Shown: positions 1 to 64,000 of the stretch, one piece after another | How the letters are laid out: every line of letters begins with the position of its first letter | Position numbering within the stretch: the first letter of the stretch is position 1 | Assembly: GCA_965204335.1 (NCBI GenBank) | Contig: OZ241982.1 | Coordinates: forward strand, 775,462-839,461 | Reading direction: 5' to 3' | DNA from: Dehalococcoidia bacterium | Lineage (GTDB): Bacteria > Chloroflexota > Dehalococcoidia > Bin125 | DNA length: 64,000 nt | Notes under the pieces: generated by a model | Database searches by the model: none | What the model was told of the DNA's origin: nothing | Seen by the model: only the letters and a program-made list of their open reading frames with translations | Position numbers and translations under genes: made by a program

Positions 1-633
1 GGACCGTCCGTCTGTGTGTCGCTGCCACCCGGAGACCACACATTCACCGCGCCGTCGCAGGATCGGGAAGGTGAAGTCTCGTTCACGGTCACGGTTGGCG
101 AGGGCGGCGTCGTGACCGGATTCACCGAGCCCGGCGGCCAATCCATTCCGCCGGTCGCCATGCTGGAAATCTTCTCCGGCGAGGACGCCTACCCGCTGCC
201 CGAGGGCGTCTCCTTCATCGAATGTGAGGCCGCCGACGACAGCATGATGGAAGACGAGCAAGCGCCCGGATTGTGTCTCAACCTTGATCCCGGCACCTAC
301 GAAGAGTCCGTCAGCGCCAGCGGCCAGACCTACGACATCACGATCCACGTCGGCGAGGGCGGCCAGTTGATCAGCGTCGATGTGCTTGGAACGAGTTACG
401 CGCCCGCGGACGCGCTTGCGCTGCTGGAGCAGTTTGGCGCGGCCATGCCACCTCACATCTCGATCGTTCCCTGTGAGGCAACCAAGGCGTTCCCCTACAC
501 CGGTAGCGGAGGCCTCGCGGACTCCAACGGTCTCGCCGGTCTCTGGGCCGGACTCGCGTCCCTGGCCGTGGTCCTGATCTCGTTCGCGGCCGTCTCGCAG
601 CGTCGTCGGATCGCCGTCCGCAAGAAGGACTAA
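1..633 (+). CDS. Hypothetical protein, probably 5'-partial at the window edge, with an LPXTG-like C-terminal tail
   Basis: ORF 16..633 with strong GC3 bias and no N-terminal signal peptide, so the true start is probably upstream of the window. C-terminus reads ...FPYTGSGG, then a hydrophobic stretch LAGLWAGLASLAVVLISFAAV, then SQRRRIAVRKKD. Confidence 0.5.
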   Translation, partial: GPSVCVSLPPGDHTFTAPSQDREGEVSFTVTVGEGGVVTGFTEPGGQSIPPVAMLEIFSGEDAYPLPEGVSFIECEAADDSMMEDEQAPGLCLNLDPGTYEESVSASGQTYDITIHVGEGGQLISVDVLGTSYAPADALALLEQFGAAMPPHISIVPCEATKAFPYTGSGGLADSNGLAGLWAGLASLAVVLISFAAVSQRRRIAVRKKD

Positions 634-636
634 GCG

Positions 637-2067
637 CTAGAAGCGCAGCGCGCTCTCAACGAGCGAATCGGCGCCGGGCTCCTCCTCGACCGCCTCAGGT
701 TCGGGCTGGACCCGGCGCCATCGCGTTCCGTCCCGCGTATCCTCCAGCGCCACGCCCAGTTCCGTCAGACGGTCGCGCACCGAGTCCGCCAGCTCGTACT
801 GCCTGGCGCCGCGCAACTCCTGGCGAATCGAGACCAGGAGCTCGATGAACGGCCCCGCGTCCGACTCGCCGCCTGCCGACACACCCGCGAATCCGAGTCC
901 CAGCACGCCTCCCAGCTCGACCAGCGCGTCGCGAGCCAACCCGGCCGGCCGCTCCTCCGAACGTGCGCGATTGATCTCACGCGCGAGGTCGAACAACACG
1001 GCCAGCGCCTGAGGCGTGTTCAGGTCGTCCTCCAGTGCGGCAATGAACGTCTCCCGAGACGCGATCGCGTCAATCTCGCCGTCTCCGTCGACCAGGGGAA
1101 GCGTGGCCGCCGTGCGCAGCCGTTCGGCGCCGCGCGCCGCCGACGTCAGCGAGTCCTCCGAGTACGTCAGCGGCGAGCGGTAGTGCCCGCCCAGCACGAA
1201 CATCCGCAGACCGTCGGCGCCGTAGCGATCCAGACCCTCTCGGAGCGCGACAATCTTGCCGGTCGACTTGGACATCTTCTCGCCGCCGACCTGCATCATC
1301 GCGTTGTGCATCCAGTGGCGGACGAACGGGTCGAGCCCCGAGAAGCCCTCCGACTGCGCGATCTCGTTCTCGTGATGCGGGAAGATCAGGTCCATCCCGC
1401 CGCCGTGCAGATCGATCTGCTCGCCCAGGTACCGAATCGACATCGCCGAGCACTCGATGTGCCAACCCGGGCGTCCCGGGCCCCAGGGGCTCTCCCACTG
1501 CGGCTCGCCCGGCTTCGCGCCCTTCCAGAGCGTGAAGTCCATGGCATGCTCCTTCGCCACGCCGATGTCGGTCGGCTCGGCCGAGATCATGTCGTCCAGC
1601 GAGCGGCCCGACAGCTTTCCGTAGCCCGGCATCTCGCGAACCCGGAAGTACACGTCCCCGCCCGCCGGATAGGCCTTGCCCTGTTCGATCAGCGCGCTGA
1701 TCAGTTCCAGCATCTGCGGGATCTCCTCGGTCGCCCGAGGATGCACATCGGCCGGCGCGATCCCCAGCTCGCGCCATTCGCCCATGAACGACGAAATCTG
1801 CCGCTCGGCCAGCTCCGAGACCGTGATCCCCTCCTGCGCCGCCCGTGCGATCAGCTTGTCGTCGACATCGGTGAAGTTGTAAACCAGCCGAACCCGCCGC
1901 CCGCGCCACTCCAGGAACCGCCGCAGCGTGTCGAAAATGATGATCGACATGGCGTGACCCAGGTGCGCGTCGTCGTACGGCGTAATCCCGCAGACGTACA
2001 TCGAAATCGGATCGTCCAGCGGCTCAAACGCCTCTTTCCGACGAGTCAGCGTGTTGTACAGCTCCAC
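637..2067 (-). CDS. cysS: Cysteinyl-tRNA synthetase
   Basis: HIGH motif (CGITPYDDAHLGHA) and KMSKS motif. The N-terminus VELYNTLTRRKEAFEPL matches the class I CysRS start. Probable GTG start at 2067 (the track ORF extends to a TTG at 2088). Confidence 0.9.
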   Translation of the reverse strand: MELYNTLTRRKEAFEPLDDPISMYVCGITPYDDAHLGHAMSIIIFDTLRRFLEWRGRRVRLVYNFTDVDDKLIARAAQEGITVSELAERQISSFMGEWRELGIAPADVHPRATEEIPQMLELISALIEQGKAYPAGGDVYFRVREMPGYGKLSGRSLDDMISAEPTDIGVAKEHAMDFTLWKGAKPGEPQWESPWGPGRPGWHIECSAMSIRYLGEQIDLHGGGMDLIFPHHENEIAQSEGFSGLDPFVRHWMHNAMMQVGGEKMSKSTGKIVALREGLDRYGADGLRMFVLGGHYRSPLTYSEDSLTSAARGAERLRTAATLPLVDGDGEIDAIASRETFIAALEDDLNTPQALAVLFDLAREINRARSEERPAGLARDALVELGGVLGLGFAGVSAGGESDAGPFIELLVSIRQELRGARQYELADSVRDRLTELGVALEDTRDGTRWRRVQPEPEAVEEEPGADSLVESALRF

Positions 2068-2150
2068 GGACCAACCCCCAACGTCCAATCAAAGTGCGCT
2101 TGGTTCCTCAAGCAAAGCCTAAACAACCCCTCCGGCGTTCCCCACTCGTT

Positions 2151-2280
2151 CCCCATCGCAGGGGAGACGCCGTGTATCCGTTTCTGCTCTCCCCCCGCGT
2201 TGCGGGGGAGATGCCGCGTATCCGTTTCTGCTCTCCCCCCGCGTTGCGGGGGGAGATGCCGCAGGCAGAGGGGGGCTTCC
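2151..2280. repeat. Tandem array of three GC-rich hairpin units (module B family) between cysE and cysS
   Basis: ccccatcgcagggg..., then ccccccgcgttgcggggg-agatgccgcgtatccgtttctgctct, then ctccccccgcgttgcggggggagatgccgcaggcagaggggggcttcc. Period about 44 nt, each unit with a C6GC/GCG6 stem. Confidence 0.85.
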
Positions 2281-2297
2281 CAGGCTCCCAGCAATCC

Positions 2298-3008
2298 CTA
2301 CCCCGCCGCCGTCTCCCCCGGCCGATCACCCGCGTCGTCCAGCTGGTCGCGCAGCCGACGCAGGTCGAGCCGCAGCTCCGACACGGCCAGTTCCAGCGAC
2401 TCAATCCGATCATGCTCCGGGTCGGGCAGGCGCAAGATCGTGTCGTCGCCGGGATCGTAGTACGCCACCACATGCCCCGGCACGCCGACGACCGTCGAAT
2501 GAGGCGGCACGTTCGAGACCACCACGGCCCCTGCGCCGATCCGCGCGCCCGTGCCGATCGAGACCGCGCCGATGATCGACGCGCCCGCGCCGACCAGGAC
2601 GTCGTCCCCGAACATCGGGTGACGCTGCATGCGCATCGTCGAGGTGCCGCCCAGGGTGACGCCCTGGTGCAGGTGACAGCGCTTCCCCAGCCGTGCCGTC
2701 TCACCGATCACGACGCCCATTCCATGGTCGATCAGGCACGGCGACGCGATCTGTGCGCCGGGATGAATCTCAATCCCGGTCATGTTGCGACCCAGGTGCG
2801 AGAGGAACCTCGGCAGCACCGGCACGCCGAGGCGAAGCAAGGCTCCCGACACCCGGTGCAGCATCAGCGCGTGCACACCGGGATAGGCGAGCAGGACCTC
2901 GAGCCAGTTCGTCGCCGCCGGATCGCGCTGCATCGCGAACCGGATGTCCGACCACGTGTCGTCAACGAACGAGTTGTACCAGCGGATCAGCCGAAACAGG
3001 TACTCCAT
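2298..3008 (-). CDS. cysE: Serine O-acetyltransferase with a C-terminal coiled-coil-like tail
   Basis: Left-handed beta-helix hexapeptide repeats (GIEIHPGAQIASPCLIDHGMGVVIGETARLGKRCHLHQGVTLGG). Position between ispDF and cysS as in Firmicutes. Confidence 0.85.
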   Translation of the reverse strand: MEYLFRLIRWYNSFVDDTWSDIRFAMQRDPAATNWLEVLLAYPGVHALMLHRVSGALLRLGVPVLPRFLSHLGRNMTGIEIHPGAQIASPCLIDHGMGVVIGETARLGKRCHLHQGVTLGGTSTMRMQRHPMFGDDVLVGAGASIIGAVSIGTGARIGAGAVVVSNVPPHSTVVGVPGHVVAYYDPGDDTILRLPDPEHDRIESLELAVSELRLDLRRLRDQLDDAGDRPGETAAG

Positions 3009-3017
3009 AAGCGCAGC

Positions 3018-4199
3018 CTATACGTCCTGCGGCCCGCGACGACGTACGCGCAGCGTCGCGACGGCGTGGGCGGCGATTCCCTCGCCCCGTCCGAGCGCGC
3101 CCATGCCTTCAGCCGTCGTGGCGGCGACGTTGACCGCAGACACGTCGAGCCCCAACCCTGCCGCCAACACCCGTCGCATCGCCTCGATATGCGGCCTCAG
3201 CCGAGGCCGCTCGGCGATCACCGTGGCGTCGACCGACTGAGGACTCGCGCCGACCTCAGCCAACCGCTCCAGGACCAGCTTCAGCATTGCCATGGAGCTG
3301 GCGCCGGCCCATTTCGGGTCCGATGTCCCAAACTGCGCGCCGATGTCGCCCAGTCCCGCGCCGCCCAGCAACGCATCGATGATCGCGTGCGTCAGGACGT
3401 CGGCGTCCGAGTGTCCGGCCAGCCCCTCGTCAGAGGGAATCGTGACGCCCCCCAGAACCAGTTCGCGGCCGGGCGCAAAGCGATGCGAATCGATGCCGAT
3501 GCCGGTCCGCACCTCGAACGTCGCGCCCAGCAATGCCTCCGCGACCACCAGATCGGACGGCGACGTGATCTTCGGATTGGGCTCGCCCACGTCGTGCACC
3601 ACCACCGGCTCGCCCAACCGCTCGACCAGCGCGGCATCATCGGTGGCCAGCACCCCGTCGCGCCGTGCCGCTTCATGAGCACGGCGCAGGGTCGCCGCGC
3701 GAAACACCTGCGGCGTCGCCACGGCACGCAGCGTCGAGCGATCCGGCGTCGCCTGAATCCGTTCCCCGTCGTCCACGACCTTGATCGTGTCGACCGCTGG
3801 ACCGCCGGCGATCACGCTGACCCCGTCCCGCGCCCGTTCCACGCAACCGGCGATGCCTCGCGCGGAGATCAACGGCCGAGCTCCGTCGTGAACGGCGACG
3901 AGTCCGACCTCGGCCAGCGCGGACAGTCCGGCCCGGACTGAATCCTGACGTTCCTTGCCGCCCGTCAACAGCGCGCGGACCTTGTCATGGCCGCGACAGA
4001 GCTCGGCGGCGTCCGACCGGTTCGCCTCAGACGTCACCACCACGATGTCGTCGATCGATGCGCATTCCTGAAACGCTGCCAGGCTCCAACTCAGCACGGG
4101 TCGGCCGGCGAGATCAGCCAGCAACTTGTCGCCGCCGCCCATCCGGCGGCTGCTGCCGGCCGCCAGGATGATCGCCCCTACTCTCCCGTCCTGACTCAC
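3018..4199 (-). CDS. ispDF: Bifunctional IspD/IspF (2-C-methyl-D-erythritol 4-phosphate cytidylyltransferase / MEcPP synthase)
   Basis: N-terminus AIILAAGSSRRMGGGDKLL (IspD). C-terminus GIGIDSHRF...GHSDADVLTHAIIDALLGGAGLGDIG (IspF). Confidence 0.9.
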   Translation of the reverse strand: MSQDGRVGAIILAAGSSRRMGGGDKLLADLAGRPVLSWSLAAFQECASIDDIVVVTSEANRSDAAELCRGHDKVRALLTGGKERQDSVRAGLSALAEVGLVAVHDGARPLISARGIAGCVERARDGVSVIAGGPAVDTIKVVDDGERIQATPDRSTLRAVATPQVFRAATLRRAHEAARRDGVLATDDAALVERLGEPVVVHDVGEPNPKITSPSDLVVAEALLGATFEVRTGIGIDSHRFAPGRELVLGGVTIPSDEGLAGHSDADVLTHAIIDALLGGAGLGDIGAQFGTSDPKWAGASSMAMLKLVLERLAEVGASPQSVDATVIAERPRLRPHIEAMRRVLAAGLGLDVSAVNVAATTAEGMGALGRGEGIAAHAVATLRVRRRGPQDV

Positions 4200-4209
4200 G
4201 CCCCCATCC

Positions 4210-5187
4210 TCACGTCGGGTCCTCGTCCGCCGCCAACTGGGCGAAGACCATCCGCCCCGCCTGTGTCTGGATCACCCGCTTCACGACCAGTGAGCGCATC
4301 TGGCCGATCGACTCCGCTCCTTCCTCGACCACCACCATCGTCCCGTCCGCCAGATAGCCCACGCCCTGGTGTTCGCCGCGTCCGCGCTCGATCACCTCGA
4401 CCGTCAACGACTCGCCCGGCAGGACGTTGGTCTTCACCGCATTGGCCAGCACGTTGAGGTTGAGCGTTCTCACACCCTCCAGCTCGGCGACCCGTGCCAG
4501 GTTCGCGTCCGTCAGGGCCAGCGCTGCACCGCGCTCGACCGCCATGCGCACCAGCCGCGCATCCACATCGCCGTCGGTCTCCGACGATCCGTCGTCGACG
4601 ATCTCGGTCGTGACGGTCTCTTCTCCCTGCAGCCGTGACAGCAGCTCCAGTCCGGCTCGGCCCCGGCCCCGCCTCAGCGCGTCCGAACTGTCCGCCACCC
4701 GGCGCAACTCATCGAGTACGAAGCGGGGCACGACGATATTCGCAAGAATGAAGCCGCTGCTCGCCACCTCGGCGATACGCCCGTCGATGATTGCCGAGGT
4801 ATCGAGGATCACTTCCGAGGGCGCCGGCGGGCGGGTCAGCGCCACCGACTCGGCCCGACCTCGGACCGTGTTCACGAACCGCTCCACCTCGGCGCGCCGA
4901 CCCAGCGCCACGCCGACTCCGATCGGCGCCAGCAGAATCGCCACGCCGATTGGCGCAAAGTCGCCGGCCGCGCCGGGCAGGTTGTCGAGCACGGTCGACA
5001 GCAGCGACGCGGCGACCAGCGCGGCCACCAGCCCAAACCCGCCCAGCAGGATCTCCAGCGTCGACAGCGAACGCCAGATGCCCTGCCGAAACCACGTGAC
5101 CGGATAGAGCAACCGGTCCCAGAACCGAAACGCTGCCTCCAGCACGACAGTCCCCAACAAAGAAAATGGCGGCCATGCGGCCGCCAA
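4210..5187 (-). CDS. yacL: YacL-like membrane-anchored PIN plus TRAM domain protein
   Basis: N-terminal transmembrane helices, PIN core (VILDTSAIIDGRI...VVPRFVLDEL) and C-terminal TRAM (GESLTVEVIERGRGEHQGVGYLADGTMVVVEEG). Conserved synteny yacL-ispD-ispF-cysE-cysS. Confidence 0.8.
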   Translation of the reverse strand: MAAAWPPFSLLGTVVLEAAFRFWDRLLYPVTWFRQGIWRSLSTLEILLGGFGLVAALVAASLLSTVLDNLPGAAGDFAPIGVAILLAPIGVGVALGRRAEVERFVNTVRGRAESVALTRPPAPSEVILDTSAIIDGRIAEVASSGFILANIVVPRFVLDELRRVADSSDALRRGRGRAGLELLSRLQGEETVTTEIVDDGSSETDGDVDARLVRMAVERGAALALTDANLARVAELEGVRTLNLNVLANAVKTNVLPGESLTVEVIERGRGEHQGVGYLADGTMVVVEEGAESIGQMRSLVVKRVIQTQAGRMVFAQLAADEDPT

Positions 5188-5282
5188 TCAGTCCAGAGCG
5201 GTCAACCGCCCAATAAATCCGGGCGCATCCCTGCGCACTCCAATCATACAGGATCCCACCACCCCCGTCCCACCACCCTCCC

Positions 5283-5450
5283 TTCCGGTCCCCTCTCCCC
5301 GAGGGAGAAGTCTGCCCCGCACTTGATGCGGAGGGTGAGAGCCTGCCCCCGCGTAGGCGGGGGGCGAGGGCCCTCCGACCCACCGCACACTCCCTCCGAT
5401 GCCCCGCACTTGATGCGGGGACAACCGGGCCTCCCCGCCTGCGCCCCGAG
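5283..5450. repeat. Composite interspersed repeat cluster (degenerate module C, module A copies, a B-like hairpin)
   Basis: cccctctccccgagggagaag, ccccgcacttgatgcgg, cccccgcgtaggcggggg, ccccgcacttgatgcgggg. Each shares modules with ten or more other loci in the window. Confidence 0.85.
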
Positions 5451-5650
5451 GCCGTGTCGACAAGCACCATGTCGTATAGGGACGCCCTAGCGCGACTCCA
5501 CAGGTACGCGACCAGCGCCGGCGGCAAAGTAAGAAATCCGGTGAAGCCGGTGTCGATCACTGCATCGATCTCGCGCACCGCACCCGCCGGGCCCTGCACC
5601 GTCAGCCTGATTACTGCCTCATAGGCGGGGCTAACCGCGCCCTCGATCAC
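5445..5650 (-). pseudogene. Retropepsin-like (clan AA) aspartic protease fragment, 3' end replaced by the repeat cluster
   Basis: GTG start overlapping the upstream stop as GTGA. IRLTVQGPAGAVREIDAVIDTGFTGFLTLPPALVAYL carries the DTG catalytic motif typical of bacterial retropepsin-like domains. The frame then runs into repeat-derived low-complexity sequence after about 70 aa. Confidence 0.45.
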
Positions 5651-5916
5651 CCGGCGCGTCCCAGAGGGCGGCCACCCATGTGATGCAGCGTCCGATGCCC
5701 AACCCTCAGCAGCCAGACGTCGACGGCCTCTGGCCGCTGCGCGCGCAGACCCTTGGACGCCGCCCGCACGTCCTCAGCCAGCGCCCAGCAGGCGCTCTCC
5801 ACGTCGATCGCGACATATGCCCCGGCATGATCCGGCTCCACTTGCGCCCGCACAACGCGCTCGTAGATCTCGTCGCCCAGACGGGCGATCTCCTCGGCAG
5901 ACCGCGACTCCGACAT
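5647..5916 (-). CDS. Small acidic protein of unknown function (DUF5678-like pattern), translationally coupled to the aspartic-protease fragment
   Basis: 89 aa. The GAYVAIDVES...VWLLRVG pattern resembles small partner proteins of the DUF5678 type. 4-nt GTGA overlap with the downstream gene. Confidence 0.55.
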   Translation of the reverse strand: MSESRSAEEIARLGDEIYERVVRAQVEPDHAGAYVAIDVESACWALAEDVRAASKGLRAQRPEAVDVWLLRVGHRTLHHMGGRPLGRAG

Positions 5917-5967
5917 CGAAGGCTCCTCCGCTTCAGTATGTCAGACACACCATCTCGTCCCCAACGA

Positions 5968-6214
5968 CCCTCCCTCCGGTTCCCTCCCCCCGAGGGAGAA
6001 GCCTGCCCCGCACTTGATGCGGGGCCCAGACCTCCACCGTCGAACCCAAACCAAAGCTCTCCCCCAACTCCGCCATCCCCTCCGATCCCATCTCCCCCCG
6101 CCGCCAGGTGGGGGGAGATGCCGAAGGCAGAGGGGGGCTCCCTCCGCCCCAGACCCAACACCGAAGCCTGCCCCGCACTTGATGCGGGGATGTCACCAGG
6201 CGACAGAACGCCCC
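5968..6214. repeat. Composite interspersed repeat cluster (modules C-like, A, B, A plus an atgtcacNNNgacagaNNgcccc tail)
   Basis: ccccgcacttgatgcgggg occurs twice. The 60-nt cctccgatcccatctccccccgc...ggggggagatgccgaaggcagaggggggc block is nearly identical to 46657..46714. Confidence 0.85.
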
Positions 6215-6292
6215 ATCACACTCCCATACAGAACACCAGTTCACATATAATCGATCCCCTATCACGCGGCCGTCAGCGCAGGAGCCCGTCCC

Positions 6293-6703
6293 ATGTCCAA
6301 CAGCACCGCAAGCACCCAGGCCAAGCCACCCCTTGACTTCACCAGCGACGCCATCGTCAACCAGCTCCGACACCAGGCCACCAACGGCCCCGCCTACGTC
6401 CAGCACAGCGCGACCAAAGCACTCGCCCATATCAAGGGCCTCTACGCCGAAGCCCACTACGAGGCCAGGCTCGCGTTCGAGACCGCCCGCCAGAAGCTCC
6501 GCCACGCCGACGGCAACGTCGCCGAACAGACCGCAGACGCGGAGCCGTCCATCGCCCAGCAGATCGAAGACATCCGCACCGGCCGCACCATCGTGACGCC
6601 CGAAATGCTCGGCGAGTACGGCGTGCCGGTCGGCGCGGCATCGGAAGACAAAGAACCGGACGACGAAGACGGGAGTTCCCATGGCGAAGACGAACCTCCA
6701 TAA
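6293..6703 (+). CDS. Hypothetical protein (136 aa) with an acidic C-terminus
   Basis: Strong GC3 codon bias. No recognisable family. Confidence 0.55.
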   Translation: MSNSTASTQAKPPLDFTSDAIVNQLRHQATNGPAYVQHSATKALAHIKGLYAEAHYEARLAFETARQKLRHADGNVAEQTADAEPSIAQQIEDIRTGRTIVTPEMLGEYGVPVGAASEDKEPDDEDGSSHGEDEPP

Positions 6704-6872
6704 TCCGCACACCTCGCAGCAGCTCGGCCAGATCCGGCTGCTGCACGGCGATCGGCGTTTTTTCCCGACCGCCCGCCAACTCGAGCTCTACCAGGCGCTC
6801 CTCGACGCCCCCTGTCCGCCCGACGACTCCGAGCCCGGCGCGGACCGCCCGCCGTGTTCTCTGGTAGCGTGA
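6681..6872 (+). CDS. Small hypothetical ORF (63 aa) overlapping the previous gene by 23 nt
   Basis: GC3-biased codons. Could be a remnant or small gene. Confidence 0.3.
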   Translation: MAKTNLHNPHTSQQLGQIRLLHGDRRFFPTARQLELYQALLDAPCPPDDSEPGADRPPCSLVA

Positions 6873-6914
6873 AATCACCGTTCGCGATCGTGGAGAGCTC
6901 CTGCGAGTCCCGCA

Positions 6915-8792
6915 ATGCCCGCCATCGACATCGACCCACTGCTGCGCGGCGTCTCCAAGCCCGCCCGCTACATCGGCGGCGAGTGGAACGTGATCGAGCA
7001 CGACTGGAACGAGCGCAGCGTCCGCTGGGCCCTGATCTACCCCGATCTGTACGACATCGGCCAGTCCAACGGCGGACTCGCGATCCTCTACGACATCCTC
7101 AATCAGACCGAGGACACGCTCGCCGAGCGCTGCTACACCCCCTGGCCCGACATGGCCGACAGCTTGCGCAGCCGCGGCCAACCGCTCTTCTCGCTCGAGA
7201 ACCGGCGCGGTCTGCGCGACTTCGACGCGCTCGGCTTCTCACTCTCCTACGAACTGACCTACACGAACATCCTCGAGATGCTCGACCTCGCCGGCATCCC
7301 GAGCCGCAGCCTCGACCGCGCCGAGGACGACCCGATCATCCTCGCCGGCGGCTCCGGCGCACTCGTCCCCGAGCCGCTCGCCCCGTTCATCGACGCCTTC
7401 GTGCTGGGCGAGGCGGAGGACATCATCCTGGAGATCAACGAACTGCTGCACGAGCGGCGCACGCAGGGCGCATCACGATTCGACCTGCTCCGCGCCCTCG
7501 CCCGAACTCCCGGCGTCTACGTCCCGCGCTTCTACGAATGGCGCTACGAATCCGACGGCACGCCGGCCGAGGTCTTCGCCACCGACGACGCCGCTTCGGT
7601 CCCCGTCGTCAAGCGATTCATGCAGGGCCTCCCGCCCATTCTGACCAGGCCGATCGTCCCCTACCTGCAGACCGTCCACGACCGCGCAGGCATTGAGATT
7701 CAGCGCGGCTGCACACAGGGCTGCCGTTTCTGCCAGGCCGGCATGATCTACCGTCCCTTGCGCGAACGCACGCCCGAGGAGGTCGTCGCCGGCGCGAAGG
7801 AACTCTTCCGCAACACCGGCTTCGACGACCTCTCGCTCGTCTCCCTCTCCTCGACCGATCACTCGCAGATCAAGGGCATCGTCCGCGCCCTGCGTGCCGA
7901 GTTCGGGGACAACATCGGCATTTCGCTCCCGTCGACCCGCGTCGACAGCTTCAGCGTCGACGTCGCCCTGCTCTGCTCCCCGCGCAAGAAACACTCGATG
8001 ACCTTCGCCCCCGAGGCCGGCTCCCAGCGCCTCCGCAACGCGGTCAGTAAGGTCGTCGACGAGCAGGACCTGCTCGACGCCGCACGCAACGCCTTCGAAC
8101 AGGGTTGGACCTCGATCAAGCTCTACTTCATGGTCGGCCTGCCGACCGAAACCATGTCGGATGTCGAAGGCATCGTCGACTGGGCATCGCAGGTCAAGCA
8201 GATCGGACGGCAGATCGTGGGGAACCGCGCCCGCGTCCGGGTCTCCACCTCCAACCACGTACCCAAGGCGCACGCCCCGTTCCAGTGGGCGCGCCAGGAA
8301 ACGCCGGCCGAGCTCGAGCCCAAGCACCAGTTGCTCAAGCAGATGACGCGCAAGGCCCGGCTCGACCTCAGTTGGAACGACCCCCAAGAATCGATCCTCG
8401 AAGGCGTCCTCTCGCGCGGCGACCGGCGCCTCGCCCCGGTGATCGAGACCGCCTGGCGCAACGGCGCTCGATTCGACGCCTGGAGCGAGCACTTCCGCGA
8501 GGACCTCTGGTGGGACGCGATGGCTAAAGAAGGCCTCGACCCCGCCTTCTACTGCCACCGCGAGCGCGACCTCTGGGAACGCTTCCCCTGGATGCACATC
8601 GCCTCGGGCGTCTCCGAGGCCTTCCTGCGCAAGGAGTGGCAGCGCACCTGGAAGGAACTGACCACGGCCGACTGCCGCGACGGCTGCAACGTCTGCGGCA
8701 TGGAACACGCGGCCCAGCTCTGCGAACTCAAACTCGGCGATCTGATCGCCAGCCGACGGGCATCATCCGAGGAACTGATCAGCGTCCTCTAG
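6915..8792 (+). CDS. Radical SAM protein, TIGR03960-like family (B12-binding-like N-domain plus radical SAM core)
   Basis: CxxxCxxC motif (CTQGCRFC) at about residue 270 and a long conserved C-terminal domain. Confidence 0.85.
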   Translation: MPAIDIDPLLRGVSKPARYIGGEWNVIEHDWNERSVRWALIYPDLYDIGQSNGGLAILYDILNQTEDTLAERCYTPWPDMADSLRSRGQPLFSLENRRGLRDFDALGFSLSYELTYTNILEMLDLAGIPSRSLDRAEDDPIILAGGSGALVPEPLAPFIDAFVLGEAEDIILEINELLHERRTQGASRFDLLRALARTPGVYVPRFYEWRYESDGTPAEVFATDDAASVPVVKRFMQGLPPILTRPIVPYLQTVHDRAGIEIQRGCTQGCRFCQAGMIYRPLRERTPEEVVAGAKELFRNTGFDDLSLVSLSSTDHSQIKGIVRALRAEFGDNIGISLPSTRVDSFSVDVALLCSPRKKHSMTFAPEAGSQRLRNAVSKVVDEQDLLDAARNAFEQGWTSIKLYFMVGLPTETMSDVEGIVDWASQVKQIGRQIVGNRARVRVSTSNHVPKAHAPFQWARQETPAELEPKHQLLKQMTRKARLDLSWNDPQESILEGVLSRGDRRLAPVIETAWRNGARFDAWSEHFREDLWWDAMAKEGLDPAFYCHRERDLWERFPWMHIASGVSEAFLRKEWQRTWKELTTADCRDGCNVCGMEHAAQLCELKLGDLIASRRASSEELISVL

Positions 8793-8822
8793 ATCAATCG
8801 GCAGAAAGAGGCCCACGCCGCC

Positions 8823-9302
8823 ATGTCACGAGACGTCCTCGAACATCTCATCTGGAGCCTCGAACAGTCATTCCGCAAGAAGCCCGAACACTCATTGATC
8901 GCCAATCTCTCCTCGGTCACCACCAATGACCTCGACACCGTCGTGCCAGGCGGCGGCCGCACGATGCGCGACCTGATCATCCACTGCGGCGCCGTCAAGT
9001 CGATGCACGCCAACCACGCCTTCGGCGACGCCACCTTCACCTTCTGGACCACCTGGCCCCACGATGATCCGATCAGCGACGCCTCCTTCGAGGACCTGCT
9101 GGAATGGTTGGAACTCGCCCACCTGAACGTGATTGCAGCGGTCCTCAAACTCGATGGCGACCACGAACTCGTCGCCCCGCGTCCGACCTACTGGGGCGAG
9201 CAATGGGAGACCCGCAGGATCCTCGACGCGATCGCCGTCCACGACGTCTATCACGCCGGAGAGATCAACCACCTCCGCGCCCTCATCCACCAGGTCGACT
9301 GA
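8823..9302 (+). CDS. DinB/YfiT-like four-helix-bundle protein
   Basis: 159 aa DinB_2-type sequence with His-rich putative metal ligands (HCGAVKSMHANH...HDVYHAGEINH). Confidence 0.6.
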   Translation: MSRDVLEHLIWSLEQSFRKKPEHSLIANLSSVTTNDLDTVVPGGGRTMRDLIIHCGAVKSMHANHAFGDATFTFWTTWPHDDPISDASFEDLLEWLELAHLNVIAAVLKLDGDHELVAPRPTYWGEQWETRRILDAIAVHDVYHAGEINHLRALIHQVD

Positions 9303-9308
9303 CGCGCT

Positions 9309-10592
9309 CTAGAACCGAAGCATCTCCGCAAGCCGCTCCGCCTCGCCCGAGGGCCCGACGACAGCCAGCCGCAACTCGTCCTCACAGAGATACTCGTGGG
9401 CCAGACGCTCGATGTCTTCAGCCGTCACCGCCTGGTAACGCTCGTTGACCTCGTCGACCGACTTGACCTCCCCGTGCAGCAACGCCTGACTGCCATTCCA
9501 GGCCGAGACCGCACGCGTGTCCTCCATGCCCATCAGCATCCGACCGGCCGCCAGCCGTCGGGCGCGCTCCAGTTCCTCTTCGGGCACGCCGTCGCGCATA
9601 CGAGCGAGCTCGCCCAGCGTCGCCCGCAACGCTTCTTCGACGTTCTCCGGATCGACGCCCATCGACACCTGCAACACCCCGGAGTCGCGCATCAGCGCCA
9701 GCGATGCATGAACGTCGTACACGAGTCCCAACTCTTCCCGCACCTTGAGGAACAAGCGCGAACTCATCCCGTCGCCGAGCATCGCCGTCAACAGACCCAG
9801 CGCGTGACGGTCGGTGTGCGTCGATGTCAGCGCCGGCAGACCGATGCTGATTTGCGCCTGTTCCGTCTCCTTGATCCGCACCGCGACCCGCTCTGCGCTG
9901 CTGCTCAGTGGAGCCACCCGGCGCTCCGCCGCGTCGGCCGGCGACCACGTCGCCGTCAACTCGGTCACCCGCGCCAGCACGGCGTCCGGATCGATATCTC
10001 CGGCCACCGAGACCAGCGCGTTGCCCGGAGAGTATTGAGATCGCCAGTACGAGACCGCGTCCTCATATGGAATCGCATTGACCGACTCCGGCGTCCCGGC
10101 GATGTCGCGGCCCAGCGGCGTCCCGCGCCACATCACTTCCGACAGCAACTCGGCCACGAGCTGATAGGGCGAATCCTCGACCTGCGCCAACTCTTCAAGG
10201 ATGACCGAACGCTCCTTCTCCAGCTCCTCGCGCTGAAACCTCGGCCGCGACACCATGTCGACGATCACGTCGACCGCCGTGTCCCAATCCGGTCCAGGGA
10301 CTTTCGCGTAGTAGACCGTCAGCTCGCGGTCGGTGCCCGCGTTGATGTATCCGCCCACGCCTTCAATCGCCGTCGAGATGTCCGCAGCCGATGGATGCAA
10401 CTCCGAGCCCTTGAACACGCAGTGCTCGACCATGTGCGAGACGCCGGCCAGCTCGTCGCGCTCATATTGCGAGCCTGCTCCCACGTAGAGCGAGACCGAG
10501 GCCGACCGCGCCGACGCCATCGGCGCGCAGAGCACGCGTAGTCCGTTGTCCAGAATCGAAATGTGCGGGACGCCGTCCGCTGGCGGCGCCAC
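9309..10592 (-). CDS. M16 family zinc peptidase (insulinase-like, pitrilysin-type)
   Basis: Inverted zinc motif HMVEHCVFKGS (HxxEH) plus a C-terminal inactive M16 domain. Confidence 0.85.
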   Translation of the reverse strand: MAPPADGVPHISILDNGLRVLCAPMASARSASVSLYVGAGSQYERDELAGVSHMVEHCVFKGSELHPSAADISTAIEGVGGYINAGTDRELTVYYAKVPGPDWDTAVDVIVDMVSRPRFQREELEKERSVILEELAQVEDSPYQLVAELLSEVMWRGTPLGRDIAGTPESVNAIPYEDAVSYWRSQYSPGNALVSVAGDIDPDAVLARVTELTATWSPADAAERRVAPLSSSAERVAVRIKETEQAQISIGLPALTSTHTDRHALGLLTAMLGDGMSSRLFLKVREELGLVYDVHASLALMRDSGVLQVSMGVDPENVEEALRATLGELARMRDGVPEEELERARRLAAGRMLMGMEDTRAVSAWNGSQALLHGEVKSVDEVNERYQAVTAEDIERLAHEYLCEDELRLAVVGPSGEAERLAEMLRF

Positions 10593-11323
10593 TACTCAGC
10601 GCCCCAGGCCGTGTCGCCTGATGCGTCGTCGCGTACGATCGTGTGCTCCATCGCGCCGGCAACGAACTCGTCGATCGAGGCGCCGATCGTCGTGTCGTCT
10701 CCGTGACCGTTGAACGTCACGGTGTTCTCCGGCAGTGGGTACAGCCTGGTCACAATCGAGCGAACCTCCTGCGTCACCTGCGGAATCCCGCGCGTGTTGC
10801 CCGGACCGCCCGGGAAGAGCGTATCGCCGACCACGCAATAGGGGTCGTCCGGATCGGCGATGTAGTAGGAGACGGACCCGGTGGTGTGGCCGGGCGTGTG
10901 CAGTACTTCGAGCTCGTTCGATCCCAGCAGGATTGTCTCGCCGCCCTGGAGGTGGATGTCAATGTCGAGATCCGTTTCTAGCCAGGGATGCTGCTCATCG
11001 GCCACCGTGTCTGAGACGTGCATGTAGTAGGGCACGTTGGGACCCAGCCGCTCGCGCAACTCGTGGTACGACTTGATGTGGTCGGGATGCGAGTGCGTGA
11101 ACAGGACCATTTTCGGCTTCGCCCCGGATTGCTCCACACCCGCCATGACCAGTTCATTCTGGGCCACCGCGTCGATGATCGCCGCGTCACCCGTGCCTTT
11201 GTCAACCAGCACAAACGCGTTGTTCTCGAACGGCCCCCAGGACATCTGCATCACCACCACCCGCGAATACACTCGCAGTAGACGCGATTCCGCGTGCAGT
11301 TCCATGCTCATGACGCACTCCAA
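10592..11323 (-). CDS. Metallo-beta-lactamase fold hydrolase (glyoxalase II-like)
   Basis: HxHxDH motif (FTHSHPDHI). Real start may be the internal Met at about 11251. Confidence 0.8.
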   Translation of the reverse strand: MECVMSMELHAESRLLRVYSRVVVMQMSWGPFENNAFVLVDKGTGDAAIIDAVAQNELVMAGVEQSGAKPKMVLFTHSHPDHIKSYHELRERLGPNVPYYMHVSDTVADEQHPWLETDLDIDIHLQGGETILLGSNELEVLHTPGHTTGSVSYYIADPDDPYCVVGDTLFPGGPGNTRGIPQVTQEVRSIVTRLYPLPENTVTFNGHGDDTTIGASIDEFVAGAMEHTIVRDDASGDTAWGAE

Positions 11324-11370
11324 TCAGTCGACCCTCTCTCCCGCAGTCTAGCCAGCAAACGGGTTCATCC

Positions 11371-12714
11371 ATGACCAACTCCAATGCCCACCGGGCGCCA
11401 ATCGACGCCCTCGCCGAGGTCCTGCCGCTGACCGCGCAGGCCAACTCCGCCGGCGTGCTGCAGATCGGCGGCTGCAATGTCCGCGATCTGGCCGGCGCCT
11501 TCGGGACGCCGCTGTACGTCTACGACGAGCACACGATTCGACAGACCTGCCGCGACTACCTGCGCGACTTCCGCAGCCATCTGGAGGGCGCACGCGCGCA
11601 CTACGCCGGCAAGGCCTGGCTCAACCCGGCCCTGACCGAACTGCTCGTTGAGGAAGGCTTCGGTCTCGACGTCGTCTCCGCCGGCGAACTGCACGTCGCG
11701 CTCGCCGGCGGCATGGACCCCGAGCACATCGCCTTTCACGGCAACGGCAAGACGCCGGACGAACTCGAATACGCGCTCAAATCGGGCGTCGGACGAATCA
11801 TCGTCGACAACGACGACGAACTGAACGTCCTCGACCGGCTGACGCGCGAACGAGCCAGCGAGCAGCGGATCATGCTGCGCATCACGCCCGGCGTCGACGC
11901 GCAGACCCACGCCAAGACCACGACCGGCCTGCGCGACAGCAAGTTCGGCTTCCCGCTGCCCTCCGGACAGGCCGAGGCGGCGCTCGTCCGAGCGCTCGAA
12001 GCGCCCTTCCTCGACGTCACCGGATTCCACATCCACCTCGGCTCGCCGCTGTTCAACATCGAGCCCTACTCCGACGGGATCGCCACGATCGGCGAATTCG
12101 CCGCAGAAATGAAGCAGCGTCACGGCTACGAATGGCGCGAGTTCTCGCCCGGCGGTGGCATGGCGCTGACGTACACGGCCGAACAGGTGGCGCCCGCGCC
12201 CGAGCGCTACGCAGTACGGATCGCCGAAGCCATCCATACGGCCTGCGACACCCACGGTCTGCCGATGCCCGCCGTCCACATCGAGCCGGGCCGATCCGTT
12301 GTCGGCCGAGCGGGCGTGGCGCTCTATTCGGTCGTCAGCCGCAAGCACATTCCCGAGACGCGTGACTACGTCACGGTCGACGGCGGCATGTCCGACAACA
12401 TCCGTCCCGCCATGTACGACTCGAAGTACGAGGCCGCCGCCGCCGAGCAGATGAACACCGTCCCTGGCCTGGTGGCCACGGTCGCGGGGAAATTCTGCGA
12501 ATCGGGCGACGTGCTCGTCCGCGACGCGCATCTGCCCTCGTTGCAACTGGGCGAACTGATCGCCATTCCCGCCAGCGGCGCCTACCAGATCGCCATGGAG
12601 AGCAACTACAACCTCTCGCTCCGGCCGGCGATCGTGATGGTCAACGACGGCGACGCCCGTCTCGTCCGCCGACGCCAGACGCTCGACGATCTGCTACATC
12701 TTGAACTCCGATGA
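11371..12714 (+). CDS. lysA: Diaminopimelate decarboxylase
   Basis: PLP-dependent fold III decarboxylase with C-terminal EPGR and CESGD motifs. Confidence 0.9.
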   Translation: MTNSNAHRAPIDALAEVLPLTAQANSAGVLQIGGCNVRDLAGAFGTPLYVYDEHTIRQTCRDYLRDFRSHLEGARAHYAGKAWLNPALTELLVEEGFGLDVVSAGELHVALAGGMDPEHIAFHGNGKTPDELEYALKSGVGRIIVDNDDELNVLDRLTRERASEQRIMLRITPGVDAQTHAKTTTGLRDSKFGFPLPSGQAEAALVRALEAPFLDVTGFHIHLGSPLFNIEPYSDGIATIGEFAAEMKQRHGYEWREFSPGGGMALTYTAEQVAPAPERYAVRIAEAIHTACDTHGLPMPAVHIEPGRSVVGRAGVALYSVVSRKHIPETRDYVTVDGGMSDNIRPAMYDSKYEAAAAEQMNTVPGLVATVAGKFCESGDVLVRDAHLPSLQLGELIAIPASGAYQIAMESNYNLSLRPAIVMVNDGDARLVRRRQTLDDLLHLELR

Positions 12715-13826
12715 CCGCTTCCGCGCAATCCGCCGGTGACTGGGGGCCGCACGCCGACTCCCTCGCCGGCCGGACCCTGACCGCCATGCTTGAGTCGGAT
12801 CGACTCCCTCATGCCCTGCTGTTCGCGGGTCCGGTTGGAGTCGGCAAGCTCGATCTCGCCATCCGCACCGCGCAGGCGATGCTCTGTGAGTCCGTTGAGC
12901 CGTCATCGGGCGGACCGTGCCGCACCTGCCGCAACTGCCGGCGGCTCCACGATCCGGCCCAACCGACGCGGGACCCACAGCACACCGATGTCGAAGTGAT
13001 CACGCCCGGCGCGCTCTGCGCCGAGACGGACCACGACCACCGCAACTCGCGCACGATCGGGATCTGCATCATTCGTCGGATCGAGCATGCCGCCAGCCTC
13101 GCGCCGTTTGAGGCCGACCGCCGCATCATCATCATCAATCCAGCCGACGCCCTGACGCCCGAAGCGGCCGACGCCTTTCTCAAGACACTCGAAGAGCCGC
13201 CGGATCGCGTGCACTTCGTCCTCCTGACCTCACGCGAAGCCGAACTCTCCGAGACGATCCGCTCAAGGTGCAGGACACTGACGCTCTCGCCGCTGCCCAC
13301 GCAGCAGCTCGACAGGTGGGTTGACCAGTGGGCGGAACGCGAGCGCATCGAGCTACCCGGCGAGCCGGAGCGCCGCGCCGAACTGGGTCGCCTCGCACGC
13401 GGTCGGCCGGGCTGGCTGCAAGCCAACCTCCGGGAAGGCGATCCGATCACACTGCGCGCCGCCCAGATCGACGATGCGGTACGCATCGCCGAATCCGATC
13501 GAGCCGAGCGGCTGAACTGGTCGGAGCAACTCGTCGGCCGCGCGGCGACCCCGCAGAGCGTCGCCAATGTCGAGCTCATCCTTGACGCGTGGACCGACTG
13601 GTGGCGGGACGTCTGGTTGCAGCAGACCGATCAACATGACGCCCTGATTCACATATCGCAACGTGAACGGATCGAGCGGATCGCGGCCCTGTACGATCAA
13701 CGTGAGGTCAGCCAGTTTGTGGAGATGATTCAACGCACTCGCGCGCTCATTCAGAGAGGCGTCAACGCCAGACTCGCGCTTGATGTGCTGCTGCTCAACA
13801 TCCCGGTCCCCATGGAGTCCCCATGA
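12711..13826 (+). CDS. holB: DNA polymerase III delta' subunit
   Basis: AAA+ clamp-loader fold with zinc module CRTCRNCRRL. ATGA overlap with lysA. Followed by the yaaT/ricT homologue as in Bacillus. Confidence 0.8.
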   Translation: MTASAQSAGDWGPHADSLAGRTLTAMLESDRLPHALLFAGPVGVGKLDLAIRTAQAMLCESVEPSSGGPCRTCRNCRRLHDPAQPTRDPQHTDVEVITPGALCAETDHDHRNSRTIGICIIRRIEHAASLAPFEADRRIIIINPADALTPEAADAFLKTLEEPPDRVHFVLLTSREAELSETIRSRCRTLTLSPLPTQQLDRWVDQWAERERIELPGEPERRAELGRLARGRPGWLQANLREGDPITLRAAQIDDAVRIAESDRAERLNWSEQLVGRAATPQSVANVELILDAWTDWWRDVWLQQTDQHDALIHISQRERIERIAALYDQREVSQFVEMIQRTRALIQRGVNARLALDVLLLNIPVPMESP

Positions 13827-15181
13827 ATCATGAGACAGACGACGGCGCAACCAGTCAGACCAACGCTGAAGCGCCGTCGGACGAACCAGCCTGTACGCCC
13901 GATTCGGAGCCGGCCGAGAACGAACACGTCGTCATCGGCATTCGCATCCGCGAGGCCTCCCGGATCTACCACTTCTCGGCGCCGCGCGGCCGCGTCCTGA
14001 CCGGCGACTACGTCGTGGTCAACCGCGCTCGCGGCGACCAGCTCGCGAGGGTCGTGACCGTCCCCGACGACGATGCTCCCGCGCGCGAGATTCCCCGAGA
14101 TGTGAGGCCGATCGTCAGGATCGCCGACGGCGACGACCGCGAGCGCGCCTCGCGCCAGGCTGAACGCGCGGATCAGATTTTGCAGGACATGCGCACCACC
14201 TCGGTGCGAGACGACCTCGGCCTGTATCCGGTGGCCGTTGAACTGAATCTCGACGGCGATCGCGGCACGGCCTGGTTCCAGGCTCCCGATCATGTCGACT
14301 TCCGCCAGATGCTGGACGACGTGCAGGACAAGTACGACGTTCGCCTGAACATGCAGCAGGCCAACCAGCGCGAGCGCGCCAGCCTGGTCGACGGCTATGA
14401 CATCTGCGGGCTGCGCCTCTGCTGCTCAAGCTGGATGACCGATTTTCCCCATGTCGGCATTCGAGTGGCCAAGGACCAGGACCTCTCGCTCAATCCAGAC
14501 AGCATCTCCGGCGTCTGCGGCCGTCTGCTCTGCTGCCTCACCTTCGAGCACGAGGTCTACCGCGAGATGCGCGGCTCGCTGCCCCGCGTCGGCAAGCGTG
14601 TCAGCACGCCTGCCGGCATGGGCAAGGTGATCAAGCTCAACGTGCTCCAGCAGAAAGTGACGATCGCCCTCGACGATCATCCCCAGCGCGTCGACGTCCC
14701 GGCCGACGAGATCGGCCTCGCCGTGCGCACCGAGGACGCGCCCAACCAGGCCCTGCTCGATGCCGAGCGCGACCGCGACGAAGAACAGGAGCGCGCCGCC
14801 GCGCTGCGCGAGGCCGCCGCACCGGCGCCGGGAACGGAACCGAGCGAACCGGACGGCAAACGCTCGCAGCGTCGCAAACGCCGACGTTCGCGCAAGTCAA
14901 CGGCGGAGTCGCAACCCGACGGACGACGCGACGCACCGACGGCAACAGAGTCCGCAGAACCGCAGGACGAGGCCGGGGACACGTCGGCCCGGCGCCCCTC
15001 GCGCCGCCGACGCCGACGCAAGGCCCAGGTCGTCAATCAGCAGCAGGCTGACTCGGCGCCGGATGACACCGCAGCGCCTCTGCAGCGACCCGAAGGTGAG
15101 GGTCGGCGTCCTCGCCGCCGTCGACGCCGCTCCAGGCGAGCCGTCAACCAGCCCGACCGCGACTCGACGCCGTCCGAGTAA
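13823..15181 (+). CDS. ricT: PSP1 C-terminal domain protein (RicT/YaaT-like) with an Arg-rich disordered tail
   Basis: Cys clusters (CGLRLCCSSW, CGRLLCCLTFEHE) typical of RicT/YaaT. Conserved holB-yaaT synteny. Confidence 0.75.
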   Translation: MNHETDDGATSQTNAEAPSDEPACTPDSEPAENEHVVIGIRIREASRIYHFSAPRGRVLTGDYVVVNRARGDQLARVVTVPDDDAPAREIPRDVRPIVRIADGDDRERASRQAERADQILQDMRTTSVRDDLGLYPVAVELNLDGDRGTAWFQAPDHVDFRQMLDDVQDKYDVRLNMQQANQRERASLVDGYDICGLRLCCSSWMTDFPHVGIRVAKDQDLSLNPDSISGVCGRLLCCLTFEHEVYREMRGSLPRVGKRVSTPAGMGKVIKLNVLQQKVTIALDDHPQRVDVPADEIGLAVRTEDAPNQALLDAERDRDEEQERAAALREAAAPAPGTEPSEPDGKRSQRRKRRRSRKSTAESQPDGRRDAPTATESAEPQDEAGDTSARRPSRRRRRRKAQVVNQQQADSAPDDTAAPLQRPEGEGRRPRRRRRRSRRAVNQPDRDSTPSE

Positions 15182-15186
15182 GCGCC

Positions 15187-16140
15187 CTAGATGCCGAATG
15201 CCTCGGCGTCGTCCTCGTCCTCGGCGGGGGCCTCGCCAATCTGCGCTGCGAGCGCGTCGAGTTGTTCCTCGTCGTACCAGTGCACCACGATCCGCCCGCC
15301 GCTGCTCGGTCCGTCGCGACCGACGCGAACCTCGACTTTCGTGCCCAGCGCCGCCTCGAGTCGCCGCACCGCGCCCTCGATGAGCGGGGATGATTCAGTG
15401 GCCCGGGAAACCGGCTCACCCGCCGGCTGCGTCAGTTTGCCGACGGCTTCCTCGAGCTGGCGCACCGACCACCCGAGTTCCGACGCGCGCTCGGCCAACG
15501 ACGGGCGCTCCGACATCGGCGCGGGCAGCAGGGCGCGGCCGTGACCCTCGCTCAGCGAGCCCGACTTGATCATCGCCTGCACCGACCCGGGCAGTTGCCG
15601 CAGCCGCAGCAGATTGGCCACCGCGGCCCGACTCTTTCCCACCTGCGCGGCAATCCGTTGCTGCGTCCATCCGGCCTCGCTGAGTTGTTCGAAGGCGTTG
15701 GCCAGTTCGATCGGATTCAGGTCCGATCGCTGCAGGTTCTCGACCAGCGCAAGCGTCAGCGTCTCCTGCTCGTCGTCGCCGGCATCTTCCTGGATCACGA
15801 TGGGGACCGTGTCGACGCCCGCGAGACCCGCGGCGCGCCAACGCCGCTCACCGGCGATCAACTCATAGCCACCCGACTCATCGGGCCGCACCAGCAGCGG
15901 CTGCAGGATCCCGTGCTCGCGGATGCTGGACGCCAGTTCCTCCAGTTGTTCCTGGTCGAAATCTTGCCGGGGCTGCGACGGATTCCGCGAGATCGCGCCA
16001 ATCGGCGCGCGCGTCTGTCCGTCTCCCGTGTCGGAAGAGCCCGGAATCAGCGCGTCAAGCCCTCGGCCCAGGCCTCGACGCGCCGGCGGCGCGCCGTCGT
16101 CAGACCGCAACGGTCCGAGTTTCGGCTTCGACGTCGTCAT
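15187..16140 (-). CDS. parB: Chromosome partitioning protein ParB/Spo0J
   Basis: ParB N-domain (GILQPLLVRP...YELIAGERRWRAA) and HTH. 4-nt overlap with parA. Confidence 0.9.
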   Translation of the reverse strand: MTTSKPKLGPLRSDDGAPPARRGLGRGLDALIPGSSDTGDGQTRAPIGAISRNPSQPRQDFDQEQLEELASSIREHGILQPLLVRPDESGGYELIAGERRWRAAGLAGVDTVPIVIQEDAGDDEQETLTLALVENLQRSDLNPIELANAFEQLSEAGWTQQRIAAQVGKSRAAVANLLRLRQLPGSVQAMIKSGSLSEGHGRALLPAPMSERPSLAERASELGWSVRQLEEAVGKLTQPAGEPVSRATESSPLIEGAVRRLEAALGTKVEVRVGRDGPSSGGRIVVHWYDEEQLDALAAQIGEAPAEDEDDAEAFGI

Positions 16141-16943
16141 GTCAGGACTCCATCCCCTACAGGGTTCGCATACAACTGCGACGCCGGCAGCGCCGAGAGA
16201 CGAACCAGCAACTCTCCGGCCAATTGCCGATACGCCTCGGCGCCCCGCGATCGGGGCGCGTAGTCGATGATCGGTCGCTGATGGCTCGGCGCCTCGGAGA
16301 GACGAATCGAGCGTGGGATGATCGTGTCAAACGTGGAACCGATATGCGACCTCAACTGAGCCGCAACGTCCTGCGACAGCCGCGTCCGTCCGTCGTACAT
16401 GGTGGCGACGACGCCCAAGAGCTGCAGTCCCGGATGCAGGTGCGTCTGCACGCGCCGGATCGTCTCCAGCAGCGCCGACAGGCCCTCGAGCGCCAGGTAT
16501 TCGCACTGCACCGGTGCGACCGCGGCGTCCGAGGCGACCAGCGCATTGAGCGTCATCAATCCCAGTGACGGACCGCAGTCAATCAGGACCAGGTCGTACG
16601 ACCCGGCCACCTCCGACAGTGCGCCGCGTAGGACGTACTCGCGCTGCGGCCTCGCGGCCAGCTCCAGCTCCGCTGCGACCAGGTCCATCGAGGACGGTGC
16701 GACGTCGAGGTCCGGCCAGACCGTCGAGACGATGCACTGACTGAGCGGAATCTCCGCCAGGAGCGCGTCATAGACATGGGCGCCCGAGGCCGCCACGCCC
16801 AGCGCAGACGTTGCATTGGCTTGCGCGTCGGCGTCGATGACCAGGGTGCGCCGGCCCATCTCCGCTGCGGCCGCCGCCAGGTTGACCGTCGTCGTCGTCT
16901 TGCCGACGCCGCCCTTCTGGTTCGCGACTGCGACCACGCTCAC
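16137..16943 (-). CDS. parA: Chromosome partitioning ATPase ParA/Soj
   Basis: Deviant Walker A motif AVANQKGGVGKTTT. Confidence 0.9.
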   Translation of the reverse strand: MSVVAVANQKGGVGKTTTTVNLAAAAAEMGRRTLVIDADAQANATSALGVAASGAHVYDALLAEIPLSQCIVSTVWPDLDVAPSSMDLVAAELELAARPQREYVLRGALSEVAGSYDLVLIDCGPSLGLMTLNALVASDAAVAPVQCEYLALEGLSALLETIRRVQTHLHPGLQLLGVVATMYDGRTRLSQDVAAQLRSHIGSTFDTIIPRSIRLSEAPSHQRPIIDYAPRSRGAEAYRQLAGELLVRLSALPASQLYANPVGDGVLT

Positions 16944-17020
16944 GTCACATCCACGTCAATGCGCCTCCATCGGCTATACGCCGAGGATAATGGTCAACCC
17001 GTTACGTCGCCTGTTGGCGG

Positions 17021-18097
17021 CTAGTCGTCACGGTACAGAATTCGCACGCGGCGCGACGAGCCTTCGCCCTGCGACTCCGTCATCAACTCCGGGTCATCCT
17101 GCAATTGCAAATGGATGATTCGGCGCTCGGCCGCCGGCATCACCCCCAGCGTGACCGGCTCGCCGCCCTCCCTCACCTCGGTCGCCGCCCGTTGCGCCAT
17201 CTCGACGAGCGCCGTCTCGCGGCGACGGCGGTAGCCGTCGACATCCACCGTGACCGGATTGTTGCCGTCGAGCGCCCGGCTGACGATCACATTGACGACG
17301 TACTGGAGCGCCGCAACGTGCGCGCCGTGACGGCCGATCAGCAGACCCAGATCCTCGTCGCCGACCGGTTGCACATCAAGCACCGCCACCGCGTGCCCGA
17401 GGCCGTCCATCGGGGTCTCAGGGTCGCGCGCCGTCACCTGCACATCGAACCCGAGCTGATGGGCGATGTCGGTCAGCACCTCGACGGCGAACTCGCGCGG
17501 TTGCTCATTGGGCTCGAAGTCCGGATCGGCGAGCAGCTCGAACGGCCCGATCGGTTGCCGGGCCGGTTGCCGCTCGCGCGCATCATCGCGGCTTCGACCC
17601 CGCCGACGGTTGCCCTGACGTCCACGCCCACGCTCGCGGCGCGGCGCGGAGGCCGGCGTCGCCGCGCGCGGTCGTGATCGTGACCGGTGATCGGGCTGGA
17701 CGGTCTCCTGGCTGTCCGAGTCCGAAGCGGACTCCCCCGCCGTCGGTTGGACCGTGGCCCGCCGACCGCCGGAGCGCCTGCCCCCGCCGGATCGGCCGCT
17801 GCGCGGCGCAGGGTCGGACGGCGATTCGCTCTCGACCTCGGTCAGATCCGAATAGTCGTCGATTCTCGGCAACGCGGGCGCGCCCGAACTGCGGCTGCCG
17901 CGCGTGCCGCCGGAACGCGGCGTGACGCGGACCAGCGACTGCGCGTGTCCGATCCCGAAAATTCCGGTCCGACCCTCCTCGAGGACCTCGACATCGACCT
18001 GCGCACGGCTCATTCCCAGCCGCCGCAGGGCCGCCTGGACGGCATCGTCGACGGTCCGTCCTGCCTGCTCGATTGCATCCCTGTTCGCCATGGCCAC
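17021..18097 (-). CDS. jag: Jag/KhpB-like RNA-binding protein (Jag_N, KH, R3H) with a long Arg/Gly/Ser-rich linker
   Basis: N-terminal Jag_N domain and C-terminal KH plus R3H (LLIGRHGAHVAALQYV...). Immediately downstream of yidC. Confidence 0.8.
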   Translation of the reverse strand: MAMANRDAIEQAGRTVDDAVQAALRRLGMSRAQVDVEVLEEGRTGIFGIGHAQSLVRVTPRSGGTRGSRSSGAPALPRIDDYSDLTEVESESPSDPAPRSGRSGGGRRSGGRRATVQPTAGESASDSDSQETVQPDHRSRSRPRAATPASAPRRERGRGRQGNRRRGRSRDDARERQPARQPIGPFELLADPDFEPNEQPREFAVEVLTDIAHQLGFDVQVTARDPETPMDGLGHAVAVLDVQPVGDEDLGLLIGRHGAHVAALQYVVNVIVSRALDGNNPVTVDVDGYRRRRETALVEMAQRAATEVREGGEPVTLGVMPAAERRIIHLQLQDDPELMTESQGEGSSRRVRILYRDD

Positions 18098-18170
18098 TTC
18101 TCCAACTGTGTCCTGTCCCGGGCGGCGCCGACGGCTCGCTCAGCGTGCCGGTGCGCCCGCTCTATTCATG

Positions 18171-19121
18171 TCATCGCGACCTGTTCGCCCGCCGGCGCCG
18201 CTGCCGACGGCGACGCGCCGCGCTGGTCTGGCGTCGCTGTGGACGCTCCTGTTCCTCCGCCGGCGGCGACTCGGCGTCCTCGGCCGCCTCGGCGCTCACT
18301 TCGACGGCTACGCTGCCGCCGCCCGCTGCGGCGGCAGCCGCGGCCGGAGCCGGCAGCGGCTCGGACGAGAGCAGCCACTTCCACGACCACTTCAGACCCT
18401 GGCGGTAGAAGTAGTAGTAGTAGGAGGTCAGGATCGTAAAGATCGAGGTCACCAACCAGTACAGACCCAGTCCGGCCGGCACCTGCAGCGTGAAGAAGCC
18501 GAACATGAACGGCATCATCCACAGCATCGTGCGGTTCATCGACTCGGACCGCTCATCCCGCGGACCCATCCGCGCGGTCGAGACCTTCTGCTGGATGTAG
18601 GCCGTCGCCCCGACCATGATCGCCAGCGGCAGCGACTGTTCCAACGACGAGGAACCGAGATCCCAGAAGAGGAAGTCGCGGTTGATCGGAATCGCGGACG
18701 TGATGTACGACCAGTCGTACAGGTCGCTCGAGAGCCGCAACAGCTGCTCCGGCGTATCGCCCAGCGTCCGCCGCAGCACCTGGTACAGCGCGATCCAGAT
18801 CGGCATCTGGACCAGCAACGGCCAGAGGCAGCCGAGTGGATTGAAGCCCGCCTCGCGGTAGACCTTCATCAACTCTTCCTGGCGGCGCTTGGGATCCTTG
18901 TACTTCTTCTGGATCTCCTGCATGCGCGGCTGCATCTCCTGCATGCCGCGCGTCGCCCGAAGCTGGCGCAGGGTCAGCGGATACGTCACCACCCGCACGA
19001 TCAGCGTGAACAGGATGATCGCCACCCCGTAGTTGTCGTCCACCGCGTGAGCGATCACGATCAGCCCGTTCATGATCGGGCCGATCAGAATGTCGTTCCA
19101 GATGAAGTCGAGGATGTCCAT
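18171..19121 (-). CDS. yidC: Membrane protein insertase YidC (short Gram-positive type)
   Basis: 316 aa with conserved YidC transmembrane core (RLLPVFEV-type regions) and C-terminal Ala/Arg-rich tail. Confidence 0.85.
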   Translation of the reverse strand: MDILDFIWNDILIGPIMNGLIVIAHAVDDNYGVAIILFTLIVRVVTYPLTLRQLRATRGMQEMQPRMQEIQKKYKDPKRRQEELMKVYREAGFNPLGCLWPLLVQMPIWIALYQVLRRTLGDTPEQLLRLSSDLYDWSYITSAIPINRDFLFWDLGSSSLEQSLPLAIMVGATAYIQQKVSTARMGPRDERSESMNRTMLWMMPFMFGFFTLQVPAGLGLYWLVTSIFTILTSYYYYFYRQGLKWSWKWLLSSEPLPAPAAAAAAAGGGSVAVEVSAEAAEDAESPPAEEQERPQRRQTSAARRRRQRRRRANRSR

Positions 19122-19137
19122 CGTCGGTGGGTATCAA

Positions 19138-20346
19138 TCAGTTCTGCGGATACAGCTTCACGGCCTGGTTGGCGCCGAGCAACACGGCGTAGAGCGCGCC
19201 GTCCTCGTCGCTGACCAGGATGCGGTCGTCACGCAGGACCGCGTTGGCCATCAGGTCCTTCGCCCCTTCGAGGCGAAATTGCCTGAGCAACGAGCCGTCC
19301 GCTGCGTTGAGTTGATGAATCGTGCCGCCCCGAGCCACGAGCACGAGGATCCCGGCGCCGCTACCGTCCTCTCGCTCGACGAACAGCGGTTGGGCGCGAA
19401 TCCGATCGTCGGCCGGATAGGGCGCCAGCCAGCGCGGTGCTCCGGTGCGGGTATCGAACGCGTAGACGTTCCCGCGCAGATCGGTGACATACATCACGCC
19501 GTCGTGGATCAGCGGAGTGCCCCAGAGCCAGTGCGACGCCTCGGCCACCCAGACCTGGCCGCCCGTCGCCGCGTCGAGACCGTACAGCGACCGGTCCAAA
19601 CCGCCGACGTAGACCAGGCCGTCGGAGGCGCTGACGGCGCCGGCGACGCCGCCGTCAAGCTCCACCTGCCACGCTTCCGTTCCGGCCTGGGGATCGTCCA
19701 CGTTGATCGCCGTGATCCGGCCGTCCAGTCCGGCCACGATCAGGAGTCGTCCCCGGTCCGTGTCGACCAATGCCGGACCGCCCCAGATTTGCAGCTCGGA
19801 GTCGCCGTTCCAGGTCCAAACCGGCTCGCCCGGCTGTTCAACATCCACCGCGTAGACCCGGTACGAGGTATCGGCCAGGTAGACCCTGGAGCCGTCAACG
19901 ACGAGGTCCGCGACCAGGCGCGCGTCGCTTTCGAACACGACCCGCGCCGACTCGCCGTCGCGCCGCACGGCGTAGAGCACGCCGTCCGAATAGCCGGCCA
20001 GCAGCCATTCGTCGGTCGATTCAACCCAGACCGGGTCGGCGTAAAAGGCCTCCGGCTCGATCTCGGCGTCCAGGCCCGGGAAGTTGCCGTCATCGTCGGG
20101 GAACTGCCAGGCTTCCGCCCCGAAATTGCCGTCGAGCAGGCGAAGCGCAACCACCATCTTGTCGCCGGTCGGCGCCAGCAACTGCGTCTCCGGTTCGATC
20201 GGATCAGGCGTCGGCGCGGCCCAGCCGTCGGGCTGGTCGGCGACATCGCAGGCCACGAGCACGGGAATCACGAGCAGGAGCGCCGGCAGCAGCCAACGTC
20301 GCCGGCCGAGCCGATCAAATTGTTTCACGTGAAACATCCTGATCAT
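19138..20346 (-). CDS. PQQ-repeat beta-propeller lipoprotein (BamB-like fold)
   Basis: Lipobox LVAC after a signal peptide, and repeated PQQ-like blades. Start probably at MIRMFHV (20346); the track ORF extends to 20466. Confidence 0.7.
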   Translation of the reverse strand: MIRMFHVKQFDRLGRRRWLLPALLLVIPVLVACDVADQPDGWAAPTPDPIEPETQLLAPTGDKMVVALRLLDGNFGAEAWQFPDDDGNFPGLDAEIEPEAFYADPVWVESTDEWLLAGYSDGVLYAVRRDGESARVVFESDARLVADLVVDGSRVYLADTSYRVYAVDVEQPGEPVWTWNGDSELQIWGGPALVDTDRGRLLIVAGLDGRITAINVDDPQAGTEAWQVELDGGVAGAVSASDGLVYVGGLDRSLYGLDAATGGQVWVAEASHWLWGTPLIHDGVMYVTDLRGNVYAFDTRTGAPRWLAPYPADDRIRAQPLFVEREDGSGAGILVLVARGGTIHQLNAADGSLLRQFRLEGAKDLMANAVLRDDRILVSDEDGALYAVLLGANQAVKLYPQN

Positions 20347-20641
20347 GAGGCGCCGTGCGGCTCGGCGGCGCCGGATCGTATCCGCCGGGGTTGAACGGAT
20401 TGCAGCGCAGCAGCCGCCAGACTCCCAGTCCCATGCCCACAACCGCGCCGCGCGATTGAACCGCATCGATCATGTATTGCGAACAGGACGGCTCGAATCG
20501 GCACTGCGATCCGAGTCCGGCGAACAGCGGCGACAGCACCGCCTGATATCCGCGCAGCAGGACAATCGTTAGCCGATCAGCCAGTCCGCTCGCCGCATGT
20601 CGCGGGCCGGATGGCGCGGCTGCAGGTCCCGCTCGCTTCAA
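20315..20641 (-). CDS. yidD: Membrane protein insertion efficiency factor YidD
   Basis: YQ..LSP....CRFEPSCSQY...RCNPFNPGGYDP signature. ATGA coupling to rnpA. Confidence 0.8.
   Translation of the reverse strand: MKRAGPAAAPSGPRHAASGLADRLTIVLLRGYQAVLSPLFAGLGSQCRFEPSCSQYMIDAVQSRGAVVGMGLGVWRLLRCNPFNPGGYDPAPPSRTAPHDQDVSRETI
20321..20336. promoter_or_regulatory. parS: parS centromere site (ParB binding site)
   Basis: Perfect 16-bp palindrome TGTTTCACGTGAAACA, matching the parS consensus TGTTNCACGTGAAACA. About 5 kb from parAB. Confidence 0.8.
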
Positions 20642-21045
20642 GACGCACCTCTTGCCGCGGCGCCCGAGTGACCGTCTGCCGGCCGACCAGGGTCGGACAA
20701 CCGAGCGACAACGCCGCGGAGTAGCCGCTCAAGCGTGCCGTCCAGGCGAGCGAAGTCGGCCTCCGCCGCGCCCTGGCGGGCGATCACCACGATGTCCAGA
20801 CCGCGACAGGCGCCTTCGGTATTCAGCCGCCGGGCCGACTCGCGCAGTCGGCGGCGAATCCTGTTTCTGACCACGGCCCCGCCGATTCGTTTGCTCACGG
20901 CGAACCCGAACCGGCAGGGAAGCTCGACCGACTCGGCCTCCCGCCGCCGCGCGCGCAGCGCCAGCACGCCGCTGGAGCGCGAGATGCCATCTCGAAACAC
21001 GGCATCGAAGTCCGACTTGCGTCGTAGTCGCTGATCACCACGCAT
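20638..21045 (-). CDS. rnpA: RNase P protein component
   Basis: Basic RnpA signature (FGFAVSKRIGGAVVRNRIRRRLRE). Downstream of rpmH. Confidence 0.85.
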   Translation of the reverse strand: MRGDQRLRRKSDFDAVFRDGISRSSGVLALRARRREAESVELPCRFGFAVSKRIGGAVVRNRIRRRLRESARRLNTEGACRGLDIVVIARQGAAEADFARLDGTLERLLRGVVARLSDPGRPADGHSGAAARGAS

Positions 21046-21108
21046 CGTTCGTTGGTGCTTCACGCGGCCTGAGCGCGCGGTCCAACATGAATTCGGATCG
21101 AAACGTAT

Positions 21109-21249
21109 TCAGACGACGGTTAACCGCCGTCGGCCGCGGGCTCGGCGACGCTTGAGCACGGCGCGTCCCCCTCGGGTTGACATTCGCTTGAGGAATCCAT
21201 GTTCCCGCTTGCGCGGAATCCGTTTCGGTTGGTAGGTGCGTTTCGGCAT
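21109..21249 (-). CDS. rpmH: 50S ribosomal protein L34
   Basis: Hand translation gives [52 protein letters not shown] Shine-Dalgarno 7 nt upstream. Below the 60-aa cut-off of the ORF track. Confidence 0.9.
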
Positions 21250-21386
21250 CATCTCCCTCGGCACATCACGGGACACACGGGCCCGCTCGACGCGGAGCAG
21301 TAGGACAAGTACGTGTCAGTATACGCCAGCCCCTGGTTCGAACGCGTTGCCTGGACTGCGAACCTCTGCGACCGGGTGAGCGTCCA

Positions 21387-23753
21387 TCACTCGGCGATCT
21401 GCGCCAGTGCGCGATAGACGGCCCGGGTCTCGATCACGTACTGAACATACGTTCTTGTCGAGTTGAAGTCCAGGGCGGCCAGAAATCCATCCGGCCCGGC
21501 CAATGCCGCCGCATCCTCCCAGCGCGCGGCGTTGCCCGGACCGGCGTTGTAAGCCGCCAGCGCCATCACCGGCTCGTTCGAGAAGCCCTCGAGCTGCCGT
21601 GTCAGATACCAGGCGCCGAAGCGAATCGCCAGTTCCGGTCGGGCCAGGTCGTCGTGCTGATACTCAATCCCCAATCCGGCCGCAATATCCGACCCGGTCA
21701 GCGGAATCACCTGCGTCAGCCCGACCTCGCCGGCCAGACCGCTTGCATCCGGGTCGTAGAAGCTCTCACGCCGAATCAGCGACCAGAGCAGGAGCGGATC
21801 GACGCCTTCGGTCGTCGCGTGCAGTGTCATCACATCGGGCCAGGGCTGTGGATACGCCAGCAGCAGCAACGCCGGCGGCGCCTCCGTCCAGTTCAGCCCA
21901 AACAGGCCCAGGACGCGCTCCGCTGCCCGCGCCGAGGCGGAGAACTCCCCGCGCTCGGCCAGAAACTCGGCCGCGTCCGTGAGCGCCCAGGGGTCTCCCG
22001 CGACCCCTTCGATCATCGCGAGCAGCATCCGGTCGGCTGCGTCGTCAAAGCCTCCGAGACGCAGATCCCGCGCAGCCTGCCACTCGCGCAGGTTCGCAAC
22101 GTCGAGCGAGGAGGGATCCGCCTCACCGGTCAGACGCATCAGCCATTCCTCGGTCGAGAGGTCCATCAGTTCGAACCCGCCGAGCTCGAACAGCTCCGCC
22201 GCGCGCAGTCCGTAGTAGCCGACCGGATTGACCTCCACGACTTTCGCCGCCAGGTCGGCCGCCGTGTCCTGGTCTCCCGCTTCCCGATGCATCAGCGCGG
22301 ACCAGAGCAACAGCTCCTGCCGCACCCGCTCTCCCCAGAAGTCGGCGCCGTCGTTGGCCGCGTCCCGGAAGCGCTGCGCTGCCTCCGCCCATTGCCCCCG
22401 CGCCGAAGCCGACGACGCCCAGCGCCGCGCCGCCTCCGGTGCGCGTTCGTGCTCCGGATGCTCAAGCATCACCCGCCGCCAGTGCTCCTCGGCCGTCAGC
22501 TGATCTCCGTCAGCGATGGCGAACTCGGCCAGACGCATGGCCGACTCCGCCGCCAGCGGATCCGACGCGTCACGTCCGATCACCGCCGCATATCCCAACG
22601 CCGCGCTGGCCAGATCGCCGTTCCGCTGATGGATGGCGGCGATGTAAAACTCTCCGGCGACCTGCTCATCAGGTTCGCCCGACGATCCGAGCACATTCAG
22701 CATCGCGTGACGGGCGTCCGCGTCGCGCCCTTCCTTGAATCGGATCATGCCGATCGTGAGTTGATCGACCGCTTCGCCGGAGTCGAGCAACAGGCCCAGC
22801 GCCTCCCGGCTCTCCGCGTATTCCTGGTAGTCGCTGACCAGGGTGAACCAGGCCTCCTGGGCTGCGCCCAGATTGCCGCGATCGCGCTCCAGTGCGCCCG
22901 TGCGGCTCAGCGCCGCCGCCTGATCGTCGCGCCAGGGCGACTGCTGGAGCAGTTCGTCATAGCGAGCCAGCGCCCGCTCGGTCTCACCGGCGATATCCAG
23001 CTCCGTCGCGGCGACGTGGAGGGCGCGCAGCCGATCCTGCGCCGGCAGCGAACCGCCCAGCGCCCGCTCCGCCCACTCAATCGCCTCGCCGCCGCGACCG
23101 GCGCGTTGCAGCGTCCTCGCAATCTCCAGCGCCACCACGGCCCAGGCCGGACTGTCCGAGTTGACGTACTCGCTCATCGCCGCAACGGCGACGTCCGTCT
23201 GCGTGAGCATCAGCGCCGCCCGCGCCCGCAACAGGGCGTGACGGCGGGTCGCGTCGGCGCTCAGCGACCCGCCGATTTCGGCGAGCGCCACCTGCGCGTC
23301 CGACGGCCGCTCGAGGCGCAGCAACAGTTGCACGCGATCCAGTCGCAACCAGGTCAGCGCGTTAGCGCTCAGAGCGCCGCCCGCTGCGATCGCCGACTCC
23401 CGCACAGCCAGCGCCTGTTCCCAGTACCCGTTGTGCTCCAGCGCCGCCGCCTCCGATACCAGCAGCGCCACGGGATCCGTCCGCGTCCGTTCCGCCGGAC
23501 TCGGCTCGACCGGTTCCTGCTCTTGTACCGCGGTCTGCTCTGTCGGAGGCGGGGGACGGCTCGAAGTCTGCGACGCCGGCGCTTCCTGTTCGACTTGCTC
23601 CTCGTCGCCGCCGGAACACGCAATCGCGAGCACCGAGGCGCAGAGGACCAGCACAATCGGTCCGAGGAAGCTGCGGCGCAACAGTCGGGCAGCGTCGGCC
23701 GCTACGGCTAGTATCACAACGATCCCGGAATCCCCGCCGACGCCTGACCACAC
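21387..23753 (-). CDS. TPR-repeat lytic transglycosylase (SLT domain) lipoprotein
   Basis: N-terminal lipoprotein signal, long TPR-like helical region, and C-terminal SLT catalytic domain (GLTQVIP...AAYNAGPGNAARW). Confidence 0.8.
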   Translation of the reverse strand: MWSGVGGDSGIVVILAVAADAARLLRRSFLGPIVLVLCASVLAIACSGGDEEQVEQEAPASQTSSRPPPPTEQTAVQEQEPVEPSPAERTRTDPVALLVSEAAALEHNGYWEQALAVRESAIAAGGALSANALTWLRLDRVQLLLRLERPSDAQVALAEIGGSLSADATRRHALLRARAALMLTQTDVAVAAMSEYVNSDSPAWAVVALEIARTLQRAGRGGEAIEWAERALGGSLPAQDRLRALHVAATELDIAGETERALARYDELLQQSPWRDDQAAALSRTGALERDRGNLGAAQEAWFTLVSDYQEYAESREALGLLLDSGEAVDQLTIGMIRFKEGRDADARHAMLNVLGSSGEPDEQVAGEFYIAAIHQRNGDLASAALGYAAVIGRDASDPLAAESAMRLAEFAIADGDQLTAEEHWRRVMLEHPEHERAPEAARRWASSASARGQWAEAAQRFRDAANDGADFWGERVRQELLLWSALMHREAGDQDTAADLAAKVVEVNPVGYYGLRAAELFELGGFELMDLSTEEWLMRLTGEADPSSLDVANLREWQAARDLRLGGFDDAADRMLLAMIEGVAGDPWALTDAAEFLAERGEFSASARAAERVLGLFGLNWTEAPPALLLLAYPQPWPDVMTLHATTEGVDPLLLWSLIRRESFYDPDASGLAGEVGLTQVIPLTGSDIAAGLGIEYQHDDLARPELAIRFGAWYLTRQLEGFSNEPVMALAAYNAGPGNAARWEDAAALAGPDGFLAALDFNSTRTYVQYVIETRAVYRALAQIAE

Positions 23754-23762
23754 TGTACCCCC

Positions 23763-24908
23763 ATGTCACGGACATCGGACGCCCCTATGCCTGCGACCTC
23801 ATCCACGAGCTGGGCCGAGATCGACCTCGCGGCGCTGCAGCACAACGTCAACCTCCTCAGGCGCCAGGCGTCGCCGGCCGACGTGGCCGCAGTCGTCAAG
23901 GCCGACGCGTACGGCCACGGAGCAGCCGCGGTCGCGCGTGCCGCGATCGAAGCCGGCGCATCCCGGCTCTGCGTCTTCACGGTCAACGAGGCCGTCGAGC
24001 TCCGCGAGGCTGGCATTGACGCCGATATCGTCTGCCTGGGACCCGTACTCGATGGCGATCCGCCCGCGGTCGCCAGGTTCGACATCGCCGCCGTCGTCGA
24101 CTCGGACGAGACGGCCGCCCGCCTGTCCGCCGCCGCAGCGGGCGCGAACGCCCGCGTTCGGGTTCACCTCAATCTCGACGCGGGGATGCAGCGCTACGGC
24201 CAACCCATCGATGCGGCGGAAACGCTGGCCGCGTCCGTGCGCGGCCGCGAGCGCCTCACGCTCGAAGCAGTCTTCACCCACTTCCCCGACGCCGGTAACC
24301 CCGACTCCTCCGAGACCCTGGACGCCTTCCGCCGATTTCAGCAGGCAGCCGACCGGATCGGCGCGTCGCTGCGTCACGCCGCCGCATCCGCCGCGACGTT
24401 CAACCTGCCTGAGACCGCGCTGGACTTCGTCCGCGCCGGGATCGCGCTGTACGGCATCGATCCGGCGCCGGAACTCGCGCATCCACAGGCCAAACGCCTG
24501 CGGCCGGTGCTGTCCTGGCGCACGCGGCTGCTCTCGATTCGCAGTGTCAGCCGAGGAGAACCGGTGTCCTATGGCGGCCTCTGGACGGCCGCGCGGGACT
24601 CGCGGATCGGCGTCATCGGGGCCGGCTACGCCGACGGCCTGCGCCGCGCGCTGTCGCCCGGCGGGGACGTGCTCATCGCCGGCCAACGAGCGCCGATCCG
24701 CGGCACGATCTGCATGGACAGCTCGATGATCGACCTGACCGACATCCCGGCCGCCAGCGTCGGTGATGTCGTGACGATCATCGGGCAGGACGCCGGCGAT
24801 TCGATCAGTGCGTGGGACCTGGCGCGCCGCCTGGACACGATCCCGTACGAGATCTTCACCGGCATCACCGCTCGTGTGCCCAGAATGCCGCTCGATCCGC
24901 AAGCCTGA
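23763..24908 (+). CDS. alr: Alanine racemase
   Basis: PLP lysine motif VVKADAYGHG and C-terminal beta domain. Confidence 0.9.
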   Translation: MSRTSDAPMPATSSTSWAEIDLAALQHNVNLLRRQASPADVAAVVKADAYGHGAAAVARAAIEAGASRLCVFTVNEAVELREAGIDADIVCLGPVLDGDPPAVARFDIAAVVDSDETAARLSAAAAGANARVRVHLNLDAGMQRYGQPIDAAETLAASVRGRERLTLEAVFTHFPDAGNPDSSETLDAFRRFQQAADRIGASLRHAAASAATFNLPETALDFVRAGIALYGIDPAPELAHPQAKRLRPVLSWRTRLLSIRSVSRGEPVSYGGLWTAARDSRIGVIGAGYADGLRRALSPGGDVLIAGQRAPIRGTICMDSSMIDLTDIPAASVGDVVTIIGQDAGDSISAWDLARRLDTIPYEIFTGITARVPRMPLDPQA

Positions 24909-24952
24909 CCTTGTCGCCAACGCGATCCGTTCGTAGGATCAGGGTCGGAGAG

Positions 24953-25558
24953 ATGCTCATGACCGCTCGCGCACGCACCTTCGGAGCCTTGTTGGCGTTA
25001 GTCGGCGCCCTCGTCACGGCGACGGCCCTGGCTATGCTCAGTCCGACCGGCGCGAGCGAGTACCTGATTCAGGAAGAGCCGGAGCGAGGCACGACCGTCG
25101 CCGAAGCGCCGCACCAACTCATCCTCACCTTCGATCGACCGCTGGCGCAGATCAAGGGCGTTCATCACGTCGAAGTCACCGACAGCGCCGGTCACCGCGT
25201 CGACGATGGCCACCCCAGCATCTCCACCTACAGCCGGCGCACGCTGGTCGTCCCGATCCACGCCGAAGGCGACGGCACGCTCGACGTGCACTACCGCGTG
25301 CGATTGCTCGGCGATGGCGAGAGCATCGACGTGATCTCGTCCTACAACTTCAGCGTCGACCACACCCTGGGCCCAATCGAAGGCGACCAGCTCGAAGCGG
25401 CTGCCGAGGCCAAGTCCAGCCAGGCGCTGGTTCTCTGGACGATCGCGATCCTGATCGGCATCGCCGTCGCCGGTGGACTGATCTACTTCCTGCGCATGGC
25501 GACCGGTAACTCCCGCAGCTCGCTCGAACCGACCAACCGCAGCGTCTTCAGAGACTGA
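24953..25558 (+). CDS. CopC-like (copper resistance protein C domain) secreted protein with C-terminal transmembrane anchor
   Basis: Signal peptide, beta-sandwich CopC-like region with His residues, and C-terminal transmembrane helix LWTIAILIGIAVAGGLIYF. ATG at 24953 after the alr stop. Confidence 0.6.
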   Translation: MLMTARARTFGALLALVGALVTATALAMLSPTGASEYLIQEEPERGTTVAEAPHQLILTFDRPLAQIKGVHHVEVTDSAGHRVDDGHPSISTYSRRTLVVPIHAEGDGTLDVHYRVRLLGDGESIDVISSYNFSVDHTLGPIEGDQLEAAAEAKSSQALVLWTIAILIGIAVAGGLIYFLRMATGNSRSSLEPTNRSVFRD

Positions 25559-25566
25559 CCGACCCG

Positions 25567-26268
25567 CTAGTCGTCGCCGCTGCCGTCGTCGCCGCCCGGA
25601 CGCATCGCCGGGATCAGCGGCTGCGCGTCCTCGTTCCGCTTCGACTTGCGCTCCGGCAGCTCGGCGATCCGCTGCTTGACCGCCGCCACGTCATCCGGCG
25701 ACACGTCCCGATCCAGCACAAACACCGCCACGCCGGAATCCCGCAGCGCCTCGATATCCCCGGCCGAGACATCCGTGGGACACTTCACGCCCAGCGGCAC
25801 GGAGGTCAGCAGGGCCAGCCGACGCAGTTGCAGGATCGCGCTCAGGACGACCGGGAACTCGACCTCCACCGCGAGCTCCGCCGGTCGCAGGCTGCCCAAC
25901 GCGCGCGCATCCGCCTCGTCAATCCGCAGGTCGCTCAACCGGACGACGTAGTCCACGTCCTCGTCGAGCAGCGCGTCGGCGCGGGCGCCCTCGAGTTCGA
26001 AGGACACGAAGGACGCTCCGCTCTCTTTGGCGGCGCCGACGTTGTCGGACGTCAGCGCATCGAGCCGCGTACCCCAGACCGCCATGCCGGACGATTCCGC
26101 CGCGGAGCGGTCCTCGTCGTCGAGCGCCAGGCAGAAATCTGCGCCCTCAACGACGCCGATCGTCCCGACCAGCAGCGTCGGCTGGCGCTCGTCGGACGCG
26201 GCGCCGAATCCCAGACGCCGCTGTCCACCCTTACGCCGGTCACGGATCGCGTCCGCGAACTTGCCCAT
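25567..26268 (-). CDS. Hypothetical acidic protein
   Basis: 233 aa GC3-biased ORF with no recognisable motif. Confidence 0.55.
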   Translation of the reverse strand: MGKFADAIRDRRKGGQRRLGFGAASDERQPTLLVGTIGVVEGADFCLALDDEDRSAAESSGMAVWGTRLDALTSDNVGAAKESGASFVSFELEGARADALLDEDVDYVVRLSDLRIDEADARALGSLRPAELAVEVEFPVVLSAILQLRRLALLTSVPLGVKCPTDVSAGDIEALRDSGVAVFVLDRDVSPDDVAAVKQRIAELPERKSKRNEDAQPLIPAMRPGGDDGSGDD

Positions 26269-26366
26269 GGCTGCACTCCTTCGTTCATTCGCCTCGAATT
26301 GATTGTCGACTCAACTAGAATCCAGCTTAATTCAGGCTTGGGCTTGGCCAATCGGAATCGATTGAT

Positions 26367-26813
26367 GTGGAGGGGATCATGGACGCAGGCGAATGGCTGA
26401 CTGAACCCTTTCACGCCGCCCTAGATTGGGCTCCGATTCCGCTGCGCATCGTGCTCGGCGTCATCTTCATCGATGCCGGGTTGGGCAAGTTCCGGCGTGG
26501 GATCGGCGGATTCTCCGGTTGGCTGGAATCGCTCGGTGTGCCCTTCCCGAAACTCGCCGGTCCCGGCGTTGCGACGGTCGAGTTGGTCGGCGGCGTCCTG
26601 CTCCTGGCCGGACTGCTGGTCCCCTGGATCGCCATTCCACTCGCGATCAACATGATGGTCGCCACCTACGTCAACAAGTTCAAAGAGGGACTCCCATTCC
26701 AGGGCTCGTCCGACAAACAGGGTTACGAACTTGATGTACTGATGGTCTTCGCGTGTATAAGCTTGATCCTCATGGGCGCCGGACCCGCTTCTATTGATTC
26801 CATTCTTTCGTAG
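26367..26813 (+). CDS. DoxX family membrane protein
   Basis: 148 aa, four predicted transmembrane helices, DoxX-like. GGAGGGG Shine-Dalgarno. Confidence 0.75.
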   Translation: MEGIMDAGEWLTEPFHAALDWAPIPLRIVLGVIFIDAGLGKFRRGIGGFSGWLESLGVPFPKLAGPGVATVELVGGVLLLAGLLVPWIAIPLAINMMVATYVNKFKEGLPFQGSSDKQGYELDVLMVFACISLILMGAGPASIDSILS

Positions 26814-26887
26814 GCGCCGACTCACCACCGAAGTGGCTTCCCAGAAACGCTTGCCGGCGGCAAGCGAACAGCACGGGGGTCTGCTGG

Positions 26888-29107
26888 ATGGAACGCTGGT
26901 CGGCATTCGTCGCGGAGCATCCGTGGCGCATCATCCTCCTCTGGGTCCTCCTGGTCGTTGTGTCCGTCATTGCCGTGCGCAGTTTCGGCGGCACCCTGAC
27001 CGACTCGTTCACGGTTCCCGGCACCGAGTCCCAGGCCGCGTTTGACCTGCTCGCCGAGCGCTACCCGGCCCGATCCGGCTCCGAGCTCCTGGCCGTCTTC
27101 CACACGCCCGACGGCCGGATTGACAGCGACCAGGCCGGGGCAGCGATGGAGGCGTTCGCGCGCCACGCGATCACCGTCGACGAGGTGGCCCGCGTCGACC
27201 TGCCGCATCAACGACCGGGCAACGTCTCGCCCGACGGCCAGACCGCCATCGTCCGCGTGGCATTCGACAAGCTCGCCAACAACCTCGACGTAGACAACGT
27301 TGGCGCCGTCATCGAACATGGCGAGACCCTGCGTTCGGATGCCCTCCAGATCGATTTCGGCGGCGAACCGGTTCGCGAATACGAGACCGAGCCGCCCGGC
27401 GCGGCGGAGCTGGTGGGCCTCGCCGCGGCGATGATCATCCTGATCATCGGCTTCGGTTCGATCTTCGCCGCCGGGATGCCGATCGTCTCCGCCCTTGTCG
27501 GCCTCGCGATCGGCACCGTCGGCATCGTCATTGCGGCCGCATCGCTCGACATCACGACCGTCGCCCCCACATTCGGCGCGATGCTCGGCATCGGCGTCGG
27601 GATCGACTACGCCCTGTTCGTGATCGCCCGCTTCCGCGAGCAGCTCGCAGCCGGCCTCGATCCGCGCGAGGCGGCCCGAGCCTCCGTCACGACGGCCGGA
27701 CGCGCCGTGGCCTTTGCCGGATCGATTGTCGTCGTGTCGCTGCTCGGTCTGTTTGCCATCGGCATTCCCCTGATCGCCAACCTGGGGATCGCCGCCGCGA
27801 TGGTCGTCCTGCTCGAAATGCTGGTCGCGATTTCGCTCTTGCCGGCAATGCTCGTGATCATCGGACGGCGGATCGACAGATTCTCGATTCCCGGCTTGCA
27901 CTACACCGCCGGTGGCGAGCACGGACGCTGGTACCGCTTCTCGCGCCGGATCGAACGCCGTGCCCTGCTCTACCTGTTCCTGGCCTCCGCCATCCTGATT
28001 GCGCTCACGATTCCCGCCTTCACGATGGAACTCGGCGTCTCGGACGACGGCAACCGTCCGGACTCCTACACCTCGCGCCGCGCCTATGACCTGATCGCCG
28101 ACGCCTTCGGACCGGGCTCCAACGGCGCGCTGTTTGCGGTCGTCGACAACTCGGACCAGCGGCTCACTCCCGGCGACCTGCAAGCCGTCGCGCGAGCGGT
28201 CGCCGCCACCGACGGCGTCGCCGCCGTGTTGCCTCCCGATATCTCTGCCAACGGCGAAACCGCGCTGATTCCGATCATTCCGGCCTTCGCGCCCCAGGAG
28301 GCGGAGTCGCGCCAACTGGTGGGCCGGCTCCGCGACAGCGCCGTGCCGCTCGCCCTCGCCGATGCCGTACCCCGCACGACGGTCTACATCGCCGGCACCG
28401 TCGCGGCCTACGAAGACGTCACCGCCAAGATGATCTCGCGGCTTCCCTACTTCTTCGTGCTCGTGATCGGCGTCTCGATCCTGCTCCTGATGATGGCCTT
28501 CCGATCGATCGTCGTACCGCTCAAAGCGGCCGTCCTGAACATGCTCGCCATCGGAGCGGCGCTGGGCTTCACCGTCGCCATCTTCCAGTGGGGATGGGGG
28601 CTCTCGCTGATCGGACTCGACCGCACCGGCCCCATCGAGTCGTTCATCCCGATGATCATGTTCGCGATCCTCTTCGGGCTCTCGATGGACTACGAGATCT
28701 TCCTGCTCTCACGCATTCGCGAACACTGGCTGGAGACCAAGGATTCCGGCGAGTCGGTCGCGTTCGGCATCGGCGCGTCGGCCCGCGTGATCACGGCGGC
28801 GGCTGCGATCCTGATCGCCGTCTTCGGCAGCTTCGCCTTCTTCGGCGACGAGCGGGCCGTCAAGGAGTTCGGCATGGGCATGGCCTTCGCCATCTTCATC
28901 GACGCCACGCTCGTGCGACTCGTGCTCGTGCCGGCCTTCATGCAGGTCGCCGGCCCGATCAACTGGTACATGCCGAAGTGGCTCGACTCGATCCTGCCGG
29001 ACCTCACGATCGACCCGCCGATCCCGGTACGCACCCGCGTCCGGCGCATGCTCGGCGTCGCGCTGCACATGGTCCTGGCCCGGCCGCAGAAGTCCGCCCT
29101 GCGCTGA
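26888..29107 (+). CDS. MMPL family RND-type transporter
   Basis: 739 aa with two six-helix transmembrane bundles and two periplasmic porter-like loops. N-terminus MERWSAFVAEHPWRIILLWVLLVV. Confidence 0.85.
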   Translation: MERWSAFVAEHPWRIILLWVLLVVVSVIAVRSFGGTLTDSFTVPGTESQAAFDLLAERYPARSGSELLAVFHTPDGRIDSDQAGAAMEAFARHAITVDEVARVDLPHQRPGNVSPDGQTAIVRVAFDKLANNLDVDNVGAVIEHGETLRSDALQIDFGGEPVREYETEPPGAAELVGLAAAMIILIIGFGSIFAAGMPIVSALVGLAIGTVGIVIAAASLDITTVAPTFGAMLGIGVGIDYALFVIARFREQLAAGLDPREAARASVTTAGRAVAFAGSIVVVSLLGLFAIGIPLIANLGIAAAMVVLLEMLVAISLLPAMLVIIGRRIDRFSIPGLHYTAGGEHGRWYRFSRRIERRALLYLFLASAILIALTIPAFTMELGVSDDGNRPDSYTSRRAYDLIADAFGPGSNGALFAVVDNSDQRLTPGDLQAVARAVAATDGVAAVLPPDISANGETALIPIIPAFAPQEAESRQLVGRLRDSAVPLALADAVPRTTVYIAGTVAAYEDVTAKMISRLPYFFVLVIGVSILLLMMAFRSIVVPLKAAVLNMLAIGAALGFTVAIFQWGWGLSLIGLDRTGPIESFIPMIMFAILFGLSMDYEIFLLSRIREHWLETKDSGESVAFGIGASARVITAAAAILIAVFGSFAFFGDERAVKEFGMGMAFAIFIDATLVRLVLVPAFMQVAGPINWYMPKWLDSILPDLTIDPPIPVRTRVRRMLGVALHMVLARPQKSALR

Positions 29108-29180
29108 GCAATCTCAGCGCTCAACCTAGTCGGCGCTGAGCAATCTCAGCGCTCAACCCAACTTGCGCTGAGCCTCTCGC
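29108..29180. terminator. Tandem duplicated hairpin terminator between convergent mmpL and protease genes
   Basis: gcgctgagcaatctcagcgctcaacc repeated twice plus a third partial copy. Each unit forms GCGCTGAG-caatc-TCAGCGC. Confidence 0.7.
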
Positions 29181-29193
29181 GTTCGCGCCGCGT

Positions 29194-31251
29194 CTAGCCT
29201 TCCTCGGCCTCTTCCTCGGCCGGCTCGCCCATGCCCTCGTAGAGGTGGACCTCAATCTGCCAGGCGGTGATGCCCGAGGCCGCGCCTTCCGGCTGGAGCA
29301 ACACTCGCCACCGACCCGGCGGACTGGGCGAGTCCTCAGGCGTGATGAACACCGCGCTGGCGAGACAGCTGTCCGTGTCGCCGCAATTTGCGACCAACCG
29401 GCCCGACACCACGATCTGGCCGTCCTCGTCGAAGACGAACAGCCGCGCCGTGCTTTGATCCGTGCCGATCACCGTGGCAATGACCTCGAAGATGCCGTCC
29501 TGATCGGGGATGATCAGCGCGTTGTCCTCGTCCAGCTCGCTGCCGATGCCGATCAGCGTCGGCACCAGGCCATCCTCCGTGATTTCACCGCGCAGGCTCA
29601 GGTCCGCCATCGGACTCGGCAGGCTGACCCCGACGGTCAACTCCGCCTCTTCCTCCATCGCGGATGCTTCCGCCGGCGGCTCGCCTGCGATCTGCATGAC
29701 TGTCAACACATACGCCCCGGTGCCCGCATCGGCGTAGTCCTTCACGGTCAGTCGCACGACGCCGTCCTCCTGCGGGGCGAGCGTCAGCGCCGAGTCGCTG
29801 CCGAACGGTCCGCCGCCCGTGTCGTCGTCGATGCCGTCAACGCCGACACCCTCGGCGAACAGCACCGTGTCGAACAGCAGGCTCTGCACACGGACCTCGT
29901 AGACCCCATCAGCGCGCACGGCCAGGTCGTAGCTGTCCTGGTCCCCGGCGATGTCGATGCTCCCGACGAACGGCGTATTGATCACCAACGGCGTCATCTC
30001 ATCGACTTCCGAGATCGACATCAACTCGGCGCTGGACATGATCCGATACTCGGCGTCCGCCGGCATCGCCTCGGACGACTCCTCGCCCTCCCGCGCATCC
30101 GCCTGACCCGCATCCATCGCCCGCACCGGAATGATCGCCAGTCGGTACGGACCGACCGTGTCGGGAGCCACGCTGATGATCGTCGCGCCCGCGATCAGAT
30201 TCGAGTCCTGCAACACCTCGCCGTTGGCGTCGATCAGTTGCAGGAGCGCCGGCTCAGTGGCCGAAACCGACAGGGAAATCGTCTCGCCCGTCGCTTCATC
30301 CGCGATGTAGAGCGAGGTCGAGTGCTGCAACGGCCCGATGCTCAGCGTGTGCTCCATCGATGCCGTACCCGGATCCAGCGAGCGAGCCGGAGCGATCGCC
30401 GCCGGCGGCAGGCTGCGCGCGAGATCGCCGGTCGAGACGTACCAGCCAAGGCCGACCAGCGCCGCCGGAGCAATGCCGATCACCGTCCCCGCGCCGTCCA
30501 CCATCACCATCCCGGCCGTCGCGCCCGGCGGTCGAGCGTCGGTGCGCAGGAACGTGCGCTGGCCGGCTTCCCATTCGTCGACCCCGCTCAGCACGCCCGA
30601 GTACACCGACGGCAGGGACTCGGGCCCGTCGCCCATCGCATAACCGATGGCGAACACCGATGACCCGGGACGAATGCCCTCGCCGTCGCCCATGCGCGCG
30701 CCGGGCAGCCGTCGCACGAAATTCGGATCCAGCGGCCCCAGATAGGCGAGCCCGGTGAACTGATCCCGGCCGACGATCGCCAGATCGGTCAACGTGTCAC
30801 CGTTGGAGAGCAGCACATCGGCGGCGATTGCGCCGGCCAGCGTTCGCTCATCGACGATCACGTAACCCTCGGCGATCACGAGGCCCGTCGCCATGCCGTT
30901 CGGCGTCATCACGTAGGCCAGGCTGGGGAAGACGATGCTGTACGCGTTGGCGCCCTCGCCGCCCCCTTCGGCCTCCGGCGGCGGCTTCGGGCCTTCCGCT
31001 TCCGCCGGCGGTTGAGCGGCGGGCCTCGCCGCCGGCGCCGCCGTCGTCGACGCTTCCTGCTGAACCTGCTCCTCTTGCGCCTGCTGTTGTTCTTCCTCGT
31101 CGTCGGAGTCGTCGCCGACCAGATCACACGCGCTGAGCAGCAGTGCCGTGCCGATCAGCAGCGTCAACAGCCAGATTCCGCGATGGCGCAGACGGTTGGT
31201 CAGCATGGATAGGGTCATCTCGGCTCCCGTCGCTGTCACGACACGGCTCAT
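29194..31251 (-). CDS. Trypsin-like (S1) serine protease lipoprotein with C-terminal beta-rich, pre-peptidase-like domains
   Basis: Lipobox LLSAC, then a low-complexity linker, then a chymotrypsin-fold region with GDSGGP-like GATAGMVMV context, then repeated Gly/Asp-rich beta domains. Confidence 0.7.
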   Translation of the reverse strand: MSRVVTATGAEMTLSMLTNRLRHRGIWLLTLLIGTALLLSACDLVGDDSDDEEEQQQAQEEQVQQEASTTAAPAARPAAQPPAEAEGPKPPPEAEGGGEGANAYSIVFPSLAYVMTPNGMATGLVIAEGYVIVDERTLAGAIAADVLLSNGDTLTDLAIVGRDQFTGLAYLGPLDPNFVRRLPGARMGDGEGIRPGSSVFAIGYAMGDGPESLPSVYSGVLSGVDEWEAGQRTFLRTDARPPGATAGMVMVDGAGTVIGIAPAALVGLGWYVSTGDLARSLPPAAIAPARSLDPGTASMEHTLSIGPLQHSTSLYIADEATGETISLSVSATEPALLQLIDANGEVLQDSNLIAGATIISVAPDTVGPYRLAIIPVRAMDAGQADAREGEESSEAMPADAEYRIMSSAELMSISEVDEMTPLVINTPFVGSIDIAGDQDSYDLAVRADGVYEVRVQSLLFDTVLFAEGVGVDGIDDDTGGGPFGSDSALTLAPQEDGVVRLTVKDYADAGTGAYVLTVMQIAGEPPAEASAMEEEAELTVGVSLPSPMADLSLRGEITEDGLVPTLIGIGSELDEDNALIIPDQDGIFEVIATVIGTDQSTARLFVFDEDGQIVVSGRLVANCGDTDSCLASAVFITPEDSPSPPGRWRVLLQPEGAASGITAWQIEVHLYEGMGEPAEEEAEEG

Positions 31252-31437
31252 CCGCGTTCGGCCTGCGTCTCAGCCCTCACATTGCGTAGGGGATTGTGAT
31301 CGGAGTGTATCCCACGATCAGGGATCAACCGCCGACCGAACGCGGCCCGGCAGCCCGCAAACGACACTCCTCCGGAGGCGCGATACTGGCCGTATCGAAG
31401 AGCCGATTGACATCAGAACAGGGAATCGAGGGGCTCC

Positions 31438-31770
31438 ATGCAATACATCCTGCTGGTGCGGCTGTCGACCGAAGGAATCGACCAGACCCTGGAGAATCCG
31501 CGCGCGCCGCTCGATGCGGAGCGCAGCGTGATGGTGCCCGGCGTCAGCGCCCTCGGCATCTACGCGGTGCTCGGTCCCTACGACTTCACCTGCATCATCG
31601 ACGCGCCCGACAACGACGCCGCGGCGCGCTGGTCGATCGCTTTCGCCGCCCGCATCCGCGGCGAGATCACGACCATGCCCGCCGTACCCATCTCCCACCT
31701 GCAGGAACGCGGCGGGACCGAAGAATTCGAAGTGACATCGGAGCCGCTCCCCGGTCAGACCAGCGGATAG
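31438..31770 (+). CDS. GYD domain protein
   Basis: 110 aa with the GPYDF motif and ferredoxin-like fold typical of the GYD family. Confidence 0.6.
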   Translation: MQYILLVRLSTEGIDQTLENPRAPLDAERSVMVPGVSALGIYAVLGPYDFTCIIDAPDNDAAARWSIAFAARIRGEITTMPAVPISHLQERGGTEEFEVTSEPLPGQTSG

Positions 31771-31812
31771 CCGATCAGTCCCCTCTCTCTCTGGAGACTT
31801 GGGCACAGACCC

Positions 31813-31858
31813 GTTTCCGGTCCCCTCTCCCCGAGGGAGAGGGTTAGGGTGAGGGCCC
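31813..31858. repeat. Module C interspersed repeat abutting the tRNA 3' end
   Basis: gtttccggtcccctctccccgagggagagggttagggtgagggccc. Confidence 0.85.
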
Positions 31859-31875
31859 GGCCGCATCTGGAGCGC

Positions 31876-31950
31876 TGGAGCCGGCGGGGGGATTCGAACC
31901 CTCGGCCTACGGTTTACGAAACCGTTGCTCTACCTCTGAGCTACGCCGGC
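31876..31950 (-). tRNA. tRNA-Thr (anticodon CGU)
   Basis: Hand-folded 75-nt cloverleaf: acceptor GCCGGCG/CGCCGGC, D-arm GCTC-AGAGGTA-GAGC, anticodon arm ACGGT-TTCGTAA-ACCGT, T-loop TTCGAAT, discriminator U and encoded CCA. Confidence 0.85.
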
Positions 31951-32089
31951 AGCGACCTGAATCAGAGCGTATCGCAATCCCGGCAGACCGCCGCGTCTCC
32001 CGCCGGGCAGGCTCTCCGAGCACAAGCAGTCCCCGTTCTCCATTGAAAACGCCTCAACCTATCGACGTCTTCTCTGCATCAGATGCGGA

Positions 32090-32779
32090 GTGTTGCGTCT
32101 GCTCTATGGTCTACACATGTTCCGATTGACCGTCTCAACCATGGACGACGAGTTCGTCGCCCCCCTCCAACCCGGCCTGGAGCGCGAAGGCTTGCAGGTC
32201 GTCCGATACGCCCCGGCCGAAGGCAATGAGCCCGATCCCGCCGCGGCGCCGGATGTGCTCTTGCTCGACTGGCGTCACGCCGTGCCGGCCTCGAAGCCGT
32301 CCGAGGTGCAGGCCTGGCCCGACGCCATGCGCCTCGCCGTCCTGCGCCCCGCCGACACCCACCTGTTGGGGCCAACCCAGGAACTCGACGATTTCATGCT
32401 GGCGCCCGTGCATGAGGCGGAGCTGATCGCCAGGGTCCAGCTCGTGCTCTGGCGTCACGGACGGGCATTAACCCGGAACACCCTGGAGGCCGGCGACCTC
32501 GTCGTCGACACGTCCAACTACCAGGTCTTCGAAGGCGGCCGCTCGGTCTCGCTGACGTTCAAGGAGTTCGAGCTCCTGCGCTTCCTCATGACCCACAACC
32601 AGCAGGTCTTCACCAGGGAGACCTTGCTCAACCGGGTCTGGGGCTACAACTACTACGGAGGCTCGCGCACGGTCGACGTGCACATCCGCCGCCTGCGCTC
32701 GAAGCTCGAAGCCGGCGGCCAGCGCTACGTCGAGACCGTCCGAAACGTCGGCTACCGCTTCGCCCTCCCCCTCCGCTAA
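32090..32779 (+). CDS. Orphan OmpR-family winged-helix regulator with an atypical receiver domain (GlnR-like)
   Basis: C-terminal OmpR/PhoB wHTH (LTFKEFELLRFLMTHNQQVFTRETLLNRVWG...RTVDVHIRRLRSKL). Divergent N-terminal receiver-like domain. No histidine kinase adjacent. Upstream of glnA. Confidence 0.7.
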   Translation: MLRLLYGLHMFRLTVSTMDDEFVAPLQPGLEREGLQVVRYAPAEGNEPDPAAAPDVLLLDWRHAVPASKPSEVQAWPDAMRLAVLRPADTHLLGPTQELDDFMLAPVHEAELIARVQLVLWRHGRALTRNTLEAGDLVVDTSNYQVFEGGRSVSLTFKEFELLRFLMTHNQQVFTRETLLNRVWGYNYYGGSRTVDVHIRRLRSKLEAGGQRYVETVRNVGYRFALPLR

Positions 32780-32784
32780 CCCCC

Positions 32785-32846
32785 TCCGGTCCCCTCTCCC
32801 CCCGCTCCGCGGGGGGAGATGCCGCAGGCAGAGGGGGCTCCCCAGA
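32785..32846. repeat. Module C-start / module B hybrid repeat
   Basis: ccggtcccctctccccccgctccgcggggggagatgccgcaggcagagggggctcccc. Confidence 0.85.
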
Positions 32847-33144
32847 ACCCGAACAAGAGGCCCCGAACTCATCGCACGGGAAGCCCGGCTCGCCCAGGCC
32901 GCATCAGACCCGAACTGGCGCCGGCGGCATGCGCCTTTACAGACAAGCCGGATACACAACGTCGCGCCTTCGAAGCGCGGCGGCGGGCGTAACTCAGGTG
33001 TAACCCAGAACCGTCTGGTACGGCTTGCGCTGCCCATACGATGATGCGCAGCAAGCATTGATCCTGCGTGGTCGGCGGCAGTGCGCGTGTGCGACTCCAA
33101 CCGGCCCCCACTTTGACCGCGCAGAGCAAAGAGAGGCACAGCCC

Positions 33145-34563
33145 ATGGCAACCCTTGGCGACATTCAGAACCTGATCCAGGATCAGGGCATTCGTCGCGT
33201 CGACCTGCTGGTCACCGACCTGATCGGCCGCTGGCAGCACTTCAGCATTCCTGCCTCAAAGGTCGACGAAGACCTCGTCGAGCGCGGCCAGGGCTTCGAC
33301 GGCTCCTCGTTGCGCGGATTCCAGAGCATCGACGAATCCGACATGCTGCTCCGCCCCGACCTCGACAGCGCCCGGATCGATCCAACCATCGACACGCCCA
33401 CGCTCACCTTCATCTGCGATGTGCACGATCCGATCACCGGCGAACGCTACAGCCGCGACCCGCGCTACGTCGCGACGAAGGCCGAGCAGCATTTGATCGA
33501 CTCCGGCATCGCCGACCAGGTCTTCTTCGGCCCCGAGCTCGAGTTCTTTTTGTTCGACCACGTCCAGTTCCAGCTCTCGATCAACCAGGCCTTCTACGTC
33601 GTCGAGTCGGACGAGGCCGACTGGAACAGCGGCCGAGACGAGGACGACCACAACCTCGGCTACAAGATCCCGCCCAAGCAGGGCTACTCGCCCACCGCCC
33701 CCTTCGACACGCTCAGCGACATCCGCTGGGAGATGGCCGACGCGATGGGCAAGGTCGGGATGGAACTCGAAGTCCATCACCACGAGGTCGCGACCGGCGG
33801 CCAGGGCGAGATCGCCACGCGCTTCAACACCCTGCGCACCAAGGCCGACGAGACCCAGTGGTACAAGCACATCGTCCGCAACGTCGCCAGGGCCCACGGC
33901 AAGAGCGCGACCTTCATGCCCAAACCGCTCTTCGGCGACAACGGCACCGGCATGCACTGCCACCAGTCGTTGTGGAAGGACGGCTCCCCCCTCTTCTACG
34001 AAGGCGGCAAATACGCCGACCTCTCCGACACGGCCCGCCACTACATCGGCGGCCTGCTCAAGCACGGCTCCGCCCTGCTCGCCTTCTGCGCGCCGACCAC
34101 CAACTCGTACAAGCGACTCGTGCCCGGCTTCGAAGCGCCGATCTACCTCGCCTACTCGCAACGCAACCGCTCCGCCGCGGTCCGCATCCCCACCTACGAG
34201 TCCTCGCCCAACAGCAAGCGTCTCGAGTTCCGACCCCCCGACGCCTCGGCCAACACCTACCTCGCCTTCTCGGCGATGCTGATGGCCGGCCTCGACGGCA
34301 TCCGGAACCAGATCGAGCCGGGCGAGCCGGTCGACACCGACATCTACGAGCTCTCCGTCGAGGAGGCGGCCGGCATCCCCTCGGTGCCCCACTCGCTCGA
34401 AGGCTCGCTCGAAGCGCTGGCGGCCGATCACGACTTCCTGATGACAGGCGGCGTCTTCACCCAGGACCTGATCGACGAGTACCAGGACTTCAAGCTGACC
34501 GAGGCCCGCGACGTCTTCCAGCACCCCGTCCCGGCCGAGTTCTTCCACTACTACCACATCTAG
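33145..34563 (+). CDS. glnA: Glutamine synthetase type I (GlnA1-like, adenylylation-site type)
   Basis: GS-I beta-grasp and catalytic domains. Tyr in DIYELSVEE matches the adenylylation loop. AGAGAGG Shine-Dalgarno. Confidence 0.9.
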   Translation: MATLGDIQNLIQDQGIRRVDLLVTDLIGRWQHFSIPASKVDEDLVERGQGFDGSSLRGFQSIDESDMLLRPDLDSARIDPTIDTPTLTFICDVHDPITGERYSRDPRYVATKAEQHLIDSGIADQVFFGPELEFFLFDHVQFQLSINQAFYVVESDEADWNSGRDEDDHNLGYKIPPKQGYSPTAPFDTLSDIRWEMADAMGKVGMELEVHHHEVATGGQGEIATRFNTLRTKADETQWYKHIVRNVARAHGKSATFMPKPLFGDNGTGMHCHQSLWKDGSPLFYEGGKYADLSDTARHYIGGLLKHGSALLAFCAPTTNSYKRLVPGFEAPIYLAYSQRNRSAAVRIPTYESSPNSKRLEFRPPDASANTYLAFSAMLMAGLDGIRNQIEPGEPVDTDIYELSVEEAAGIPSVPHSLEGSLEALAADHDFLMTGGVFTQDLIDEYQDFKLTEARDVFQHPVPAEFFHYYHI

Positions 34564-34565
34564 CA

Positions 34566-34716
34566 TCCGGTCCCCTCTCCCTGAGGGAGAGGGCTAGGGT
34601 GAGGGCCCCGCTCCATGGGTGAAGATGCCGCGACTCTTCCCCTCTCCCCCCGCTTCGCGGGGGGAGCCTGCCCCGCACTTGATGCGGGGATGTCACGTAG
34701 TGACAGAGGGGGGCAA
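34566..34716. repeat. Composite repeat C plus B plus A plus tail between the two glnA genes
   Basis: ggtcccctctccctgagggagagggctagggtgagggcc, ...ctccccccgcttcgcggggggag, cctgccccgcacttgatgcgggg, atgtcacgtagtgacagaggggggc. Confidence 0.85.
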
Positions 34717-34735
34717 CCGCTGAACCCCAAATGAC

Positions 34736-36085
34736 ATGACCACCCTCGACCCGGACCCCAACGCGCCACCCAGCGAGCATCAGCACGTCCTCAACGCCTG
34801 CCGCGAGCACGACGTGCGCTTCGTGCGGCTCTGGTTCACCGACCTCCTGGGCCAGCTCAAGTCGGTCGCGATCACGATCGACGAGTTGCCCGCCGCCCTC
34901 GAAAAGGGCGTTGAGTTCGACGGCGCCTCGATCGAGGGCTTCGCCAGGCACGACGAGTCGGACATGGTCGCCCTGCCCGATCCGGACACCTTCGTCGTCC
35001 TGCCCTGGCGTCCCCAGCAACACCGGGTCGCCCGGATGATCTGCGACATTCACCGCCGCAACGGCGACCCGTTCGAAGGCGACCCGCGCCGCGTCCTGCG
35101 TCGCCAGCTCGAATCGGCCCAGCAGCGCGGTTACACCTTCTACGTCGCGCCGCAGATCGAGTACTTCTACTTCCGCGCGCCCGATGATCCCTCACCGCTC
35201 GATTCCGGTGGCTACTTCGACCTCTCGCCCCTCGACACGGCGACCGACCTCCGCCGCGAGACCGTGCTGACGCTGGAGGAGATGGGCATCGGCGTCGAGT
35301 CCTCTCACCACGAGGCGGCGCCCTCGCAGCATGAGATCGACCTGCGCTACACCGACGCCCTGACCATGGCCGACCAGGTTATGACCACGCGGCTCGTGGT
35401 CAAGGAAGTCGCAATCAAGCAGGGCGTCCACGCGACCTTCATGCCGAAGCCGCTCAACGGCGTCAACGGGTCGGGGATGCACGTCTACCTGTCGCTCTGG
35501 GACCACGAACAAAACCTGTTCTACGAAGAGGGCGGCGGTCTCTCGGTGATCGCGCGCTCGTTCCTCGCCGGCCTGCTCAAGTACACGCCGCAGTTCACGC
35601 TGATCACCAACCAGTGGTCGAACAGCTACAAGCGCCTCGCCCCCGGCACCGAGGCGCCGGTTTACCTGACCTGGTCGCACGCCAACCAGTCCGACCTCGT
35701 GCGCATCCCCGAGTACGAGCCGGGCGACTCCGAATCGACGCGGCTCGAGTACCGGGGCGCGGATTCGGCCACCAACCCTTACCTCGCGTTCTCAGCCTTC
35801 CTCGCCGCCGGCCTGCGAGGCATCGACGAGGGTCTGACGCCGCCGCCGGCCGCCGAAGACAACGTCTTCGAGCTGACGCCGACCCAGCGCTCCGCACGCG
35901 ACATCGTCGAGATGCCCACCACGCAGGGCCGGGCGATCGAGGCCTTCTCCAAATCGGATCTGATGAGGAACGTGTTGGGCGAGTACGTCTGGTCAACGGT
36001 GCTGCAGAACAAGCGCCTCGAGTGGGACGAATACCGCTCGCAGGTGACCGACTACGAACTGCGCCGTTACCTGGCCGTGCTGTAG
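34736..36085 (+). CDS. glnA2: Glutamine synthetase type I, GlnA2-like paralogue
   Basis: N-terminus VRFVRLWFTDLLGQLKSVAI...GVEFDGASIEGFAR is highly similar to actinobacterial GlnA2. No adenylylation Tyr motif. Confidence 0.85.
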   Translation: MTTLDPDPNAPPSEHQHVLNACREHDVRFVRLWFTDLLGQLKSVAITIDELPAALEKGVEFDGASIEGFARHDESDMVALPDPDTFVVLPWRPQQHRVARMICDIHRRNGDPFEGDPRRVLRRQLESAQQRGYTFYVAPQIEYFYFRAPDDPSPLDSGGYFDLSPLDTATDLRRETVLTLEEMGIGVESSHHEAAPSQHEIDLRYTDALTMADQVMTTRLVVKEVAIKQGVHATFMPKPLNGVNGSGMHVYLSLWDHEQNLFYEEGGGLSVIARSFLAGLLKYTPQFTLITNQWSNSYKRLAPGTEAPVYLTWSHANQSDLVRIPEYEPGDSESTRLEYRGADSATNPYLAFSAFLAAGLRGIDEGLTPPPAAEDNVFELTPTQRSARDIVEMPTTQGRAIEAFSKSDLMRNVLGEYVWSTVLQNKRLEWDEYRSQVTDYELRRYLAVL

Positions 36086-36093
36086 CGCTCTCG

Positions 36094-37659
36094 CTAGCCG
36101 CCCACGACCGACGCCGACAGCGCCGCCGCCTGCTCGAACAGACCCTCGGTCGAGCTGTGGATCACGTCGAACAGCGGCGTCGGGTAGAGCCCGATGAAGA
36201 GCACGCCGGCGACCAGCACGATCAGCGCCCCGGCCAGTGGTCTCGAGACGTGGAAGCGGGCGCGATCCGAGCCCTCCGGCTCGTACAGGTACATCTGCTT
36301 GATCACCATCAGGTAGTAGTAGAGCGAGACGAACGAGACCGTCACACCGATCGCGCCCAACCAGAGGAAGCCGTTGTTGAAGGCCGCCTGGAAGATGATG
36401 AACTTGGTCGCGAAGCCGGCAAACAACGGCATCCCCGCCAACGAGAACAACGCGGCCGCAATCGAGAACGCAAGGAACGGCTGACGCTCGGCCAGCCCGC
36501 GCAGATCGATGATGTCGTCCCGGCCGGTGCGGTTATAGAACGCGATGATCGCGGCAAAGACGGCGATGTTGGTGGTCACGTAGCCGATCAGGTGCAGCAC
36601 CAGCGCCGAGGCCGCATCCTGCGACTGGGCGATATCGGCGGCGTTGAGCGCCACGATCCCGACAAGCAGGTATCCAACCTGAGAGATCGACGAATAGGCC
36701 ATCAGCCGCTTGAAGTTGGTCTGCTGCAACGCCATCAGGTTGCCGACGATCATCGTCACGGCGGCCAGGATGCCGACGAACCAGACCCACTCGGCCGCGG
36801 CGGGCAGGAATGCCTCGGAGAACAGGCGCAGGAAGAATGCGAAGGCTGCGGCCTTGCCGCCCGCGCTGAGGAACGCGGTGATCGGCAGCGGCGCGCCCTG
36901 GTAGGCGTCCGGCGTCCACTGGTGGAACGGCACGGCCGAGACTTTGAACCCCAGACCCGCGGTGATCAACACGAGCCCGATCAGCAGGCCCGGCCGGGTC
37001 GCATCGGGATCAACCCCGCCGCTGCCGCCGGCGAACGATGCGAGCTGGTCGGCGATGTTGCGCGTGCCTTCGACGACATCCGGTCCAATCGCCGAATAGG
37101 TCGTCGTTCCGGTGACGCCGTAGATCAGCGAGATGCCGTAGAGCATCAGCGCCGAGGAAAAGGCGCCGAGCAGCATGTACTTGAGCGAACCCTCGTTGGA
37201 GAACGGATTCAGCTTGTTGAATCCGACCAGGATGTAGAAGCTGAACGACAGCAGCTCGAGCGAGAGGTAGGCCGTGAGCAACTCGCGCGAAGCGGCAAGC
37301 AGCATCATTCCCAGCGTGGCGAAGACGATCAGGCCGTAGAACTCGGCGTGGTTCTTGAGCCGGTCGCCGGCGAACTGGACCGCCGCCATGACCGTGAAGA
37401 ACGCGATCCCGAGGAAGAAGACGCGGAACAGCACCGTGAAGTGGTCGACCGCGAGAACCGTGCCGAAGTCGTCGTTGGTGTTCCAATAGGCAACCGCCGT
37501 GACGATGGCGATCACGGCCAGCCCGGCGGCGGTGAAGTAACCGAACCACTTCTGGTCGACCTGACGGAACATCAACGCGGCCGCAATCACGACCACGGCC
37601 AGACCGGCCATGACGAATTCGGGGATGATCAGCTGATATTCGAGGTCCATCAGTGTCAC
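36094..37659 (-). CDS. nuoN: NADH-quinone oxidoreductase subunit N
   Basis: 14 transmembrane-helix antiporter-like subunit, last gene of the nuo operon. Confidence 0.85.
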   Translation of the reverse strand: MTLMDLEYQLIIPEFVMAGLAVVVIAAALMFRQVDQKWFGYFTAAGLAVIAIVTAVAYWNTNDDFGTVLAVDHFTVLFRVFFLGIAFFTVMAAVQFAGDRLKNHAEFYGLIVFATLGMMLLAASRELLTAYLSLELLSFSFYILVGFNKLNPFSNEGSLKYMLLGAFSSALMLYGISLIYGVTGTTTYSAIGPDVVEGTRNIADQLASFAGGSGGVDPDATRPGLLIGLVLITAGLGFKVSAVPFHQWTPDAYQGAPLPITAFLSAGGKAAAFAFFLRLFSEAFLPAAAEWVWFVGILAAVTMIVGNLMALQQTNFKRLMAYSSISQVGYLLVGIVALNAADIAQSQDAASALVLHLIGYVTTNIAVFAAIIAFYNRTGRDDIIDLRGLAERQPFLAFSIAAALFSLAGMPLFAGFATKFIIFQAAFNNGFLWLGAIGVTVSFVSLYYYLMVIKQMYLYEPEGSDRARFHVSRPLAGALIVLVAGVLFIGLYPTPLFDVIHSSTEGLFEQAAALSASVVGG

Positions 37660-39176
37660 CGTCCGGTCAGCGAACTGAGTGTGAACAGTCCGCCAATCTG
37701 GTCAACTCCGGGCAGTTCCGCAACCGTCGGCGCGATTCGGTCGACGAACGGGTCGGGCCAGACGCCCATCGCGATGATCGGCGCGATGAGCACGATCGCC
37801 GCGGCGATCTCCCAGCGAGTCAGTTCCTTCAGGTTCTCCCAGCGCGGGTTGAACGGCCCCAGCGCGGCTCGGCCCATCAGACGCAGCACGTAGATGGCGG
37901 TCAGCGCGGCTGAGAGGATGCCCAACGCGGCAAACAGCGGGAACGTGTCGATCGCGCCGACGAAGATGTGGAACTCGGCCACGAATCCCGACAGACCGGG
38001 TAAGCCGAGCGAGGTCAGGCCGGCAATACCGAAGAAGATCACGAACAGCGGCATCTTGCGCACCAGTCCGCCGAACACGCGGATGTCCCTCGTGTGCGCC
38101 TGGTCGTAGAGTCCGCCGACCATGGCGAAGAAGAGCGCGGTCATCACGCCGTGCGAGAACATCTGCAGCACGGCTCCGTTCACTCCGATGTTGTTCATCG
38201 TCCCCAGTCCCATCAGCACGAAGCCCATGTGAGAGACGGACGAGTAACCGATCACGAACTTGAGGTCGGTCTGATGGATCGCCGAGATCGCGCCGTAAAC
38301 CGCGGCGACGCCGCCCAACACGAGCAGAACGGGCATCCAGAAGTCGGTGCCGGCCGGCAGGATCTCCATGCCGAGGCGAATCACGCCGAATGCCCCGAGC
38401 TTCATCAGCACGCCGGCGTGAAGCATCGAGACGGCCGTCGGCGCGGCCACGTGGCCGTCGGGCGACCAGGTATGGAAGGGGAACAGACCGGCCAGGACCC
38501 CACAGCCGATCATGAAGAAGGGGAAGAACGTATTGGCGAAGCCGCGGCCGAACTCGATATCTCGCAGCACCGCCATGTCGAATGTGCCCGCGCCGGCCTC
38601 GGCGAAGACCGCGAAAATGCCGACGAAGATCAGCACCGAGCCGCCGACCAGGACCATGGTCAGCTTCATCGCGCCGTATTCCTTGTTGGTCGAGCCCCAG
38701 ATCACGATCAGCAGGTACATCGGCAGCACGGCGAGCTCGTAGGCGAAGAACCAGAAGAACAGGTCCTGGCCGATGTAGACGCCGTAGACGCCGGTGAACA
38801 GCGCCATGAAGAGGATGAAGAAGTCTTTCACCCGATGCGTGATCTTCCAGGAGACCAGTACGCCGGCGAAGCCGACCAGGCCGTTGAGCAGGACCATCGG
38901 CGCAGCGATACCGTCGACCGCGAGGTGCAGCGAAATGCCGTTCTCACCAAGGAAGCCGATGTTCTCAATCCACGGGTACTGCAGATCGAACTGGTAGCCG
39001 CCCTCGGCGAAGTCGTAGACGGCGAAGATCCAGATCGAGTCGATCAGCGTGGCGGTCGTGGCGATCAGTGCGATCCAGCGCACGACGTTGGCGTGCCGCG
39101 AGGGCACGAAGACCGTGAGCAGCATCGCCGCCCCGGGGATCAGCAAGAGCAGGAGGAGAGCTTCACCTGCGTCCAC
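37656..39176 (-). CDS. nuoM: NADH-quinone oxidoreductase subunit M
   Basis: Antiporter-like subunit. ATGA overlap with nuoN. Confidence 0.85.
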   Translation of the reverse strand: MDAGEALLLLLLIPGAAMLLTVFVPSRHANVVRWIALIATTATLIDSIWIFAVYDFAEGGYQFDLQYPWIENIGFLGENGISLHLAVDGIAAPMVLLNGLVGFAGVLVSWKITHRVKDFFILFMALFTGVYGVYIGQDLFFWFFAYELAVLPMYLLIVIWGSTNKEYGAMKLTMVLVGGSVLIFVGIFAVFAEAGAGTFDMAVLRDIEFGRGFANTFFPFFMIGCGVLAGLFPFHTWSPDGHVAAPTAVSMLHAGVLMKLGAFGVIRLGMEILPAGTDFWMPVLLVLGGVAAVYGAISAIHQTDLKFVIGYSSVSHMGFVLMGLGTMNNIGVNGAVLQMFSHGVMTALFFAMVGGLYDQAHTRDIRVFGGLVRKMPLFVIFFGIAGLTSLGLPGLSGFVAEFHIFVGAIDTFPLFAALGILSAALTAIYVLRLMGRAALGPFNPRWENLKELTRWEIAAAIVLIAPIIAMGVWPDPFVDRIAPTVAELPGVDQIGGLFTLSSLTGR

Positions 39177-39207
39177 GCTGTGCGCCTCTCTCTATCTCGT
39201 TCGCTTG

Positions 39208-41142
39208 CTATCCGCGCAGCAGGAAGGCGAGGCCGCCCGCGAGGGCGACGCCGACAACCATCAGCAGCGCGTAATCGGGAATCCGTCCGGTGACGTGGTA
39301 GCGCAGCCAGTATGCGGCGTAGCGCGTCGCGTCGGCCGGAGCATTGATCCCCGTGTCGTTGACAATCATGCGGTCGAACCAGGCCACGATGCGCGCCAGC
39401 GGCAGCATCGCGCGGTCGATGCCCCACTGGTAGGCCTCGTCGAAGTAGAACTTGTTCTCGATCACGGCGGCCAGTCGTGGCTGGAATTCGCGCACCGCCT
39501 GAGCGCGATGCGAGTTGCGGCCCCAGAAGAACCACCAGGCGGTCAGGAACCCGAGCAGCGAGACCGTGCCCGTCACCGCGGCGATCGAATTGGAGAAGTG
39601 GAAGTCATGCGGCTCGGGGAAGTAGACGTAGTTGTTGATGCCGCCGGGGAATCCGAGCGCGTCGCCGACCTGGTCGAAGGCCACAAAGCCGATCAGGAAG
39701 GTGAGGATGGTGAGAAAGACGAGCGGGATCAGGATCGTCGGAGCCGCCTCGCGAGCGCGGCGGATTACGGCGATGTCCTTGGGCGGTCCGAAGAAGGTGA
39801 TGATCACCAGCCGAGCCATGTAGAGCGCCGACAGGAACGCGGCCACCCCCAGCAGGATCGCGACGGCAGTGTTTGCCCCGCCGAGTGTGGCCACGAAGAT
39901 CTCGTCCTTGGAGAAGAATCCGGAGAGCGGCGGGATACCGGCCAGCGCGACCGACGAAATGATGAACGTTGACGCCGTCACCGGCATCCGCCACCAGAGT
40001 CCGCCCAGCTTGCGTGCGTCCTGTTCCTCAGTCATGTGGATCACGGATCCCGAGCCCAGGAAGAGACAGGCTTTGAAGAAGGCGTGCGTCAGCAGATGGA
40101 ACATGGCAATGCCGACGGCGCCGACCCCCAGGGCGACGAACATGAATCCCAGCTGCGACACAGTGGAGTATGCGAGCACTCGCTTGATGTCGTTCTGGGC
40201 GAGAGCCATCATCCCGGCCAACAGCGCGGTCGTCAGCCCGACGGCGAGTACCACGTTGGACGCGCCCGGCGTGACCTCGAAGACCGGCAGCAGTCGAGCG
40301 ACCAGGTAGACGCCGGCCACGACCATCGTGGCGGCGTGGATCAGCGCGGAGACCGGCGTGGGACCTTCCATCGCATCGGGCAGCCAGACGTGGAACGGCA
40401 CCTGGGCCGACTTGCCTGCCGCGCCGAGGAAGAGCATCAACGTCGACAGCGTCAGATAGCCATCGCCCATGACCTGGGGCAGGTCGTTGACGCGGCCAGC
40501 CTCGGCGGCGGCGATGATGTCGGAGATCTGGAAGGAGCCGGTCGCGCGCCAGAACAGGATGATGCCGATGAACAGGCCGACATCCCCGAGTCGCGTCGTG
40601 ACGAAGGCCTTCTTCGCCGCCTCGACGGCCGAGCGGCGCTCGTAGTAGAAGCCGATCAACAGGAATGAGCAGAGGCCCACGCCTTCCCAGGCGACGAACA
40701 TGAGCAGCAGGTTGTCGGCCAGGACCAGGGTCAGCATCATCGCCACGAACAGCGAAAGCACCGCGAAGTACCACCAGTAGCGCGGCTCCGGCTTGCCGTG
40801 ATGGCGCAGATAGTTGGTCGAATAGATGTTGACCATCAGCGCCACGGTCGCGACGACGAAGACCATCACCATCGCGATCGAGTCGACCGTGAAGCCGAGG
40901 CGGACGACGAAGCTGTCGAAGTTGATCCAGTCGGTGCCGACGTTGCGGATCCCACCGAGACCGGCGCCCAGCCAGTCGAGATGCGATTCGAGCACGAAGA
41001 AGAAGAGCACGAACACGGCCAGCGCCGCGCCGACCGAGATGAAGTCGCCGCCGCGCGGCAGCTTGCGGCCGAAGAGGAACAGGACAACGAATGAGATGGC
41101 CGGGATCGCCGGCAATATCCATGCGTGGTCAGCCCAGATCAT
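39208..41142 (-). CDS. nuoL: NADH-quinone oxidoreductase subunit L
   Basis: 644 aa antiporter-like subunit with a long C-terminal helix region. Confidence 0.85.
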   Translation of the reverse strand: MIWADHAWILPAIPAISFVVLFLFGRKLPRGGDFISVGAALAVFVLFFFVLESHLDWLGAGLGGIRNVGTDWINFDSFVVRLGFTVDSIAMVMVFVVATVALMVNIYSTNYLRHHGKPEPRYWWYFAVLSLFVAMMLTLVLADNLLLMFVAWEGVGLCSFLLIGFYYERRSAVEAAKKAFVTTRLGDVGLFIGIILFWRATGSFQISDIIAAAEAGRVNDLPQVMGDGYLTLSTLMLFLGAAGKSAQVPFHVWLPDAMEGPTPVSALIHAATMVVAGVYLVARLLPVFEVTPGASNVVLAVGLTTALLAGMMALAQNDIKRVLAYSTVSQLGFMFVALGVGAVGIAMFHLLTHAFFKACLFLGSGSVIHMTEEQDARKLGGLWWRMPVTASTFIISSVALAGIPPLSGFFSKDEIFVATLGGANTAVAILLGVAAFLSALYMARLVIITFFGPPKDIAVIRRAREAAPTILIPLVFLTILTFLIGFVAFDQVGDALGFPGGINNYVYFPEPHDFHFSNSIAAVTGTVSLLGFLTAWWFFWGRNSHRAQAVREFQPRLAAVIENKFYFDEAYQWGIDRAMLPLARIVAWFDRMIVNDTGINAPADATRYAAYWLRYHVTGRIPDYALLMVVGVALAGGLAFLLRG

Positions 41143-41170
41143 CAGCGCGTGCTCCCAATCACCGTTCGAG

Positions 41171-41485
41171 CTACCACTTGAGGAGATTCACTTCATCGAC
41201 GTTGGCCGTGGCTCGGTTGCGGAAGGTCCGCACGACGATGCCCAACGCCAGCGCCACCTCGGCGGCGGCGATGACGATGATGAAGAAGGCGAAGACGACG
41301 CCCGTGATGTTGCCGAAGTCGACGCGTCCGTAGACCGCGAACGCGACCATGTTCAGCGACACGGCGTTGAGCATCAACTCGACTGAGAGCAGGATCAGCA
41401 CGGCGTTGCGGCGGGTCAGGACGCCCATCGCGCCGATGGCGAAGAGGATCGCGTTGACCACGAGGATGTGCTCGAGGGCCGGCAT
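41171..41485 (-). CDS. nuoK: NADH-quinone oxidoreductase subunit K
   Basis: 104 aa, three transmembrane helices, conserved Glu residues. Confidence 0.85.
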   Translation of the reverse strand: MPALEHILVVNAILFAIGAMGVLTRRNAVLILLSVELMLNAVSLNMVAFAVYGRVDFGNITGVVFAFFIIVIAAAEVALALGIVVRTFRNRATANVDEVNLLKW

Positions 41486-42003
41486 CAGTTGTCGTCCTCA
41501 TCAGGTGAGGCGAGCATGATCGCGCCGTCCAGCGCAATCGAGAGCAGCACGCCGACGATGATGAAGGGCACGATCCAGACCGTGAAGATGGCGTCGCCGA
41601 TCTCTTGCAGACCGACGGGCTCCATGGCCGATGTGCTTTCCGGCGTGACCCAGGTCGTGGCGACGATCCCGCCGATCAGGGCGGCCATCAGGCCGAGTGA
41701 AGCGGCAATGCCCAACGGTCGGGAACGCCCGAACAACGCTTGCGGGCGTTCTCTCGCTCTGGTCAGCATGAGCGCGAACAGGATCAGGATGACCACCGCG
41801 GAGCCGTAGATCAGGAGCTGGACCAGGGCGATGAACTCGACGGTGAGGATCAGGTAGATGCCGGCCACGCCGGCCAGCGCAGCGATGAAGAACAGCGCGG
41901 CGTAGACGATATTGCCCGCTGTGATCACGCCGATCGCGGAGACCAGCATGACCACGGCCAGGATCCAGAACACCACCTGAGTCGCGGTGACGCCGTCCTC
42001 CAC
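41485..42003 (-). CDS. nuoJ: NADH-quinone oxidoreductase subunit J
   Basis: 172 aa membrane subunit. Follows nuoH directly, with no nuoI between. Confidence 0.8.
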   Translation of the reverse strand: MEDGVTATQVVFWILAVVMLVSAIGVITAGNIVYAALFFIAALAGVAGIYLILTVEFIALVQLLIYGSAVVILILFALMLTRARERPQALFGRSRPLGIAASLGLMAALIGGIVATTWVTPESTSAMEPVGLQEIGDAIFTVWIVPFIIVGVLLSIALDGAIMLASPDEDDN

Positions 42004-42030
42004 GCGCTTGCTCCTCTTCTCGTCTGTCCG

Positions 42031-43239
42031 TTAGTCGCCGCCGGCCTCGACCGGGGTGACCTCGGGAGCGGTAATCACGCGCGGCGTCGCCGGCGTGGTC
42101 TGAACGGTTCGAGTGCCCGCGCCCTGCTTGCGACGCATGATGTAGAAGACCAATCCACCCAGCGCGACCAGCAGGCCGAACGAGACCAGACCCACCACCC
42201 AGTCGGCGCCGCCGTAGGCGAGGATGATCCCGTTGGCGATCACCTGGACGATCGCGAAGGGCAGCAGCACCTTCCAGGAGAACGCCATCAACTGATCGAT
42301 GCGCAGGCGCGGGAACAGCGCCCGCGAGCCGATCACGAGCACGATCATCACAGATGTCTTGACGAACGTCAGCACGATCTGCAGGCCCAGCCCGACATCC
42401 GCGCCGAAGGGCCAATTCCAGCCGCCGAGGAAGAGCGACGAGGCGAGCACCACGAGCAGGAAGAGCGCCGTGTACTCGGCCAGGAAGAACATCCCCCAGC
42501 GCATCCCGGAATATTCGACGAAGTAGCCGCCCACGACTTCCGACTCGGCAATCGGCATGTCGAATGGCGGGCGATGCAGTTCGGCCAGCATGCCGACGAT
42601 GAAGATGAAGAAGCCCAGCGGCTGCAGGAGGATGTACGGCGTCGTCGTCTGATCGCCGACGATCGCGTTGATCGAACCGGCGGCCGAGGCGTCGCCGTCG
42701 ACGGCGATTCGTCCGGCGGCGACCATCACGACGGCAACGATGATCAGCAGCATCGGGATCTCATAGGAAATCGCCTGCGCTGCGGCCCGCACGCCGCCGA
42801 GCAGGGCGTACTTGTTGTCCGAGCCCCAGGCAGCCATCACCACGCCGACGATGTTCAGTCCCAGGACGCCGAAGACGAAGAGCAATCCGAGATTGAGGTC
42901 GCGGATGAACCACGTCTCCGTAAACGGCATCGGCACAAAGACGAGGAAGACCGGCACAAAGGCCATGTACGGCGCGAGCTCGAACGCCCAGCGATCGGCG
43001 GTGATTGGCCGGACATCTTCCTTGGTGACGAGCTTGAGCGCATCGGCGATCGATTGCAGCGTGCCAATCGGACCGGTGCGGGTTGGACCAACGCGGGCCT
43101 GGAAGCGGGCCAGGATCTTGCGCTCGAGGTAGATCAGCGCGAACGCCATGATCGTCATCAAGGCGACGATGAAGATGACGCGCAACAGCGCGTCGATCCA
43201 ATCGGGCATGCTGACGCCGGCGAACTCGCTCAGGACCAT
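42031..43239 (-). CDS. nuoH: NADH-quinone oxidoreductase subunit H, with a C-terminal extension of about 40 aa
   Basis: Conserved ND1 core (ERKILARFQ.R.GP). Extra Thr/Pro-rich C-terminal tail. Confidence 0.85.
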   Translation of the reverse strand: MVLSEFAGVSMPDWIDALLRVIFIVALMTIMAFALIYLERKILARFQARVGPTRTGPIGTLQSIADALKLVTKEDVRPITADRWAFELAPYMAFVPVFLVFVPMPFTETWFIRDLNLGLLFVFGVLGLNIVGVVMAAWGSDNKYALLGGVRAAAQAISYEIPMLLIIVAVVMVAAGRIAVDGDASAAGSINAIVGDQTTTPYILLQPLGFFIFIVGMLAELHRPPFDMPIAESEVVGGYFVEYSGMRWGMFFLAEYTALFLLVVLASSLFLGGWNWPFGADVGLGLQIVLTFVKTSVMIVLVIGSRALFPRLRIDQLMAFSWKVLLPFAIVQVIANGIILAYGGADWVVGLVSFGLLVALGGLVFYIMRRKQGAGTRTVQTTPATPRVITAPEVTPVEAGGD

Positions 43240-43304
43240 CTAGGCCATCCCCACGGGCTGCTCTGGCTGCCCACGCAGGTTACACGCGATTCCGCTTACG
43301 ACCA

Positions 43305-44483
43305 TTAGCGGTCAACCTCGCAGAGCACGATGTCGATCGAACCGAGCGCCACCACGGCGTCGGCGAGGTAGGTGTTGATCACCTGCGGCTTCAGCGAGGA
43401 GAGGTTGTGGAAGCATGGTGAGCGCATCTTCACGCGCCACGGCTTGTCGGTCCCGTCGGAGACCATGTAGATGCCGTACTCGCCGCGCGGATTCTCCTGG
43501 CGCATGTAGATCTCGCCGGGCGGAGGACGCAGACGGGCCGGCATTCGCTCCGGCTCGATCGCACCCGAGGTTGGCATCTGGTCGAGCGCCTGGCGCAGGA
43601 TCGTGACCGACTGGCGCATCTCTTCGAGCCGCACGAGATAACGGTCGTAGACGTCGCCGCGCTCGCCGACCGGAATCTCCCAGTGGAAGCGGTCGTAAAT
43701 CGAGTAGGGCTCGTCGACCCGCAGATCGAACGGCACGCCTGAGGCTCTCAGCATCGGGCCGGTGACGCCGAACGAGATTGCTTCTTCGGCCGTCATCGCA
43801 CCGACATCGCGGCAACGGGCGACAAAGACCTCGTTGTTGGTCATCAGGTCGTCCACGTCTGAGATCCCGATTTCAACCTGGTCGAGCACCCAGTGCGAGT
43901 CCTCGATGAAGGTCTCATGCGGCTCCCAGGCGAGCCCGCCGACGCGGAAGTAGTTGTACATGATCCGGTCGCCGCAGACCGCTTCGAACAGGTCCTGGAT
44001 GCGTTCGCGCTCCTTGAACGTCCAGGTGAACGCGGTACCGAAGTAGCCCACGTCGGTGCCGAATGCGCCCATGAACATGAAGTGCGAGAGCAGCCGGTTG
44101 AACTCGGCCAGGATCAGGCGGACGTACTCGGCCCGCTCTGGAATCTCGATCCCGGCCAGGCGCTCGACGGCGTTGACGTAGACCCACTCGGAGTTAAACG
44201 CGGCGAGATAGTCGGTGCGGTCCTGGTAGCCCAAGGCGCCGCGATAGTCGAGATTCTCGGACAGCTTCTCTCCGCCGCGGTGCATGTAGCCGATGTACGG
44301 GATCGCGTCCTTGACGATCTCGCCGTCCACGGTCAGCACCATGCGGAAGACGCCGTGCGTCGCCGGGTGCTGCGGCCCGATGTTGATGTTCATGTCGACG
44401 GTTTCGAACTCGCGCTCGACGACGACGGGTTCGGTGAGTACTTCACCTTCAACGGTTCGCTGGACCATGGGGGCTACTCCCAA
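43305..44483 (-). CDS. nuoD: NADH-quinone oxidoreductase subunit D
   Basis: 49-kDa subunit, NiFe-hydrogenase large-subunit fold (MNINIGPQHPATHG). Confidence 0.9.
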   Translation of the reverse strand: MGVAPMVQRTVEGEVLTEPVVVEREFETVDMNINIGPQHPATHGVFRMVLTVDGEIVKDAIPYIGYMHRGGEKLSENLDYRGALGYQDRTDYLAAFNSEWVYVNAVERLAGIEIPERAEYVRLILAEFNRLLSHFMFMGAFGTDVGYFGTAFTWTFKERERIQDLFEAVCGDRIMYNYFRVGGLAWEPHETFIEDSHWVLDQVEIGISDVDDLMTNNEVFVARCRDVGAMTAEEAISFGVTGPMLRASGVPFDLRVDEPYSIYDRFHWEIPVGERGDVYDRYLVRLEEMRQSVTILRQALDQMPTSGAIEPERMPARLRPPPGEIYMRQENPRGEYGIYMVSDGTDKPWRVKMRSPCFHNLSSLKPQVINTYLADAVVALGSIDIVLCEVDR

Positions 44484-44543
44484 ATCCTCGTCGTGTTCAT
44501 CGTCATGTCGCGACCGTCAACCCCTCTGGCAATCGAGTGCCGA

Positions 44544-45548
44544 CTACTCGCCGCGCAACTGGGCGCGTCGGGCGGCGGCAAGCTCGCGGCCGAGTCTGAC
44601 CCGTTCTGATTGCGCGGCAGCGCGGCCTTCGGGATCTTCTTCGGCGTCGGGGATCGTCGGCAGTTCGGGCGGCGGCGGCGCCGGCGGACGGTCGTCCTGG
44701 GCAGGAGCCGCCGACGGCGCAGCCTCGGCCGCCGCGGGAGCGGCGGCCGGAGCCGCGGCCGGGCGCGGCGGCGGCGCGGCGCCCTCGGGTCGCGGACCGC
44801 CGGCAGGCGGCGCGCCGGCCAGGCGCTCGGCCCGGCGCACAGCGGCGAGCTCTCGGGCGCGGCGGACGCGCTCGGCCTGCTCGGCCCGGCGCTCCTCGCG
44901 CTCCTCTTCGGTCATGTCCTCGACCCGCTTGCGTTCGGGCGCGGCGGCGGCGGCCGCTTCCGGAGCCGCCTCTTCCTCCTCCGCCGGCTCCGGCGGTGGG
45001 TACTCCTTGGTGAAAAACTCGACATCGACGCCCTGCTCCATCTCGATCGGCGCGAGCGGATGGCTCTTGCGCAACGGATGGATGTCGAGGTCTTCGTCGA
45101 GCAGCAGGTTGCGCGGATCGGGATGGCCGATGAACTCGATCCCGAACATCTCGCGGCATTCGCGCTCGGCCCAGTCGGCCATCTCGTAGATGTCGGTCAC
45201 CGACTCGACGACCGCGCCGTCGGATGGAAGCCAGGCCTTGATCGTGACGGCCTGGCGCAGCGGAATCGAGTAGAGGTGATAGACGATCTCGAGGCCGCGA
45301 TCTTCCCAGTCGACCGCGGTTTGATTGCGCAGCAGGTTCATCTGCAGACGCTCGTCCTCGCGGCCGCGCTCGAGCACCTCGTGGATCGAGTCGGGAGGAA
45401 TCGTCAGCGCGACGTCGTCGCCCTTGGTCAGCGCCGCGTCGAAACTGACGAGCGGCATGACCTCGCGATAGGTGTCGGCGATCGAACCGGGAGGCGGCTC
45501 GTGACTCGGCGGTTCCTCGGGTGCGGCCGGCGTACGACGTGACGTCAT
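44544..45548 (-). CDS. nuoC: NADH-quinone oxidoreductase subunit C, with a low-complexity C-terminal extension of about 150 aa
   Basis: 30-kDa subunit core, then an Ala/Pro/Glu/Arg-rich tail containing two copies of an ER.RRA.ELAA.RRA.L motif. Confidence 0.8.
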   Translation of the reverse strand: MTSRRTPAAPEEPPSHEPPPGSIADTYREVMPLVSFDAALTKGDDVALTIPPDSIHEVLERGREDERLQMNLLRNQTAVDWEDRGLEIVYHLYSIPLRQAVTIKAWLPSDGAVVESVTDIYEMADWAERECREMFGIEFIGHPDPRNLLLDEDLDIHPLRKSHPLAPIEMEQGVDVEFFTKEYPPPEPAEEEEAAPEAAAAAAPERKRVEDMTEEEREERRAEQAERVRRARELAAVRRAERLAGAPPAGGPRPEGAAPPPRPAAAPAAAPAAAEAAPSAAPAQDDRPPAPPPPELPTIPDAEEDPEGRAAAQSERVRLGRELAAARRAQLRGE

Positions 45549-45554
45549 GGTTGG

Positions 45555-46127
45555 TTAGTAACCCCGCGCGCGTTCTTCGACGATCTTCTCCTGCAGGGCA
45601 AGCAAGCCGTCGATCAGAGCTTCGGGACGGGGCGGGCAACCGGGCACGTAGACATCGACCGGGACAATATTGTCGACGCCCTGCACGACGCGGTCGTACT
45701 GGGTGTAGGGGCCGCCGTTGGTCGCGCAGGCGCCCATCGAGATCACCCATTTGGGGTGCGGCATCTGCTCGTAGAGCAGCTTGACCGCCGGGGCCATCTT
45801 CTTGGTCACCGTGCCCGCCACGATCATCACATCGGACTGGCGCGGAGACGGCCAGGGCACGATTCCGAAGCGGTCGAGGTCGTGATTGGCCATGTAGGTG
45901 GCGATCATCTCGATCGCGCAGCAGGCGAGTCCGAAGGTCATCGGCCAGAGCGATGACTTGCGCGCCGCCGAGATCAGCGCCTCCGCCGGCGCCTGCATCA
46001 CCCCGGGCAGCACGACCTTGTACGGGACCGTCGGAGGCTGGTCGTCGATCGCCTGCAAGCGCAGCGATTCCGGCGAGATGATCACAGGCGTGGGATCGCC
46101 CATATGTGGTGGCTGGGAGGTCGTCAT
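45555..46127 (-). CDS. nuoB: NADH-quinone oxidoreductase subunit B
   Basis: N2 cluster Cys ligands (GLACCAIEM...). 20-kDa subunit. Confidence 0.9.
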
Positions 46128-46152
46128 ACGCCGCGTCTCGCTGTCTGTTCCA

Positions 46153-46542
46153 TCAGTTTCGTTGCCAGTCGAACACGCCCTTGCGCCAGGCGTAGGCCAG
46201 CGCGATCAGCAGCGTGCCGATGAAGAGAACCATCTGCCAGAGAATCACCTTGCCGAACTCGGGCTCGTCCATCAGGCCGAGGAAAGACACGGCCCAGGGC
46301 AAGAGGAAGACGACCTCCACATCGAACACGAGAAACAGCAACGCATAGGTGTAGTAGCGGACGTGGACCTGGGCCCAGTTGCGGCCGATCGGCAGCATGC
46401 CGCATTCGTAGACTTGGCCCTTGAGCGCCGTGCGCCGCTGCGGAGCGAGCAGCTTGGTCGCCAGCAGCGCCGTCAGGACGAGCATGATCCCCACGGGGAT
46501 CGCGACCAGGACCGCGCCATAGTTCTCGAACAGCTCAGACAC
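46153..46542 (-). CDS. nuoA: NADH-quinone oxidoreductase subunit A
   Basis: 129 aa, three transmembrane helices. First gene of the operon. Confidence 0.85.
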
Positions 46543-46656
46543 GTCTACCTGCCGTCACCCGCTCTGAAAATGCGCACCAGATTCCCCAGTGCGAACAGAT
46601 CGTACCCGCGCGGCATAATCAGGGTCAATGTTTGGCCGACGAAACAGGCGAGCCCA

Positions 46657-46714
46657 TCCTCCGATCCCATCTCCCCCCGCTGTGCGGGGGGAGATGCCGA
46701 AGGCAGAGGGGGGC
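46657..46714. repeat. Module B interspersed repeat upstream of the nuo operon
   Basis: cctccgatcccatctccccccgctgtgcggggggagatgccgaaggcagaggggggc. Near-identical to 6078..6137 apart from the loop. Confidence 0.85.
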
Positions 46715-46766
46715 AGCGGCTTTGCCCACAGGTCGGCAGTGGAGTTGCTTGCAAAGGATGTCGAAG

Positions 46767-47258
46767 TCAGGGCGTAAGTCCAAGATCACTTTCATACTTG
46801 AACTCGATCGTCTCATTCACATCCTCGAGCTCCCGCGAGCCGGTCTTCACGTAGCCCAGACGCTCGTACAGCCGATGCGCATCCTCAAACCGCGTGTCCG
46901 ACCATAACTCGATCCGCCACGCCCCATGCTCGCGAGCCCACGCGACCCCGGTCTCAAACAACCGCCGGCCCAGTCCTCGCCCGCGCAGATGCGCGTCCAG
47001 ATAGAGCCGGTGCAACTCCACGGTCGGCCCATCGACCCGCTCCGCCGCAATCGAGCCCACCACAGCGCCGTCCCCGTCGCGCATGACCCACATCGCGCCG
47101 ATCGGCGAGCGGTACGGAAACGCCTGCTCCTCGGCCAGCAGATCCCAGAACTCATCCTCGGGATCCCAGATGAACCCGTACTCGTCGAAGACCCGGTGGA
47201 TCAGCTCGATCACCTCAGGCGCGGCTTCGTAGCCAGCCGGCTCTATCTGGAAGCTCAT
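46767..47258 (-). CDS. GNAT family N-acetyltransferase
   Basis: 163 aa with acetyl-CoA binding motif (RGRGLGRRLFE). Confidence 0.75.
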   Translation of the reverse strand: MSFQIEPAGYEAAPEVIELIHRVFDEYGFIWDPEDEFWDLLAEEQAFPYRSPIGAMWVMRDGDGAVVGSIAAERVDGPTVELHRLYLDAHLRGRGLGRRLFETGVAWAREHGAWRIELWSDTRFEDAHRLYERLGYVKTGSRELEDVNETIEFKYESDLGLTP

Positions 47259-47327
47259 GGCGCGTTACTCTGCTGCTGTAGACGACCACGTTCAGATCAA
47301 GTGCATTGCGCACGTGAGGAGCACGAT

Positions 47328-48470
47328 ATGGGACCGCTCAGCGGCATTCGCATCATTGAATTCCAGGGCATCGGACCGGGCCCCTTCTGCGGCATGATCC
47401 TGTCCGACATGGGCGCCGACATCGTCCGCATCGACCGCGCCTCGAACGCTCCGGGTGAAGCGCCGGCCAATCCGCCCGGTGACCTGCTCGCCCGCGGCCG
47501 GCGCTCGATCGCGCTCGACCTCAAGAACCCCGAGGGCGTCGAGGTCGCGCTCAAGCTGATCGAAGGCGCCGACGCGCTCTTCGAGGGCTTCCGTCCGGGC
47601 GTGATGGAACGTCTGGGTCTGGGCCCGGACGTCTGCCTCGAGCGCAATCCCAAGATCGTCTACGGACGCATGACCGGCTGGGGTCAGGAAGGTCCGTACG
47701 CGCAGATGGCCGGCCACGACATCAACTACATCTCGCTGGCCGGTGCGCTGGCCCCGATCGCGCGCAAGGGACAGGTTCCGGTGCCGCCGCTCAACCTGGT
47801 CGGCGACTTCGGCGGCGGCGGCATGTACCTCGCCGTCGGCATGCTCGGCGCCCTGATCGAAGCGCAGCGCTCGGGCAAGGGCCAGGTCGTCGACGCAGCC
47901 ATGGTCGACGGCGCATCCTCGCTGATCACCTCCGTCCACGCCGGACTCGCGACCGGCAGCTGGCGGCGCGGACGCGCGGCCAACGTGCTCGACACCGGCG
48001 CGCACTTCTACGACGCCTACGAGACGCTGGACGGAAAGTTCGTCTCGATCGGCTCGATCGAGCCGCAGTTCTACGCCGAGCTGCTGCACCTGCTCGGCCT
48101 CGAGAACGAGGAGCTCCCGCACCAGATGGACAACACCCGCTGGCCCGAGCTCAAGGATCGCGTGACCGCCATCTTCCGCACCAAGACCCGCGCCGAGTGG
48201 GAAACCATCTTCGAGGGCTCCGACGTCTGCTTCGGCCCCGTCCTCGAACCGTGGGAAGCCCCCAACCACCCGCACGCCAAGGCCCGTGGAGCATTCGAAG
48301 AGGTCGCCGGCGTCGTCCAACCCGCCCCAGCCCCGCGCTTTAGCCGCACCGAATCGAAGATCCAGGGCCCGCCCGCCTACCCGGGCGAGCACACCGACGA
48401 GATCCTCGCCGAAATCGGCCTCAACGGCTCCCAGGGGGAACAACTCAAAACCGCCGGCGCCGTCGCCTGA
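47328..48470 (+). CDS. CoA-transferase family III protein (CaiB/BaiF / alpha-methylacyl-CoA racemase-like)
   Basis: N-terminus GIRIIEFQGIGPGPFCGMILSDMGADIVRIDR and catalytic Asp region. GAGGAG Shine-Dalgarno upstream of the ATG at 47328. Confidence 0.85.
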   Translation: MGPLSGIRIIEFQGIGPGPFCGMILSDMGADIVRIDRASNAPGEAPANPPGDLLARGRRSIALDLKNPEGVEVALKLIEGADALFEGFRPGVMERLGLGPDVCLERNPKIVYGRMTGWGQEGPYAQMAGHDINYISLAGALAPIARKGQVPVPPLNLVGDFGGGGMYLAVGMLGALIEAQRSGKGQVVDAAMVDGASSLITSVHAGLATGSWRRGRAANVLDTGAHFYDAYETLDGKFVSIGSIEPQFYAELLHLLGLENEELPHQMDNTRWPELKDRVTAIFRTKTRAEWETIFEGSDVCFGPVLEPWEAPNHPHAKARGAFEEVAGVVQPAPAPRFSRTESKIQGPPAYPGEHTDEILAEIGLNGSQGEQLKTAGAVA

Positions 48471-48506
48471 CGCATTGATTCGCACGGACGACTACGACCT
48501 GACGAC

Positions 48507-48676
48507 TCCCTCTCTCCCCCCGCTCCGCGGGGGGAGATGCCGAAAGCCCGCCCCCGGCCTGAACGGGGGGCAGAGGGGGCTCCCGCCAGGCAACCAACAG
48601 CCACCTCCCTCTCCCTCCGGGAGCGAGAAACCGAACCTCCCTCTCCCCCTGGGAGAGGGCCGGGGTGAGGGCTCCG
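48507..48676. repeat. Composite repeat cluster (module B, a cccccggcctgaacgggggg hairpin, ctccctccgggag, module C)
   Basis: tccctctctccccccgctccgcggggggagatgccgaaagcc ... cctctccccctgggagagggccggggtgagggctcc. Confidence 0.85.
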
Positions 48677-48690
48677 GAAAGCAACACCCA

Positions 48691-49737
48691 ATGGCCTCAA
48701 TCACCGACTACCGCCTCTACCCCGCCATCCAGGCCCAACCATCCGAGTGCGCCAAGCTCCTCAGCAGCGCCCAACCCTTCGACCGCGCGGCCCAAACCCT
48801 CTCGGACGCCTCCCGCGTCTGGACCGTCGGCATCGGCACCTCGTTCAACGCCGCCAACGCCGCCAGTTGGATGCTGCGCGCCGCCGGACTCGAAGCGCGC
48901 CCGCTCACGAGCTTCGAGTTCGCCACCTGGCCGACGGTCACCGACGGCGACGCCGTTCTCCTCTTCGCCCACACCGGCCGCAAGACCTACAGCGGCAACT
49001 CGCTGGCGCTCTGCATTGAGCGCGGCATCCCCGTCGTGCTGATCACCAGGGTCGAGACCGAATTCGACCTCGACTCCTTGCCCGACAGCGTGACCGTGCT
49101 GCACACGACCACGCAGGACCCGTCCTCGATGTACACGATCTCCCACACCACGGCGATGTCCGCGGCGGCGAAGATCGCCGACCTCGTCTCACCCGGCGCG
49201 ATAGGCGATATCTCGGAGATTCCATCGGCGCTCGCCTCGGCACTCGCACTGGAGGACGAAATTGCGGAGTTGGCGTCCGAGTGGTCGTCGGGGGCAATAG
49301 TCGCCCTGGGCGCAGGACCGATGTTGACCGCCGCCGAGGAGGCGCACATCAAGATCGCCGAAGCCGCGCGCCGCGCCGTCCGTCACCAGGAGCCGGAGTC
49401 CTTCCTCCACGGCCCCGTCGTCCAGATCACCGACTCCGACCGTATCCTCACCTTCGCCGCCAACGACGACTCGGCCGACCGGACCCGCGCGATCACGCAG
49501 TTGACGATGGACAACGGCTGCTCAGCCGCCTGGGTCGCGCCCGAGAGCGTGTCCGCCCCCGAATCCGCGCGTCACCTCACGCTGGCCGACCTAACACCTG
49601 AGTTGCTCGCGATCCCCGCCGTCGTCCCCGCGCAGCTGCTCGCCGGCCACCTCGCCGCCAACGACGGCGTCAACGCCGACGACTTCCGCACCGACGTCCC
49701 CGAGTTCCGCCAGGCGCTCTCAAAGCTGTCGCTCTAG
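48691..49737 (+). CDS. SIS (sugar isomerase) domain protein, AgaS/GlmS-isomerase-like
   Basis: Two SIS-like halves (VWTVGIGTSFNAANAASW; IVALGAGPMLTAAEEAHIK). ATG at 48691 just after the repeat cluster. Confidence 0.75.
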   Translation: MASITDYRLYPAIQAQPSECAKLLSSAQPFDRAAQTLSDASRVWTVGIGTSFNAANAASWMLRAAGLEARPLTSFEFATWPTVTDGDAVLLFAHTGRKTYSGNSLALCIERGIPVVLITRVETEFDLDSLPDSVTVLHTTTQDPSSMYTISHTTAMSAAAKIADLVSPGAIGDISEIPSALASALALEDEIAELASEWSSGAIVALGAGPMLTAAEEAHIKIAEAARRAVRHQEPESFLHGPVVQITDSDRILTFAANDDSADRTRAITQLTMDNGCSAAWVAPESVSAPESARHLTLADLTPELLAIPAVVPAQLLAGHLAANDGVNADDFRTDVPEFRQALSKLSL

Positions 49738-49748
49738 CGACCAGCCGT

Positions 49749-49791
49749 TTCAGTCCCCTCTCCTTCCGGGAGAGGGCTAGGGTGAGGGTCC
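49749..49791. repeat. Module C repeat in the 40-nt convergent gap. It overlaps the valS stop codon and last four codons.
   Basis: tttcagtcccctctccttccgggagagggctagggtgagggtccc. The valS C-terminal GPSP plus TAG stop are read from ggtgagggtccc on the minus strand. Confidence 0.85.
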
Positions 49792-52566
49792 CAACGCGCC
49801 GATACGCGATTCGATGTCGGCCTGCTGACGCTGGAGGTCGGCGGCGAGTTCTTCCGCCTGCTTGACGACCTCGGCCGGCGCCTTCGAGCGGAAGCCTTCG
49901 TTGGCCAGCTTCGCCTCCGCACCCCTCAGCCGCTTGAGGATGCCTTCGAGGTCCTTGTTCAGCCGGGCTCGCTCCTGCTCCAGATCGATCAGGCCGCCCA
50001 ACGGCAGGATGACTTCTGCGGCGGGCAGCACGGCAGACGCGATCTGGTCGGTGGGAGCCTGGGCTCGCTCAGCAACGATGGTCAGCGGTCGCGCACGGGA
50101 CAACACCTCGACGATCGGAGCCGACGCGCTCACGGCCTGAGCCACGTCCGCCTGCGGCAACACAAACGCTTCCGCCCACTGACCAGCCTGCACGCGGTAG
50201 TCGGCCCGAACCTGGCGGACTGCGGTAACGATCCCCTGCACAGCCGCGAACGCCTCCTCGGCCTCCAAGTCGCGTGAGGCGTCGCCAGGTTGCGGGAAGC
50301 GAGCTCCGATCAGCGCAGTGGCGTCGGCCGCCTCGCCGAGGTGAGGCCGAAGCTGCTGCCAGATCGCCTCGGTCACGAACGGCATCCACGGGTGCAGCAG
50401 ACGCAGCCCATCGTCGAGCACCTTGGTCAACACCGGCAGCGGCGTGAGATCTCCGTTGCGCAGGCGAACCTTGCTCGCCTCGACGTACCAGTCGAAGAAC
50501 TCGCCCCAGAGGAAGTCCTGGATCTGCCGGCCGGCCTCGCCGAGTTGGAACTGCCGCAGCAGTTCATCGACCGAGTCGGTCACCGCCTGCAGCCGCGAGA
50601 GGATCCAGCGATCCTCCAGCGCGGAGCCCCCCTCTGCCTGCGGCATCTCCCCCCGCGAAGCGGGGGGAGCAGGAGCCTGGGCATCGGCAATCTCGCCCAG
50701 CACGAACTTGGCGCCGTTCCAGAGCTTGTTGGCGAAGTTGCGCGAGCCTTCCAGCCGCTCGTCCGTCAGCCGCATGTCGTTGCCTGGCGTCGACCCCGTC
50801 GCCAACGTGAAGCGCAGGGCGTCCATCCCGTACTGGTCGGCCTTTTCCAGTGGGTCGATCACGTTGTCGAGCGACTTCGACATCTTGCGGCCCTGCGCGT
50901 CTCGGACCAGACCGTGCAGGTAGACCGTGTGGAACGGGGCCGAACCCATGTTGTAGCAGCCCAGCATGATCATCCGCGCGACCCAGAAGAAGAGGATGTC
51001 GTAGCCGGTTTCCATCACCGACGACGGGTAGAACCGCGCCAGGTCCTCCGAGTCGGCGTCGGGCCAGCCCAGCGTCGAGTGCGTCCACAGGCCCGACGAG
51101 AACCACGTGTCCAGCACATCCGGGTCCCGGACGAAGTCGGCGTCGTCGCACCACGGGCACTCGGTCGGGTCGGTCATCGCAACAATCGGGCGGGCGCCTT
51201 CGTCGATCGTGATCTGGCCGTCGTCCCCGGTGATGATCGCGTCCCCGTCGCAGCAGCGGCAGTACCAGGCCGGAATCCGGTGTCCCCACCAGAGCTGCCG
51301 CGAGATGCACCATGGCCGGATGTTGTCCATCCACTGCAAGTAGACGTTCTTCGAGCGTTCGGGAACGATCCGGACCTCGTCCTCGCGCACGACCCGCGCC
51401 GCTTCGGCCGCCATCTCGTCGGTGTCGACGAACCACTGGTTCGACACCAGCGGCTCGACCACTACGCCGGAGCGCTGCGAGTGCCCGACGTTGTGGATGT
51501 GCGTCTCGGTCTCGACCAGGTAGCCGTCCTCCTCCAGGTGCTGAGCGACCAGTTCCCGCGCCTCGTCCCGATCCATGCCCGCGTAGAGACCCGCCTCCGC
51601 CGTCAGCGTGCCGTCCCAGTCGACCACGCGGATCGGCTCCAGCCCGTGCCGTTCGCCGATCTCGAAGTCGAGCTGGTCGTGACCGGGCGTGATCTTCAGC
51701 GCGCCGGTGCCGAACTCCAGGTCGACGCCCGAGTCGGCGATCAGCGGAATCAGCCGGTCGAAGCCCCGCAGCGGCAGCCGAACCCGACGGCCCAGGTGCG
51801 GCTGCCAGCGTTCGTCGTCGGGATGGACGGCGATAGCGACATCTGCCGGAATCGTTTCGGGCCGCGTCGTGGCGATCACCACCCCGTCGTCCAGCTCGTT
51901 GCCGCGCTCGTCGACGAACGGGTAGCGCACATGCCAGAGCTTGCCTTCTTCCTCCTCGTACTCGACTTCCACGTCGGACAGCGCGGTCAGCATCTGCGGG
52001 TCCCAGTTGATGATCCGAGCACCGCGGTAAATCTTGCCGTCCTGGAACAGGTCGACGAACGTCTTGCGGACAGCGTCGCGCGGCGTCGGATCGAGCGTGA
52101 ACGCCGTGCGCTCCCAGTCGCAGGACGCACCCATCCGCCGCGCCTGCGAGGTGATCCGAGGTCGGGTCACCCCGACCCACTCCCAGACACGCTCCTCGAA
52201 CGCCTCGCGGCCAAGGTCGTGACGGGTCATCCCTTCGCGCGCGAGCTGCTGCTCGACCACGCTCTGCGTCGCAATCCCGGCGTGGTCCAGGCCAGGCAGC
52301 CACAGCGTCGGCTCACCGAGCATTCGGTGCCAGCGGATCAGGGCGTCCTCGATCGTCAGCGTGACCGCATGGCCCAGGTGCAGCACGCCGGTGACGTTGG
52401 GCGGCGGCATGATCACCGTGAACGGTTCCCGGTCCCCGTCCGACTCGGCCGGACGGAACCAGCCGTTGTCCTCCCAGAACGCATAGATCGGATCCTCGAC
52501 GATCGAGGCGTCGTACGCGCCGGTCAGATCGCTCAGGATTGAGAGGTCGAACGCTGTGCTGGTCAC
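49777..52566 (-). CDS. valS: Valyl-tRNA synthetase, containing an in-frame copy of the module B repeat
   Basis: HIGH motif (PPPNVTGVLHLGHA), KMSKS motif, editing domain, anticodon-binding DRWILSRL. Residues ...APPASRGEMPQAEGGSALE are encoded by the repeat at 50620..50666. Confidence 0.9.
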   Translation of the reverse strand: MTSTAFDLSILSDLTGAYDASIVEDPIYAFWEDNGWFRPAESDGDREPFTVIMPPPNVTGVLHLGHAVTLTIEDALIRWHRMLGEPTLWLPGLDHAGIATQSVVEQQLAREGMTRHDLGREAFEERVWEWVGVTRPRITSQARRMGASCDWERTAFTLDPTPRDAVRKTFVDLFQDGKIYRGARIINWDPQMLTALSDVEVEYEEEEGKLWHVRYPFVDERGNELDDGVVIATTRPETIPADVAIAVHPDDERWQPHLGRRVRLPLRGFDRLIPLIADSGVDLEFGTGALKITPGHDQLDFEIGERHGLEPIRVVDWDGTLTAEAGLYAGMDRDEARELVAQHLEEDGYLVETETHIHNVGHSQRSGVVVEPLVSNQWFVDTDEMAAEAARVVREDEVRIVPERSKNVYLQWMDNIRPWCISRQLWWGHRIPAWYCRCCDGDAIITGDDGQITIDEGARPIVAMTDPTECPWCDDADFVRDPDVLDTWFSSGLWTHSTLGWPDADSEDLARFYPSSVMETGYDILFFWVARMIMLGCYNMGSAPFHTVYLHGLVRDAQGRKMSKSLDNVIDPLEKADQYGMDALRFTLATGSTPGNDMRLTDERLEGSRNFANKLWNGAKFVLGEIADAQAPAPPASRGEMPQAEGGSALEDRWILSRLQAVTDSVDELLRQFQLGEAGRQIQDFLWGEFFDWYVEASKVRLRNGDLTPLPVLTKVLDDGLRLLHPWMPFVTEAIWQQLRPHLGEAADATALIGARFPQPGDASRDLEAEEAFAAVQGIVTAVRQVRADYRVQAGQWAEAFVLPQADVAQAVSASAPIVEVLSRARPLTIVAERAQAPTDQIASAVLPAAEVILPLGGLIDLEQERARLNKDLEGILKRLRGAEAKLANEGFRSKAPAEVVKQAEELAADLQRQQADIESRIGALGPSP

Positions 52567-52654
52567 AGTTGAACTCCGCTTGATGCTCTGAAGGTCGTGT
52601 GGCTCGGGTGAACTGATTTCGGGTCCGGCGCGTTCGCTCCACGGCGCGCCGAAC

Positions 52655-53551
52655 CTAACCTACAGCGACCAGTACGCCGTCTATCACGTCTGCGTCGTCT
52701 GCCTGCCGCTCGGACTCCGCACCGCGGCGCCGCCGCCGACGTTGCTTGGCCGCTTCGAGCTCGTACAGCATTTCCAGACCTTGCCGCGTGTCCGACGCGA
52801 CCCGCGCCGGATCCTGGCGCTCGATGCGGCGGCGGAAGAGCCAGTAGGTGAAGGCCTGCCACTCGGCGTGCTCGATCCGCTCCGGATCAGCGTCGTGGCG
52901 CTGGCTGGCCGCCCGGAACTCGCGCAGCAGGTCCGGCTGCCGGGCCCCGTAGATGCGGCCGAAGACGTCGCCGTCCAGTTCGTCGCGAGCGTGAGAGAAG
53001 GAGAGGCCGTTGCGCTCCTTCAGCAGGATGCGCTCCATCGCCAGGTGCAGCGCCTGCTCAACCCGCACCCCGTAGAGGAAGTTGAGGTGAGCCCAGTACT
53101 TCGCCGTACCCAACCGCTCCTGGAACTCCGCCTCGCTCAACACGACCGGCGGCAATTCGTCGACCAGCAGCGCTTCAACCTCTCGCAGCGGTAGCAGACC
53201 CGGAGGGGCTGAGTCGCAGATTCGTTCCGCCAGCAGCAGCCAGTCGAACGCTTCATGCTCAATCAGGTAGACGTACTCGCGGCCGTCGATGGTCTCGCGA
53301 GGAGTTTCCCAGTCGCGGATGCAGTCGAGCAGGGCATCGAACCAGGCCGTGCCCGCCTGCAGTTGGGCGTAGAAGGCGGCCAGCAGAGCGTCGGGACCCA
53401 GTTCCATCAACTCGCCGTTGATGATGTGCTCGTCCGGTCCGTGGTCGGGCGCGAAGCCGGTCTCGACGGGGCCGTCCCGATCGGCCCCGCTAGCACCGAC
53501 GAAGTGCGGAAAGGGAATGTCGCCAGCCTGCTCGGCCGTTGCATCCGCCAT
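52655..53551 (-). CDS. Hypothetical acidic protein immediately downstream of secA
   Basis: About 298 aa. Starts MADATAEQ 2 nt after the secA stop. No recognised family. Confidence 0.55.
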   Translation of the reverse strand: MADATAEQAGDIPFPHFVGASGADRDGPVETGFAPDHGPDEHIINGELMELGPDALLAAFYAQLQAGTAWFDALLDCIRDWETPRETIDGREYVYLIEHEAFDWLLLAERICDSAPPGLLPLREVEALLVDELPPVVLSEAEFQERLGTAKYWAHLNFLYGVRVEQALHLAMERILLKERNGLSFSHARDELDGDVFGRIYGARQPDLLREFRAASQRHDADPERIEHAEWQAFTYWLFRRRIERQDPARVASDTRQGLEMLYELEAAKQRRRRRRGAESERQADDADVIDGVLVAVG

Positions 53552-53553
53552 GC

Positions 53554-56280
<2,727 letters not shown>

Positions 56281-56421
56281 CCAGCCGTCCCCAATCCAAT
56301 CAGCCCCGCATCAGGGCATACATATCCAGTGTAGCCGCGACAGAGATGCCCGTGAATCGCCTCAGCCGCAAGCCACCCGGTTGCGCTGCCCAGTTCCGCT
56401 TCACAGCCCCGCCAGGTTCCC

Positions 56422-57369
56422 CTACGTAAACAGCGCCCCCACCGAATCCCCCTCGTGGATCCGACGAATCGCCTCACCCAGCAGCGGCGCGATCGACACC
56501 ACCTCCAGCCCGCAGCTCGACCCGTTCGACTTCGGCGGCAGCGTGTCCGTCACCGCCACCTTGCTGATCGGGCTCGCGTCCAGCCGCTCCAACGCCGGAT
56601 CCGACAGCACGCCGTGCGTCGCGGCCCCGAAGACCCGCTGCGCGCCCTCCCGCCGCAGCAACTCCGCCACCTGCACCAGCGTTCCGGCTGTGTCGATCTC
56701 GTCATCAATGATCAATACGTCGCGGCCTGCGACCTCGCCGATCAATTGCATCACCTCGGACTGATCCTCGTTGCCGCTGCGGCGTTTCTCCGAGATCGCC
56801 AACGGCATGTGCAGCCGGTCCGCCGCCGCCCGCGCCCGCTTGGCCGAGCCCAGGTCCGGCGCCACCACCACGCCGTTGAACTCCTGCTCGGCGAAGTGGT
56901 CGATCAGCAGCATCTGACCGGTCAGCTCATCGGTCGGAATGTGGAAGAAGCCCTGGATCTGCCCCGCGTGCAGGTCCATCGTCAGCATCCGGTCGGCGCC
57001 CGCCGTCTGAATCAGGTCGGCAAACAATCGCGCCGTGATCGGCACGCGCGGCTGATCCTTCTTGTCCGAGCGTCCGTAGGCGAAGTACGGCACCACCGCC
57101 GTGATCCGTCCGGCCGAGGCGCGCCGTGCGGCGTCGATCATGATCAGCAGTTCGACCAGGTGGTGGTTGACCGGCTTCGCCCCCGGCTGGATCAGGAAGA
57201 CGTCGCGTTCGCGGATGTTCTCCAGGAACTGGACGAACGTGTTGCCGTTGGCGAAGTCGAAGACGTTGGCGCAGCCCAGCTCCACATCCAGCGCCGAGCA
57301 CACATCCTGCGCCAACTGAGGATGCGCATTACCCGTGAACACCGCCGGATCGCCGACATACCGACTCAT
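56422..57369 (-). CDS. prs: Ribose-phosphate pyrophosphokinase
   Basis: PRPP synthase signature (...DLHAGQIQGFF...; PRTase motif VLIIDDEIDTAGT). Confidence 0.9.
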   Translation of the reverse strand: MSRYVGDPAVFTGNAHPQLAQDVCSALDVELGCANVFDFANGNTFVQFLENIRERDVFLIQPGAKPVNHHLVELLIMIDAARRASAGRITAVVPYFAYGRSDKKDQPRVPITARLFADLIQTAGADRMLTMDLHAGQIQGFFHIPTDELTGQMLLIDHFAEQEFNGVVVAPDLGSAKRARAAADRLHMPLAISEKRRSGNEDQSEVMQLIGEVAGRDVLIIDDEIDTAGTLVQVAELLRREGAQRVFGAATHGVLSDPALERLDASPISKVAVTDTLPPKSNGSSCGLEVVSIAPLLGEAIRRIHEGDSVGALFT

Positions 57370-57490
57370 CGCAATGCACTCCCCGCCGGCGGCGTAACTT
57401 GGCTCACGCCGTCAAGTTATCTCACGCCTCCAAAACGCACAGCCCTCGTCGCCGGTTGTCAAGGCTATACACCAACACCCGGTGGACACA

Positions 57491-57565
57491 CCCTCTCTCC
57501 CCTCCCTTCCCCTCTCCCCCCGCTTCCAGCGGGGGGAGATGCCGCAGGCAGAGGGGGGCTCCCAA
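57491..57565. repeat. Module B interspersed repeat between prs and a small hypothetical gene
   Basis: ccctctctcccctcccttcccctctccccccgcttccagcggggggagatgccgcaggcagaggggggctccc. Confidence 0.85.
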
Positions 57566-57643
57566 ACCTCCGCATGTCCCTATTCAACATCAGAACCTGA
57601 TAAATTCAGAACATACATACTCCACGAGACAAGGAACACCCCG

Positions 57644-57964
57644 ATGCCCAATCCCTACCATTTCCGCGCCAGGATCGACCGACTCTGGCGGCGCGCCAAC
57701 GCCCCCGGCCCCGGCTACAAGCAACTCAACGCCCTCGACGCCGTCGTCCGGGAACTGTTCGCCCCGAACGAGCGAGCCCGCCGCAACTATCAGCTCTACC
57801 TCGCCACCGACCCCTACGACGTCGCCCGCCACCTCCTCCGAGACCTCTACGACCGCACCTCCCCTTCCCCCTCTCCCCCCGCGCCTATTCAAGTCGCCCC
57901 CGCGCAGGCGGGGGCCGCACCGACTGAGGATGACCCGCTCGACGAAGACGACGACCCCTGGTAA
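57644..57964 (+). CDS. Small hypothetical protein with a repeat-derived Pro/Ala-rich acidic C-terminus
   Basis: 106 aa. AT-richer promoter-like region upstream. Residues SPSPSPPAPIQVAPAQAGAAP are encoded by module B-like sequence ccccttccccctctccccccgcgcc...cccccgcgcaggcggggg. Confidence 0.5.
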   Translation: MPNPYHFRARIDRLWRRANAPGPGYKQLNALDAVVRELFAPNERARRNYQLYLATDPYDVARHLLRDLYDRTSPSPSPPAPIQVAPAQAGAAPTEDDPLDEDDDPW

Positions 57965-58035
57965 CCGCCAACCTCCTCCCAGGTCCCCGCTCGTTTTTTC
58001 TCTCAGCGGATCACCCGCCTCCGGCCCCGCCGTGC

Positions 58036-58120
58036 CTGCCCCGCACGACAATGCGCCTCCCCCTTCCCCTCTCCCCCCGCCTGCGGCGGGGGGAGAGGTC
58101 ACGTAGAGACAGAGGGGGGC
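58036..58120. repeat. Degenerate module A plus module B plus tail repeat upstream of groES
   Basis: cctgccccgcacgacaatgcg...ctccccccgcctgcggcggggggagaggtcacgtagagacagaggggggc. Confidence 0.8.
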
Positions 58121-58239
58121 ACGCCGAGAGGCAGCTCCCCCCAACCTGATAGCGCGGCTCCCTCAGTTCAGTGGATTACGCAACGACGGCATGGCAGCGT
58201 CATCGCGACGTAATGACCGCTTCGGTTACTCCCGCTTGC

Positions 58240-58268
58240 TTGCGACACTGGTGATCGTTGCTTACGAT
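58240..58268 (+). promoter_or_regulatory. Sigma-70-like promoter of groESL
   Basis: -35 TTGCGA, 17-nt spacer, -10 TACGAT. Located 8 nt upstream of the CIRCE element. Confidence 0.6.
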
Positions 58269-58275
58269 GCAGTCG

Positions 58276-58302
58276 TTAGCACTCGCAGGCTGCGAGTGCC
58301 AA
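58276..58302 (+). promoter_or_regulatory. CIRCE operator (HrcA binding site)
   Basis: TTAGCACTC-gcaggctgc-GAGTGCCAA. One mismatch to the consensus TTAGCACTC-N9-GAGTGCTAA. Confidence 0.85.
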
Positions 58303-58360
58303 CGCCCAACTGCGAGCAACCAGCGAGACAGCATCACAGCAGAGATTGGAACTCAGCACT

Positions 58361-60372
<2,012 letters not shown>

Positions 60373-60399
60373 GTCCGACCGCTCTCAAGAGCAAACAAC

Positions 60400-60426
60400 G
60401 GCCCCCGACGCTGAGCGTCGGGGGCC
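60400..60426. terminator. Bidirectional hairpin terminator between convergent groEL and rpoC
   Basis: ggcccccgacg-ctgag-cgtcgggggcc, a perfect 11-bp stem. Confidence 0.7.
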
Positions 60427-60454
60427 TCTGTTGATCTCCTCGAGCGGGTGAATC

Positions 60455-64000
<3,546 letters not shown>

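Follow-up and report, generated by a model that had tools for sequence, protein, structure and literature searches.

What kind of element are the short GC-rich repeats that recur in this 64-kb stretch of DNA (the window), and how did they come to be combined in so many ways? The host of the window is a sponge-associated Chloroflexota genome, and the relatives that carry the repeats form a sponge-associated clade. A sequence-only reading had listed 13 loci built from three modules, A, B, and C; read individually, all 13 carry the modules assigned to them, against a chance expectation of 0.

Repeat Content of the Window

Pattern searches that allowed up to three mismatches recovered five copies of module A, six copies of the module B tail, five loci with module C, and two copies of a segment that had been called a "shared tail", with approximately none expected for each module from 100 dinucleotide shuffles. 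The same A/B/C families were also recovered by repeat finding in the window, and a generic triplex-motif finder returned 21 motifs in the window and 0 in 100 shuffles. At least 19 units lie on the plus strand and only one, the copy in valS, on the minus strand (Table 1). A CRISPR is excluded, as had been stated, and the family is dispersed and is no local duplication, full B copies being present in at least 12 related Chloroflexota/Dehalococcoidia MAGs. The modules were described as combining in different orders; at several loci they do more than lie side by side, one repeat being nested inside another.

Table 1. Repeat loci of the window and their surroundings
Position	Strand	Elements	Context
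2161..2275	+	Module B 2231-2275 (loop GTT, GCC-GCA-GGC mini-hairpin, third arm AGAGGGGGG); ahead of it, 44-nt tandem duplication of the B 5' half (2161-2262)	Between hexapeptide-transferase stop (2298, -) and cysS start (2088, -)
5290..5421	+	Degenerate C 5290-5380 holding A-type hairpins 5309-5333 and 5340-5364; separate A 5400-5421	
5985..6207	+	Mosaic: degenerate half C with A 6000-6024; full B 6091-6137; A 6165-6189, then decayed B'-type mini-hairpin	Divergent gap
31823..31855	+	Module C, exact TMECO pattern, loop 2 TTA	After GYD-domain gene; 20 nt from tRNA-Thr 3' end (31876-31950, -)
32794..32838	+	Module B	~15 nt past response-regulator gene stop (32779)
34573..34713	+	Module C 34573-34605 (exact TMECO pattern); module B' 34642-34713 with A hairpin 34665-34689 inserted between purine arm and GTCAC-GTA-GTGAC mini-hairpin	C and B' fill gap between two glutamine synthetase genes
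46670..46713	+	Module B	Between GNAT stop (46767, -) and nuoA start (46542, -)
48512..48671	+	Module B 48512-48580 with 24-nt A-type hairpin (~48545-48568) in mini-hairpin loop; degenerate pyrimidine/purine hairpin 48607-48628; module C 48639-48671, loop 2 CCG	
49756..49788	+	Module C, one stem mismatch	Convergent gap
50627..50669	-	Module B, in frame	Inside valS (49777-52566, -)
57512..57558	+	Module B	Left edge of ~550-nt segment 57506-58055
57606..58036	+	431-nt cassette	Small ORF X 57644-57964
57860-57913		Partial B pyrimidine arm and A-like hairpin	Linker-coding part of ORF X
58036..58119	+	Degenerate A 58036-58055; module B' 58069-58119	

Three-Arm Architecture of Modules B and C

Module B is composed, in order, of a pyrimidine arm, a loop, a purine arm, and a mirror copy of the purine arm. 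This mirror-repeat third arm is the key feature of the family and had been overlooked: the "tail" AGAGGGGGGC is part of module B and no separate piece, and the "shared tail" ATGTCACGTAGTGACAGAGGGGGGC is an alternative loop-2 mini-hairpin, GTCAC-GTA-GTGAC, followed by the same third arm as in B. The second loop of B is a conserved mini-hairpin with a 5-bp or 3-bp stem and a GNA loop. The earlier description of conserved stems with variable loops does hold for B hairpin 1, whose loops are found in both orientations relative to the tail. Structural covariation is present in the mini-hairpin, where all four Watson-Crick pairs occur at one position among 38 copies (A-T in 16, C-G in 13, G-C in 4, T-A in 4, unpaired in 1), and the observed score was reached by 0 of 500 shuffles. 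Thermoanaerobaculia copies have the mini-hairpin GCC/GGC swapped to GGC/GCC.

Eight sub-families that differ in their arms keep the mirror rule: B, a single-copy B variant, B2, B3, B4, C, a Thermoanaerobaculia family, and a Proteobacteria/Akkermansia/Pirellulaceae family. Because six of the eight have asymmetric arms, a mirror repeat can be distinguished from a direct repeat. The single-copy B variant carries T>C, A>G, and A>G at three corresponding arm positions, a three-way covariation. Collectively, the sub-families span Chloroflexota, Thermoanaerobaculia, Proteobacteria, and other phyla, and the three-arm architecture is also found in viral contigs. Folded as DNA, the whole element reaches -19 to -21 kcal/mol (z-score -3 to -4), with a very stable hairpin 1. 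The B tail could alternatively form Watson-Crick pairs with its 5' flank, which is rich in pyrimidines, in 87.5% of cells; this alternative is absent in B2-B4. Modules B and C may be regarded as class II purine-motif repeats with the potential to form an intrastrand triplex: the pyrimidine and purine arms would pair as a hairpin, and the third arm, which mirrors the purine arm except that T may replace A, would fold back along the purine arm.

The description of the family as uncharacterised does not stand in full. Judged by its sequence, module C is the published TMECO/BoxC/PIT intrastrand-triplex repeat, and module B, which shares its three-arm architecture, is by the same measure a variant of the triplex motif with the conserved mini-hairpin as second loop. 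Three window copies of C match the TMECO pattern, CCCTCNCCC-N3-6-GGGNGAGGG-N3-GGGNGAGGG, exactly, and a fourth has one mismatch; both TMECO loop-2 types, TTA-like and CCG, occur. C is up to 97% identical to E. coli copies over 38 nt, and C-like sequences are present in 4391 of 5426 E. coli genomes. TMECO elements are G/C-rich class II intrastrand triplex motifs, also treated in earlier work by Hoyne and Maher, and their pattern and in-vitro triplex have been described (Holder et al. 2015, PMC4666352).

The G-tracts of these modules could also mark G-quadruplex-forming regulatory elements: C contains G3-N3-G3-N3-G3-N3-G3, every C copy retaining the canonical quadruplex motif GGGAGAGGGCTAGGGTGAGGG, and two G6 runs occur in B. 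A quadruplex, however, needs neither a conserved complementary pyrimidine arm nor the mirror order of A/T positions, B3 and B4 have too few G-tracts, and the 18 imino signals in the NMR of TMECO oligonucleotides fit a triplex and not a quadruplex (PMC4666352), which makes this reading very improbable.

Similar to TMECO, the window repeats are mostly intergenic, multi-copy, sometimes accompanied by an inverted partner, and tied to local rearrangement, and module B follows the three-arm rule. The main differences from TMECO are the Chloroflexota host, the published motif being proteobacterial, with the exact motif reported in 262 proteobacterial genomes (PMC4666352); the density, with 4 C and 10 B in 64 kb versus 23 TMECO in the 4.6 Mb of E. 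coli K-12; the structured second loop of B (10-16 nt, where the ITxF definition allows 1-6 nt); the interruption of copies by a second repeat family, A; and the in-frame copies inside genes. In E. coli, stable TMECO triplex was not detected in vivo (PMC4666352).

Module A and Turnover Among Relatives

Module A is a plain, untagged REP-like hairpin of 24-25 nt with a conserved AGCCTG leader adjoining the stem. Its copies are inserted, in both orientations, in predicted single-stranded spots (loops and arm junctions) of folded B, C, and other A copies, and the B mini-hairpin loop carries an A-type insert in six loci from six genomes.

Presence and absence of the repeats differ between close relatives, a comparison that had been proposed as a check on mobility. 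A relative that is 95-98% identical to the window (L009) differs at three repeat-associated sites. At the first, the B copy at 48512-48580 is uninterrupted in L009, whereas the window copy has gained the A hairpin of 24 nt with no target duplication; this is the only clean filled-versus-intact pair at high identity. At the second, L009 has a VanZ gene, as do L126-L128, where the window has the C at 49756..49788. At the third, the ~550-nt segment containing B and ORF X is absent from the L009 locus, and a 91%-identical copy of the ORF X cassette lies elsewhere in that genome (L129). The mini-hairpin pair of B' at 58069-58119, broken in the window (GTCAC/GAGAC), is intact in L009 (GTCTC/GAGAC), and the B at 46670..46713 is common to both. 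In relatives at 96% protein identity the glutamine synthetase gap is occupied by another mosaic, and at 90% by a plain hairpin alone. No motif was found in 21 kb of syntenic DNA from two more distant relatives (L005, L007), where the window has four.

Window differences other than the A-in-B insertion could be deletions or recombination and not insertions. A process without any transposition, in which existing copies spread and change only by recombination (homologous or illegitimate), by gene conversion, and by slippage during replication, at hotspots made by non-B DNA structure, would fit the 44-nt tandem duplication inside one B, the C at the junction of the VanZ deletion, the indel flanked by two B copies, partial internal deletions (the valS remnant of L128 is one), and the finding that E. 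coli TMECO loci vary more than control loci (PMC4666352). It is nonetheless a rather poor candidate, as it explains neither how a whole A hairpin of 24 nt came to be inserted precisely in a B loop nor why several phyla and viral contigs have the same architecture, and it provides no de novo placing at unrelated sites (the valS linker with its three sub-families; the linkers of X paralogues).

The loci are probably mosaics of B and C intrastrand-triplex repeats and the plain A hairpin, together constituting non-autonomous, structure-defined mobile or unstable DNA. Such elements would spread while DNA is single-stranded, in replication or repair, and may be mobilised by a trans-acting factor encoded outside the window, an HUH/Y1-type single-strand transposase being one candidate among possible enzymes. 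A crude search of six-frame translations of the window and 124 loci for a transposase or other mobilising gene (~1 Mb, ~0.6 Mb of it from this lineage) found no HUH+Y motif.

Comparison with Mobile Palindromic Elements

The repeats had been called REP/MITE-like, a label that is not borne out: the classical REP tags (GTAG or CGTC) are absent, as are MITE terminal inverted repeats and target-site duplications. REP/BIME and REPIN-RAYT systems of E. coli, Pseudomonas, and Stenotrophomonas (Di Nocera et al. 2013, PMC3733652) are likewise short GC-rich palindromes in mosaics. Similar to the window repeats, REPs lie mainly downstream of genes, sometimes supply stop codons or sit within ORFs, and are nested in other palindromes, as reported for the Chloroflexi species T. 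roseum (PMC3733652). The origin first proposed, as classical REP/REPINs moved by a RAYT (Y1 HUH transposase) whose gene lies elsewhere in the genome, would suit the A palindrome with its leader next to the stem, inserted into other palindromes without target duplication as GTAG-23 REPs of Thermomicrobium roseum also lie inside small palindromes (PMC3733652). It would likewise suit the presence, in a related genome, of a true REPIN-like pair with GTAG tags (L081 4236-4340), and the strand bias of the window, of a kind that single-strand transposases produce (PMC6006769). This origin is unlikely, however: none of A, B, and C carries a GTAG or CGTC tag at its end, most A units stand alone and not as inverted doublets, REPs lack the third arm of B and C, and the suggested RAYT search, covering the window and ~0.6 Mb of related DNA, found no RAYT-like motif. 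E. coli itself has a RAYT that belongs with its REPs. TMECO/BoxC is a separate family there, for which no transposase has come to light in 25 years of work (PMC4666352).

MITEs (Correia/NEMIS, RUP, ERIC, Nezha) resemble the window repeats in being non-autonomous, dispersed, and gene-adjacent, with stable folds and presence/absence polymorphism. They measure 70-300 bp, with 15-30-bp terminal inverted repeats and target-site duplications, whereas the units here span 24-60 nt and lack terminal repeats of this type, and the single clean junction is free of any target duplication. In IS200/IS605, the cleavage site is recognised through non-canonical DNA-DNA contacts near the foot of a hairpin. IS200/IS605 ends are a mechanistic analogy only, in that folded single-stranded hairpins are recognised, there is no target duplication, and strand and orientation are biased (PMC6006769); the elements here are much shorter, have a third arm of full length, and have no transposase gene associated with them.

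Position Relative to Genes

The earlier account, which put nearly every copy just behind a stop codon or in a convergent gap, was overstated. On a GC3-based gene map, a stop codon precedes 7 of the 13 loci by 3-60 nt, and would precede an eighth, 5283-5450, if the unverified ORF 5445-5650 is real. Two divergent gaps, 5917-6292 and 57370-58345, hold four loci between them, and valS contains one. Host-selected punctuation in RNA or transcription, as proposed for REP/BIME (mRNA-stabilising 3' hairpins, read-through attenuation, cistron separation), would draw on these stop-following loci, on the stability of hairpin 1, and on a bias of B in tandem gene gaps of related DNA (30 sense versus 11 antisense), which would also fit an RNA-level or transcription-linked role. 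Half of the window copies in tandem gaps are antisense, however; copies also lie in divergent promoter gaps and within ORFs, no element is followed by a U-tract, and a terminator scan flags none. The same housekeeping gaps in relatives lack elements, an ordinary RNA hairpin has no use for a mirror-repeat third arm, and PIT/TMECO is reported to have shown neither promoter nor terminator activity in E. coli (PMC4666352). Selection for punctuation is unlikely.

Insertions in Coding Sequence

Entry into coding sequence, suggested earlier, is confirmed for valS and the small ORF family X. The B insert of valS encodes PPASRGEMPQAEGG in the linker that joins the catalytic domain to the anticodon-binding domain; depending on lineage, the insert at this linker is B or B2, both in sense orientation, or B3 in antisense, and L128 retains a remnant with a partial internal deletion. 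Linkers of X paralogues also carry insertions, so that in-frame insertion into protein linkers is repeated, even in essential genes. Rickettsia palindromic elements (Ogata, Claverie, and others, cited in PMC3733652) are similarly in-frame inserts at surface or linker positions of conserved protein genes that leave the protein intact. In their features they differ, being 100-150 bp, AT-rich, and not known outside Rickettsia, whereas the inserts here are GC-rich, measure ~45 nt, and belong to three different sub-families at a single site in valS. The main consequences of the window repeats would be local rearrangement (deletions and cassette movement), with occasional exaptation as stop codons or linker peptides. 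The C at 49756..49788 supplies the valS stop codon (CTA, 49777-49779) and the last residues, GPSP.

Recurrence of the Modules in the Window

The window has a G+C content of 64-70%, and the closest relatives of its proteins come from MAGs labelled Chloroflexi, Chloroflexota or Dehalococcoidia bacterium, many of them derived from sponge metagenomes. The nearest sequence retrieved, ENA ERZ25068616 contig_1 (2.9 Mb; locus L009), shares 91.6-98.4% nucleotide identity with window 40269-61279, and identity is 95-98% except in one 1.1-kb block. A gene map based on GC3 and Pfam contains housekeeping genes: cysS, two glutamine synthetases, the nuo operon, valS, secA, prsA, groES/EL and rpoC. The glutamine synthetase genes lie in tandem, an order kept in every relative fetched, and have a 77-nt stretch in common (77% identity). 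Upstream of groES, a perfect CIRCE-type inverted repeat, TTAGCACTC-N9-GAGTGCCAA, is also conserved in L009; we take it to be the HrcA operator.

A sequence-only reading had described three GC-rich hairpin modules (A, B and C) and a "shared tail" at 13 loci. By pattern search, module A is found five times, the module B tail six times, module C at five loci and the shared tail twice, far above the chance expectation of approximately 0 for each module in 100 dinucleotide shuffles. The same families were recovered by a repeat-finding search, and the 13 loci, which total ~1.3 kb (2% of the window), were also read directly; their coordinates proved correct. The repeat spacings are irregular, ranging from 87 to 28500 nt, which bears out the view that this is not CRISPR. 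Contrary to the first description, the tail AGAGGGGGGC is an integral segment of B, and several loci are nested, not merely adjacent. The proposed location, almost exclusively after stop codons or in convergent gaps, is too narrow: seven of the 13 loci clearly follow stops (an eighth hangs on an unverified ORF), four lie in two divergent gaps and one is inside valS. One B element has its 5′ half duplicated in tandem as a 44-nt unit (2.3 copies, 94% matches), which exemplifies slippage inside a repeat.

Module B and Its Mirror Third Arm

Module B is composed of a hairpin, TCTCCCCCCGC-loop-GCGGGGGGAGA, followed by TG, a mini-hairpin (GCC-GMA-GGC or GTCNC-GKA-GNGAC) and a last segment, AGAGGGGGGC, which mirrors the purine arm rather than complementing it. 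The arms TCTCCCCCC / GGGGGGAGA / AGAGGGGGG are observed in nine of ten window copies. Judged from its sequence, the three-arm plan common to B and C is a class II (purine-motif) intrastrand triplex motif. Under the ITxF definition used in PMC4666352, B has the arms of a class II motif (6-15 nt; C-G*G, T-A*A or T-A*T triads), but where ITxF limits both loops to 1-6 nt, its loop 2 is a conserved mini-hairpin of 10-16 nt that reaches up to 39 nt when A is nested inside. A generic triplex-motif finder, which required a perfect 8-nt pyrimidine/purine hairpin, allowed 3-9 nt in loop 1 and 1-45 nt in loop 2, and tolerated no more than one mismatch in the mirror arm (T for A allowed), returned 21 matches in the window versus 0 in 100 dinucleotide shuffles.

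Purine and third arms of the sub-families
Sub-family	Purine arm	Third arm
B	GGGGGGAGA	AGAGGGGGG
Single B copy, L050 (pyrimidine-arm T>C too)	GGGGGGAGG	GGAGGGGGG
B2	GGGGGAGG	GGAGGGGG
B3	AGGGGGAG	GAGGGGGT
B4	AAGGGGAG	GAGGGGTT
Thermoanaerobaculia	GGGGGGAGAAGG	GGATGAGGGGGG
Alpha-proteobacteria, Akkermansia, Pirellulaceae	GGGGGGAGAGGG	GGGTGAGGGGGG
Module C (eighth sub-family)	GGGAGAGGG	GGGTGAGGG

The mirror rule is kept in all eight sub-families despite their different arms. Six of them have asymmetric arms, so that a mirror can be distinguished from a direct repeat, and all six are mirrored; the only changes are A-to-T, substitutions that are permitted in purine-motif triads. Because a dimeric protein would read an inverted rather than a mirror repeat, the pattern points to a nucleic-acid fold. 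Outside Chloroflexota, the mirror arm is present at 42 of 68 loci with B's hairpin, and within this set it is absent from the B-like hairpins of Firmicutes and Leptospiraceae. Repeats of other phyla with the same hairpin core and mirror third arm include those of Thermoanaerobaculia MAGs (L012, L025, L026, L039, L045, L057 and others) and of L022, L036, L065, L114 and L120; the second loop is 2-3 nt in the versions from Proteobacteria, Akkermansia and Pirellulaceae. Searches with B gave weak partial matches only among plasmids and no match among viral contigs. We found no published description of a B-type motif and no literature on these repeats in sponge Chloroflexi. B is a triplex motif, shared with Thermoanaerobaculia, that has a covarying mini-hairpin as loop 2 and lies outside the ITxF limits.

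The mini-hairpin covaries in B′, the variant of B in which it is an alternative 5-bp stem (part of the former "shared tail"). In 38 copies from ~12 genomes, the middle pair of this stem is A-T in 16, C-G in 13, G-C in four and T-A in four, and only one copy is unpaired, that at 58069 in the window. Pairing holds in 97% of all cells, and the covariation score is reached by none of 500 shuffles; the structural covariation that the sequence-only reading had named is thus present. The 3-bp mini-hairpin of Thermoanaerobaculia occurs as both GCC-GAA-GGC and GGC-GAA-GCC, a compensatory change. Among DNA mini-hairpins, those with a GNA triloop closed by C-G are exceptionally stable. The predicted DNA fold of B comprises hairpin 1 and the mini-hairpin, with energies between -19 and -21 kcal/mol and z-scores between -3 and -4. 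A three-way-junction model, in which the tail pairs with the pyrimidine-rich 5′ flank, was rejected: the pairing is possible in 87.5% of cells without covariation, and it is impossible in B2-B4.

Module C and the TMECO/BoxC/PIT Element

Module C follows the plan CCCTCTCCC / GGGAGAGGG / GGGTGAGGG, with a second loop of 3 nt. The TMECO pattern, tested as CCCTCNCCC-N3-6-GGGNGAGGG-N3-GGGNGAGGG with one mismatched pair allowed, is matched exactly at three window sites (0 expected) and with one mismatch at a fourth. By this sequence criterion, module C is the published TMECO/BoxC/PIT element, so that part of the family is not uncharacterised; the module is already known, and its occurrence in Chloroflexota is a modest extension. 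TMECO is the element earlier named BoxC or PIT and has 3610 copies in 262 proteobacterial genomes (Holder et al., PMC4666352). In vitro, it forms a stable triplex by CD and NMR, with 18 imino signals, and the triplex-forming oligonucleotides are E. coli sequences nearly identical to the window copies of module C; in vivo, a stable triplex went undetected (PMC4666352). The same paper found no transposon link, associated TMECO with locally variable DNA and cited an earlier study in which promoter/terminator activity was absent (PMC4666352).

In BLAST searches, C-like sequence is present in 4391 of 5426 E. coli genomes, at up to 97% identity over 38 nt (one copy reads CGGTCCCCTCTCCCTGAGGGAGAGGGTTAGGGTGAGGG versus CGGTCCCCTCTCCCTGAGGGAGAGGGCTAGGGTGAGGG in the window), and in 581 plasmid/chromid records from Enterobacteria, Rhizobia, Azospirillum, Neisseria and cyanobacteria. 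Module C is also present in related Chloroflexota loci. At least 120 IMG/VR contigs, viral or proviral and of 37-73% G+C (L130-L249; host flanks are possible in the proviral ones), contain the exact TMECO/C pattern, some of them in several copies; no phage or plasmid association was reported in the 2015 paper (PMC4666352). In E. coli K-12, TMECO has 23 copies in 4.6 Mb (PMC4666352); the 14 B and C copies in the 64 kb of the window amount to a density roughly 40-fold higher. Whereas TMECO of E. coli K-12 is always intergenic, module C of the window is not: one copy provides the last four codons and stop of valS, and a C-derived peptide, PLPLGEGWGEG, is found in linkers of paralogues of the small ORF X.

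Module A and Its Nesting in B and C

Module A consists of (A)GCCTG, a 6-7 bp stem (CCCCGCA, CCCCCGC, CCCCTGC or CCCCCG) and a loop of 4-7 nt, without a third arm. In its length of 24-25 nt and its copy number (at least eight units in the window and more in related loci), it fits a REP, a high-copy palindrome of 20-40 bp. Unlike a REP, it lacks a terminal GTAG or CGTC tag; its leader is AGCCTG, and GTAG is seen only within some loops. MITEs are 70-300 bp long with 15-30 bp TIRs and a target duplication, whereas the units here measure 24-60 nt and show no duplication at the A-in-B junction compared with L009. Six loci from six genomes have A in the loop of the B mini-hairpin (GCCGAA^GGC). Other copies separate the purine arm from ATG, interrupt the 3′ arm of the B′ mini-hairpin, occupy stem 2 or loop 2 of C, or lie in the loop of another A; one A has the opposite orientation relative to its host B. 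All of these sites would be unpaired once the host element had folded.

A weak test for RAYT, the Y1 transposase (PF01797-type) that goes with REP repeats, looked for HUH followed by Y..NP (the RAYT/IS200 motif) in six-frame translations of the window and 124 loci, and found none. No transposase was found among the window proteins scanned (~20 of ~55), and Pfam searches of genes close to the elements, and of those in L081 and L123, two dense clusters, gave housekeeping or unknown proteins and no transposase. Cluster L081 (OZ253504.1) contains an array of paralogous genes of 80-116 aa, each with a conserved upstream CACATTTGCTGTACAATCCCCCCATG and with B copies in both orientations between them, and, beside it, a GTAG-tagged REPIN-like inverted pair, GTAGGGGCAACCCTTGTGGTTGCCC. 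A REP of this type would encode GRPQGSP, a peptide also seen in the valS linker of some relatives (P0144, P0150 and P0154). An integron attC origin for L081 was dismissed, as no R′/R″ boxes were seen on reading the sequence.

Positions of the repeats and associated features
Feature	Sequence	Position	Remark
44-nt tandem duplication	window	2161-2262	
Exact TMECO pattern	window	31823; 34573; 48639	
TMECO pattern, one mismatch	window	49756	
Tandem glutamine synthetase genes	window	33025-36085	
Common 77-nt stretch	window	33906-33982 / 35431-35507	
CIRCE-type repeat	window	58276-58302	
B copy in valS	window	50627-50669	in frame
C copy ending valS	window	49756-49788	
valS linker insert	window, L009		B, sense
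valS linker insert	L126		B2 + remnants, sense
valS linker insert	L127		B3, antisense
valS linker insert	L128		remnant only
VanZ gene	L009	12786-13334	
Site of the missing VanZ gene	window	49738-49791	
609-aa gene	L009	4354-6183	
Corresponding gap	window	56336-56407	~70 nt
Block with B copy and X	window	57506-58055	~550 nt
X	window	57644-57964	+ strand
X	L129	4001-4321	
X	L056	5606-5902	
X	L088	2547-2855	
X	L014	6847-7197	
X	L017	1239-1463	
X	L111	2530-2805	
Paralogous gene array	L081	1950-4030	
REPIN-like pair	L081	4236-4340	
Hairpin-containing array	L059	37-2700	

Turnover between Relatives

Over 21 kb, the window and L009 show three repeat-associated differences and have five B or C copies in common. 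The B element at 48512 holds a 24-nt A-type hairpin that is lacking in the intact B of L009, with no target duplication. Downstream of valS, L009 and L126-L128 (loci of other relatives) have a convergent VanZ gene; in the window, VanZ is missing and a module C stands in its place, giving valS its stop codon and changing the C terminus of ValS from ...RIGALD* to ...RIGALGPSP*. The third difference is a block with a B copy and X that is found in the window only, and not at the L009 site; the genome of L009 has its X copy elsewhere, next to a C element (99% protein and 91% DNA identity). At a fourth difference, a 609-aa gene without a Pfam match separates prsA and secA in L009, and no clear repeat was seen at the corresponding junction in the window.

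More distant relatives also vary. In MAGs at 96% protein identity, the gap between the glutamine synthetase genes has a different mosaic (C plus inverted C with nested A), and at ~90% protein identity it has a plain hairpin only. Across 21 kb of synteny, L005 and L007 are free of triplex motifs, of which the window has four there. Comparison of orthologous loci, as had been suggested, thus reveals presence/absence variation.

Insertions in valS and ORF X

Entry of the family into coding sequence is confirmed by two cases, valS and X. In valS, a B copy lies in frame between the catalytic and anticodon-binding domains. In an alignment of 85 orthologues, this linker is short in distant relatives and contains varied repeat-derived peptides in close ones.

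The X family comprises 215 proteins of ~100-125 aa found in this clade only, at two to four copies per genome and in a genomic context that differs from genome to genome. A Pfam search gave no match. In the AlphaFold2 model of X, a confident four-helix N-terminal domain is followed by a disordered linker and an acidic tail whose sequence, EEDDDP[LW], is conserved; the model has no significant match in the PDB. The linker joining the four-helix domain to the acidic tail carries a repeat (B, B′, C, C with A, or A) that differs in nearly every member. The repeats inside valS and X resemble the protein-coding palindromes of Rickettsia and the REPs within ORFs described by Di Nocera et al. (PMC3733652).

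Genomic Context and Orientation

Related DNA (498 kb) has 27 copies of B in convergent gaps, 41 in tandem gaps (30 sense, 11 antisense), nine in divergent gaps and 17 within called ORFs, some of which are likely to be over-extended. At least 19 units in the window lie on the plus strand and one on the minus strand, regardless of gene orientation. In 71 of 101 cases beyond the window, it is the locally C-rich strand that carries the G-rich face, a count that is suggestive at most and confounded by coding-strand composition. The strand bias hints at a strand-asymmetric process, which may be replication or transcription; as a replichore test, B at six mapped positions on OZ242948, a complete chromosome, showed no clean orientation switch. 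The possibility that the elements are intrinsic terminators was rejected, as a terminator and promoter scan of 31000-50999 called none of the elements there and the tails are G-rich, without a U/T tract; no element was called as a promoter in the same interval. Rfam 15 at gathering score identified only a tRNA-Thr in the window. An array with a period of ~73 nt in L059 (Bryobacterales OZ243965.1), whose repeat contains the same hairpin, TCTCCCCCCGC-TTCG-GCGGGGGGAG, has the look of a CRISPR array; it has no relation to the interspersed repeats.

Possible Mechanism and Significance

Beyond the documented architecture, covariation, dispersal, turnover, nesting and coding insertions, the units would be non-autonomous and may spread or rearrange while single-stranded and folded, with the loops of folded elements as preferred targets of A. 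Such a process would need a trans-acting activity; Pfam and motif scans of the window and related loci found no candidate mobilising enzyme. By analogy, an HUH/Y1 enzyme is plausible, as it would yield no target duplication, hairpin recognition and strand bias, and caution is called for because a TMECO transposase was never found in E. coli (PMC4666352). RNA punctuation, pure recombination and G-quadruplex formation each account for some of the features but leave the mirror arm and the de novo insertions, taken together, unexplained. In a broader proposal that we regard as rather unlikely, B and C form a single superfamily of mobile DNA that is defined by structure and crosses phyla (Chloroflexota, Acidobacteriota, Proteobacteria, Verrucomicrobiota and Planctomycetota; C-type elements also on cyanobacterial plasmids and viral contigs), in which selection preserves a three-stranded fold and units are copied or inserted by a single-strand DNA-processing activity, possibly widely conserved. 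If this were true, the three-way covariation would be comparative in vivo evidence that some machinery recognises bacterial intrastrand triplexes, and the sponge-symbiont clade, where sub-families and nested insertions abound, would be the place to identify that activity. Protein X, with its repeat-hosting linker and acidic tail, might be connected with this activity.

BoxC/PIT/TMECO repeats have been known for ~25 years. Three features seem to be novel forms of phenomena already described: the nesting of A in the loops of B and C, the covariation of three arms, and inserts that recur in frame. This clade offers a high density of elements, sub-families with co-varying arms and near-identical genomes that differ by single insertion, deletion or nesting events, assets that make two questions, whether the third strand is selected and what moves the elements, testable by comparative genomics and simple biophysics. 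It could thereby make tractable what BoxC/PIT/TMECO elements are and how they move. In practical terms, the repeats probably break MAG assemblies, and they create false ORFs and change the C termini and linkers of real proteins, as in ValS.

Follow-up and report, generated by a model that had tools for sequence, protein, structure and literature searches.

A decaying two-gene cassette of a small protein and a retropepsin-like protease in a Dehalococcoidia genome, a candidate toxin-antitoxin-like module

What is encoded by two small, overlapping genes in a Dehalococcoidia genome, the second of which appears to be a damaged protease gene, and how did the damage arise? The pair lies on the minus strand, flanked by a PIN/TRAM gene and a radical SAM gene, in the stretch of 64,000 nucleotides that we analyzed as a whole (hereafter, the window). 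The original prediction, made from the sequence of the window, was that an acidic, DUF5678-like protein of 89 amino acids is translationally coupled, in a little-studied two-gene module, to a retropepsin-like aspartic protease whose gene had been truncated by the insertion of repeats. We refer to the upstream gene as ORF-A and the downstream gene as ORF-B, and to their products in this and other genomes as A and B.

The 89-amino-acid reading frame is confirmed. ORF-A is intact and occupies 5647..5916 on the minus strand, from an ATG at 5916-5914 to a TGA at 5649-5647, where it acts as the upstream partner of the cassette; its product is only mildly acidic (pI 6.05). Its codon-position GC content (0.80/0.51/0.81) is coding-like and resembles that of neighboring bona fide genes. 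It is preceded by a 5' leader, TGTCTGRCATACTGRAGYGGAGGAG (5917..5947, minus strand), which includes the Shine-Dalgarno sequence GGAGGAG at 5929-5923 and is the sole upstream block conserved among the window and the related loci L089, L090, L002 and L176. A promoter scan found no sigma-70-like promoter upstream of ORF-A. Homologues are numerous: starting from the single sequence, 662 clusters were retrieved with identities of 60-86%, all of them lacking Pfam domains, and an exhaustive profile search extended the family, clustered at 50% identity, to 2303 clusters with E<=1e-3, or 577 with E<=1e-10. The protein itself has no match in Pfam, NCBIfam or PADLOC. ORF-A is a real gene, and belongs to a large family that has neither an annotation nor a Pfam model.

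The AlphaFold2 model of ORF-A (pLDDT 83.5) comprises a helix at residues 7-26, a beta-hairpin at 34-47, a second helix at 50-60 and a strand at 67-71. From residue 81 onwards the mean pLDDT is 43, and the sequence of this tail, RVGHRxLHHxGGRP, is among the best-conserved stretches of the protein; the model thus points to a C-terminal tail that is strongly conserved and probably disordered. Comparison with the PDB, whether by sequence profile or by Foldseek, gave nothing meaningful, and no DNA-binding domain is recognizable in ORF-A. We also considered whether ORF-A belongs to DUF5678 (PF18929), and rejected this assignment. The window's protein has no match to the model even at E<=1. Matches over the beta-hairpin region occur in 11 of 34 close relatives (best E 4.4e-4), and none occur among 54 diverse relatives at E<=0.1; every match in the family is below the gathering cut-off of 23.2 bits. 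Moreover, the DUF5678 model has 49 positions, and members of the ORF-A family are longer by about 40 residues.

ORF-B begins with a GTG at 5650-5648, which overlaps the TGA of ORF-A as GTGA, just as had been proposed. It carries AVIDTGFTGFLTLPPALVA, within which the DTGF catalytic motif forms residues 33-36 (5554-5543, minus strand, from the ORF translation). Residues 14-50, including AVIDTGFTGF, match the NCBIfam model TIGR03698, "clan AA aspartic protease" (E=5.5e-5, 23.4 bits, which is under the model's curated cut-off of 57.35 bits), so the suggested resemblance to clan AA proteases with a DTG motif stands. The models that had been named for checking it were less informative: Pfam has no matches to either product of the window, PF13650 and PF13975 give no more than sub-threshold matches to intact orthologues, and DUF5678 fails as described above.

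The nature of the protease is best judged from its intact orthologues. One of these, at locus L004, matches positions 4-104 of the 107 in TIGR03698 (E=2.7e-14, 53.4 bits), just under the curated cut-off. Intact B is a divergent subfamily of the COG5550/TIGR03698 single-domain prokaryotic clan AA peptidases; like them, it has about 120 amino acids, a single domain and a D-T-G-F motif, and it is matched by the model end to end. Its cyanobacterial homologues bear the RefSeq name "clan AA aspartic protease". D33, G35 and G38 do not vary across 39 B homologues, and T34 hardly does. With a median pI of 4.2 the family is very acidic, and none of the homologue sequences has an N-terminal extension before the first strand.

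A predicted structure agrees with this assignment. The AlphaFold2 model of the intact orthologue P0124, built from a 39-sequence alignment, has a pLDDT of 93.5. With this model as the query, Foldseek retrieved from the PDB, each with probability 1.00, the HTLV-1 protease (2b7f), the Rickettsia conorii protease APRc (5c9b), the EIAV protease and the RVP domains of Ddi1; TM scores were about 0.5-0.63, and those of the HTLV-1 protease and APRc about 0.55-0.63. The model thus shows a retropepsin fold for intact B, one that resembles these proteins at a sequence identity of 12-19%. Unlike these solved retropepsins, B has no polyprotein, membrane anchor or ubiquitin-like domains, and is free-standing behind a dedicated small gene. 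Intact B is a cytoplasmic, single-domain retropepsin-like protease of about 122 amino acids, which by analogy would act as a homodimer.

To our knowledge, free-standing COG5550/TIGR03698 proteases have been recognized in sequence data since the 2000s, without an assigned role. The one review that we found remarks of the COG5550/COG3577 group, e.g., Archaeoglobus fulgidus AAB90625, that "little is known", and says nothing of an obligatory upstream partner (PMC2642776). In the literature that we searched, neither the ORF-A family nor its pairing with B is described, which agrees with the suggestion that the module is little studied. Other prokaryotic retropepsin-type proteins have been placed in different contexts. 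RimB, of the RimABK system, is a bacterial single-domain retropepsin-type aspartic protease whose operon partners are RimA and RimK (PMC11957791), and the Rlo proteases of Pseudomonas aeruginosa are secreted, single-domain and of retropepsin type (PMC12239564). APRc is another characterized bacterial enzyme whose context differs from that of B. In the portions of these two papers that were accessible, neither RimB nor Rlo is given an 89-amino-acid upstream partner or a toxin-antitoxin-like genomic behavior, unlike B. Small retropepsin-domain proteins also adjoin type III CRISPR loci in Sulfolobales (PMC3973734).

Is the pairing of A with B peculiar to the window? We examined it from both sides. 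In an A-selected sample, consisting of the best 80 of 354 ORF-A relatives in species-representative genomes, 79 loci were assessable. The protease gene is intact directly downstream of A, typically with a 4-bp overlap, at 51 of these 79; it is split across frames at seven, present only as a fragment at nine and absent at 12. Hence, B is broken or missing behind a retained A at 28 of the 79 loci, with the caveat that errors in long-read assembly may account for some of the frameshifts. The lesions are mutually independent: N-terminal losses have removed the DTG motif at L009/L002, L022, L038 and L061, and C-terminal losses are found at L027, L077, L085 and in the window. Orphan ORF-A genes are essentially full-length, and score a mean of 159 bits versus 163 for paired ones. 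In a B-selected sample, i.e., the best 80 metagenome loci by protease match, 77 have room upstream; ORF-A is present there in 76, partial in one and absent in none. It follows from these counts that B decays while A persists, a one-sidedness that is partly shaped by sampling, in that both sets are the best 80 matches and selection through B favors intact B genes.

Going by record titles, the cassette occurs in Chloroflexota (Dehalococcoidia, Caldilineaceae and Tepidiformaceae), Actinomycetota (Ca. Poriferisocius and Ca. Aldehydirespirator), Pseudomonadota (metagenome-assembled genomes of Gammaproteobacteria and Pseudomonadales) and Cyanobacteriota, which answers positively the question, raised with the original prediction, of whether the pairing extends across phyla. 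As to habitat, isolate names suggest that sponge microbiomes are the source of many isolates. The 4-bp overlap of the A and B genes is evident from gene coordinates at loci L003-L008, L089 and L090 (where the A gene occupies 2735-3004), and on cyanobacterial plasmids. Plasmids of Nostocales have the same architecture, in which a "hypothetical protein" of 90 amino acids overlaps a "clan AA aspartic protease" by 4 bp, and the ORF-A homologues there are only 24-35% identical to the window's ORF-A. In Nostoc/Anabaena PCC 7120, for example, the pair (WP_044523651.1 and WP_010999818.1) is encoded on the plasmid pCC7120alpha. The A-B pair is a conserved, overlap-coupled two-gene cassette that occurs across phyla.

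The distribution of the cassette is that of an accessory element: it is multi-copy, found at variable loci and on plasmids, and present in BREX and toxin-antitoxin islands. Loci L004 and L005 have identical ORF-A proteins and proteases of 125 amino acids that are 99% identical, and are at different chromosomal positions. Several genomes have two cassette loci per record, and at L031, L054 and L055 two or three pairs stand in tandem. The pair of the window's closest relatives lies among purine-biosynthesis genes, unlike that of the window. In Nostoc sp. MS1 the pair is situated between the BREX genes pglZ and pglX, and in Nostoc cf. commune it is found among RelE/ParE and PIN pairs, a Uma2 endonuclease gene and a DUF1156 gene. 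Loci share homology only over the cassette and short margins, about 35 nt before the ATG and about 65 nt after the stop codon, and neither a transposase nor terminal inverted repeats were seen. The genes are also found fused: among 150 representative clusters there are 18 tandem A-A polypeptides, one A-A-A and one full A-A-B (P0356). Neither protein matches PADLOC models or PHROGs families, and the cassette was not found in IMG/VR; these searches therefore give no link to described defense systems or phages. As for the expectation of intact pairs elsewhere, they exist in relatives, as counted above; within the 64-kb window there is no second copy of the cassette. The intact locus L081 was considered as a paralogue from the window's own genome and was rejected, given a GC content of 0.598 versus 0.666 for the window.

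What might such a cassette do? We hold with moderate confidence that the locus is a decaying example of a conserved bicistronic cassette, with A intact and B a deletion pseudogene, and that the cassette is a type II toxin-antitoxin-like, or an addiction or defense, module. This model is favored by the combination of small overlapping genes, accessory multi-copy spread, sites on plasmids and in defense islands, and one-sided decay. Under the model, B would be a harmful effector, namely a protease that cleaves cellular targets, and A would be its cognate neutralizer. Most likely, A would bind B via its conserved tail, and thereby block the active site or the formation of the dimer. Loss of B with retention of A, as an orphan "antidote", would be the expected harmless route of decay, and a tandem A-A protein would be well matched to a target that is a homodimer. 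We infer the toxicity of B, its interaction with A and its inhibition from this pattern as a whole; indirect hints of neutralization by binding may be seen in the natural A-A-B fusion P0356 and in the conserved tail of A, which is modeled with low confidence.

It is useful to compare the cassette with established type II systems. Its organization is that of a bicistronic operon of small overlapping genes, and, in the best-match samples, the presumed antitoxin occurs as an orphan and the presumed toxin is never found without at least a partial antitoxin gene upstream. As in VapBC and RelBE, the genes are small and overlapping, the presumed antidote comes first, the cassette is multi-copy at variable loci and the downstream gene is often lost. 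Most type II antitoxins have a DNA-binding domain. Unlike VapBC and RelBE, the cassette has no known toxin or antitoxin domain, A has no recognized DNA-binding fold, and our searches found neither an antitoxin DNA-binding domain nor a match to a known toxin-antitoxin or defense model. The missing DNA-binding domain and the negative PADLOC, PHROGs and IMG/VR searches speak against the model. An aspartic protease that acts as a toxin was not found in the literature that we searched. The broader proposal is more tentative: it is possible that the cassette represents an undescribed toxin-antitoxin or abortive-infection family, with a cytoplasmic retropepsin-like effector and an inhibitor of novel fold, that has spread horizontally among symbiont-rich Chloroflexota, Actinomycetota and Pseudomonadota and among cyanobacterial plasmids.

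Retropepsins classically process their own polyproteins, and this raises the main alternative, that A and B form a processing pair resembling a miniature Gag-Pro. In such a pair, A would be a substrate or pro-protein and B its dedicated maturation protease, which would cut the conserved tail of A or separate A-A-B polyproteins; the active form of A would be the functional product. In favor of this reading, the tail of A is both conserved and predicted to be unstructured, the A-A, A-A-A and A-A-B polypeptides resemble polyproteins, and B is always found behind A. However, A is full-length and has a full HMM score in the 28 of 79 loci where B is missing or broken, and an A that needs B for its maturation is hard to reconcile with these orphans, unless a paralogous B acts in trans. 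In addition, the varied loci, the sites on plasmids and in defense islands, and the tandem arrays fit a selfish or defense module better than a processing pair. We consider the processing pair unlikely for these reasons, although it is the alternative to which we give the most weight.

The toxin-antitoxin-like reading, if true, would give COG5550-type prokaryotic retropepsins their first biological role and would add aspartic proteases to the known toxin and effector chemistries. Apart from function, the analysis indicates that, in one large COG5550/TIGR03698 subfamily, the protease gene nearly always follows that of a specific small partner, so that an annotation of "hypothetical protein" followed by "clan AA aspartic protease" becomes a hypothesis that can be tested by co-expression. 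We regard the wider cassette as a credible and testable candidate, one that may define a new toxin-antitoxin-like family; the window's copy is a decayed example of it.

How, then, was the window's copy damaged? The original prediction held that the first 70 residues of ORF-B are protease-like and that the frame then dissolves into repeats. In fact, the protease-derived sequence ends earlier, at residue 48 (position 5507). The remnant, codons 1-48 (5507..5650, minus strand), is identified by the TIGR03698 match and by identity to L001, a 617-bp metagenome scaffold that encodes an identical ORF-A. From 6023 to 5507, L001 and the window are identical at 516 of 517 positions, and the identity ends exactly at 5507; beyond this position the window departs from L001, which carries on as a normal protease, ...LVAELELPLEGIGRATLGDGSEVTFPFYDVAVLWDG. 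P0121-P0128, the nearest orthologues of full length, have 122 amino acids, are 83-90% identical to the L001 fragment and end in GGRVVVESR*. The remnant is 80% identical to residues 1-50 of P0124, and tblastn found no trace of residues 51-122 of P0124 in the 64-kb window. Codon-position GC content leads to the same boundary: it is coding-like and, as in ORF-A, similar to that of neighboring genes in codons 1-48 (0.71/0.50/0.77), and not coding-like in the rest of the 313-amino-acid open reading frame (0.66/0.70/0.70, then 0.51/0.84/0.70), so that the predicted second coding sequence is upheld for the former part only.

The sequence at 5441-5506, which had been taken for protease, is instead made up of three parts. 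Directly after codon 48 (GCG, up to 5507) lies a 4-nt junction, TACC (5503..5506, minus strand), that matches neither side in relatives (by comparison with L001, L176, L177, L089 and L090). Next comes the 17-mer TGTGGAGTCGCGCTAGG (5502-5486), which is identical to the end of the protease gene, including the stop codon, in L090, L002 and L009. It contains the native gene end (5487..5502, minus strand; ..VESR and a TAG at 5489-5487), out of frame with codons 1-48. The native 3' flank of the cassette then extends from the native stop to the first repeat hairpin (5425..5486, minus strand); it has TAGGCGTC and ..CGGCCTCGG.GCG.AGG.. in common with the 3' flank of L176, according to a visual comparison that is weaker than the evidence for the other parts. 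We settled the junction by exact-string search and direct reading; in alignments by MAFFT and by a global pairwise aligner, the bases that follow the breakpoint were scattered.

From start codon to native stop, the remnant measures 164 nt, compared with 369 nt in the orthologues. Sequence comparison with L089, L090, L176, L177 (122 amino acids) and L001 thus indicates that ORF-B has suffered a net internal deletion of about 205 nt. Because the length of the loss is not divisible by three, the frame of codons 1-48 misses the native TAG and the open reading frame runs on artefactually; the 313-amino-acid frame (4709..5650) is a read-through artefact and should not be called as a gene. The lost portion corresponds to residues 49 to about 117, i.e., the flap, the second half of the barrel and the C-terminal strands, and a remnant that is missing these elements cannot be a functional protease. 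The window's ORF-B is a deletion pseudogene, so the original call of a pseudogene is sustained, by internal deletion and frameshift. A simple deletion between GGTCG microhomologies was considered as its origin and rejected: GGTCG occurs at both end points in intact relatives, and such an event does not reproduce the observed junction.

Given that the undeleted sequence is present in L001, a scaffold from another sample with the 516 of 517 identity noted above, it is conceivable that the deletion is an artefact of the metagenome-assembled genome and that the organism itself carries an intact cassette. Assembly errors in long-read genomes are mostly indels of 1-2 nt. A clean loss of 205 nt with a novel junction is unlike these usual errors, and comparable, independent lesions of B are common elsewhere, including a different deletion in the related L002/L009. 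We therefore judge an assembly artefact to be very improbable.

The repeats remain to be accounted for. The predicted repeat-flanked accessory stretch does exist: two 75-nt REP-like direct repeats that are 81% identical bracket the ORF-A/ORF-B pair. The copy downstream of the cassette (5257..5331, plus strand; direct repeat family D2) has the hairpins CTCCCCGAGGGAG and CCCCGCACTTGATGCGG, and the upstream copy (5948..6022, plus strand), located by repeat search, is also present at the start of L001. A further copy of the REP hairpin, CCCCGCACTTGATGCGGGG (5394..5420, plus strand), is the nearest to the protease, and starts about 65 nt downstream of its native stop. That insertion of the repeat cluster at 5283-5450 truncated the protease after about 70 residues is scarcely credible, despite the hairpins at 5394-5420 and 5257-5331 close downstream of the remnant: protease homology already ends at residue 48, some 85 nt short of the nearest repeat, the breakpoint is separated from the repeats by the gene's own final five codons and stop codon and by about 65 nt of its native 3' flank, and the missing 205 nt, which an insertion would have left downstream, are nowhere in the window according to tblastn. 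The repeats are intergenic neighbors of the cassette and not the cause of the truncation. The REP hairpin has five matches in the window versus zero expected from shuffled sequences, and its other copies include those at 6163-6189 and 34666-34689.

Five copies of the REP-like hairpin GCCTGCCCCGCACTTGATGCGGGG are present in the window, where 0 would be expected by chance, and four of them are grouped around the cassette, i.e., the 89-amino-acid ORF-A (5647-5916, minus strand) and the overlapping remnant of a retropepsin-like aspartic protease, ORF-B (5507-5650, minus strand). The copies are at 5310-5333, 5397-5420, 6001-6024, 6166-6189 and 34666-34689. A second palindromic element, CATCTCCCCCCGCC..GGTGGGGGGAGATG, lies at 6089-6120, and is similar to an element present on both flanks of the cassette in a related locus, L002.

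In L002 (4001-4384) and L009 (3001-3381), from a related Dehalococcoidia genome, the cassette carries a deletion that differs from, and is independent of, the deletion in the window. There, residues 1-81 of ORF-A are joined in frame to protease residues from about 73 to 122, and the fusion product, P0004, is a 127-amino-acid chimera without the catalytic DTG motif.

On the 3' side of the cassette, a terminator-like hairpin followed by a T-run, TGGCGGCCGCATGGCCGCCA TTTTCTTTGT, is located at 5167-5186 on the minus strand. Because this hairpin falls within the mechanically called start of the neighboring PIN/TRAM ORF (4210-5187), the true start of that gene is probably further downstream than the call.

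The repeat-rich stretch that contains the cassette also contains two plus-strand ORFs of 136 amino acids (6293-6703) and 63 amino acids (6681-6872), which overlap by 23 nucleotides. Their GC contents by codon position are coding-like (0.68/0.46/0.82 and 0.73/0.48/0.83, respectively), and neither product matched any Pfam or NCBIfam model. These ORFs may constitute a second, unannotated accessory pair.

Elsewhere, two or three ORF-A domains are predicted to occur naturally in single polypeptides, e.g., P0356 (313 amino acids), P0326 (259 amino acids), P0241 and 17 other representatives with adjoining ORF-A domains; in one of these predicted polypeptides, P0356, two ORF-A domains are fused to a full protease domain. 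Single genomes can also carry two or three divergent pairs of ORF-A and protease genes, arranged in tandem or head-to-head (L031, 2163-4463; L054, 491-1989; L055, 1702-3617), and the L031 pairs are 53-61% identical to the query proteins from the intact pair at L004.

Cassettes are also found on Nostoc plasmids. In pNSMS101 of Nostoc sp. MS1 (L092, 2205-2842), the cassette is an insertion flanked by the BREX genes pglZ and pglX, and in pANSO36B of Nostoc cf. commune (L174, 4705-5339), its neighbors are RelE/ParE and PIN pairs, a Uma2 endonuclease gene and DUF1156/helicase genes.

Follow-up and report, generated by a model that had tools for sequence, protein, structure and literature searches.

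The G-rich intergenic element termed module C, which recurs in the 64,000-nucleotide stretch of a Dehalococcoidia bacterium genome analyzed here (hereafter, the window), is, judging by its sequence, the known BoxC intergenic repeat rediscovered, alias PIT element, TM-ECO, and HPG1/HPG2. Module C comprises four copies of this cosmopolitan repeat, which probably has a hairpin plus mirror (triplex) design, carries its G-tracts as a secondary feature, and behaves as a dispersed or selfish element. A hairpin combined with a mirror repeat, as in a DNA triplex, accounts for the evidence better than does a G-quadruplex (G4) switch specific to one strand at gene ends.

The pattern GGGNNNGGGNNNGGGNNNGGG has four exact matches in the window, all on the plus strand (Table 1), compared with a shuffle expectation of 0.05; none of 100 shuffles contained 4 or more matches. 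These matches bear out the perfect G3N3G3N3G3N3G3 motif described in an earlier, sequence-only reading of this DNA, which quoted the copies correctly but placed them 1–4 nt too low. In three copies, the C-rich arm CCCTCTCCC followed by a 3-nt loop lies exactly 5′ of the G4 motif (0 expected); in copy 4, the first block is CCCTCTCCT, with one mismatch, and loop 1 is slightly altered. The third block of copy 4 encodes the C-terminal residues P-S-P of ValS. An additional, probably rearranged copy, read from the sequence, contains a hairpin module in place of loop 2 and lacks an intact G4 motif. Gene calls made in this analysis agree with the ENA calls, and gene products were assigned by Pfam. All four BoxC copies in the window, and 12 of its 13 purine-rich repeat elements, lie on the plus strand, an arrangement that we can only call local.

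Table 1 BoxC copies in the window and their surroundings.
Feature	Coordinates	Strand	G4 motif	Loop 2	Structure and setting
BoxC copy 1, type A	31823..31855	+	31835-31855, GGGAGAGGGTTAGGGTGAGGG	TTA	CCCTCTCCC-CGA-GGGAGAGGG-TTA-GGGTGAGGG; 53 nt past GYD gene stop; 21 nt past 3′ end of convergent tRNA-Thr
GYD gene	31438-31770	+			5′ neighbour of copy 1
tRNA-Thr	31876-31950	-			other flank of copy 1
BoxC copy 2	34573..34605	+	34585-34605	CTA	10 nt past glnA stop (34563); 131 nt ahead of second glutamine synthetase gene (34736)
BoxC copy 3, type B	48639..48671	+	48651-48671	CCG	169 nt past CoA-transferase III stop (48470); just 20 nt ahead of SIS gene ATG (48691)
BoxC copy 4	49756..49788	+	49768-49788	CTA	19 nt past SIS stop; overlaps stop codon of convergent valS (TAG, 49777-49779, complement of loop 2)
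BoxC copy, rearranged (probable)	5288..5341	+		23-nt hairpin module	CCCCTCTCCCC-GA-GGGAGA, hairpin module AGTCTGCCCCGCACTTGATGCGG, then AGGGTGAGAG

The identification comes from several comparisons. A blastn search with a 44-nt query produced matches in 5,400 of the 5,426 E. coli genomes (median of 17 places per genome), with up to 97% identity (97.4% at 86% coverage). The window sequences are those of TM-ECO types A and B (Table 1 of PMC4666352): the core of type A recurs in copy 1 and that of type B in copy 3, and only loop 1 differs from the listed E. coli copies. The 21-mers HPG1 and HPG2 of Kaplan et al. 2016 (PMC5100583), dGGGAGAGGGTTAGGGTGAGGG and dGGGAGAGGGCCGGGGTGAGGG, recur identically in the window, with no structural difference; the same authors proposed a G-quadruplex-hairpin-duplex switch with competition between the upstream C-rich arm and the G4, so the hairpin/G4 switch of the sequence-only reading is a published hypothesis rather than a new one. 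The Holder 2015 pattern (5′-CCCTCNCCC N3-6 GGGNGAGGG N3 GGGNGAGGG, one stem mismatch permitted) is matched exactly by copies 1–3, and by copy 4 with one mismatch in block 1, and the four copies occupy four different spacers, in the manner of a dispersed, multicopy, intergenic repeat. The three-block layout, the loop lengths, and the intergenic location are shared with the E. coli BoxC, PIT (Hoyne and Maher 2000/2002), and TM-ECO elements, and inverted doublets, another feature of TM-ECO, occur in relatives. The window copies differ from TM-ECO in that all four lie on a single strand, that they form mosaics with hairpin modules specific to the lineage, and that two of them have a CTA loop 2. 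K-12 has no such loop among its 23 copies, but it is frequent in other genomes (30 of the 180 copies in the cross-phylum sample described below). At Rfam gathering thresholds, only tRNA was detected in the window. A permissive-threshold search brought up only a sub-threshold hit to whalefall-1 (RF01762), the consensus of which includes the same three blocks, namely, the hairpin CUCUCC/GGAGAG and a downstream AGgGuGAGGAC; membership was rejected given that the score, 19.7 bits, falls short of the gathering score of 37, and the 24-nt middle section of the model is missing from BoxC. Rather than a family that includes BoxC, whalefall-1 is more likely to be a relative in which loop 2 is long.

The exact core is present in Planctomycetota, Chloroflexota, Cyanobacteria, Nitrospirota, Myxococcota, Desulfobacterota, and Rubrivirga, as well as in alpha-, beta-, and gamma-Proteobacteria; Azospirillum, Bradyrhizobium, Caulobacter, and Methylobacterium had already been given in a published supplement (PMC5100583 or PMC4666352). 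BoxC is carried by 478 plasmids. The flanks are unconserved across copies; the other modules of the window are absent from all 240 foreign loci, and the lineage-specific D1 repeat of this genome is shared with metagenome contigs only. Carriage by phages was considered and rejected because the abundance of BoxC in IMG/VR (matches in more than 120 contigs) is not mirrored in curated phage genomes (5 of 50,697), which suggests that the IMG/VR contigs probably include host flanks.

Placement was examined for 180 BoxC copies at 120 genome loci from many phyla. Nearly all of these copies (174) are intergenic; 52 are in tandem spacers in the sense orientation, 49 in tandem spacers in the antisense orientation, 46 between convergent genes, and 6 between divergent genes (p = 1e-8), and in the tandem spacers, the upstream stop is nearer for 67 copies compared with 34 for which the next start is nearer (p = 0.001). 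BoxC prefers 3′ intergenic space, without an orientation preference. A sample of viral contigs gave 35 sense and 39 antisense copies, and in the contigs that share the D1 repeat, either strand may carry BoxC, and inverted doublets are frequent. The E. coli copies, too, show no strand bias (PMC4666352, PMC5100583) and follow no consistent strand or gene-side rule (PMC5100583). Family-wide, 34 of the 41 adjacent pairs are inverted; inverted doublets are absent from the window. With local GC skew as a proxy, no replication-strand bias was detected for BoxC family-wide (84:96) or for the companion repeat described below, which was counted in lineage contigs with a 27-mer. The sequence-only reading held that the G-rich strand is always the plus strand and, in four of five loci, is sense to the upstream gene. 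The latter is literally true at the four window loci, but two of these are convergent, so that the G-rich strand is antisense to the other gene and only two tandem cases are informative; neither rule survives outside the window, given the orientation counts and the D1-sharing contigs.

BoxC turns over quickly between close relatives. In a relative that shares the D1 repeat (L359), the orthologous glnA spacer, which is too diverged to define the ends of the element, lacks copy 2, and the adk-hemH spacer of E. coli is polymorphic for a block containing BoxC. When a clean filled-versus-empty site was sought in this E. coli spacer, block replacement rather than clean insertion was found, and a search for a copying mechanism, a target-site duplication, or an associated enzyme for BoxC returned none. 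Accumulating in either orientation and turning over quickly, BoxC behaves as would be expected of a dispersed repeat of the REP-like or selfish kind rather than of a regulator tied to particular loci. BoxC resembles REP/BIME and REPIN elements, which are likewise short, GC-rich, palindromic intergenic repeats that form mosaics, prefer 3′ intergenic space, and are frequently arranged in inverted doublets. Unlike REPs, BoxC has no conserved GTAG-type 5′ tetranucleotide (flanks checked) and no known RAYT partner; it contains a third, mirror block that REPs lack, and its sequence is kept across phyla whereas REPs are species-specific.

Three blocks make up the BoxC unit, which is about 33–38 nt long: the first, CCCTCTCCC, is composed of pyrimidines; the second, GGGAGAGGG, is the Watson-Crick complement of the first; and the third, GGGTGAGGG, is composed of purines and mirrors the second. 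Of the approximately 33 nt, 27 are fixed across a range that extends from Enterobacteria to Planctomycetes, Chloroflexi, and Cyanobacteria; loop 1 is 3 to 8 nt long, and the sequence of loop 2 is free. Covariation scans in which blocks 1 and 3 were unconstrained showed that block 2 GGGGGAGGG occurs together with block 1 CCCTCCCCC and block 3 GGG[T/A]GGGGG, and that block 2 GGGAGGGGG is accompanied by CCCCCTCCC and GGGGGAGGG in five of five cases. The mirror rule, whereby an A in block 2 corresponds to A or T in block 3, holds in 15 of the 29 deduplicated copies with block 2 GGGGGAGGG, compared with 3% expected for a random triplet; these data come from a few subfamilies, with roughly two independent triple changes plus the T/A alternation, and the counts could be too high if variant master copies have themselves been copied. 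With the canonical hairpin, position 6 of block 3 is other than A at only 4 loci in the whole viral collection, and at position 4, where the base is T or A (47 AGA copies), C and G are all but absent. A Watson-Crick hairpin between blocks 1 and 3 was also considered and rejected because block 3 variants mirror block 2 and are never a direct repeat (0 of the 29). The relationship between GGGTGAGGG and GGGAGAGGG fits the purine-motif triplex code (G.G:C, A.A:T, T.A:T, antiparallel). The canonical third block is kept by 8 of the 29 variant hairpins, producing a mismatched triplet, and the commonest E. coli type has a conserved hairpin mismatch, so a perfect structure is not enforced at every copy. 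In G4 terms, the bases of loops 1 and 3 are conserved and show mirror covariation, whereas loop 2 is free; a G4 does not predict such covariation of its would-be loops.

If BoxC is a triplex-forming element, one DNA strand would fold as a hairpin with the third block placed in its major groove, giving a purine-motif, reverse-Hoogsteen intrastrand triplex. Such a triplex would form on transiently single-stranded DNA and might itself be the target of selection or propagation. The copies pile up in the intergenic space that follows genes, irrespective of orientation and frequently as inverted doublets. The three-block composition brings along four G3 tracts and hence G4 potential, which is real yet probably incidental rather than the selected feature. 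A companion lineage-specific repeat, unrelated to BoxC in sequence, TCTCCCCCCGC / GCGGGGGGAGA ... AGAGGGGGG, has the same pyrimidine / purine / mirror-purine layout, with a loop 2 of 10–41 nt hosting nested hairpin modules and without four G3 tracts. It is conceivable, if speculative, that what is conserved is the triplex code rather than the sequence, and that a structure-reading process on single-stranded DNA (replication-linked, or an HUH-type enzyme recognizing base triples) propagates “triplex repeats”.

The alternative closest to the proposal of Kaplan et al. is an RNA hairpin/G4 switch in 3′ UTRs, in which the G-rich transcript would toggle between the two folds and control 3′-end stability or termination. 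It has in its favor the sense orientation of the G-rich strand after four plus-strand genes in the window, the 3′ intergenic preference, and the G4 potential as such: the 21-mers meet the canonical criteria (four G-tracts of at least 3, loops of 1–7 nt, G4Hunter >1.5), with G4Hunter scores of 1.76–1.95, the HPG2 21-mer shows G4-type CD and melting in K+, with CD differing between K+ and Li+/Mg2+ (PMC5100583), and the identical 21-mer KP-PGQ-5 is tabulated as a G4 former (PMC11170735). Competition of the hairpin for the first two G-tracts was likewise upheld. However, with ViennaRNA and its G4 energies, the RNA hairpin is predicted at −15.5 to −18.4 kcal/mol versus −12.6 kcal/mol for the RNA G4, an advantage of 3–6 kcal/mol, and published NMR of the full-length DNA oligonucleotide revealed 18 imino signals, which were attributed to an intrastrand triplex rather than to a G4 (PMC4666352). 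These results led us to reject the G4 as the preferred fold of the whole element: of the switch claimed by the sequence-only reading, the canonical motif and the competition stand, and the G4 as a dominant, full-element, or selected fold does not. Moreover, with no orientation preference family-wide, it is the C-rich strand that appears in the mRNA for half of the copies; the copies on both strands in D1-sharing contigs and the missing copy 2 in a close relative also speak against such a switch, which does not explain why the G4 “loops” are conserved and covary in mirror fashion. PIT elements had no terminator activity in E. coli in the Maher follow-up, as reported in PMC4666352, and in vitro work of others found no promoter or terminator activity of BoxC. 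An intrinsic (Rho-independent) terminator was rejected because there is no T-tract and no terminator-like site at any copy; T enrichment was not detected in the 3′ flank of BoxC. On balance, the RNA switch appears improbable.

Slightly better placed, though still unlikely, is an orientation-independent RNA hairpin that would protect mRNA 3′ ends in the manner of REP stabilizers, the palindrome working alone with the third block as a passenger. A hairpin is predicted in both transcripts (−17.2 and −17.0 kcal/mol), copies lie near stop codons and avoid divergent promoter regions, and an element without a T-tract, while not an intrinsic terminator, could still block exonucleases; this explanation does not account for a third block that is as invariant as the stem and covaries with block 2, nor for rapid gain and loss between relatives. 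We would give about as little credence as to the RNA switch to a DNA G4 on the displaced strand or the lagging-strand template, acting as an obstacle to replication or transcription or as a protein landing site. The perfect motif, the G4-type CD in K+, and the polymerase stop observed in vitro in front of the element (PMC4666352) are compatible with it, whereas the triplex assignment of the imino signals, the lack of a favored replication strand by the GC-skew proxy, the loop covariation, and the companion family with a Y-R-mirror layout but no four G3 tracts are not. A double-stranded site recognized by a conserved DNA-binding protein or recombinase without any folding seems the most remote of the alternatives. 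Extreme conservation across phyla and association with local rearrangements (PMC4666352) would suit such a site; the variation of loop 1 from 3 to 8 nt and the free sequence of loop 2 would not, mirror repeats are not the symmetry of sites for dimeric DNA-binding proteins, and no known motif of a transcription factor was identified by Kaplan et al. (PMC5100583). As for the triplex itself, DMS footprinting by Holder et al. revealed no protection of this kind in vivo, and the duplex outcompetes the triplex once the complement is present (PMC4666352).

The finding is useful mainly in averting a false lead: BoxC/TM-ECO repeat is the annotation that the motif should receive, instead of being listed as a new riboswitch-like G4 element in the 3′ UTRs of glnA, GYD, CaiB, and SIS. 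For the family as a whole, mirror covariation together with orientation-free placement in 3′ intergenic space narrows the options towards a structure of single-stranded DNA and away from an RNA G4. Should a structure-reading process of the kind considered above exist, it would have created or spread a class of “triplex repeats”, and this would explain the near identity of BoxC across phyla.

Exact matches to the four-G-tract pattern GGGNNNGGGNNNGGGNNNGGG were found at four sites by a pattern scan of the window, all on the + strand, against a mean of 0.05 in dinucleotide-preserving shuffles, which never reach four; the G-rich motif picked out by the sequence-only reading is real and the strings it quoted were correct, although its coordinates were 1–4 nt too low. 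Three copies are preceded by CCCTCTCCC and a 3-nt loop, so that the opening nine bases of the G-rich run complete a 9-bp hairpin free of mismatches (0 expected); copy 4 carries CCCTCTCCT in place of CCCTCTCCC, with a stem of 8–9 bp. G4Hunter scoring, proposed earlier as a check, gives 1.76–1.95 for the four 21-mers.

A 44-nt query from copy 2 produced matches in 5,400 of the 5,426 complete E. coli genomes (median 17 places per genome, identity up to 97%), and a full-text search with the two 9-mers turned up two papers devoted to this element. Holder et al. 2015 (PMC4666352) equate TM-ECO with the BoxC repeat of the 1990s and with the PIT (potential intrastrand triplex) of Hoyne and Maher, and give the general pattern CCCTCNCCC N3-6 GGGNGAGGG N3 GGGNGAGGG, two types (A, loop TTA; B, loop CCG) and a census of 3,610 copies in 262 genomes; the supplementary table takes in Azospirillum, Bradyrhizobium, Caulobacter and Methylobacterium. 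In that account, TM-ECO is always intergenic and free of strand bias, with no promoter or terminator activity in earlier work. Kaplan et al. 2016 (PMC5100583) named the identical 21-mers HPG1 and HPG2, saw that a C-rich arm lies upstream and put forward a “G-quadruplex-hairpin-duplex switch”; in addition, a 2024 review (PMC11170735) includes the G-rich 21-mer of copy 3, from Klebsiella, among its G4-forming oligos. Copies 1 and 3 have type A and type B loops, respectively, and their three conserved blocks are those of perfect-stem E. coli copies. By every sequence-level criterion, the four copies are members of BoxC/PIT/TM-ECO and the same objects as HPG1/HPG2. The competition between hairpin and G4 that the sequence-only reading saw here is borne out, but the element was already known and the interpretation is a rediscovery, since the switch had been proposed for the same 21-mers.

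Two other assignments were rejected: none of the four copies is an intrinsic terminator, and all fall below the threshold of Rfam whalefall-1 (RF01762), the sub-threshold match at copy 2 scoring 19.7 bits where the gathering score is 37. The whalefall-1 model (consensus CUCUCC/GGAGAG + AGgGuGAGGAC) has the same three blocks as BoxC, namely, a pyrimidine block 1, its purine complement (block 2) and a mirror of the latter (block 3), plus a 24-nt insert. The “sRNA” motif published as whalefall-1 may itself be a repeat of the BoxC type whose loop 2 is long. BoxC is like REP/REPIN elements in where it sits and in forming doublets but differs from them in the third block and in cross-phylum conservation. 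We know of no link between BoxC and RAYT.

An exact-pattern scan with one genome per species yielded a cross-phylum sample of at least 120 loci; those listed come from Planctomycetota, Chloroflexota, Cyanobacteria, Nitrospirota, Myxococcota, Desulfobacterota, Rubrivirga, and alpha-, beta- and gamma-Proteobacteria, on contigs of 42% to 74% G+C. The flanks are unconserved except for pyrimidines at −2/−1 and a G or T at +1; loop 2 varies freely (TTA, CTA, CTG, TTG, ACA, CCG and others), and loop 1 spans 3–8 nt across the family. BoxC is present on 478 plasmids, including 274 conjugative or mobilizable ones; among 50,697 curated phage genomes, only 5 have it. Two Campylobacter phages (MG065686.1 and MG065691.1) carry a 36-nt match of 100% identity, which is odd given the low-GC host and could reflect either contamination or real transfer.

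Repeat copies and associated features in the window
Feature	Position	Strand	Context
BoxC copy 1, GGGNNNGGGNNNGGGNNNGGG	31835–31855	+	53 nt past GYD stop (+), 21 nt beyond 3′ end of tRNA-Thr (−); convergent
BoxC copy 2, GGGNNNGGGNNNGGGNNNGGG	34585–34605	+	10 nt past glnA stop (+), next + strand gene 131 nt downstream; tandem
BoxC copy 3, GGGNNNGGGNNNGGGNNNGGG	48651–48671	+	169 nt past CoA-transferase stop (+), SIS ATG 20 nt downstream; tandem
BoxC copy 4, GGGNNNGGGNNNGGGNNNGGG	49768–49788	+	19 nt past SIS stop (+), overlaps valS stop (−); convergent
whalefall-1 sub-threshold match	34571–34606		
Companion repeat, TCTCCCCCCGC - loop - GCGGGGGGAGA - 10–41 nt - AGAGGGGGG	2232–2274		
Companion repeat	6094–6136		
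Companion repeat	32795–32837		
Companion repeat	34643–34712		
Companion repeat	46670–46712		
Companion repeat	48513–48579		
Companion repeat	57513–57557		
Companion repeat	58070–58118		
Companion repeat, CCCCCCGCTTCGCGGGGGGAGATGCCGCAGGCAGAGGGGGG	50628–50670	−	in frame within valS
Hairpin module GCCTGCCCCGCACTTGATGCGGGG	5300–5322		replaces loop 2 of degenerate BoxC
Hairpin module GCCTGCCCCGCACTTGATGCGGGG	5992–6014		
Hairpin module GCCTGCCCCGCACTTGATGCGGGG	6166–6189		
Hairpin module GCCTGCCCCGCACTTGATGCGGGG	34666–34689		in companion loop 2
valS	49777–52566	−	stop at copy 4 loop 2, site 49777–49788
nuo operon	36094–46542	−	

Flanking genes were called with a purpose-written codon-usage gene caller, which agrees with the ENA calls on a 99.98% identical metagenome contig (L121). 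Pfam confirmed GYD, a response regulator, two glutamine synthetases, a family III CoA-transferase and a SIS protein, and the ENA calls added ValRS. The stop codon of valS is the complement of copy 4 loop 2: where a gene enters BoxC from the G-rich side, with the tail ...P-S-P*, the complement of loop 2 (TTA/CTA/TCA) can serve as its stop (TAA/TAG/TGA). L240, L127, L162, L166 and L226 show the same; among the cross-phylum matches listed, 5 of 95 genes end exactly there and 58% of loop-2 triplets read as a stop codon on the complementary strand. Separately, the − strand nuo operon is apparently nuoA-B-C-D-H-I-(J)-K-L-M-N without nuoE/F/G (11-subunit type), as judged by the sizes of its ORFs and by two L121 hits to Pfam.

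The sequence-only reading held that the G-rich strand is sense to the upstream gene at four of five loci, in what looks like a hairpin/G4 switch at 3′ ends. The window offers only two informative tandem cases, and four of four copies on one strand have a two-sided probability of 1/8. Among the matches listed in the cross-phylum genomes, 174 of 180 copies are intergenic; 52 lie in tandem spacers with the G-rich strand sense and 49 antisense (p = 0.84), against 46 in convergent and 6 in divergent spacers (p = 1e-8), and within tandem spacers 67 copies are nearer the upstream stop and 34 nearer the downstream start (p = 0.001). Viral contigs gave 35 sense and 39 antisense copies. To sample the window's own lineage, a 27-mer of the companion repeat served as probe; it occurs in only 50 metagenome stretches and in none of the 240 foreign loci. 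The 50 loci hold 12 BoxC copies, which lie on both strands, with four inverted pairs among them; more generally, 34 of 41 adjacent BoxC pairs no more than 200 nt apart are inverted doublets. Local GC skew bears no relation to orientation, either among the listed cross-phylum copies (84:96) or in the lineage loci (BoxC 7:5, probe repeat 23:31). Of the two features of genomic copies named beforehand as counting against the switch, random orientation is seen across the family and degenerate G-tracts are not. Turnover is also apparent: in L359, a lineage locus orthologous to the glnA region (84–88% gene identity), the glnA spacer has the companion repeat and lacks BoxC, and in E. coli a 157-nt block containing BoxC is polymorphic in the adk-hemH spacer. 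Thus, BoxC copies favor 3′ intergenic space in either orientation and are gained or lost between close relatives; these data do not support a strand-specific role in 3′ UTRs.

Which structure is under constraint can be addressed by energetics, published biophysics and covariation. ViennaRNA predicts −15.5 to −18.4 kcal/mol for the RNA hairpin versus −12.6 for the G4, and a hairpin in the antisense transcript too (−17.0 kcal/mol). For a G4, CD of HPG2 changes with K+ (PMC5100583); for a triplex, the full DNA oligo gave 18 sharp imino signals, read as an intrastrand triplex with G4 excluded; no protection was seen in vivo (PMC4666352). In the viral collection, we sought variants with a pattern that excluded AGA from block 2 and accepted any middle triplet in blocks 1 and 3. 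A GGGGGAGGG block 2 (51 loci, all listed) is accompanied by CCCTCCCCC as block 1 and by GGGTGGGGG or GGGAGGGGG as block 3; a GGGAGGGGG block 2 (14 loci) is accompanied by CCCCCTCCC as block 1 and GGGGGAGGG as block 3.

After removal of duplicates and retention of Watson–Crick-compensated hairpins only, the mirror rule holds in 15 of the 29 copies with block 2 GGA (3% expected for a random triplet), 8 others keeping the canonical TGA/AGA block 3, and in all five copies with AGG, none of which keeps it. A Watson–Crick hairpin between blocks 1 and 3 fails to predict this covariation because it would require a direct repeat, and there are none among either set of variants. A G4 does not predict it either: the covarying bases are the would-be G4 loops 1 and 3. 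The covariation follows the pairing rules of an antiparallel purine-motif triplex (G.G:C, A.A:T, T.A:T). With the canonical hairpin, just four loci in the entire viral collection have a base other than A at block 3 position 6, and position 4 is T, or A in 47 copies, with C or G two or three times only. The variants fall into a few subfamilies, so independent events are few; some copies tolerate a mismatched triplet, and the commonest E. coli type carries a conserved stem mismatch.

The companion repeat, a lineage-specific family and the commonest in the window, has the same pyrimidine/purine/mirror-purine architecture as BoxC in unrelated sequence: a hairpin TCTCCCCCCGC/GCGGGGGGAGA is followed, 10–41 nt later, by the mirror of its purine arm, AGAGGGGG, in nine of nine cases. 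Four G3 tracts are missing from this family, so what it has in common with BoxC is the mirror design rather than G4 spacing. The third block of the window copies could also pair with CCCCTCT in the 5′ flank; metagenome copies have CTTTCT there and so lack that alternative. Loop 2 consists either of TGCCGMAGGC or of nested hairpins of greater length (GCCCCGCACTTGATGCGGGG, GTCACGTAGTGAC), and the positions of GCCTGCCCCGCACTTGATGCGGGG suggest nested insertion into repeat loops. The complete companion copy within valS encodes PPASRGEMPQAEGG, directly after the conserved NKLWN motif and ahead of the EDRWILSRL helix; it is present in L121 too and apparently represents a repeat insertion that this essential gene tolerates. 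Of 13 purine strands in the two families, 12 fall on the window's + strand, which is strongly C-skewed (GC skew mostly −0.06 to −0.16, about 0 over the nuo operon, 36–47 kb); we treat this bias as local because related contigs failed to reproduce it.

On balance, BoxC is probably best read as a dispersed repeat under constraint to keep a hairpin-plus-mirror (triplex-type) design on single-stranded DNA, its G4 potential being a by-product.

Follow-up and report, generated by a model that had tools for sequence, protein, structure and literature searches.

Probable re-termination of valS by a mobile hairpin repeat of a REP/MITE-like family in Dehalococcoidia-type Chloroflexota

The valyl-tRNA synthetase gene valS (49777..52566, minus strand) encodes an intact protein of 929 aa, and its present stop codon was very probably supplied by the insertion of a mobile repeat, module C. 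This module would be one member of a REP/MITE-like family that occupies tight spacers and tolerated coding segments in the window, by which we mean the whole 64,000-nt stretch of Dehalococcoidia bacterium DNA analysed here. Compared with its orthologues, valS would represent a clean filled-versus-empty case of a small mobile hairpin changing the stop codon of an essential gene.

The valS 3' end and the valS-SIS spacer

On the minus strand, valS ends with TTG GGA CCC TCA CCC TAG, read as Leu-Gly-Pro-Ser-Pro-stop, with the stop codon at 49777-49779. The gene converges with a Pfam SIS-domain gene (48691..49737, plus strand; stop at 49735-49737) that has its native end ...FRQALSKLSL*. The gap between the two genes is 39 nt (49738-49776), and one module C copy (49749..49791, plus strand) covers the gap together with the final 12 nt of valS. 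This copy consists of the hairpin CCCCTCTCC-TTCC-GGGAGAGGG followed by CTAGGGTGAGGGTCC, and the plus strand at 49740-49799 reads ...ctc tag cgaccagccgt TTCAGTCCCCTCTCCTTCCGGGAGAGGGCTAGGGTGAGGGTCC caacgcgcc.... In an alignment of this copy with 11 further module C copies, taken from the window and from related loci, the conserved span extended from a CCTCCGR leader to GGGTGAGGG-YYC. Read as its reverse complement, the module C tail gives the three codons CCC TCA CCC (Pro-Ser-Pro) at the end of valS and the TAG that follows them (49777..49788, minus strand). The CTA corresponding to this TAG falls in an alignment column that is YTA in 7 of the 12 copies.

A valS-based scan of species-representative genomes yielded 49 related loci at 74-92% protein identity, nearly all from MAGs labelled Dehalococcoidia or Chloroflexota; several of these relatives presumably derive from marine-sponge metagenomes, to which their bin names point. 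In the ~30 closest orthologous loci the protein ends ...ESRIGALG, followed directly by TAG, TGA or TAA, and almost all of the more distant loci have ...LG-type tails without PSP. ValRS ended ...LG* in ~40 loci and in 9 further database proteins, and the Pro-Ser-Pro plus stop extension was missing from more than 40 valS orthologues. No GPSP ending occurred among 120 further database ValRS proteins, in which ...ELG and ...ALG were the common endings. Since the orthologues end ...ALG*, the terminal glycine of the window protein (...IGALGPSP*) is ancestral, and therefore only Pro-Ser-Pro and the stop are new. A candidate at L022, with a retained stop followed by PSP, was rejected as a chance match, the DNA there being CCAAGCCCC and not the element.

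In nine syntenic relatives, valS and the SIS gene are likewise convergent, with no element between them. In this element-free state the two stops overlap in L005, are 8-10 nt apart in L008, L035 and L034, and are separated by no more than ~50 nt in the others, and the SIS C-terminus ...FRxALSxLxL* is the same in the window and in the orthologues. Because the relatives are element-free and the SIS end is unchanged, parsimony points to a lineage-specific insertion into the tiny valS-SIS spacer. The earlier note had proposed that module C fills this gap and provides the last four valS codons (GPSP) with their TAG. The comparison bears out the filling of the gap and the origin of Pro-Ser-Pro and TAG, and takes the glycine out of the element's contribution.

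Reading past the valS TAG gives GPSP*PSPGRRGD*, with a TGA still in frame, which is part of a C-TGA directly past the element (49750..49753, minus strand). With 36 nt deleted, the sequence reverts to ...TTGGGCTGA and ...TTG GGC TGA, identical at this point to L008, L035 and L034, which suggests that the element inserted inside the last Gly codon and displaced the old stop to its far side; the in-frame C-TGA may be the third base of the ancestral Gly codon plus the old stop. The conserved leader CCTCCGG is missing from the valS copy, which leaves the left edge of this copy, and with it the precise point of insertion, ambiguous. In the proposed course of events, a module C copy would have entered the convergent spacer (~0-20 nt in the closest syntenic relatives) at the valS stop or 1 nt before it. 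The ancestral stop after ...Ile-Gly-Ala-Leu-Gly would have been displaced, leaving the C-TGA in frame just past the element, and translation would now enter the element for 9 nt and stop at the TAG of a CTAG motif, adding Pro-Ser-Pro.

A two-step history, in which module C first inserted just past an intact valS stop and a later deletion or point mutation led to readthrough to the element TAG, is rather unlikely. Two window elements do start 1-4 nt past the stop codons of the OmpR-like and glutamine synthetase genes and leave these stops untouched, and the consensus end of the element, GGGTGAGGG-YYC, could itself give a GGA Gly codon, with the native GGC-stop then deleted. However, the in-frame C-TGA stands exactly at the far side of the element, for which a single insertion is the simpler account, and no intermediate state was found among the valS loci, the database proteins or the results of the junction search.

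It is highly improbable that the junction is an assembly or sequencing artefact, that is, a mis-join or collapsed repeat hiding a real end ...GALG*. Short repeats are classic points of mis-assembly, and the exact valS/module C junction had no match in the other public assemblies and metagenome contigs searched. Nevertheless, the valS-SIS adjacency is syntenic in nine related genomes, both flanks align right up to the element, and a like junction (...LGPSP*) occurs independently at a GNAT gene on the closed chromosome L003 (OZ244861.1). A single module C insertion thus remains the preferred account of the valS end.

Module C has one stop-bearing frame per strand, giving GPSP* in reverse and ...PLPxGEG* in the forward direction. 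Only one of its three reverse frames contains a stop, and the other two run open through the hairpin. Because the module has a stop on each strand, clipped gene ends tend to receive short extensions that we infer to be harmless, which is probably why copies that clip gene ends persist.

The hairpin repeat family in the window

A direct-repeat search of the window returned three main families: module A (CTGCCCCGCACTTGATGCGGGG), module B (CCTCCGGTCCCCTCTCCCCCCGC-loop-GCGGGGGGAGATGCCGCAGGCAGAGGGGG) and module C (TCCGGTCCCCTCTCC-loop-GGAGAGGGYTAGGGTGAGGGYC). The hairpin core CCCTCTCC-N5-GGAGAGGG was present in 6 copies against 0.05 expected from shuffles, the 22-mer tail of module B in 6 copies against 0.01, and the module A core in 5 copies against 0. 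The repeat family is genuine and lies far above chance. It comprises several mutually unrelated hairpin modules of 45-60 nt with >75% GC, mostly intergenic and found combined and nested. The inner hairpin of module B is enclosed by pairing between the leader CCCCCTC and the tail GAGGGGG, which form terminal inverted repeats (fold z = -2.5). The fold z-scores of single modules are uninformative because the background has 67% GC, and the valS copy of module C, folded in context, gave z = +0.3 and -0.2, no better than shuffles. Rfam searches at the gathering and E <= 1 thresholds matched tRNA-Thr only and returned nothing for the repeats. Modules A, B and C would constitute a REP/REPIN- or MITE-like family of GC-rich, imperfectly palindromic units of ~35-60 nt, apparently common to a clade of uncultured Dehalococcoidia-type Chloroflexota.

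Intergenic DNA amounts to ~5.9 kb, or 9% of the window, and many spacers are shorter than 20 nt. Repeat clusters were found in 11 of 50 spacers (seven tandem, two convergent and two divergent), all on the plus strand; they total ~1.26 kb, which is ~21% of the intergenic DNA, and three occurrences in the window are in frame or overlap coding sequence. Module B with an extra hairpin lies between two minus-strand genes (2191..2274). In the cluster at 5257..5450, a module C that has a module A nested in it is joined by a GC hairpin and by another module A; the one at 5948..6215 contains C-like, A, B and A units and a short GTCAC-N-GTGACAGA hairpin tail. Between a GYD-domain gene and tRNA-Thr there are a partial copy and a full module C (31780..31858); this spacer measures 105 nt in the window, versus 6-8 nt with no repeat in relatives. 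A cluster of C, B and A with a short hairpin tail (34564..34715; fold z = -2.3) starts 1 nt past the TAG of the first glutamine synthetase gene. Module B alone lies downstream of the GNAT gene (46656..46715) and in a divergent (5'-5') intergenic region (57496..57560), and module B with two module C copies is located upstream of the SIS gene (48501..48675). Downstream of a small-protein gene there are a module A-like unit, a module B hairpin and a short hairpin tail (58040..58121). As the genes are tightly packed, surviving copies stand almost only in short gene-end spacers, where they would often start within a few nt of a stop codon.

The elements had also been suggested to act as terminators in both directions. 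On neither strand are the hairpins followed by a T-tract, and a consensus terminator scan over 45-53 kb found no site at any element. On the valS strand, the hairpin at 49749..49791 is followed by GGGGACTGAAACGG, and on the SIS strand by CTAGGGTGAGGG. Judged by these features, the elements are not canonical intrinsic (Rho-independent) terminators, and since two clusters moreover lie between divergent genes, a bidirectional terminator role is not favoured. More broadly, the hairpins might be gene-end signals selected by the host (terminators, stabilisers of mRNA 3' ends or translation-attenuating structures), with the valS overlap as a by-product of the tight spacer. The stems are stable, with 8-11 bp of GC, at least one gene 3' end borders 9 of the 11 repeat-bearing spacers, and a role in termination and in stabilising mRNA has been hypothesised for REPs (PMC3733652). 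This explanation is nonetheless unlikely: besides the missing T-tracts and consensus sites, no transcript ends between divergent genes, copies occur within coding regions, the orthologous spacers of relatives have no repeats, and orientation tracks the chromosome strand rather than the direction of transcription.

Repeats within genes and at gene ends

A complete module B (CTCCCCCCGC-TTCG-CGGGGGGAG plus ATGCCGCAGGCAGAGGGGGG; ~50623..50675, minus strand) lies in frame inside valS itself, where it encodes ...PPASRGEMPQAEGGS... between NKLWNGAKF and LEDRWI; it is the only minus-strand copy in the window. Among the 45 loci compared, the NKLWN-DRWI loop of ValRS is 34-38 aa long without repeats and 43-72 aa long with repeats, and the inserts in relatives consist of one to three repeat-derived peptides of at least three types. 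A second, N-terminal loop (FRP...PFTVIMPPPN) has 29 aa in ~35 loci; in L005 it holds a clean module B insert (+15 aa), and in L008 another element. The same family also inserts in frame into tolerant, disordered or surface segments, namely into these two loops of ValRS and into the linker region of a small acidic protein. Across the uncultured Chloroflexota clade, it appears to write short peptides repeatedly into tolerant ValRS loops.

The small protein is encoded at 57644..57964. The repeat-derived in-frame segment in its linker (57855..57915, plus strand) begins with the module B leader and left arm (57855-57882; 89% match to the intergenic copy at 58053) and continues into a GCCCCCGC-GCAG-GCGGGGGC hairpin (57896-57915). 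The protein belongs to a multi-copy family with 288 database members, several per genome, in which the 70-residue N-terminal domain and the acidic end ...EEDDDP[LW]* are conserved and the linker between them is hypervariable. In some members the linker contains the peptide SPPAERGEMPKAEGG from module B, LPLPLGEGWGEG from module C with TGG or CGG replacing TAG, or LPLGEACPALDAGGRGEG from module A nested in C; SPPASGGGRCHGVTEGG and VAPAQAGA are further linker peptides in the family. AlphaFold2 predicted a confident four-helix domain at residues 1-72 and a disordered linker and tail, with pLDDT <50 at residues 81-102. The protein had no Pfam or NCBIfam match, and Foldseek found no PDB structure resembling the model at E < 1. 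Because the last residues and the stop are conserved in the family, the repeats supply an internal disordered segment and not the 3' end. The module B-like origin ascribed to the C-terminus in the earlier note is thus correct for 57855-57915 and misplaced for the end of the protein. A presumed near-identical genome, approached through the 97%-identical small protein P0121, was discarded, the contig context there being unrelated to the window; this context indicates that the small-protein gene is a roaming or paralogous cassette.

Outside valS, module C also provides the ends of other genes. The GNAT acetyltransferase gene of the closed chromosome L003, an orthologue of 46767..47258 in the window, ends ...YEGELAPLGPSP (...APLGPSP) inside module C, in the same frame as valS, and the L007 orthologue has a decayed module C copy and the end ...APLERSP*. 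The 25 other GNAT orthologues, that of the window (...SDLGLTP*) included, end differently; the site at which module C supplies the GNAT stop in L003 and L007 is occupied by the module B at 46656..46715 in the window. An EndoIII-like gene of L054 ends ...ADDFRFPLPEGEG / ...CPGADDFRFPLPEGEG (...FPLPEGEG*) at the forward-frame TAG of module C, and the L050 orthologue ends ...CPGADDFIYG* with no element. The overlap of element and coding end observed at valS therefore recurs in other genes.

In a crude census that covered 0.92 Mb and 165 elements, ORF stops lay inside 3 elements, with one of the ORFs doubtful, and five stops were no more than 6 nt away from one; the EndoIII stop, for which the census gave a distance of 4 nt, is a further case. 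Up to 33 copies were located inside stop-to-stop ORFs, which is an overestimate. An L091 ORF ending ...AGPSP* looked spurious or antisense and was not counted. On the sequences compared, the remodelling of 3' coding ends by repeats is real and recurrent but rare. As a general claim of the earlier note, it holds for valS and extends to the GNAT and EndoIII-like genes, but not to the small-protein tail or to two other genes of the window, the OmpR-like regulator and a protease gene.

The OmpR-family wHTH regulator (32117..32779, plus strand; 220 aa from Met10 of the ORF) has the native end GYRFALPLR*. This end had been thought to lie in repeat DNA running into module C at 32785. The repeat there is module B (32781..32840, plus strand), which starts 1-4 nt past the regulator TAA and adds nothing to the gene. 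The Pfam Trans_reg_C domain ends at ...GYRF, leaving the 5-residue tail ALPLR, and more than 70 orthologues of the same length, down to ~55% identity, end GYRF-x-x-P-L-R-stop. The C-rich coding DNA (ttcgccctccccctccgctaa; ttcgccctcccccttcgctag and similar) was also found in L053 (95% identical), L051 and L052, and none of these three has a repeat downstream of the regulator orthologue. Repeat-free orthologues thus share the regulator end, which, by the criterion that the earlier note itself had set, refutes its supply by a repeat.

The supposed retropepsin-like gene, an ORF at 4709..5650, does run through a repeat cluster as claimed. It contains only a 5' fragment (~50 codons; 5501..5650, minus strand) of a clan-AA DTGF aspartic protease gene, and the remaining ~73 codons are missing in every frame. 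The fragment matched TIGR03698 (clan AA DTGF protease) at profile positions 2-39 of 107 with 25 bits, against a cutoff of 57. Since homologues (~123 aa at full length) align to residues 1-50 only, the ORF represents a gene fragment and has no repeat-supplied end; homology stops near 5500, ~50 nt short of the repeats. Direct repeats of 75 nt flank the fragment on both sides (5257-5331 and 5948-6022).

For annotation, these findings mean that gene callers will report element-derived tails (GPSP, PLPxGEG) and insertions such as GEMPQAEGG as genuine protein sequence, and that ORFs may be extended through repeats.

Related systems and the mode of movement

The repeats represent a new family in a new host and not a new kind of system. 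The phenomenon has already been documented in Coxiella, enterobacteria and Rickettsia, and current understanding is not overturned; what is added here are the stops on both strands of one module, the repeated ValRS-loop inserts and the strand polarity. Like REPs and REPINs, which are mobilised by RAYT transposases, the repeats are short GC-rich imperfect palindromes in many, mostly extragenic copies. They also share with them the arrangement as singlets and clusters, with apparent inverted doublets in related contigs, and the inheritance within a clade with gain and loss site by site. In contrast to REPs and REPINs, several unrelated hairpin modules are combined and nested here, and copies are found in frame within essential genes, where REPs do not usually occur. 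Whereas a terminal GTAG or CGTC tag marks most REPs (PMC3733652), the consensus of module A, B or C has neither at its end, and GTAG was found only in the loop of the variant tail hairpin (GTCAC-GTA-GTGAC).

With the terminal inverted repeats of module B, the family also resembles MITEs. In Coxiella burnetii, all functional genes affected by QMITE1/2 carry the insertion at the 3' end; a few C-terminal residues are added with little change in protein size, and in one case the stop alone (PMC5896051). QMITE1/2 are likewise small palindromic non-autonomous elements at the 3' ends of functional genes, but they are longer and unrelated in sequence and host, and the present family also occurs in frame within an aminoacyl-tRNA synthetase. 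The enterobacterial RU-1, RU-2 and RU-3 elements are fused to the 3' end of a conserved enzyme gene with loss of the normal stop, and the fusion extends the protein beyond its conserved domain (Delihas 2007, PMC2759123). These elements differ from module C in length (103-168 bp) and in adding tens of residues, whereas module C, having a stop of its own, adds only 3-9.

Rickettsia palindromic elements (RPEs) are roughly 100-150 bp long and AT-rich, in contrast to the present modules of 45-60 nt with >75% GC, which are mostly intergenic and belong to a Chloroflexota host. RPEs insert in frame into protein genes, including housekeeping genes, at tolerant positions (Ogata et al. 2000, 2002, as cited in PMC5896051). 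The ValRS loops show the same pattern of in-frame palindromic repeats in a conserved gene with insert-free orthologues. No relation to RPEs was found in Rfam and the other searches.

Copies come and go at orthologous sites, and the repeats therefore behave as non-autonomous mobile DNA. Their orientation is strongly polarised: 24 of 25 asymmetric marks in the window are on the plus strand, which has a negative GC skew (binomial p = 1.5e-6 for the marks and ~1e-3 for the clusters). The 27-mer of module B was found in 45 metagenome stretches, with many copies per contig, and no exact module B tail was present in viral contigs. On the 740-kb contig Ga0209543_1000001, minus-strand copies occupy 17-359 kb, where the local skew is mostly positive, and plus-strand copies occupy 536-718 kb, where it is negative, with two exceptions overall. 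On short contigs the relation between polarity and local GC skew is noisy, with ~17 concordant versus 11 discordant loci.

IS200/IS605-type single-strand transposition targets the lagging-strand template (PMC6006769). The strand polarity of the copies and its switch with the sign of GC skew on the 740-kb contig would fit a replication-linked single-strand insertion of this type. Unlike in IS200/IS605, no TnpA was found, and the mechanism would follow from orientation, which is noisy on short contigs. An exploratory tblastn search with RAYT and IS200 TnpA probes gave no match at E < 1 in the window plus 50 loci (~0.6 Mb); since RAYTs are typically single-copy per genome (PMC5581495), their absence from <1 Mb of scattered DNA is uninformative. 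No consistent target-site duplication was seen in the filled/empty comparisons at valS-SIS, the ValRS loops, GYD/tRNA-Thr and the OmpR-like gene. Beside tRNA-Thr there is a possible TGGAGC repeat, unconvincing as a target-site duplication.

We regard it as possible, though on balance doubtful, that the repeats are an active strand-polarised REP-like family transposing via single-stranded DNA at replication forks. If so, the family would be a recurrent source of new coding sequence in an uncultured clade, adding peptides to the essential ValRS at two loops in many lineages, building the whole variable linker of a multi-copy small-protein family, and re-terminating genes through built-in stops on both strands. 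It would then be a GC-rich, free-living or symbiont analogue of the Rickettsia RPEs with a tractable insertion logic. The strand polarity gives a way of testing how the repeats move. The window, in which all intergenic copies are on the same strand, holds no inverted doublets. In related metagenome contigs there are inverted pairs ~65 nt apart, made of a module B tail and a variant tail with a different small hairpin, and one such doublet folds as a long hairpin (z = -4.2).

Repeat-derived peptides in loops of ValRS

A complete copy of module B, one of the GC-rich hairpin repeats (modules A, B and C), was found on the minus strand within valS at 50623-50675, the sole minus-strand copy within the window. 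It was read in frame as the peptide PPASRGEMPQAEGGS in the loop of ValRS, the valS product, between NKLWNGAKF and LEDRWI. In related genomes this loop contained zero to three repeat-derived peptides of several types. The N-terminal loop FRP...PFTVIMPPPN represented a second insertion hot spot (related loci L005:4100-4200 and L008). Its length was 29 aa in ~35 orthologues; the L005 protein carried a clean module B insert of 15 additional residues (LSPFQGEMPQAEGVP), and that of L008 had gained 8 aa derived from another element.

Repeats in spacers and neighboring genes

The spacer between the GNAT acetyltransferase gene (46767..47258) and the conserved region upstream of nuoA was occupied by module B in the window (46656-46715), whereas module C was located there in the closed chromosome L003 (10339-10380) and in the related locus L007. 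The leader GGGATCGGAGGA was common to all three spacers at an unchanged position. This points either to one hairpin type having been replaced by, or converted into, another, or to the repeated use of one target. In two further relatives, L038 and L018, the GNAT reading frame continued into the conserved 'cagacattgaccctg' region 5' of nuoA and ended in ...PDIDPA*. The C-terminal tail of the protein was different in nearly every genome, indicating general plasticity at this end of the gene.

In the window, 105 nt (31771-31875) separated the GYD-domain gene from tRNA-Thr(CGT), in comparison to 6-8 nt in the related loci L053 and L051, and nearly all of the added length consisted of repeat sequence. 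A TGGAGC motif from the 3' end of the tRNA gene recurred beside the element in this spacer. Upstream of the start of the SIS gene (48691..49737), which is convergent with valS, an open frame at 48286-48690 ran through modules B and C (...LPLPLGEGRGEGSGKQ...). At L003:8400-8523 there was an upstream ATG, with which gene callers could give the SIS protein a repeat-coded N-terminal extension.

For the OmpR-family regulator (32117-32779), Pfam matched the C-terminal wHTH domain only; the N-terminal 140 residues did not match Response_reg at E <= 0.01, and the precomputed domains of its orthologues likewise lacked Response_reg. The receiver domain of this regulator may be degenerate or atypical.

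Arrangement and orientation of the repeats

At 5283-5342, a copy of module A was nested within module C at a constant position, GGGAGAAGT[CTGCCCCGCACTTGATGCGG]AGGGTGAG. In two homologues of the small protein (P0157 and P0183), this same arrangement was translated as LPLGEACPALDAGGRGEG, which suggests that module A has a site-specific target. Two 75-nt composite repeats (5257-5331 and 5948-6022) were arranged in the same orientation with 81% identity. Between them lay an 89-aa gene (5647..5916) as well as the truncated fragment of a DTGF protease, the 3' part of which may have been deleted via recombination between repeats.

Oppositely oriented pairs ~65 nt apart, each combining a module B tail with a variant tail that carries a different small hairpin, were identified at L085:3755-3900 and about 12 other metagenome loci. 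These opposed tails resembled REPIN doublets, and one of them folded into an extended DNA hairpin (z = -4.2); the window itself contained none.

All 11 intergenic repeat clusters of the window (1-64000) were carried on the plus strand, whose GC skew is negative. On the 740-kb metagenome contig Ga0209543_1000001 (loci L054, L058, L060, L062, L065, L076-L078, L089 and L095), the strand that carries the module B copies changed from minus to plus within the interval 359-533 kb, and the local GC skew changed sign together with it. Taken together, these patterns suggest that repeat orientation is linked to the replichore.

A small-protein cassette

The small protein (57644..57964) belongs to a multi-copy family with several members per chromosome. 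The family is characterized by an acidic tail in addition to a four-helix N-domain, and had no match in Pfam, NCBIfam or PDB. The small-protein gene formed a 430-nt cassette (57606-58036) with its flanks, ~38 nt on the upstream side and 72 nt, including a T-run, on the downstream side. A 91% identical counterpart was located in another genome (L050:9962-10394), within an entirely different gene neighborhood.
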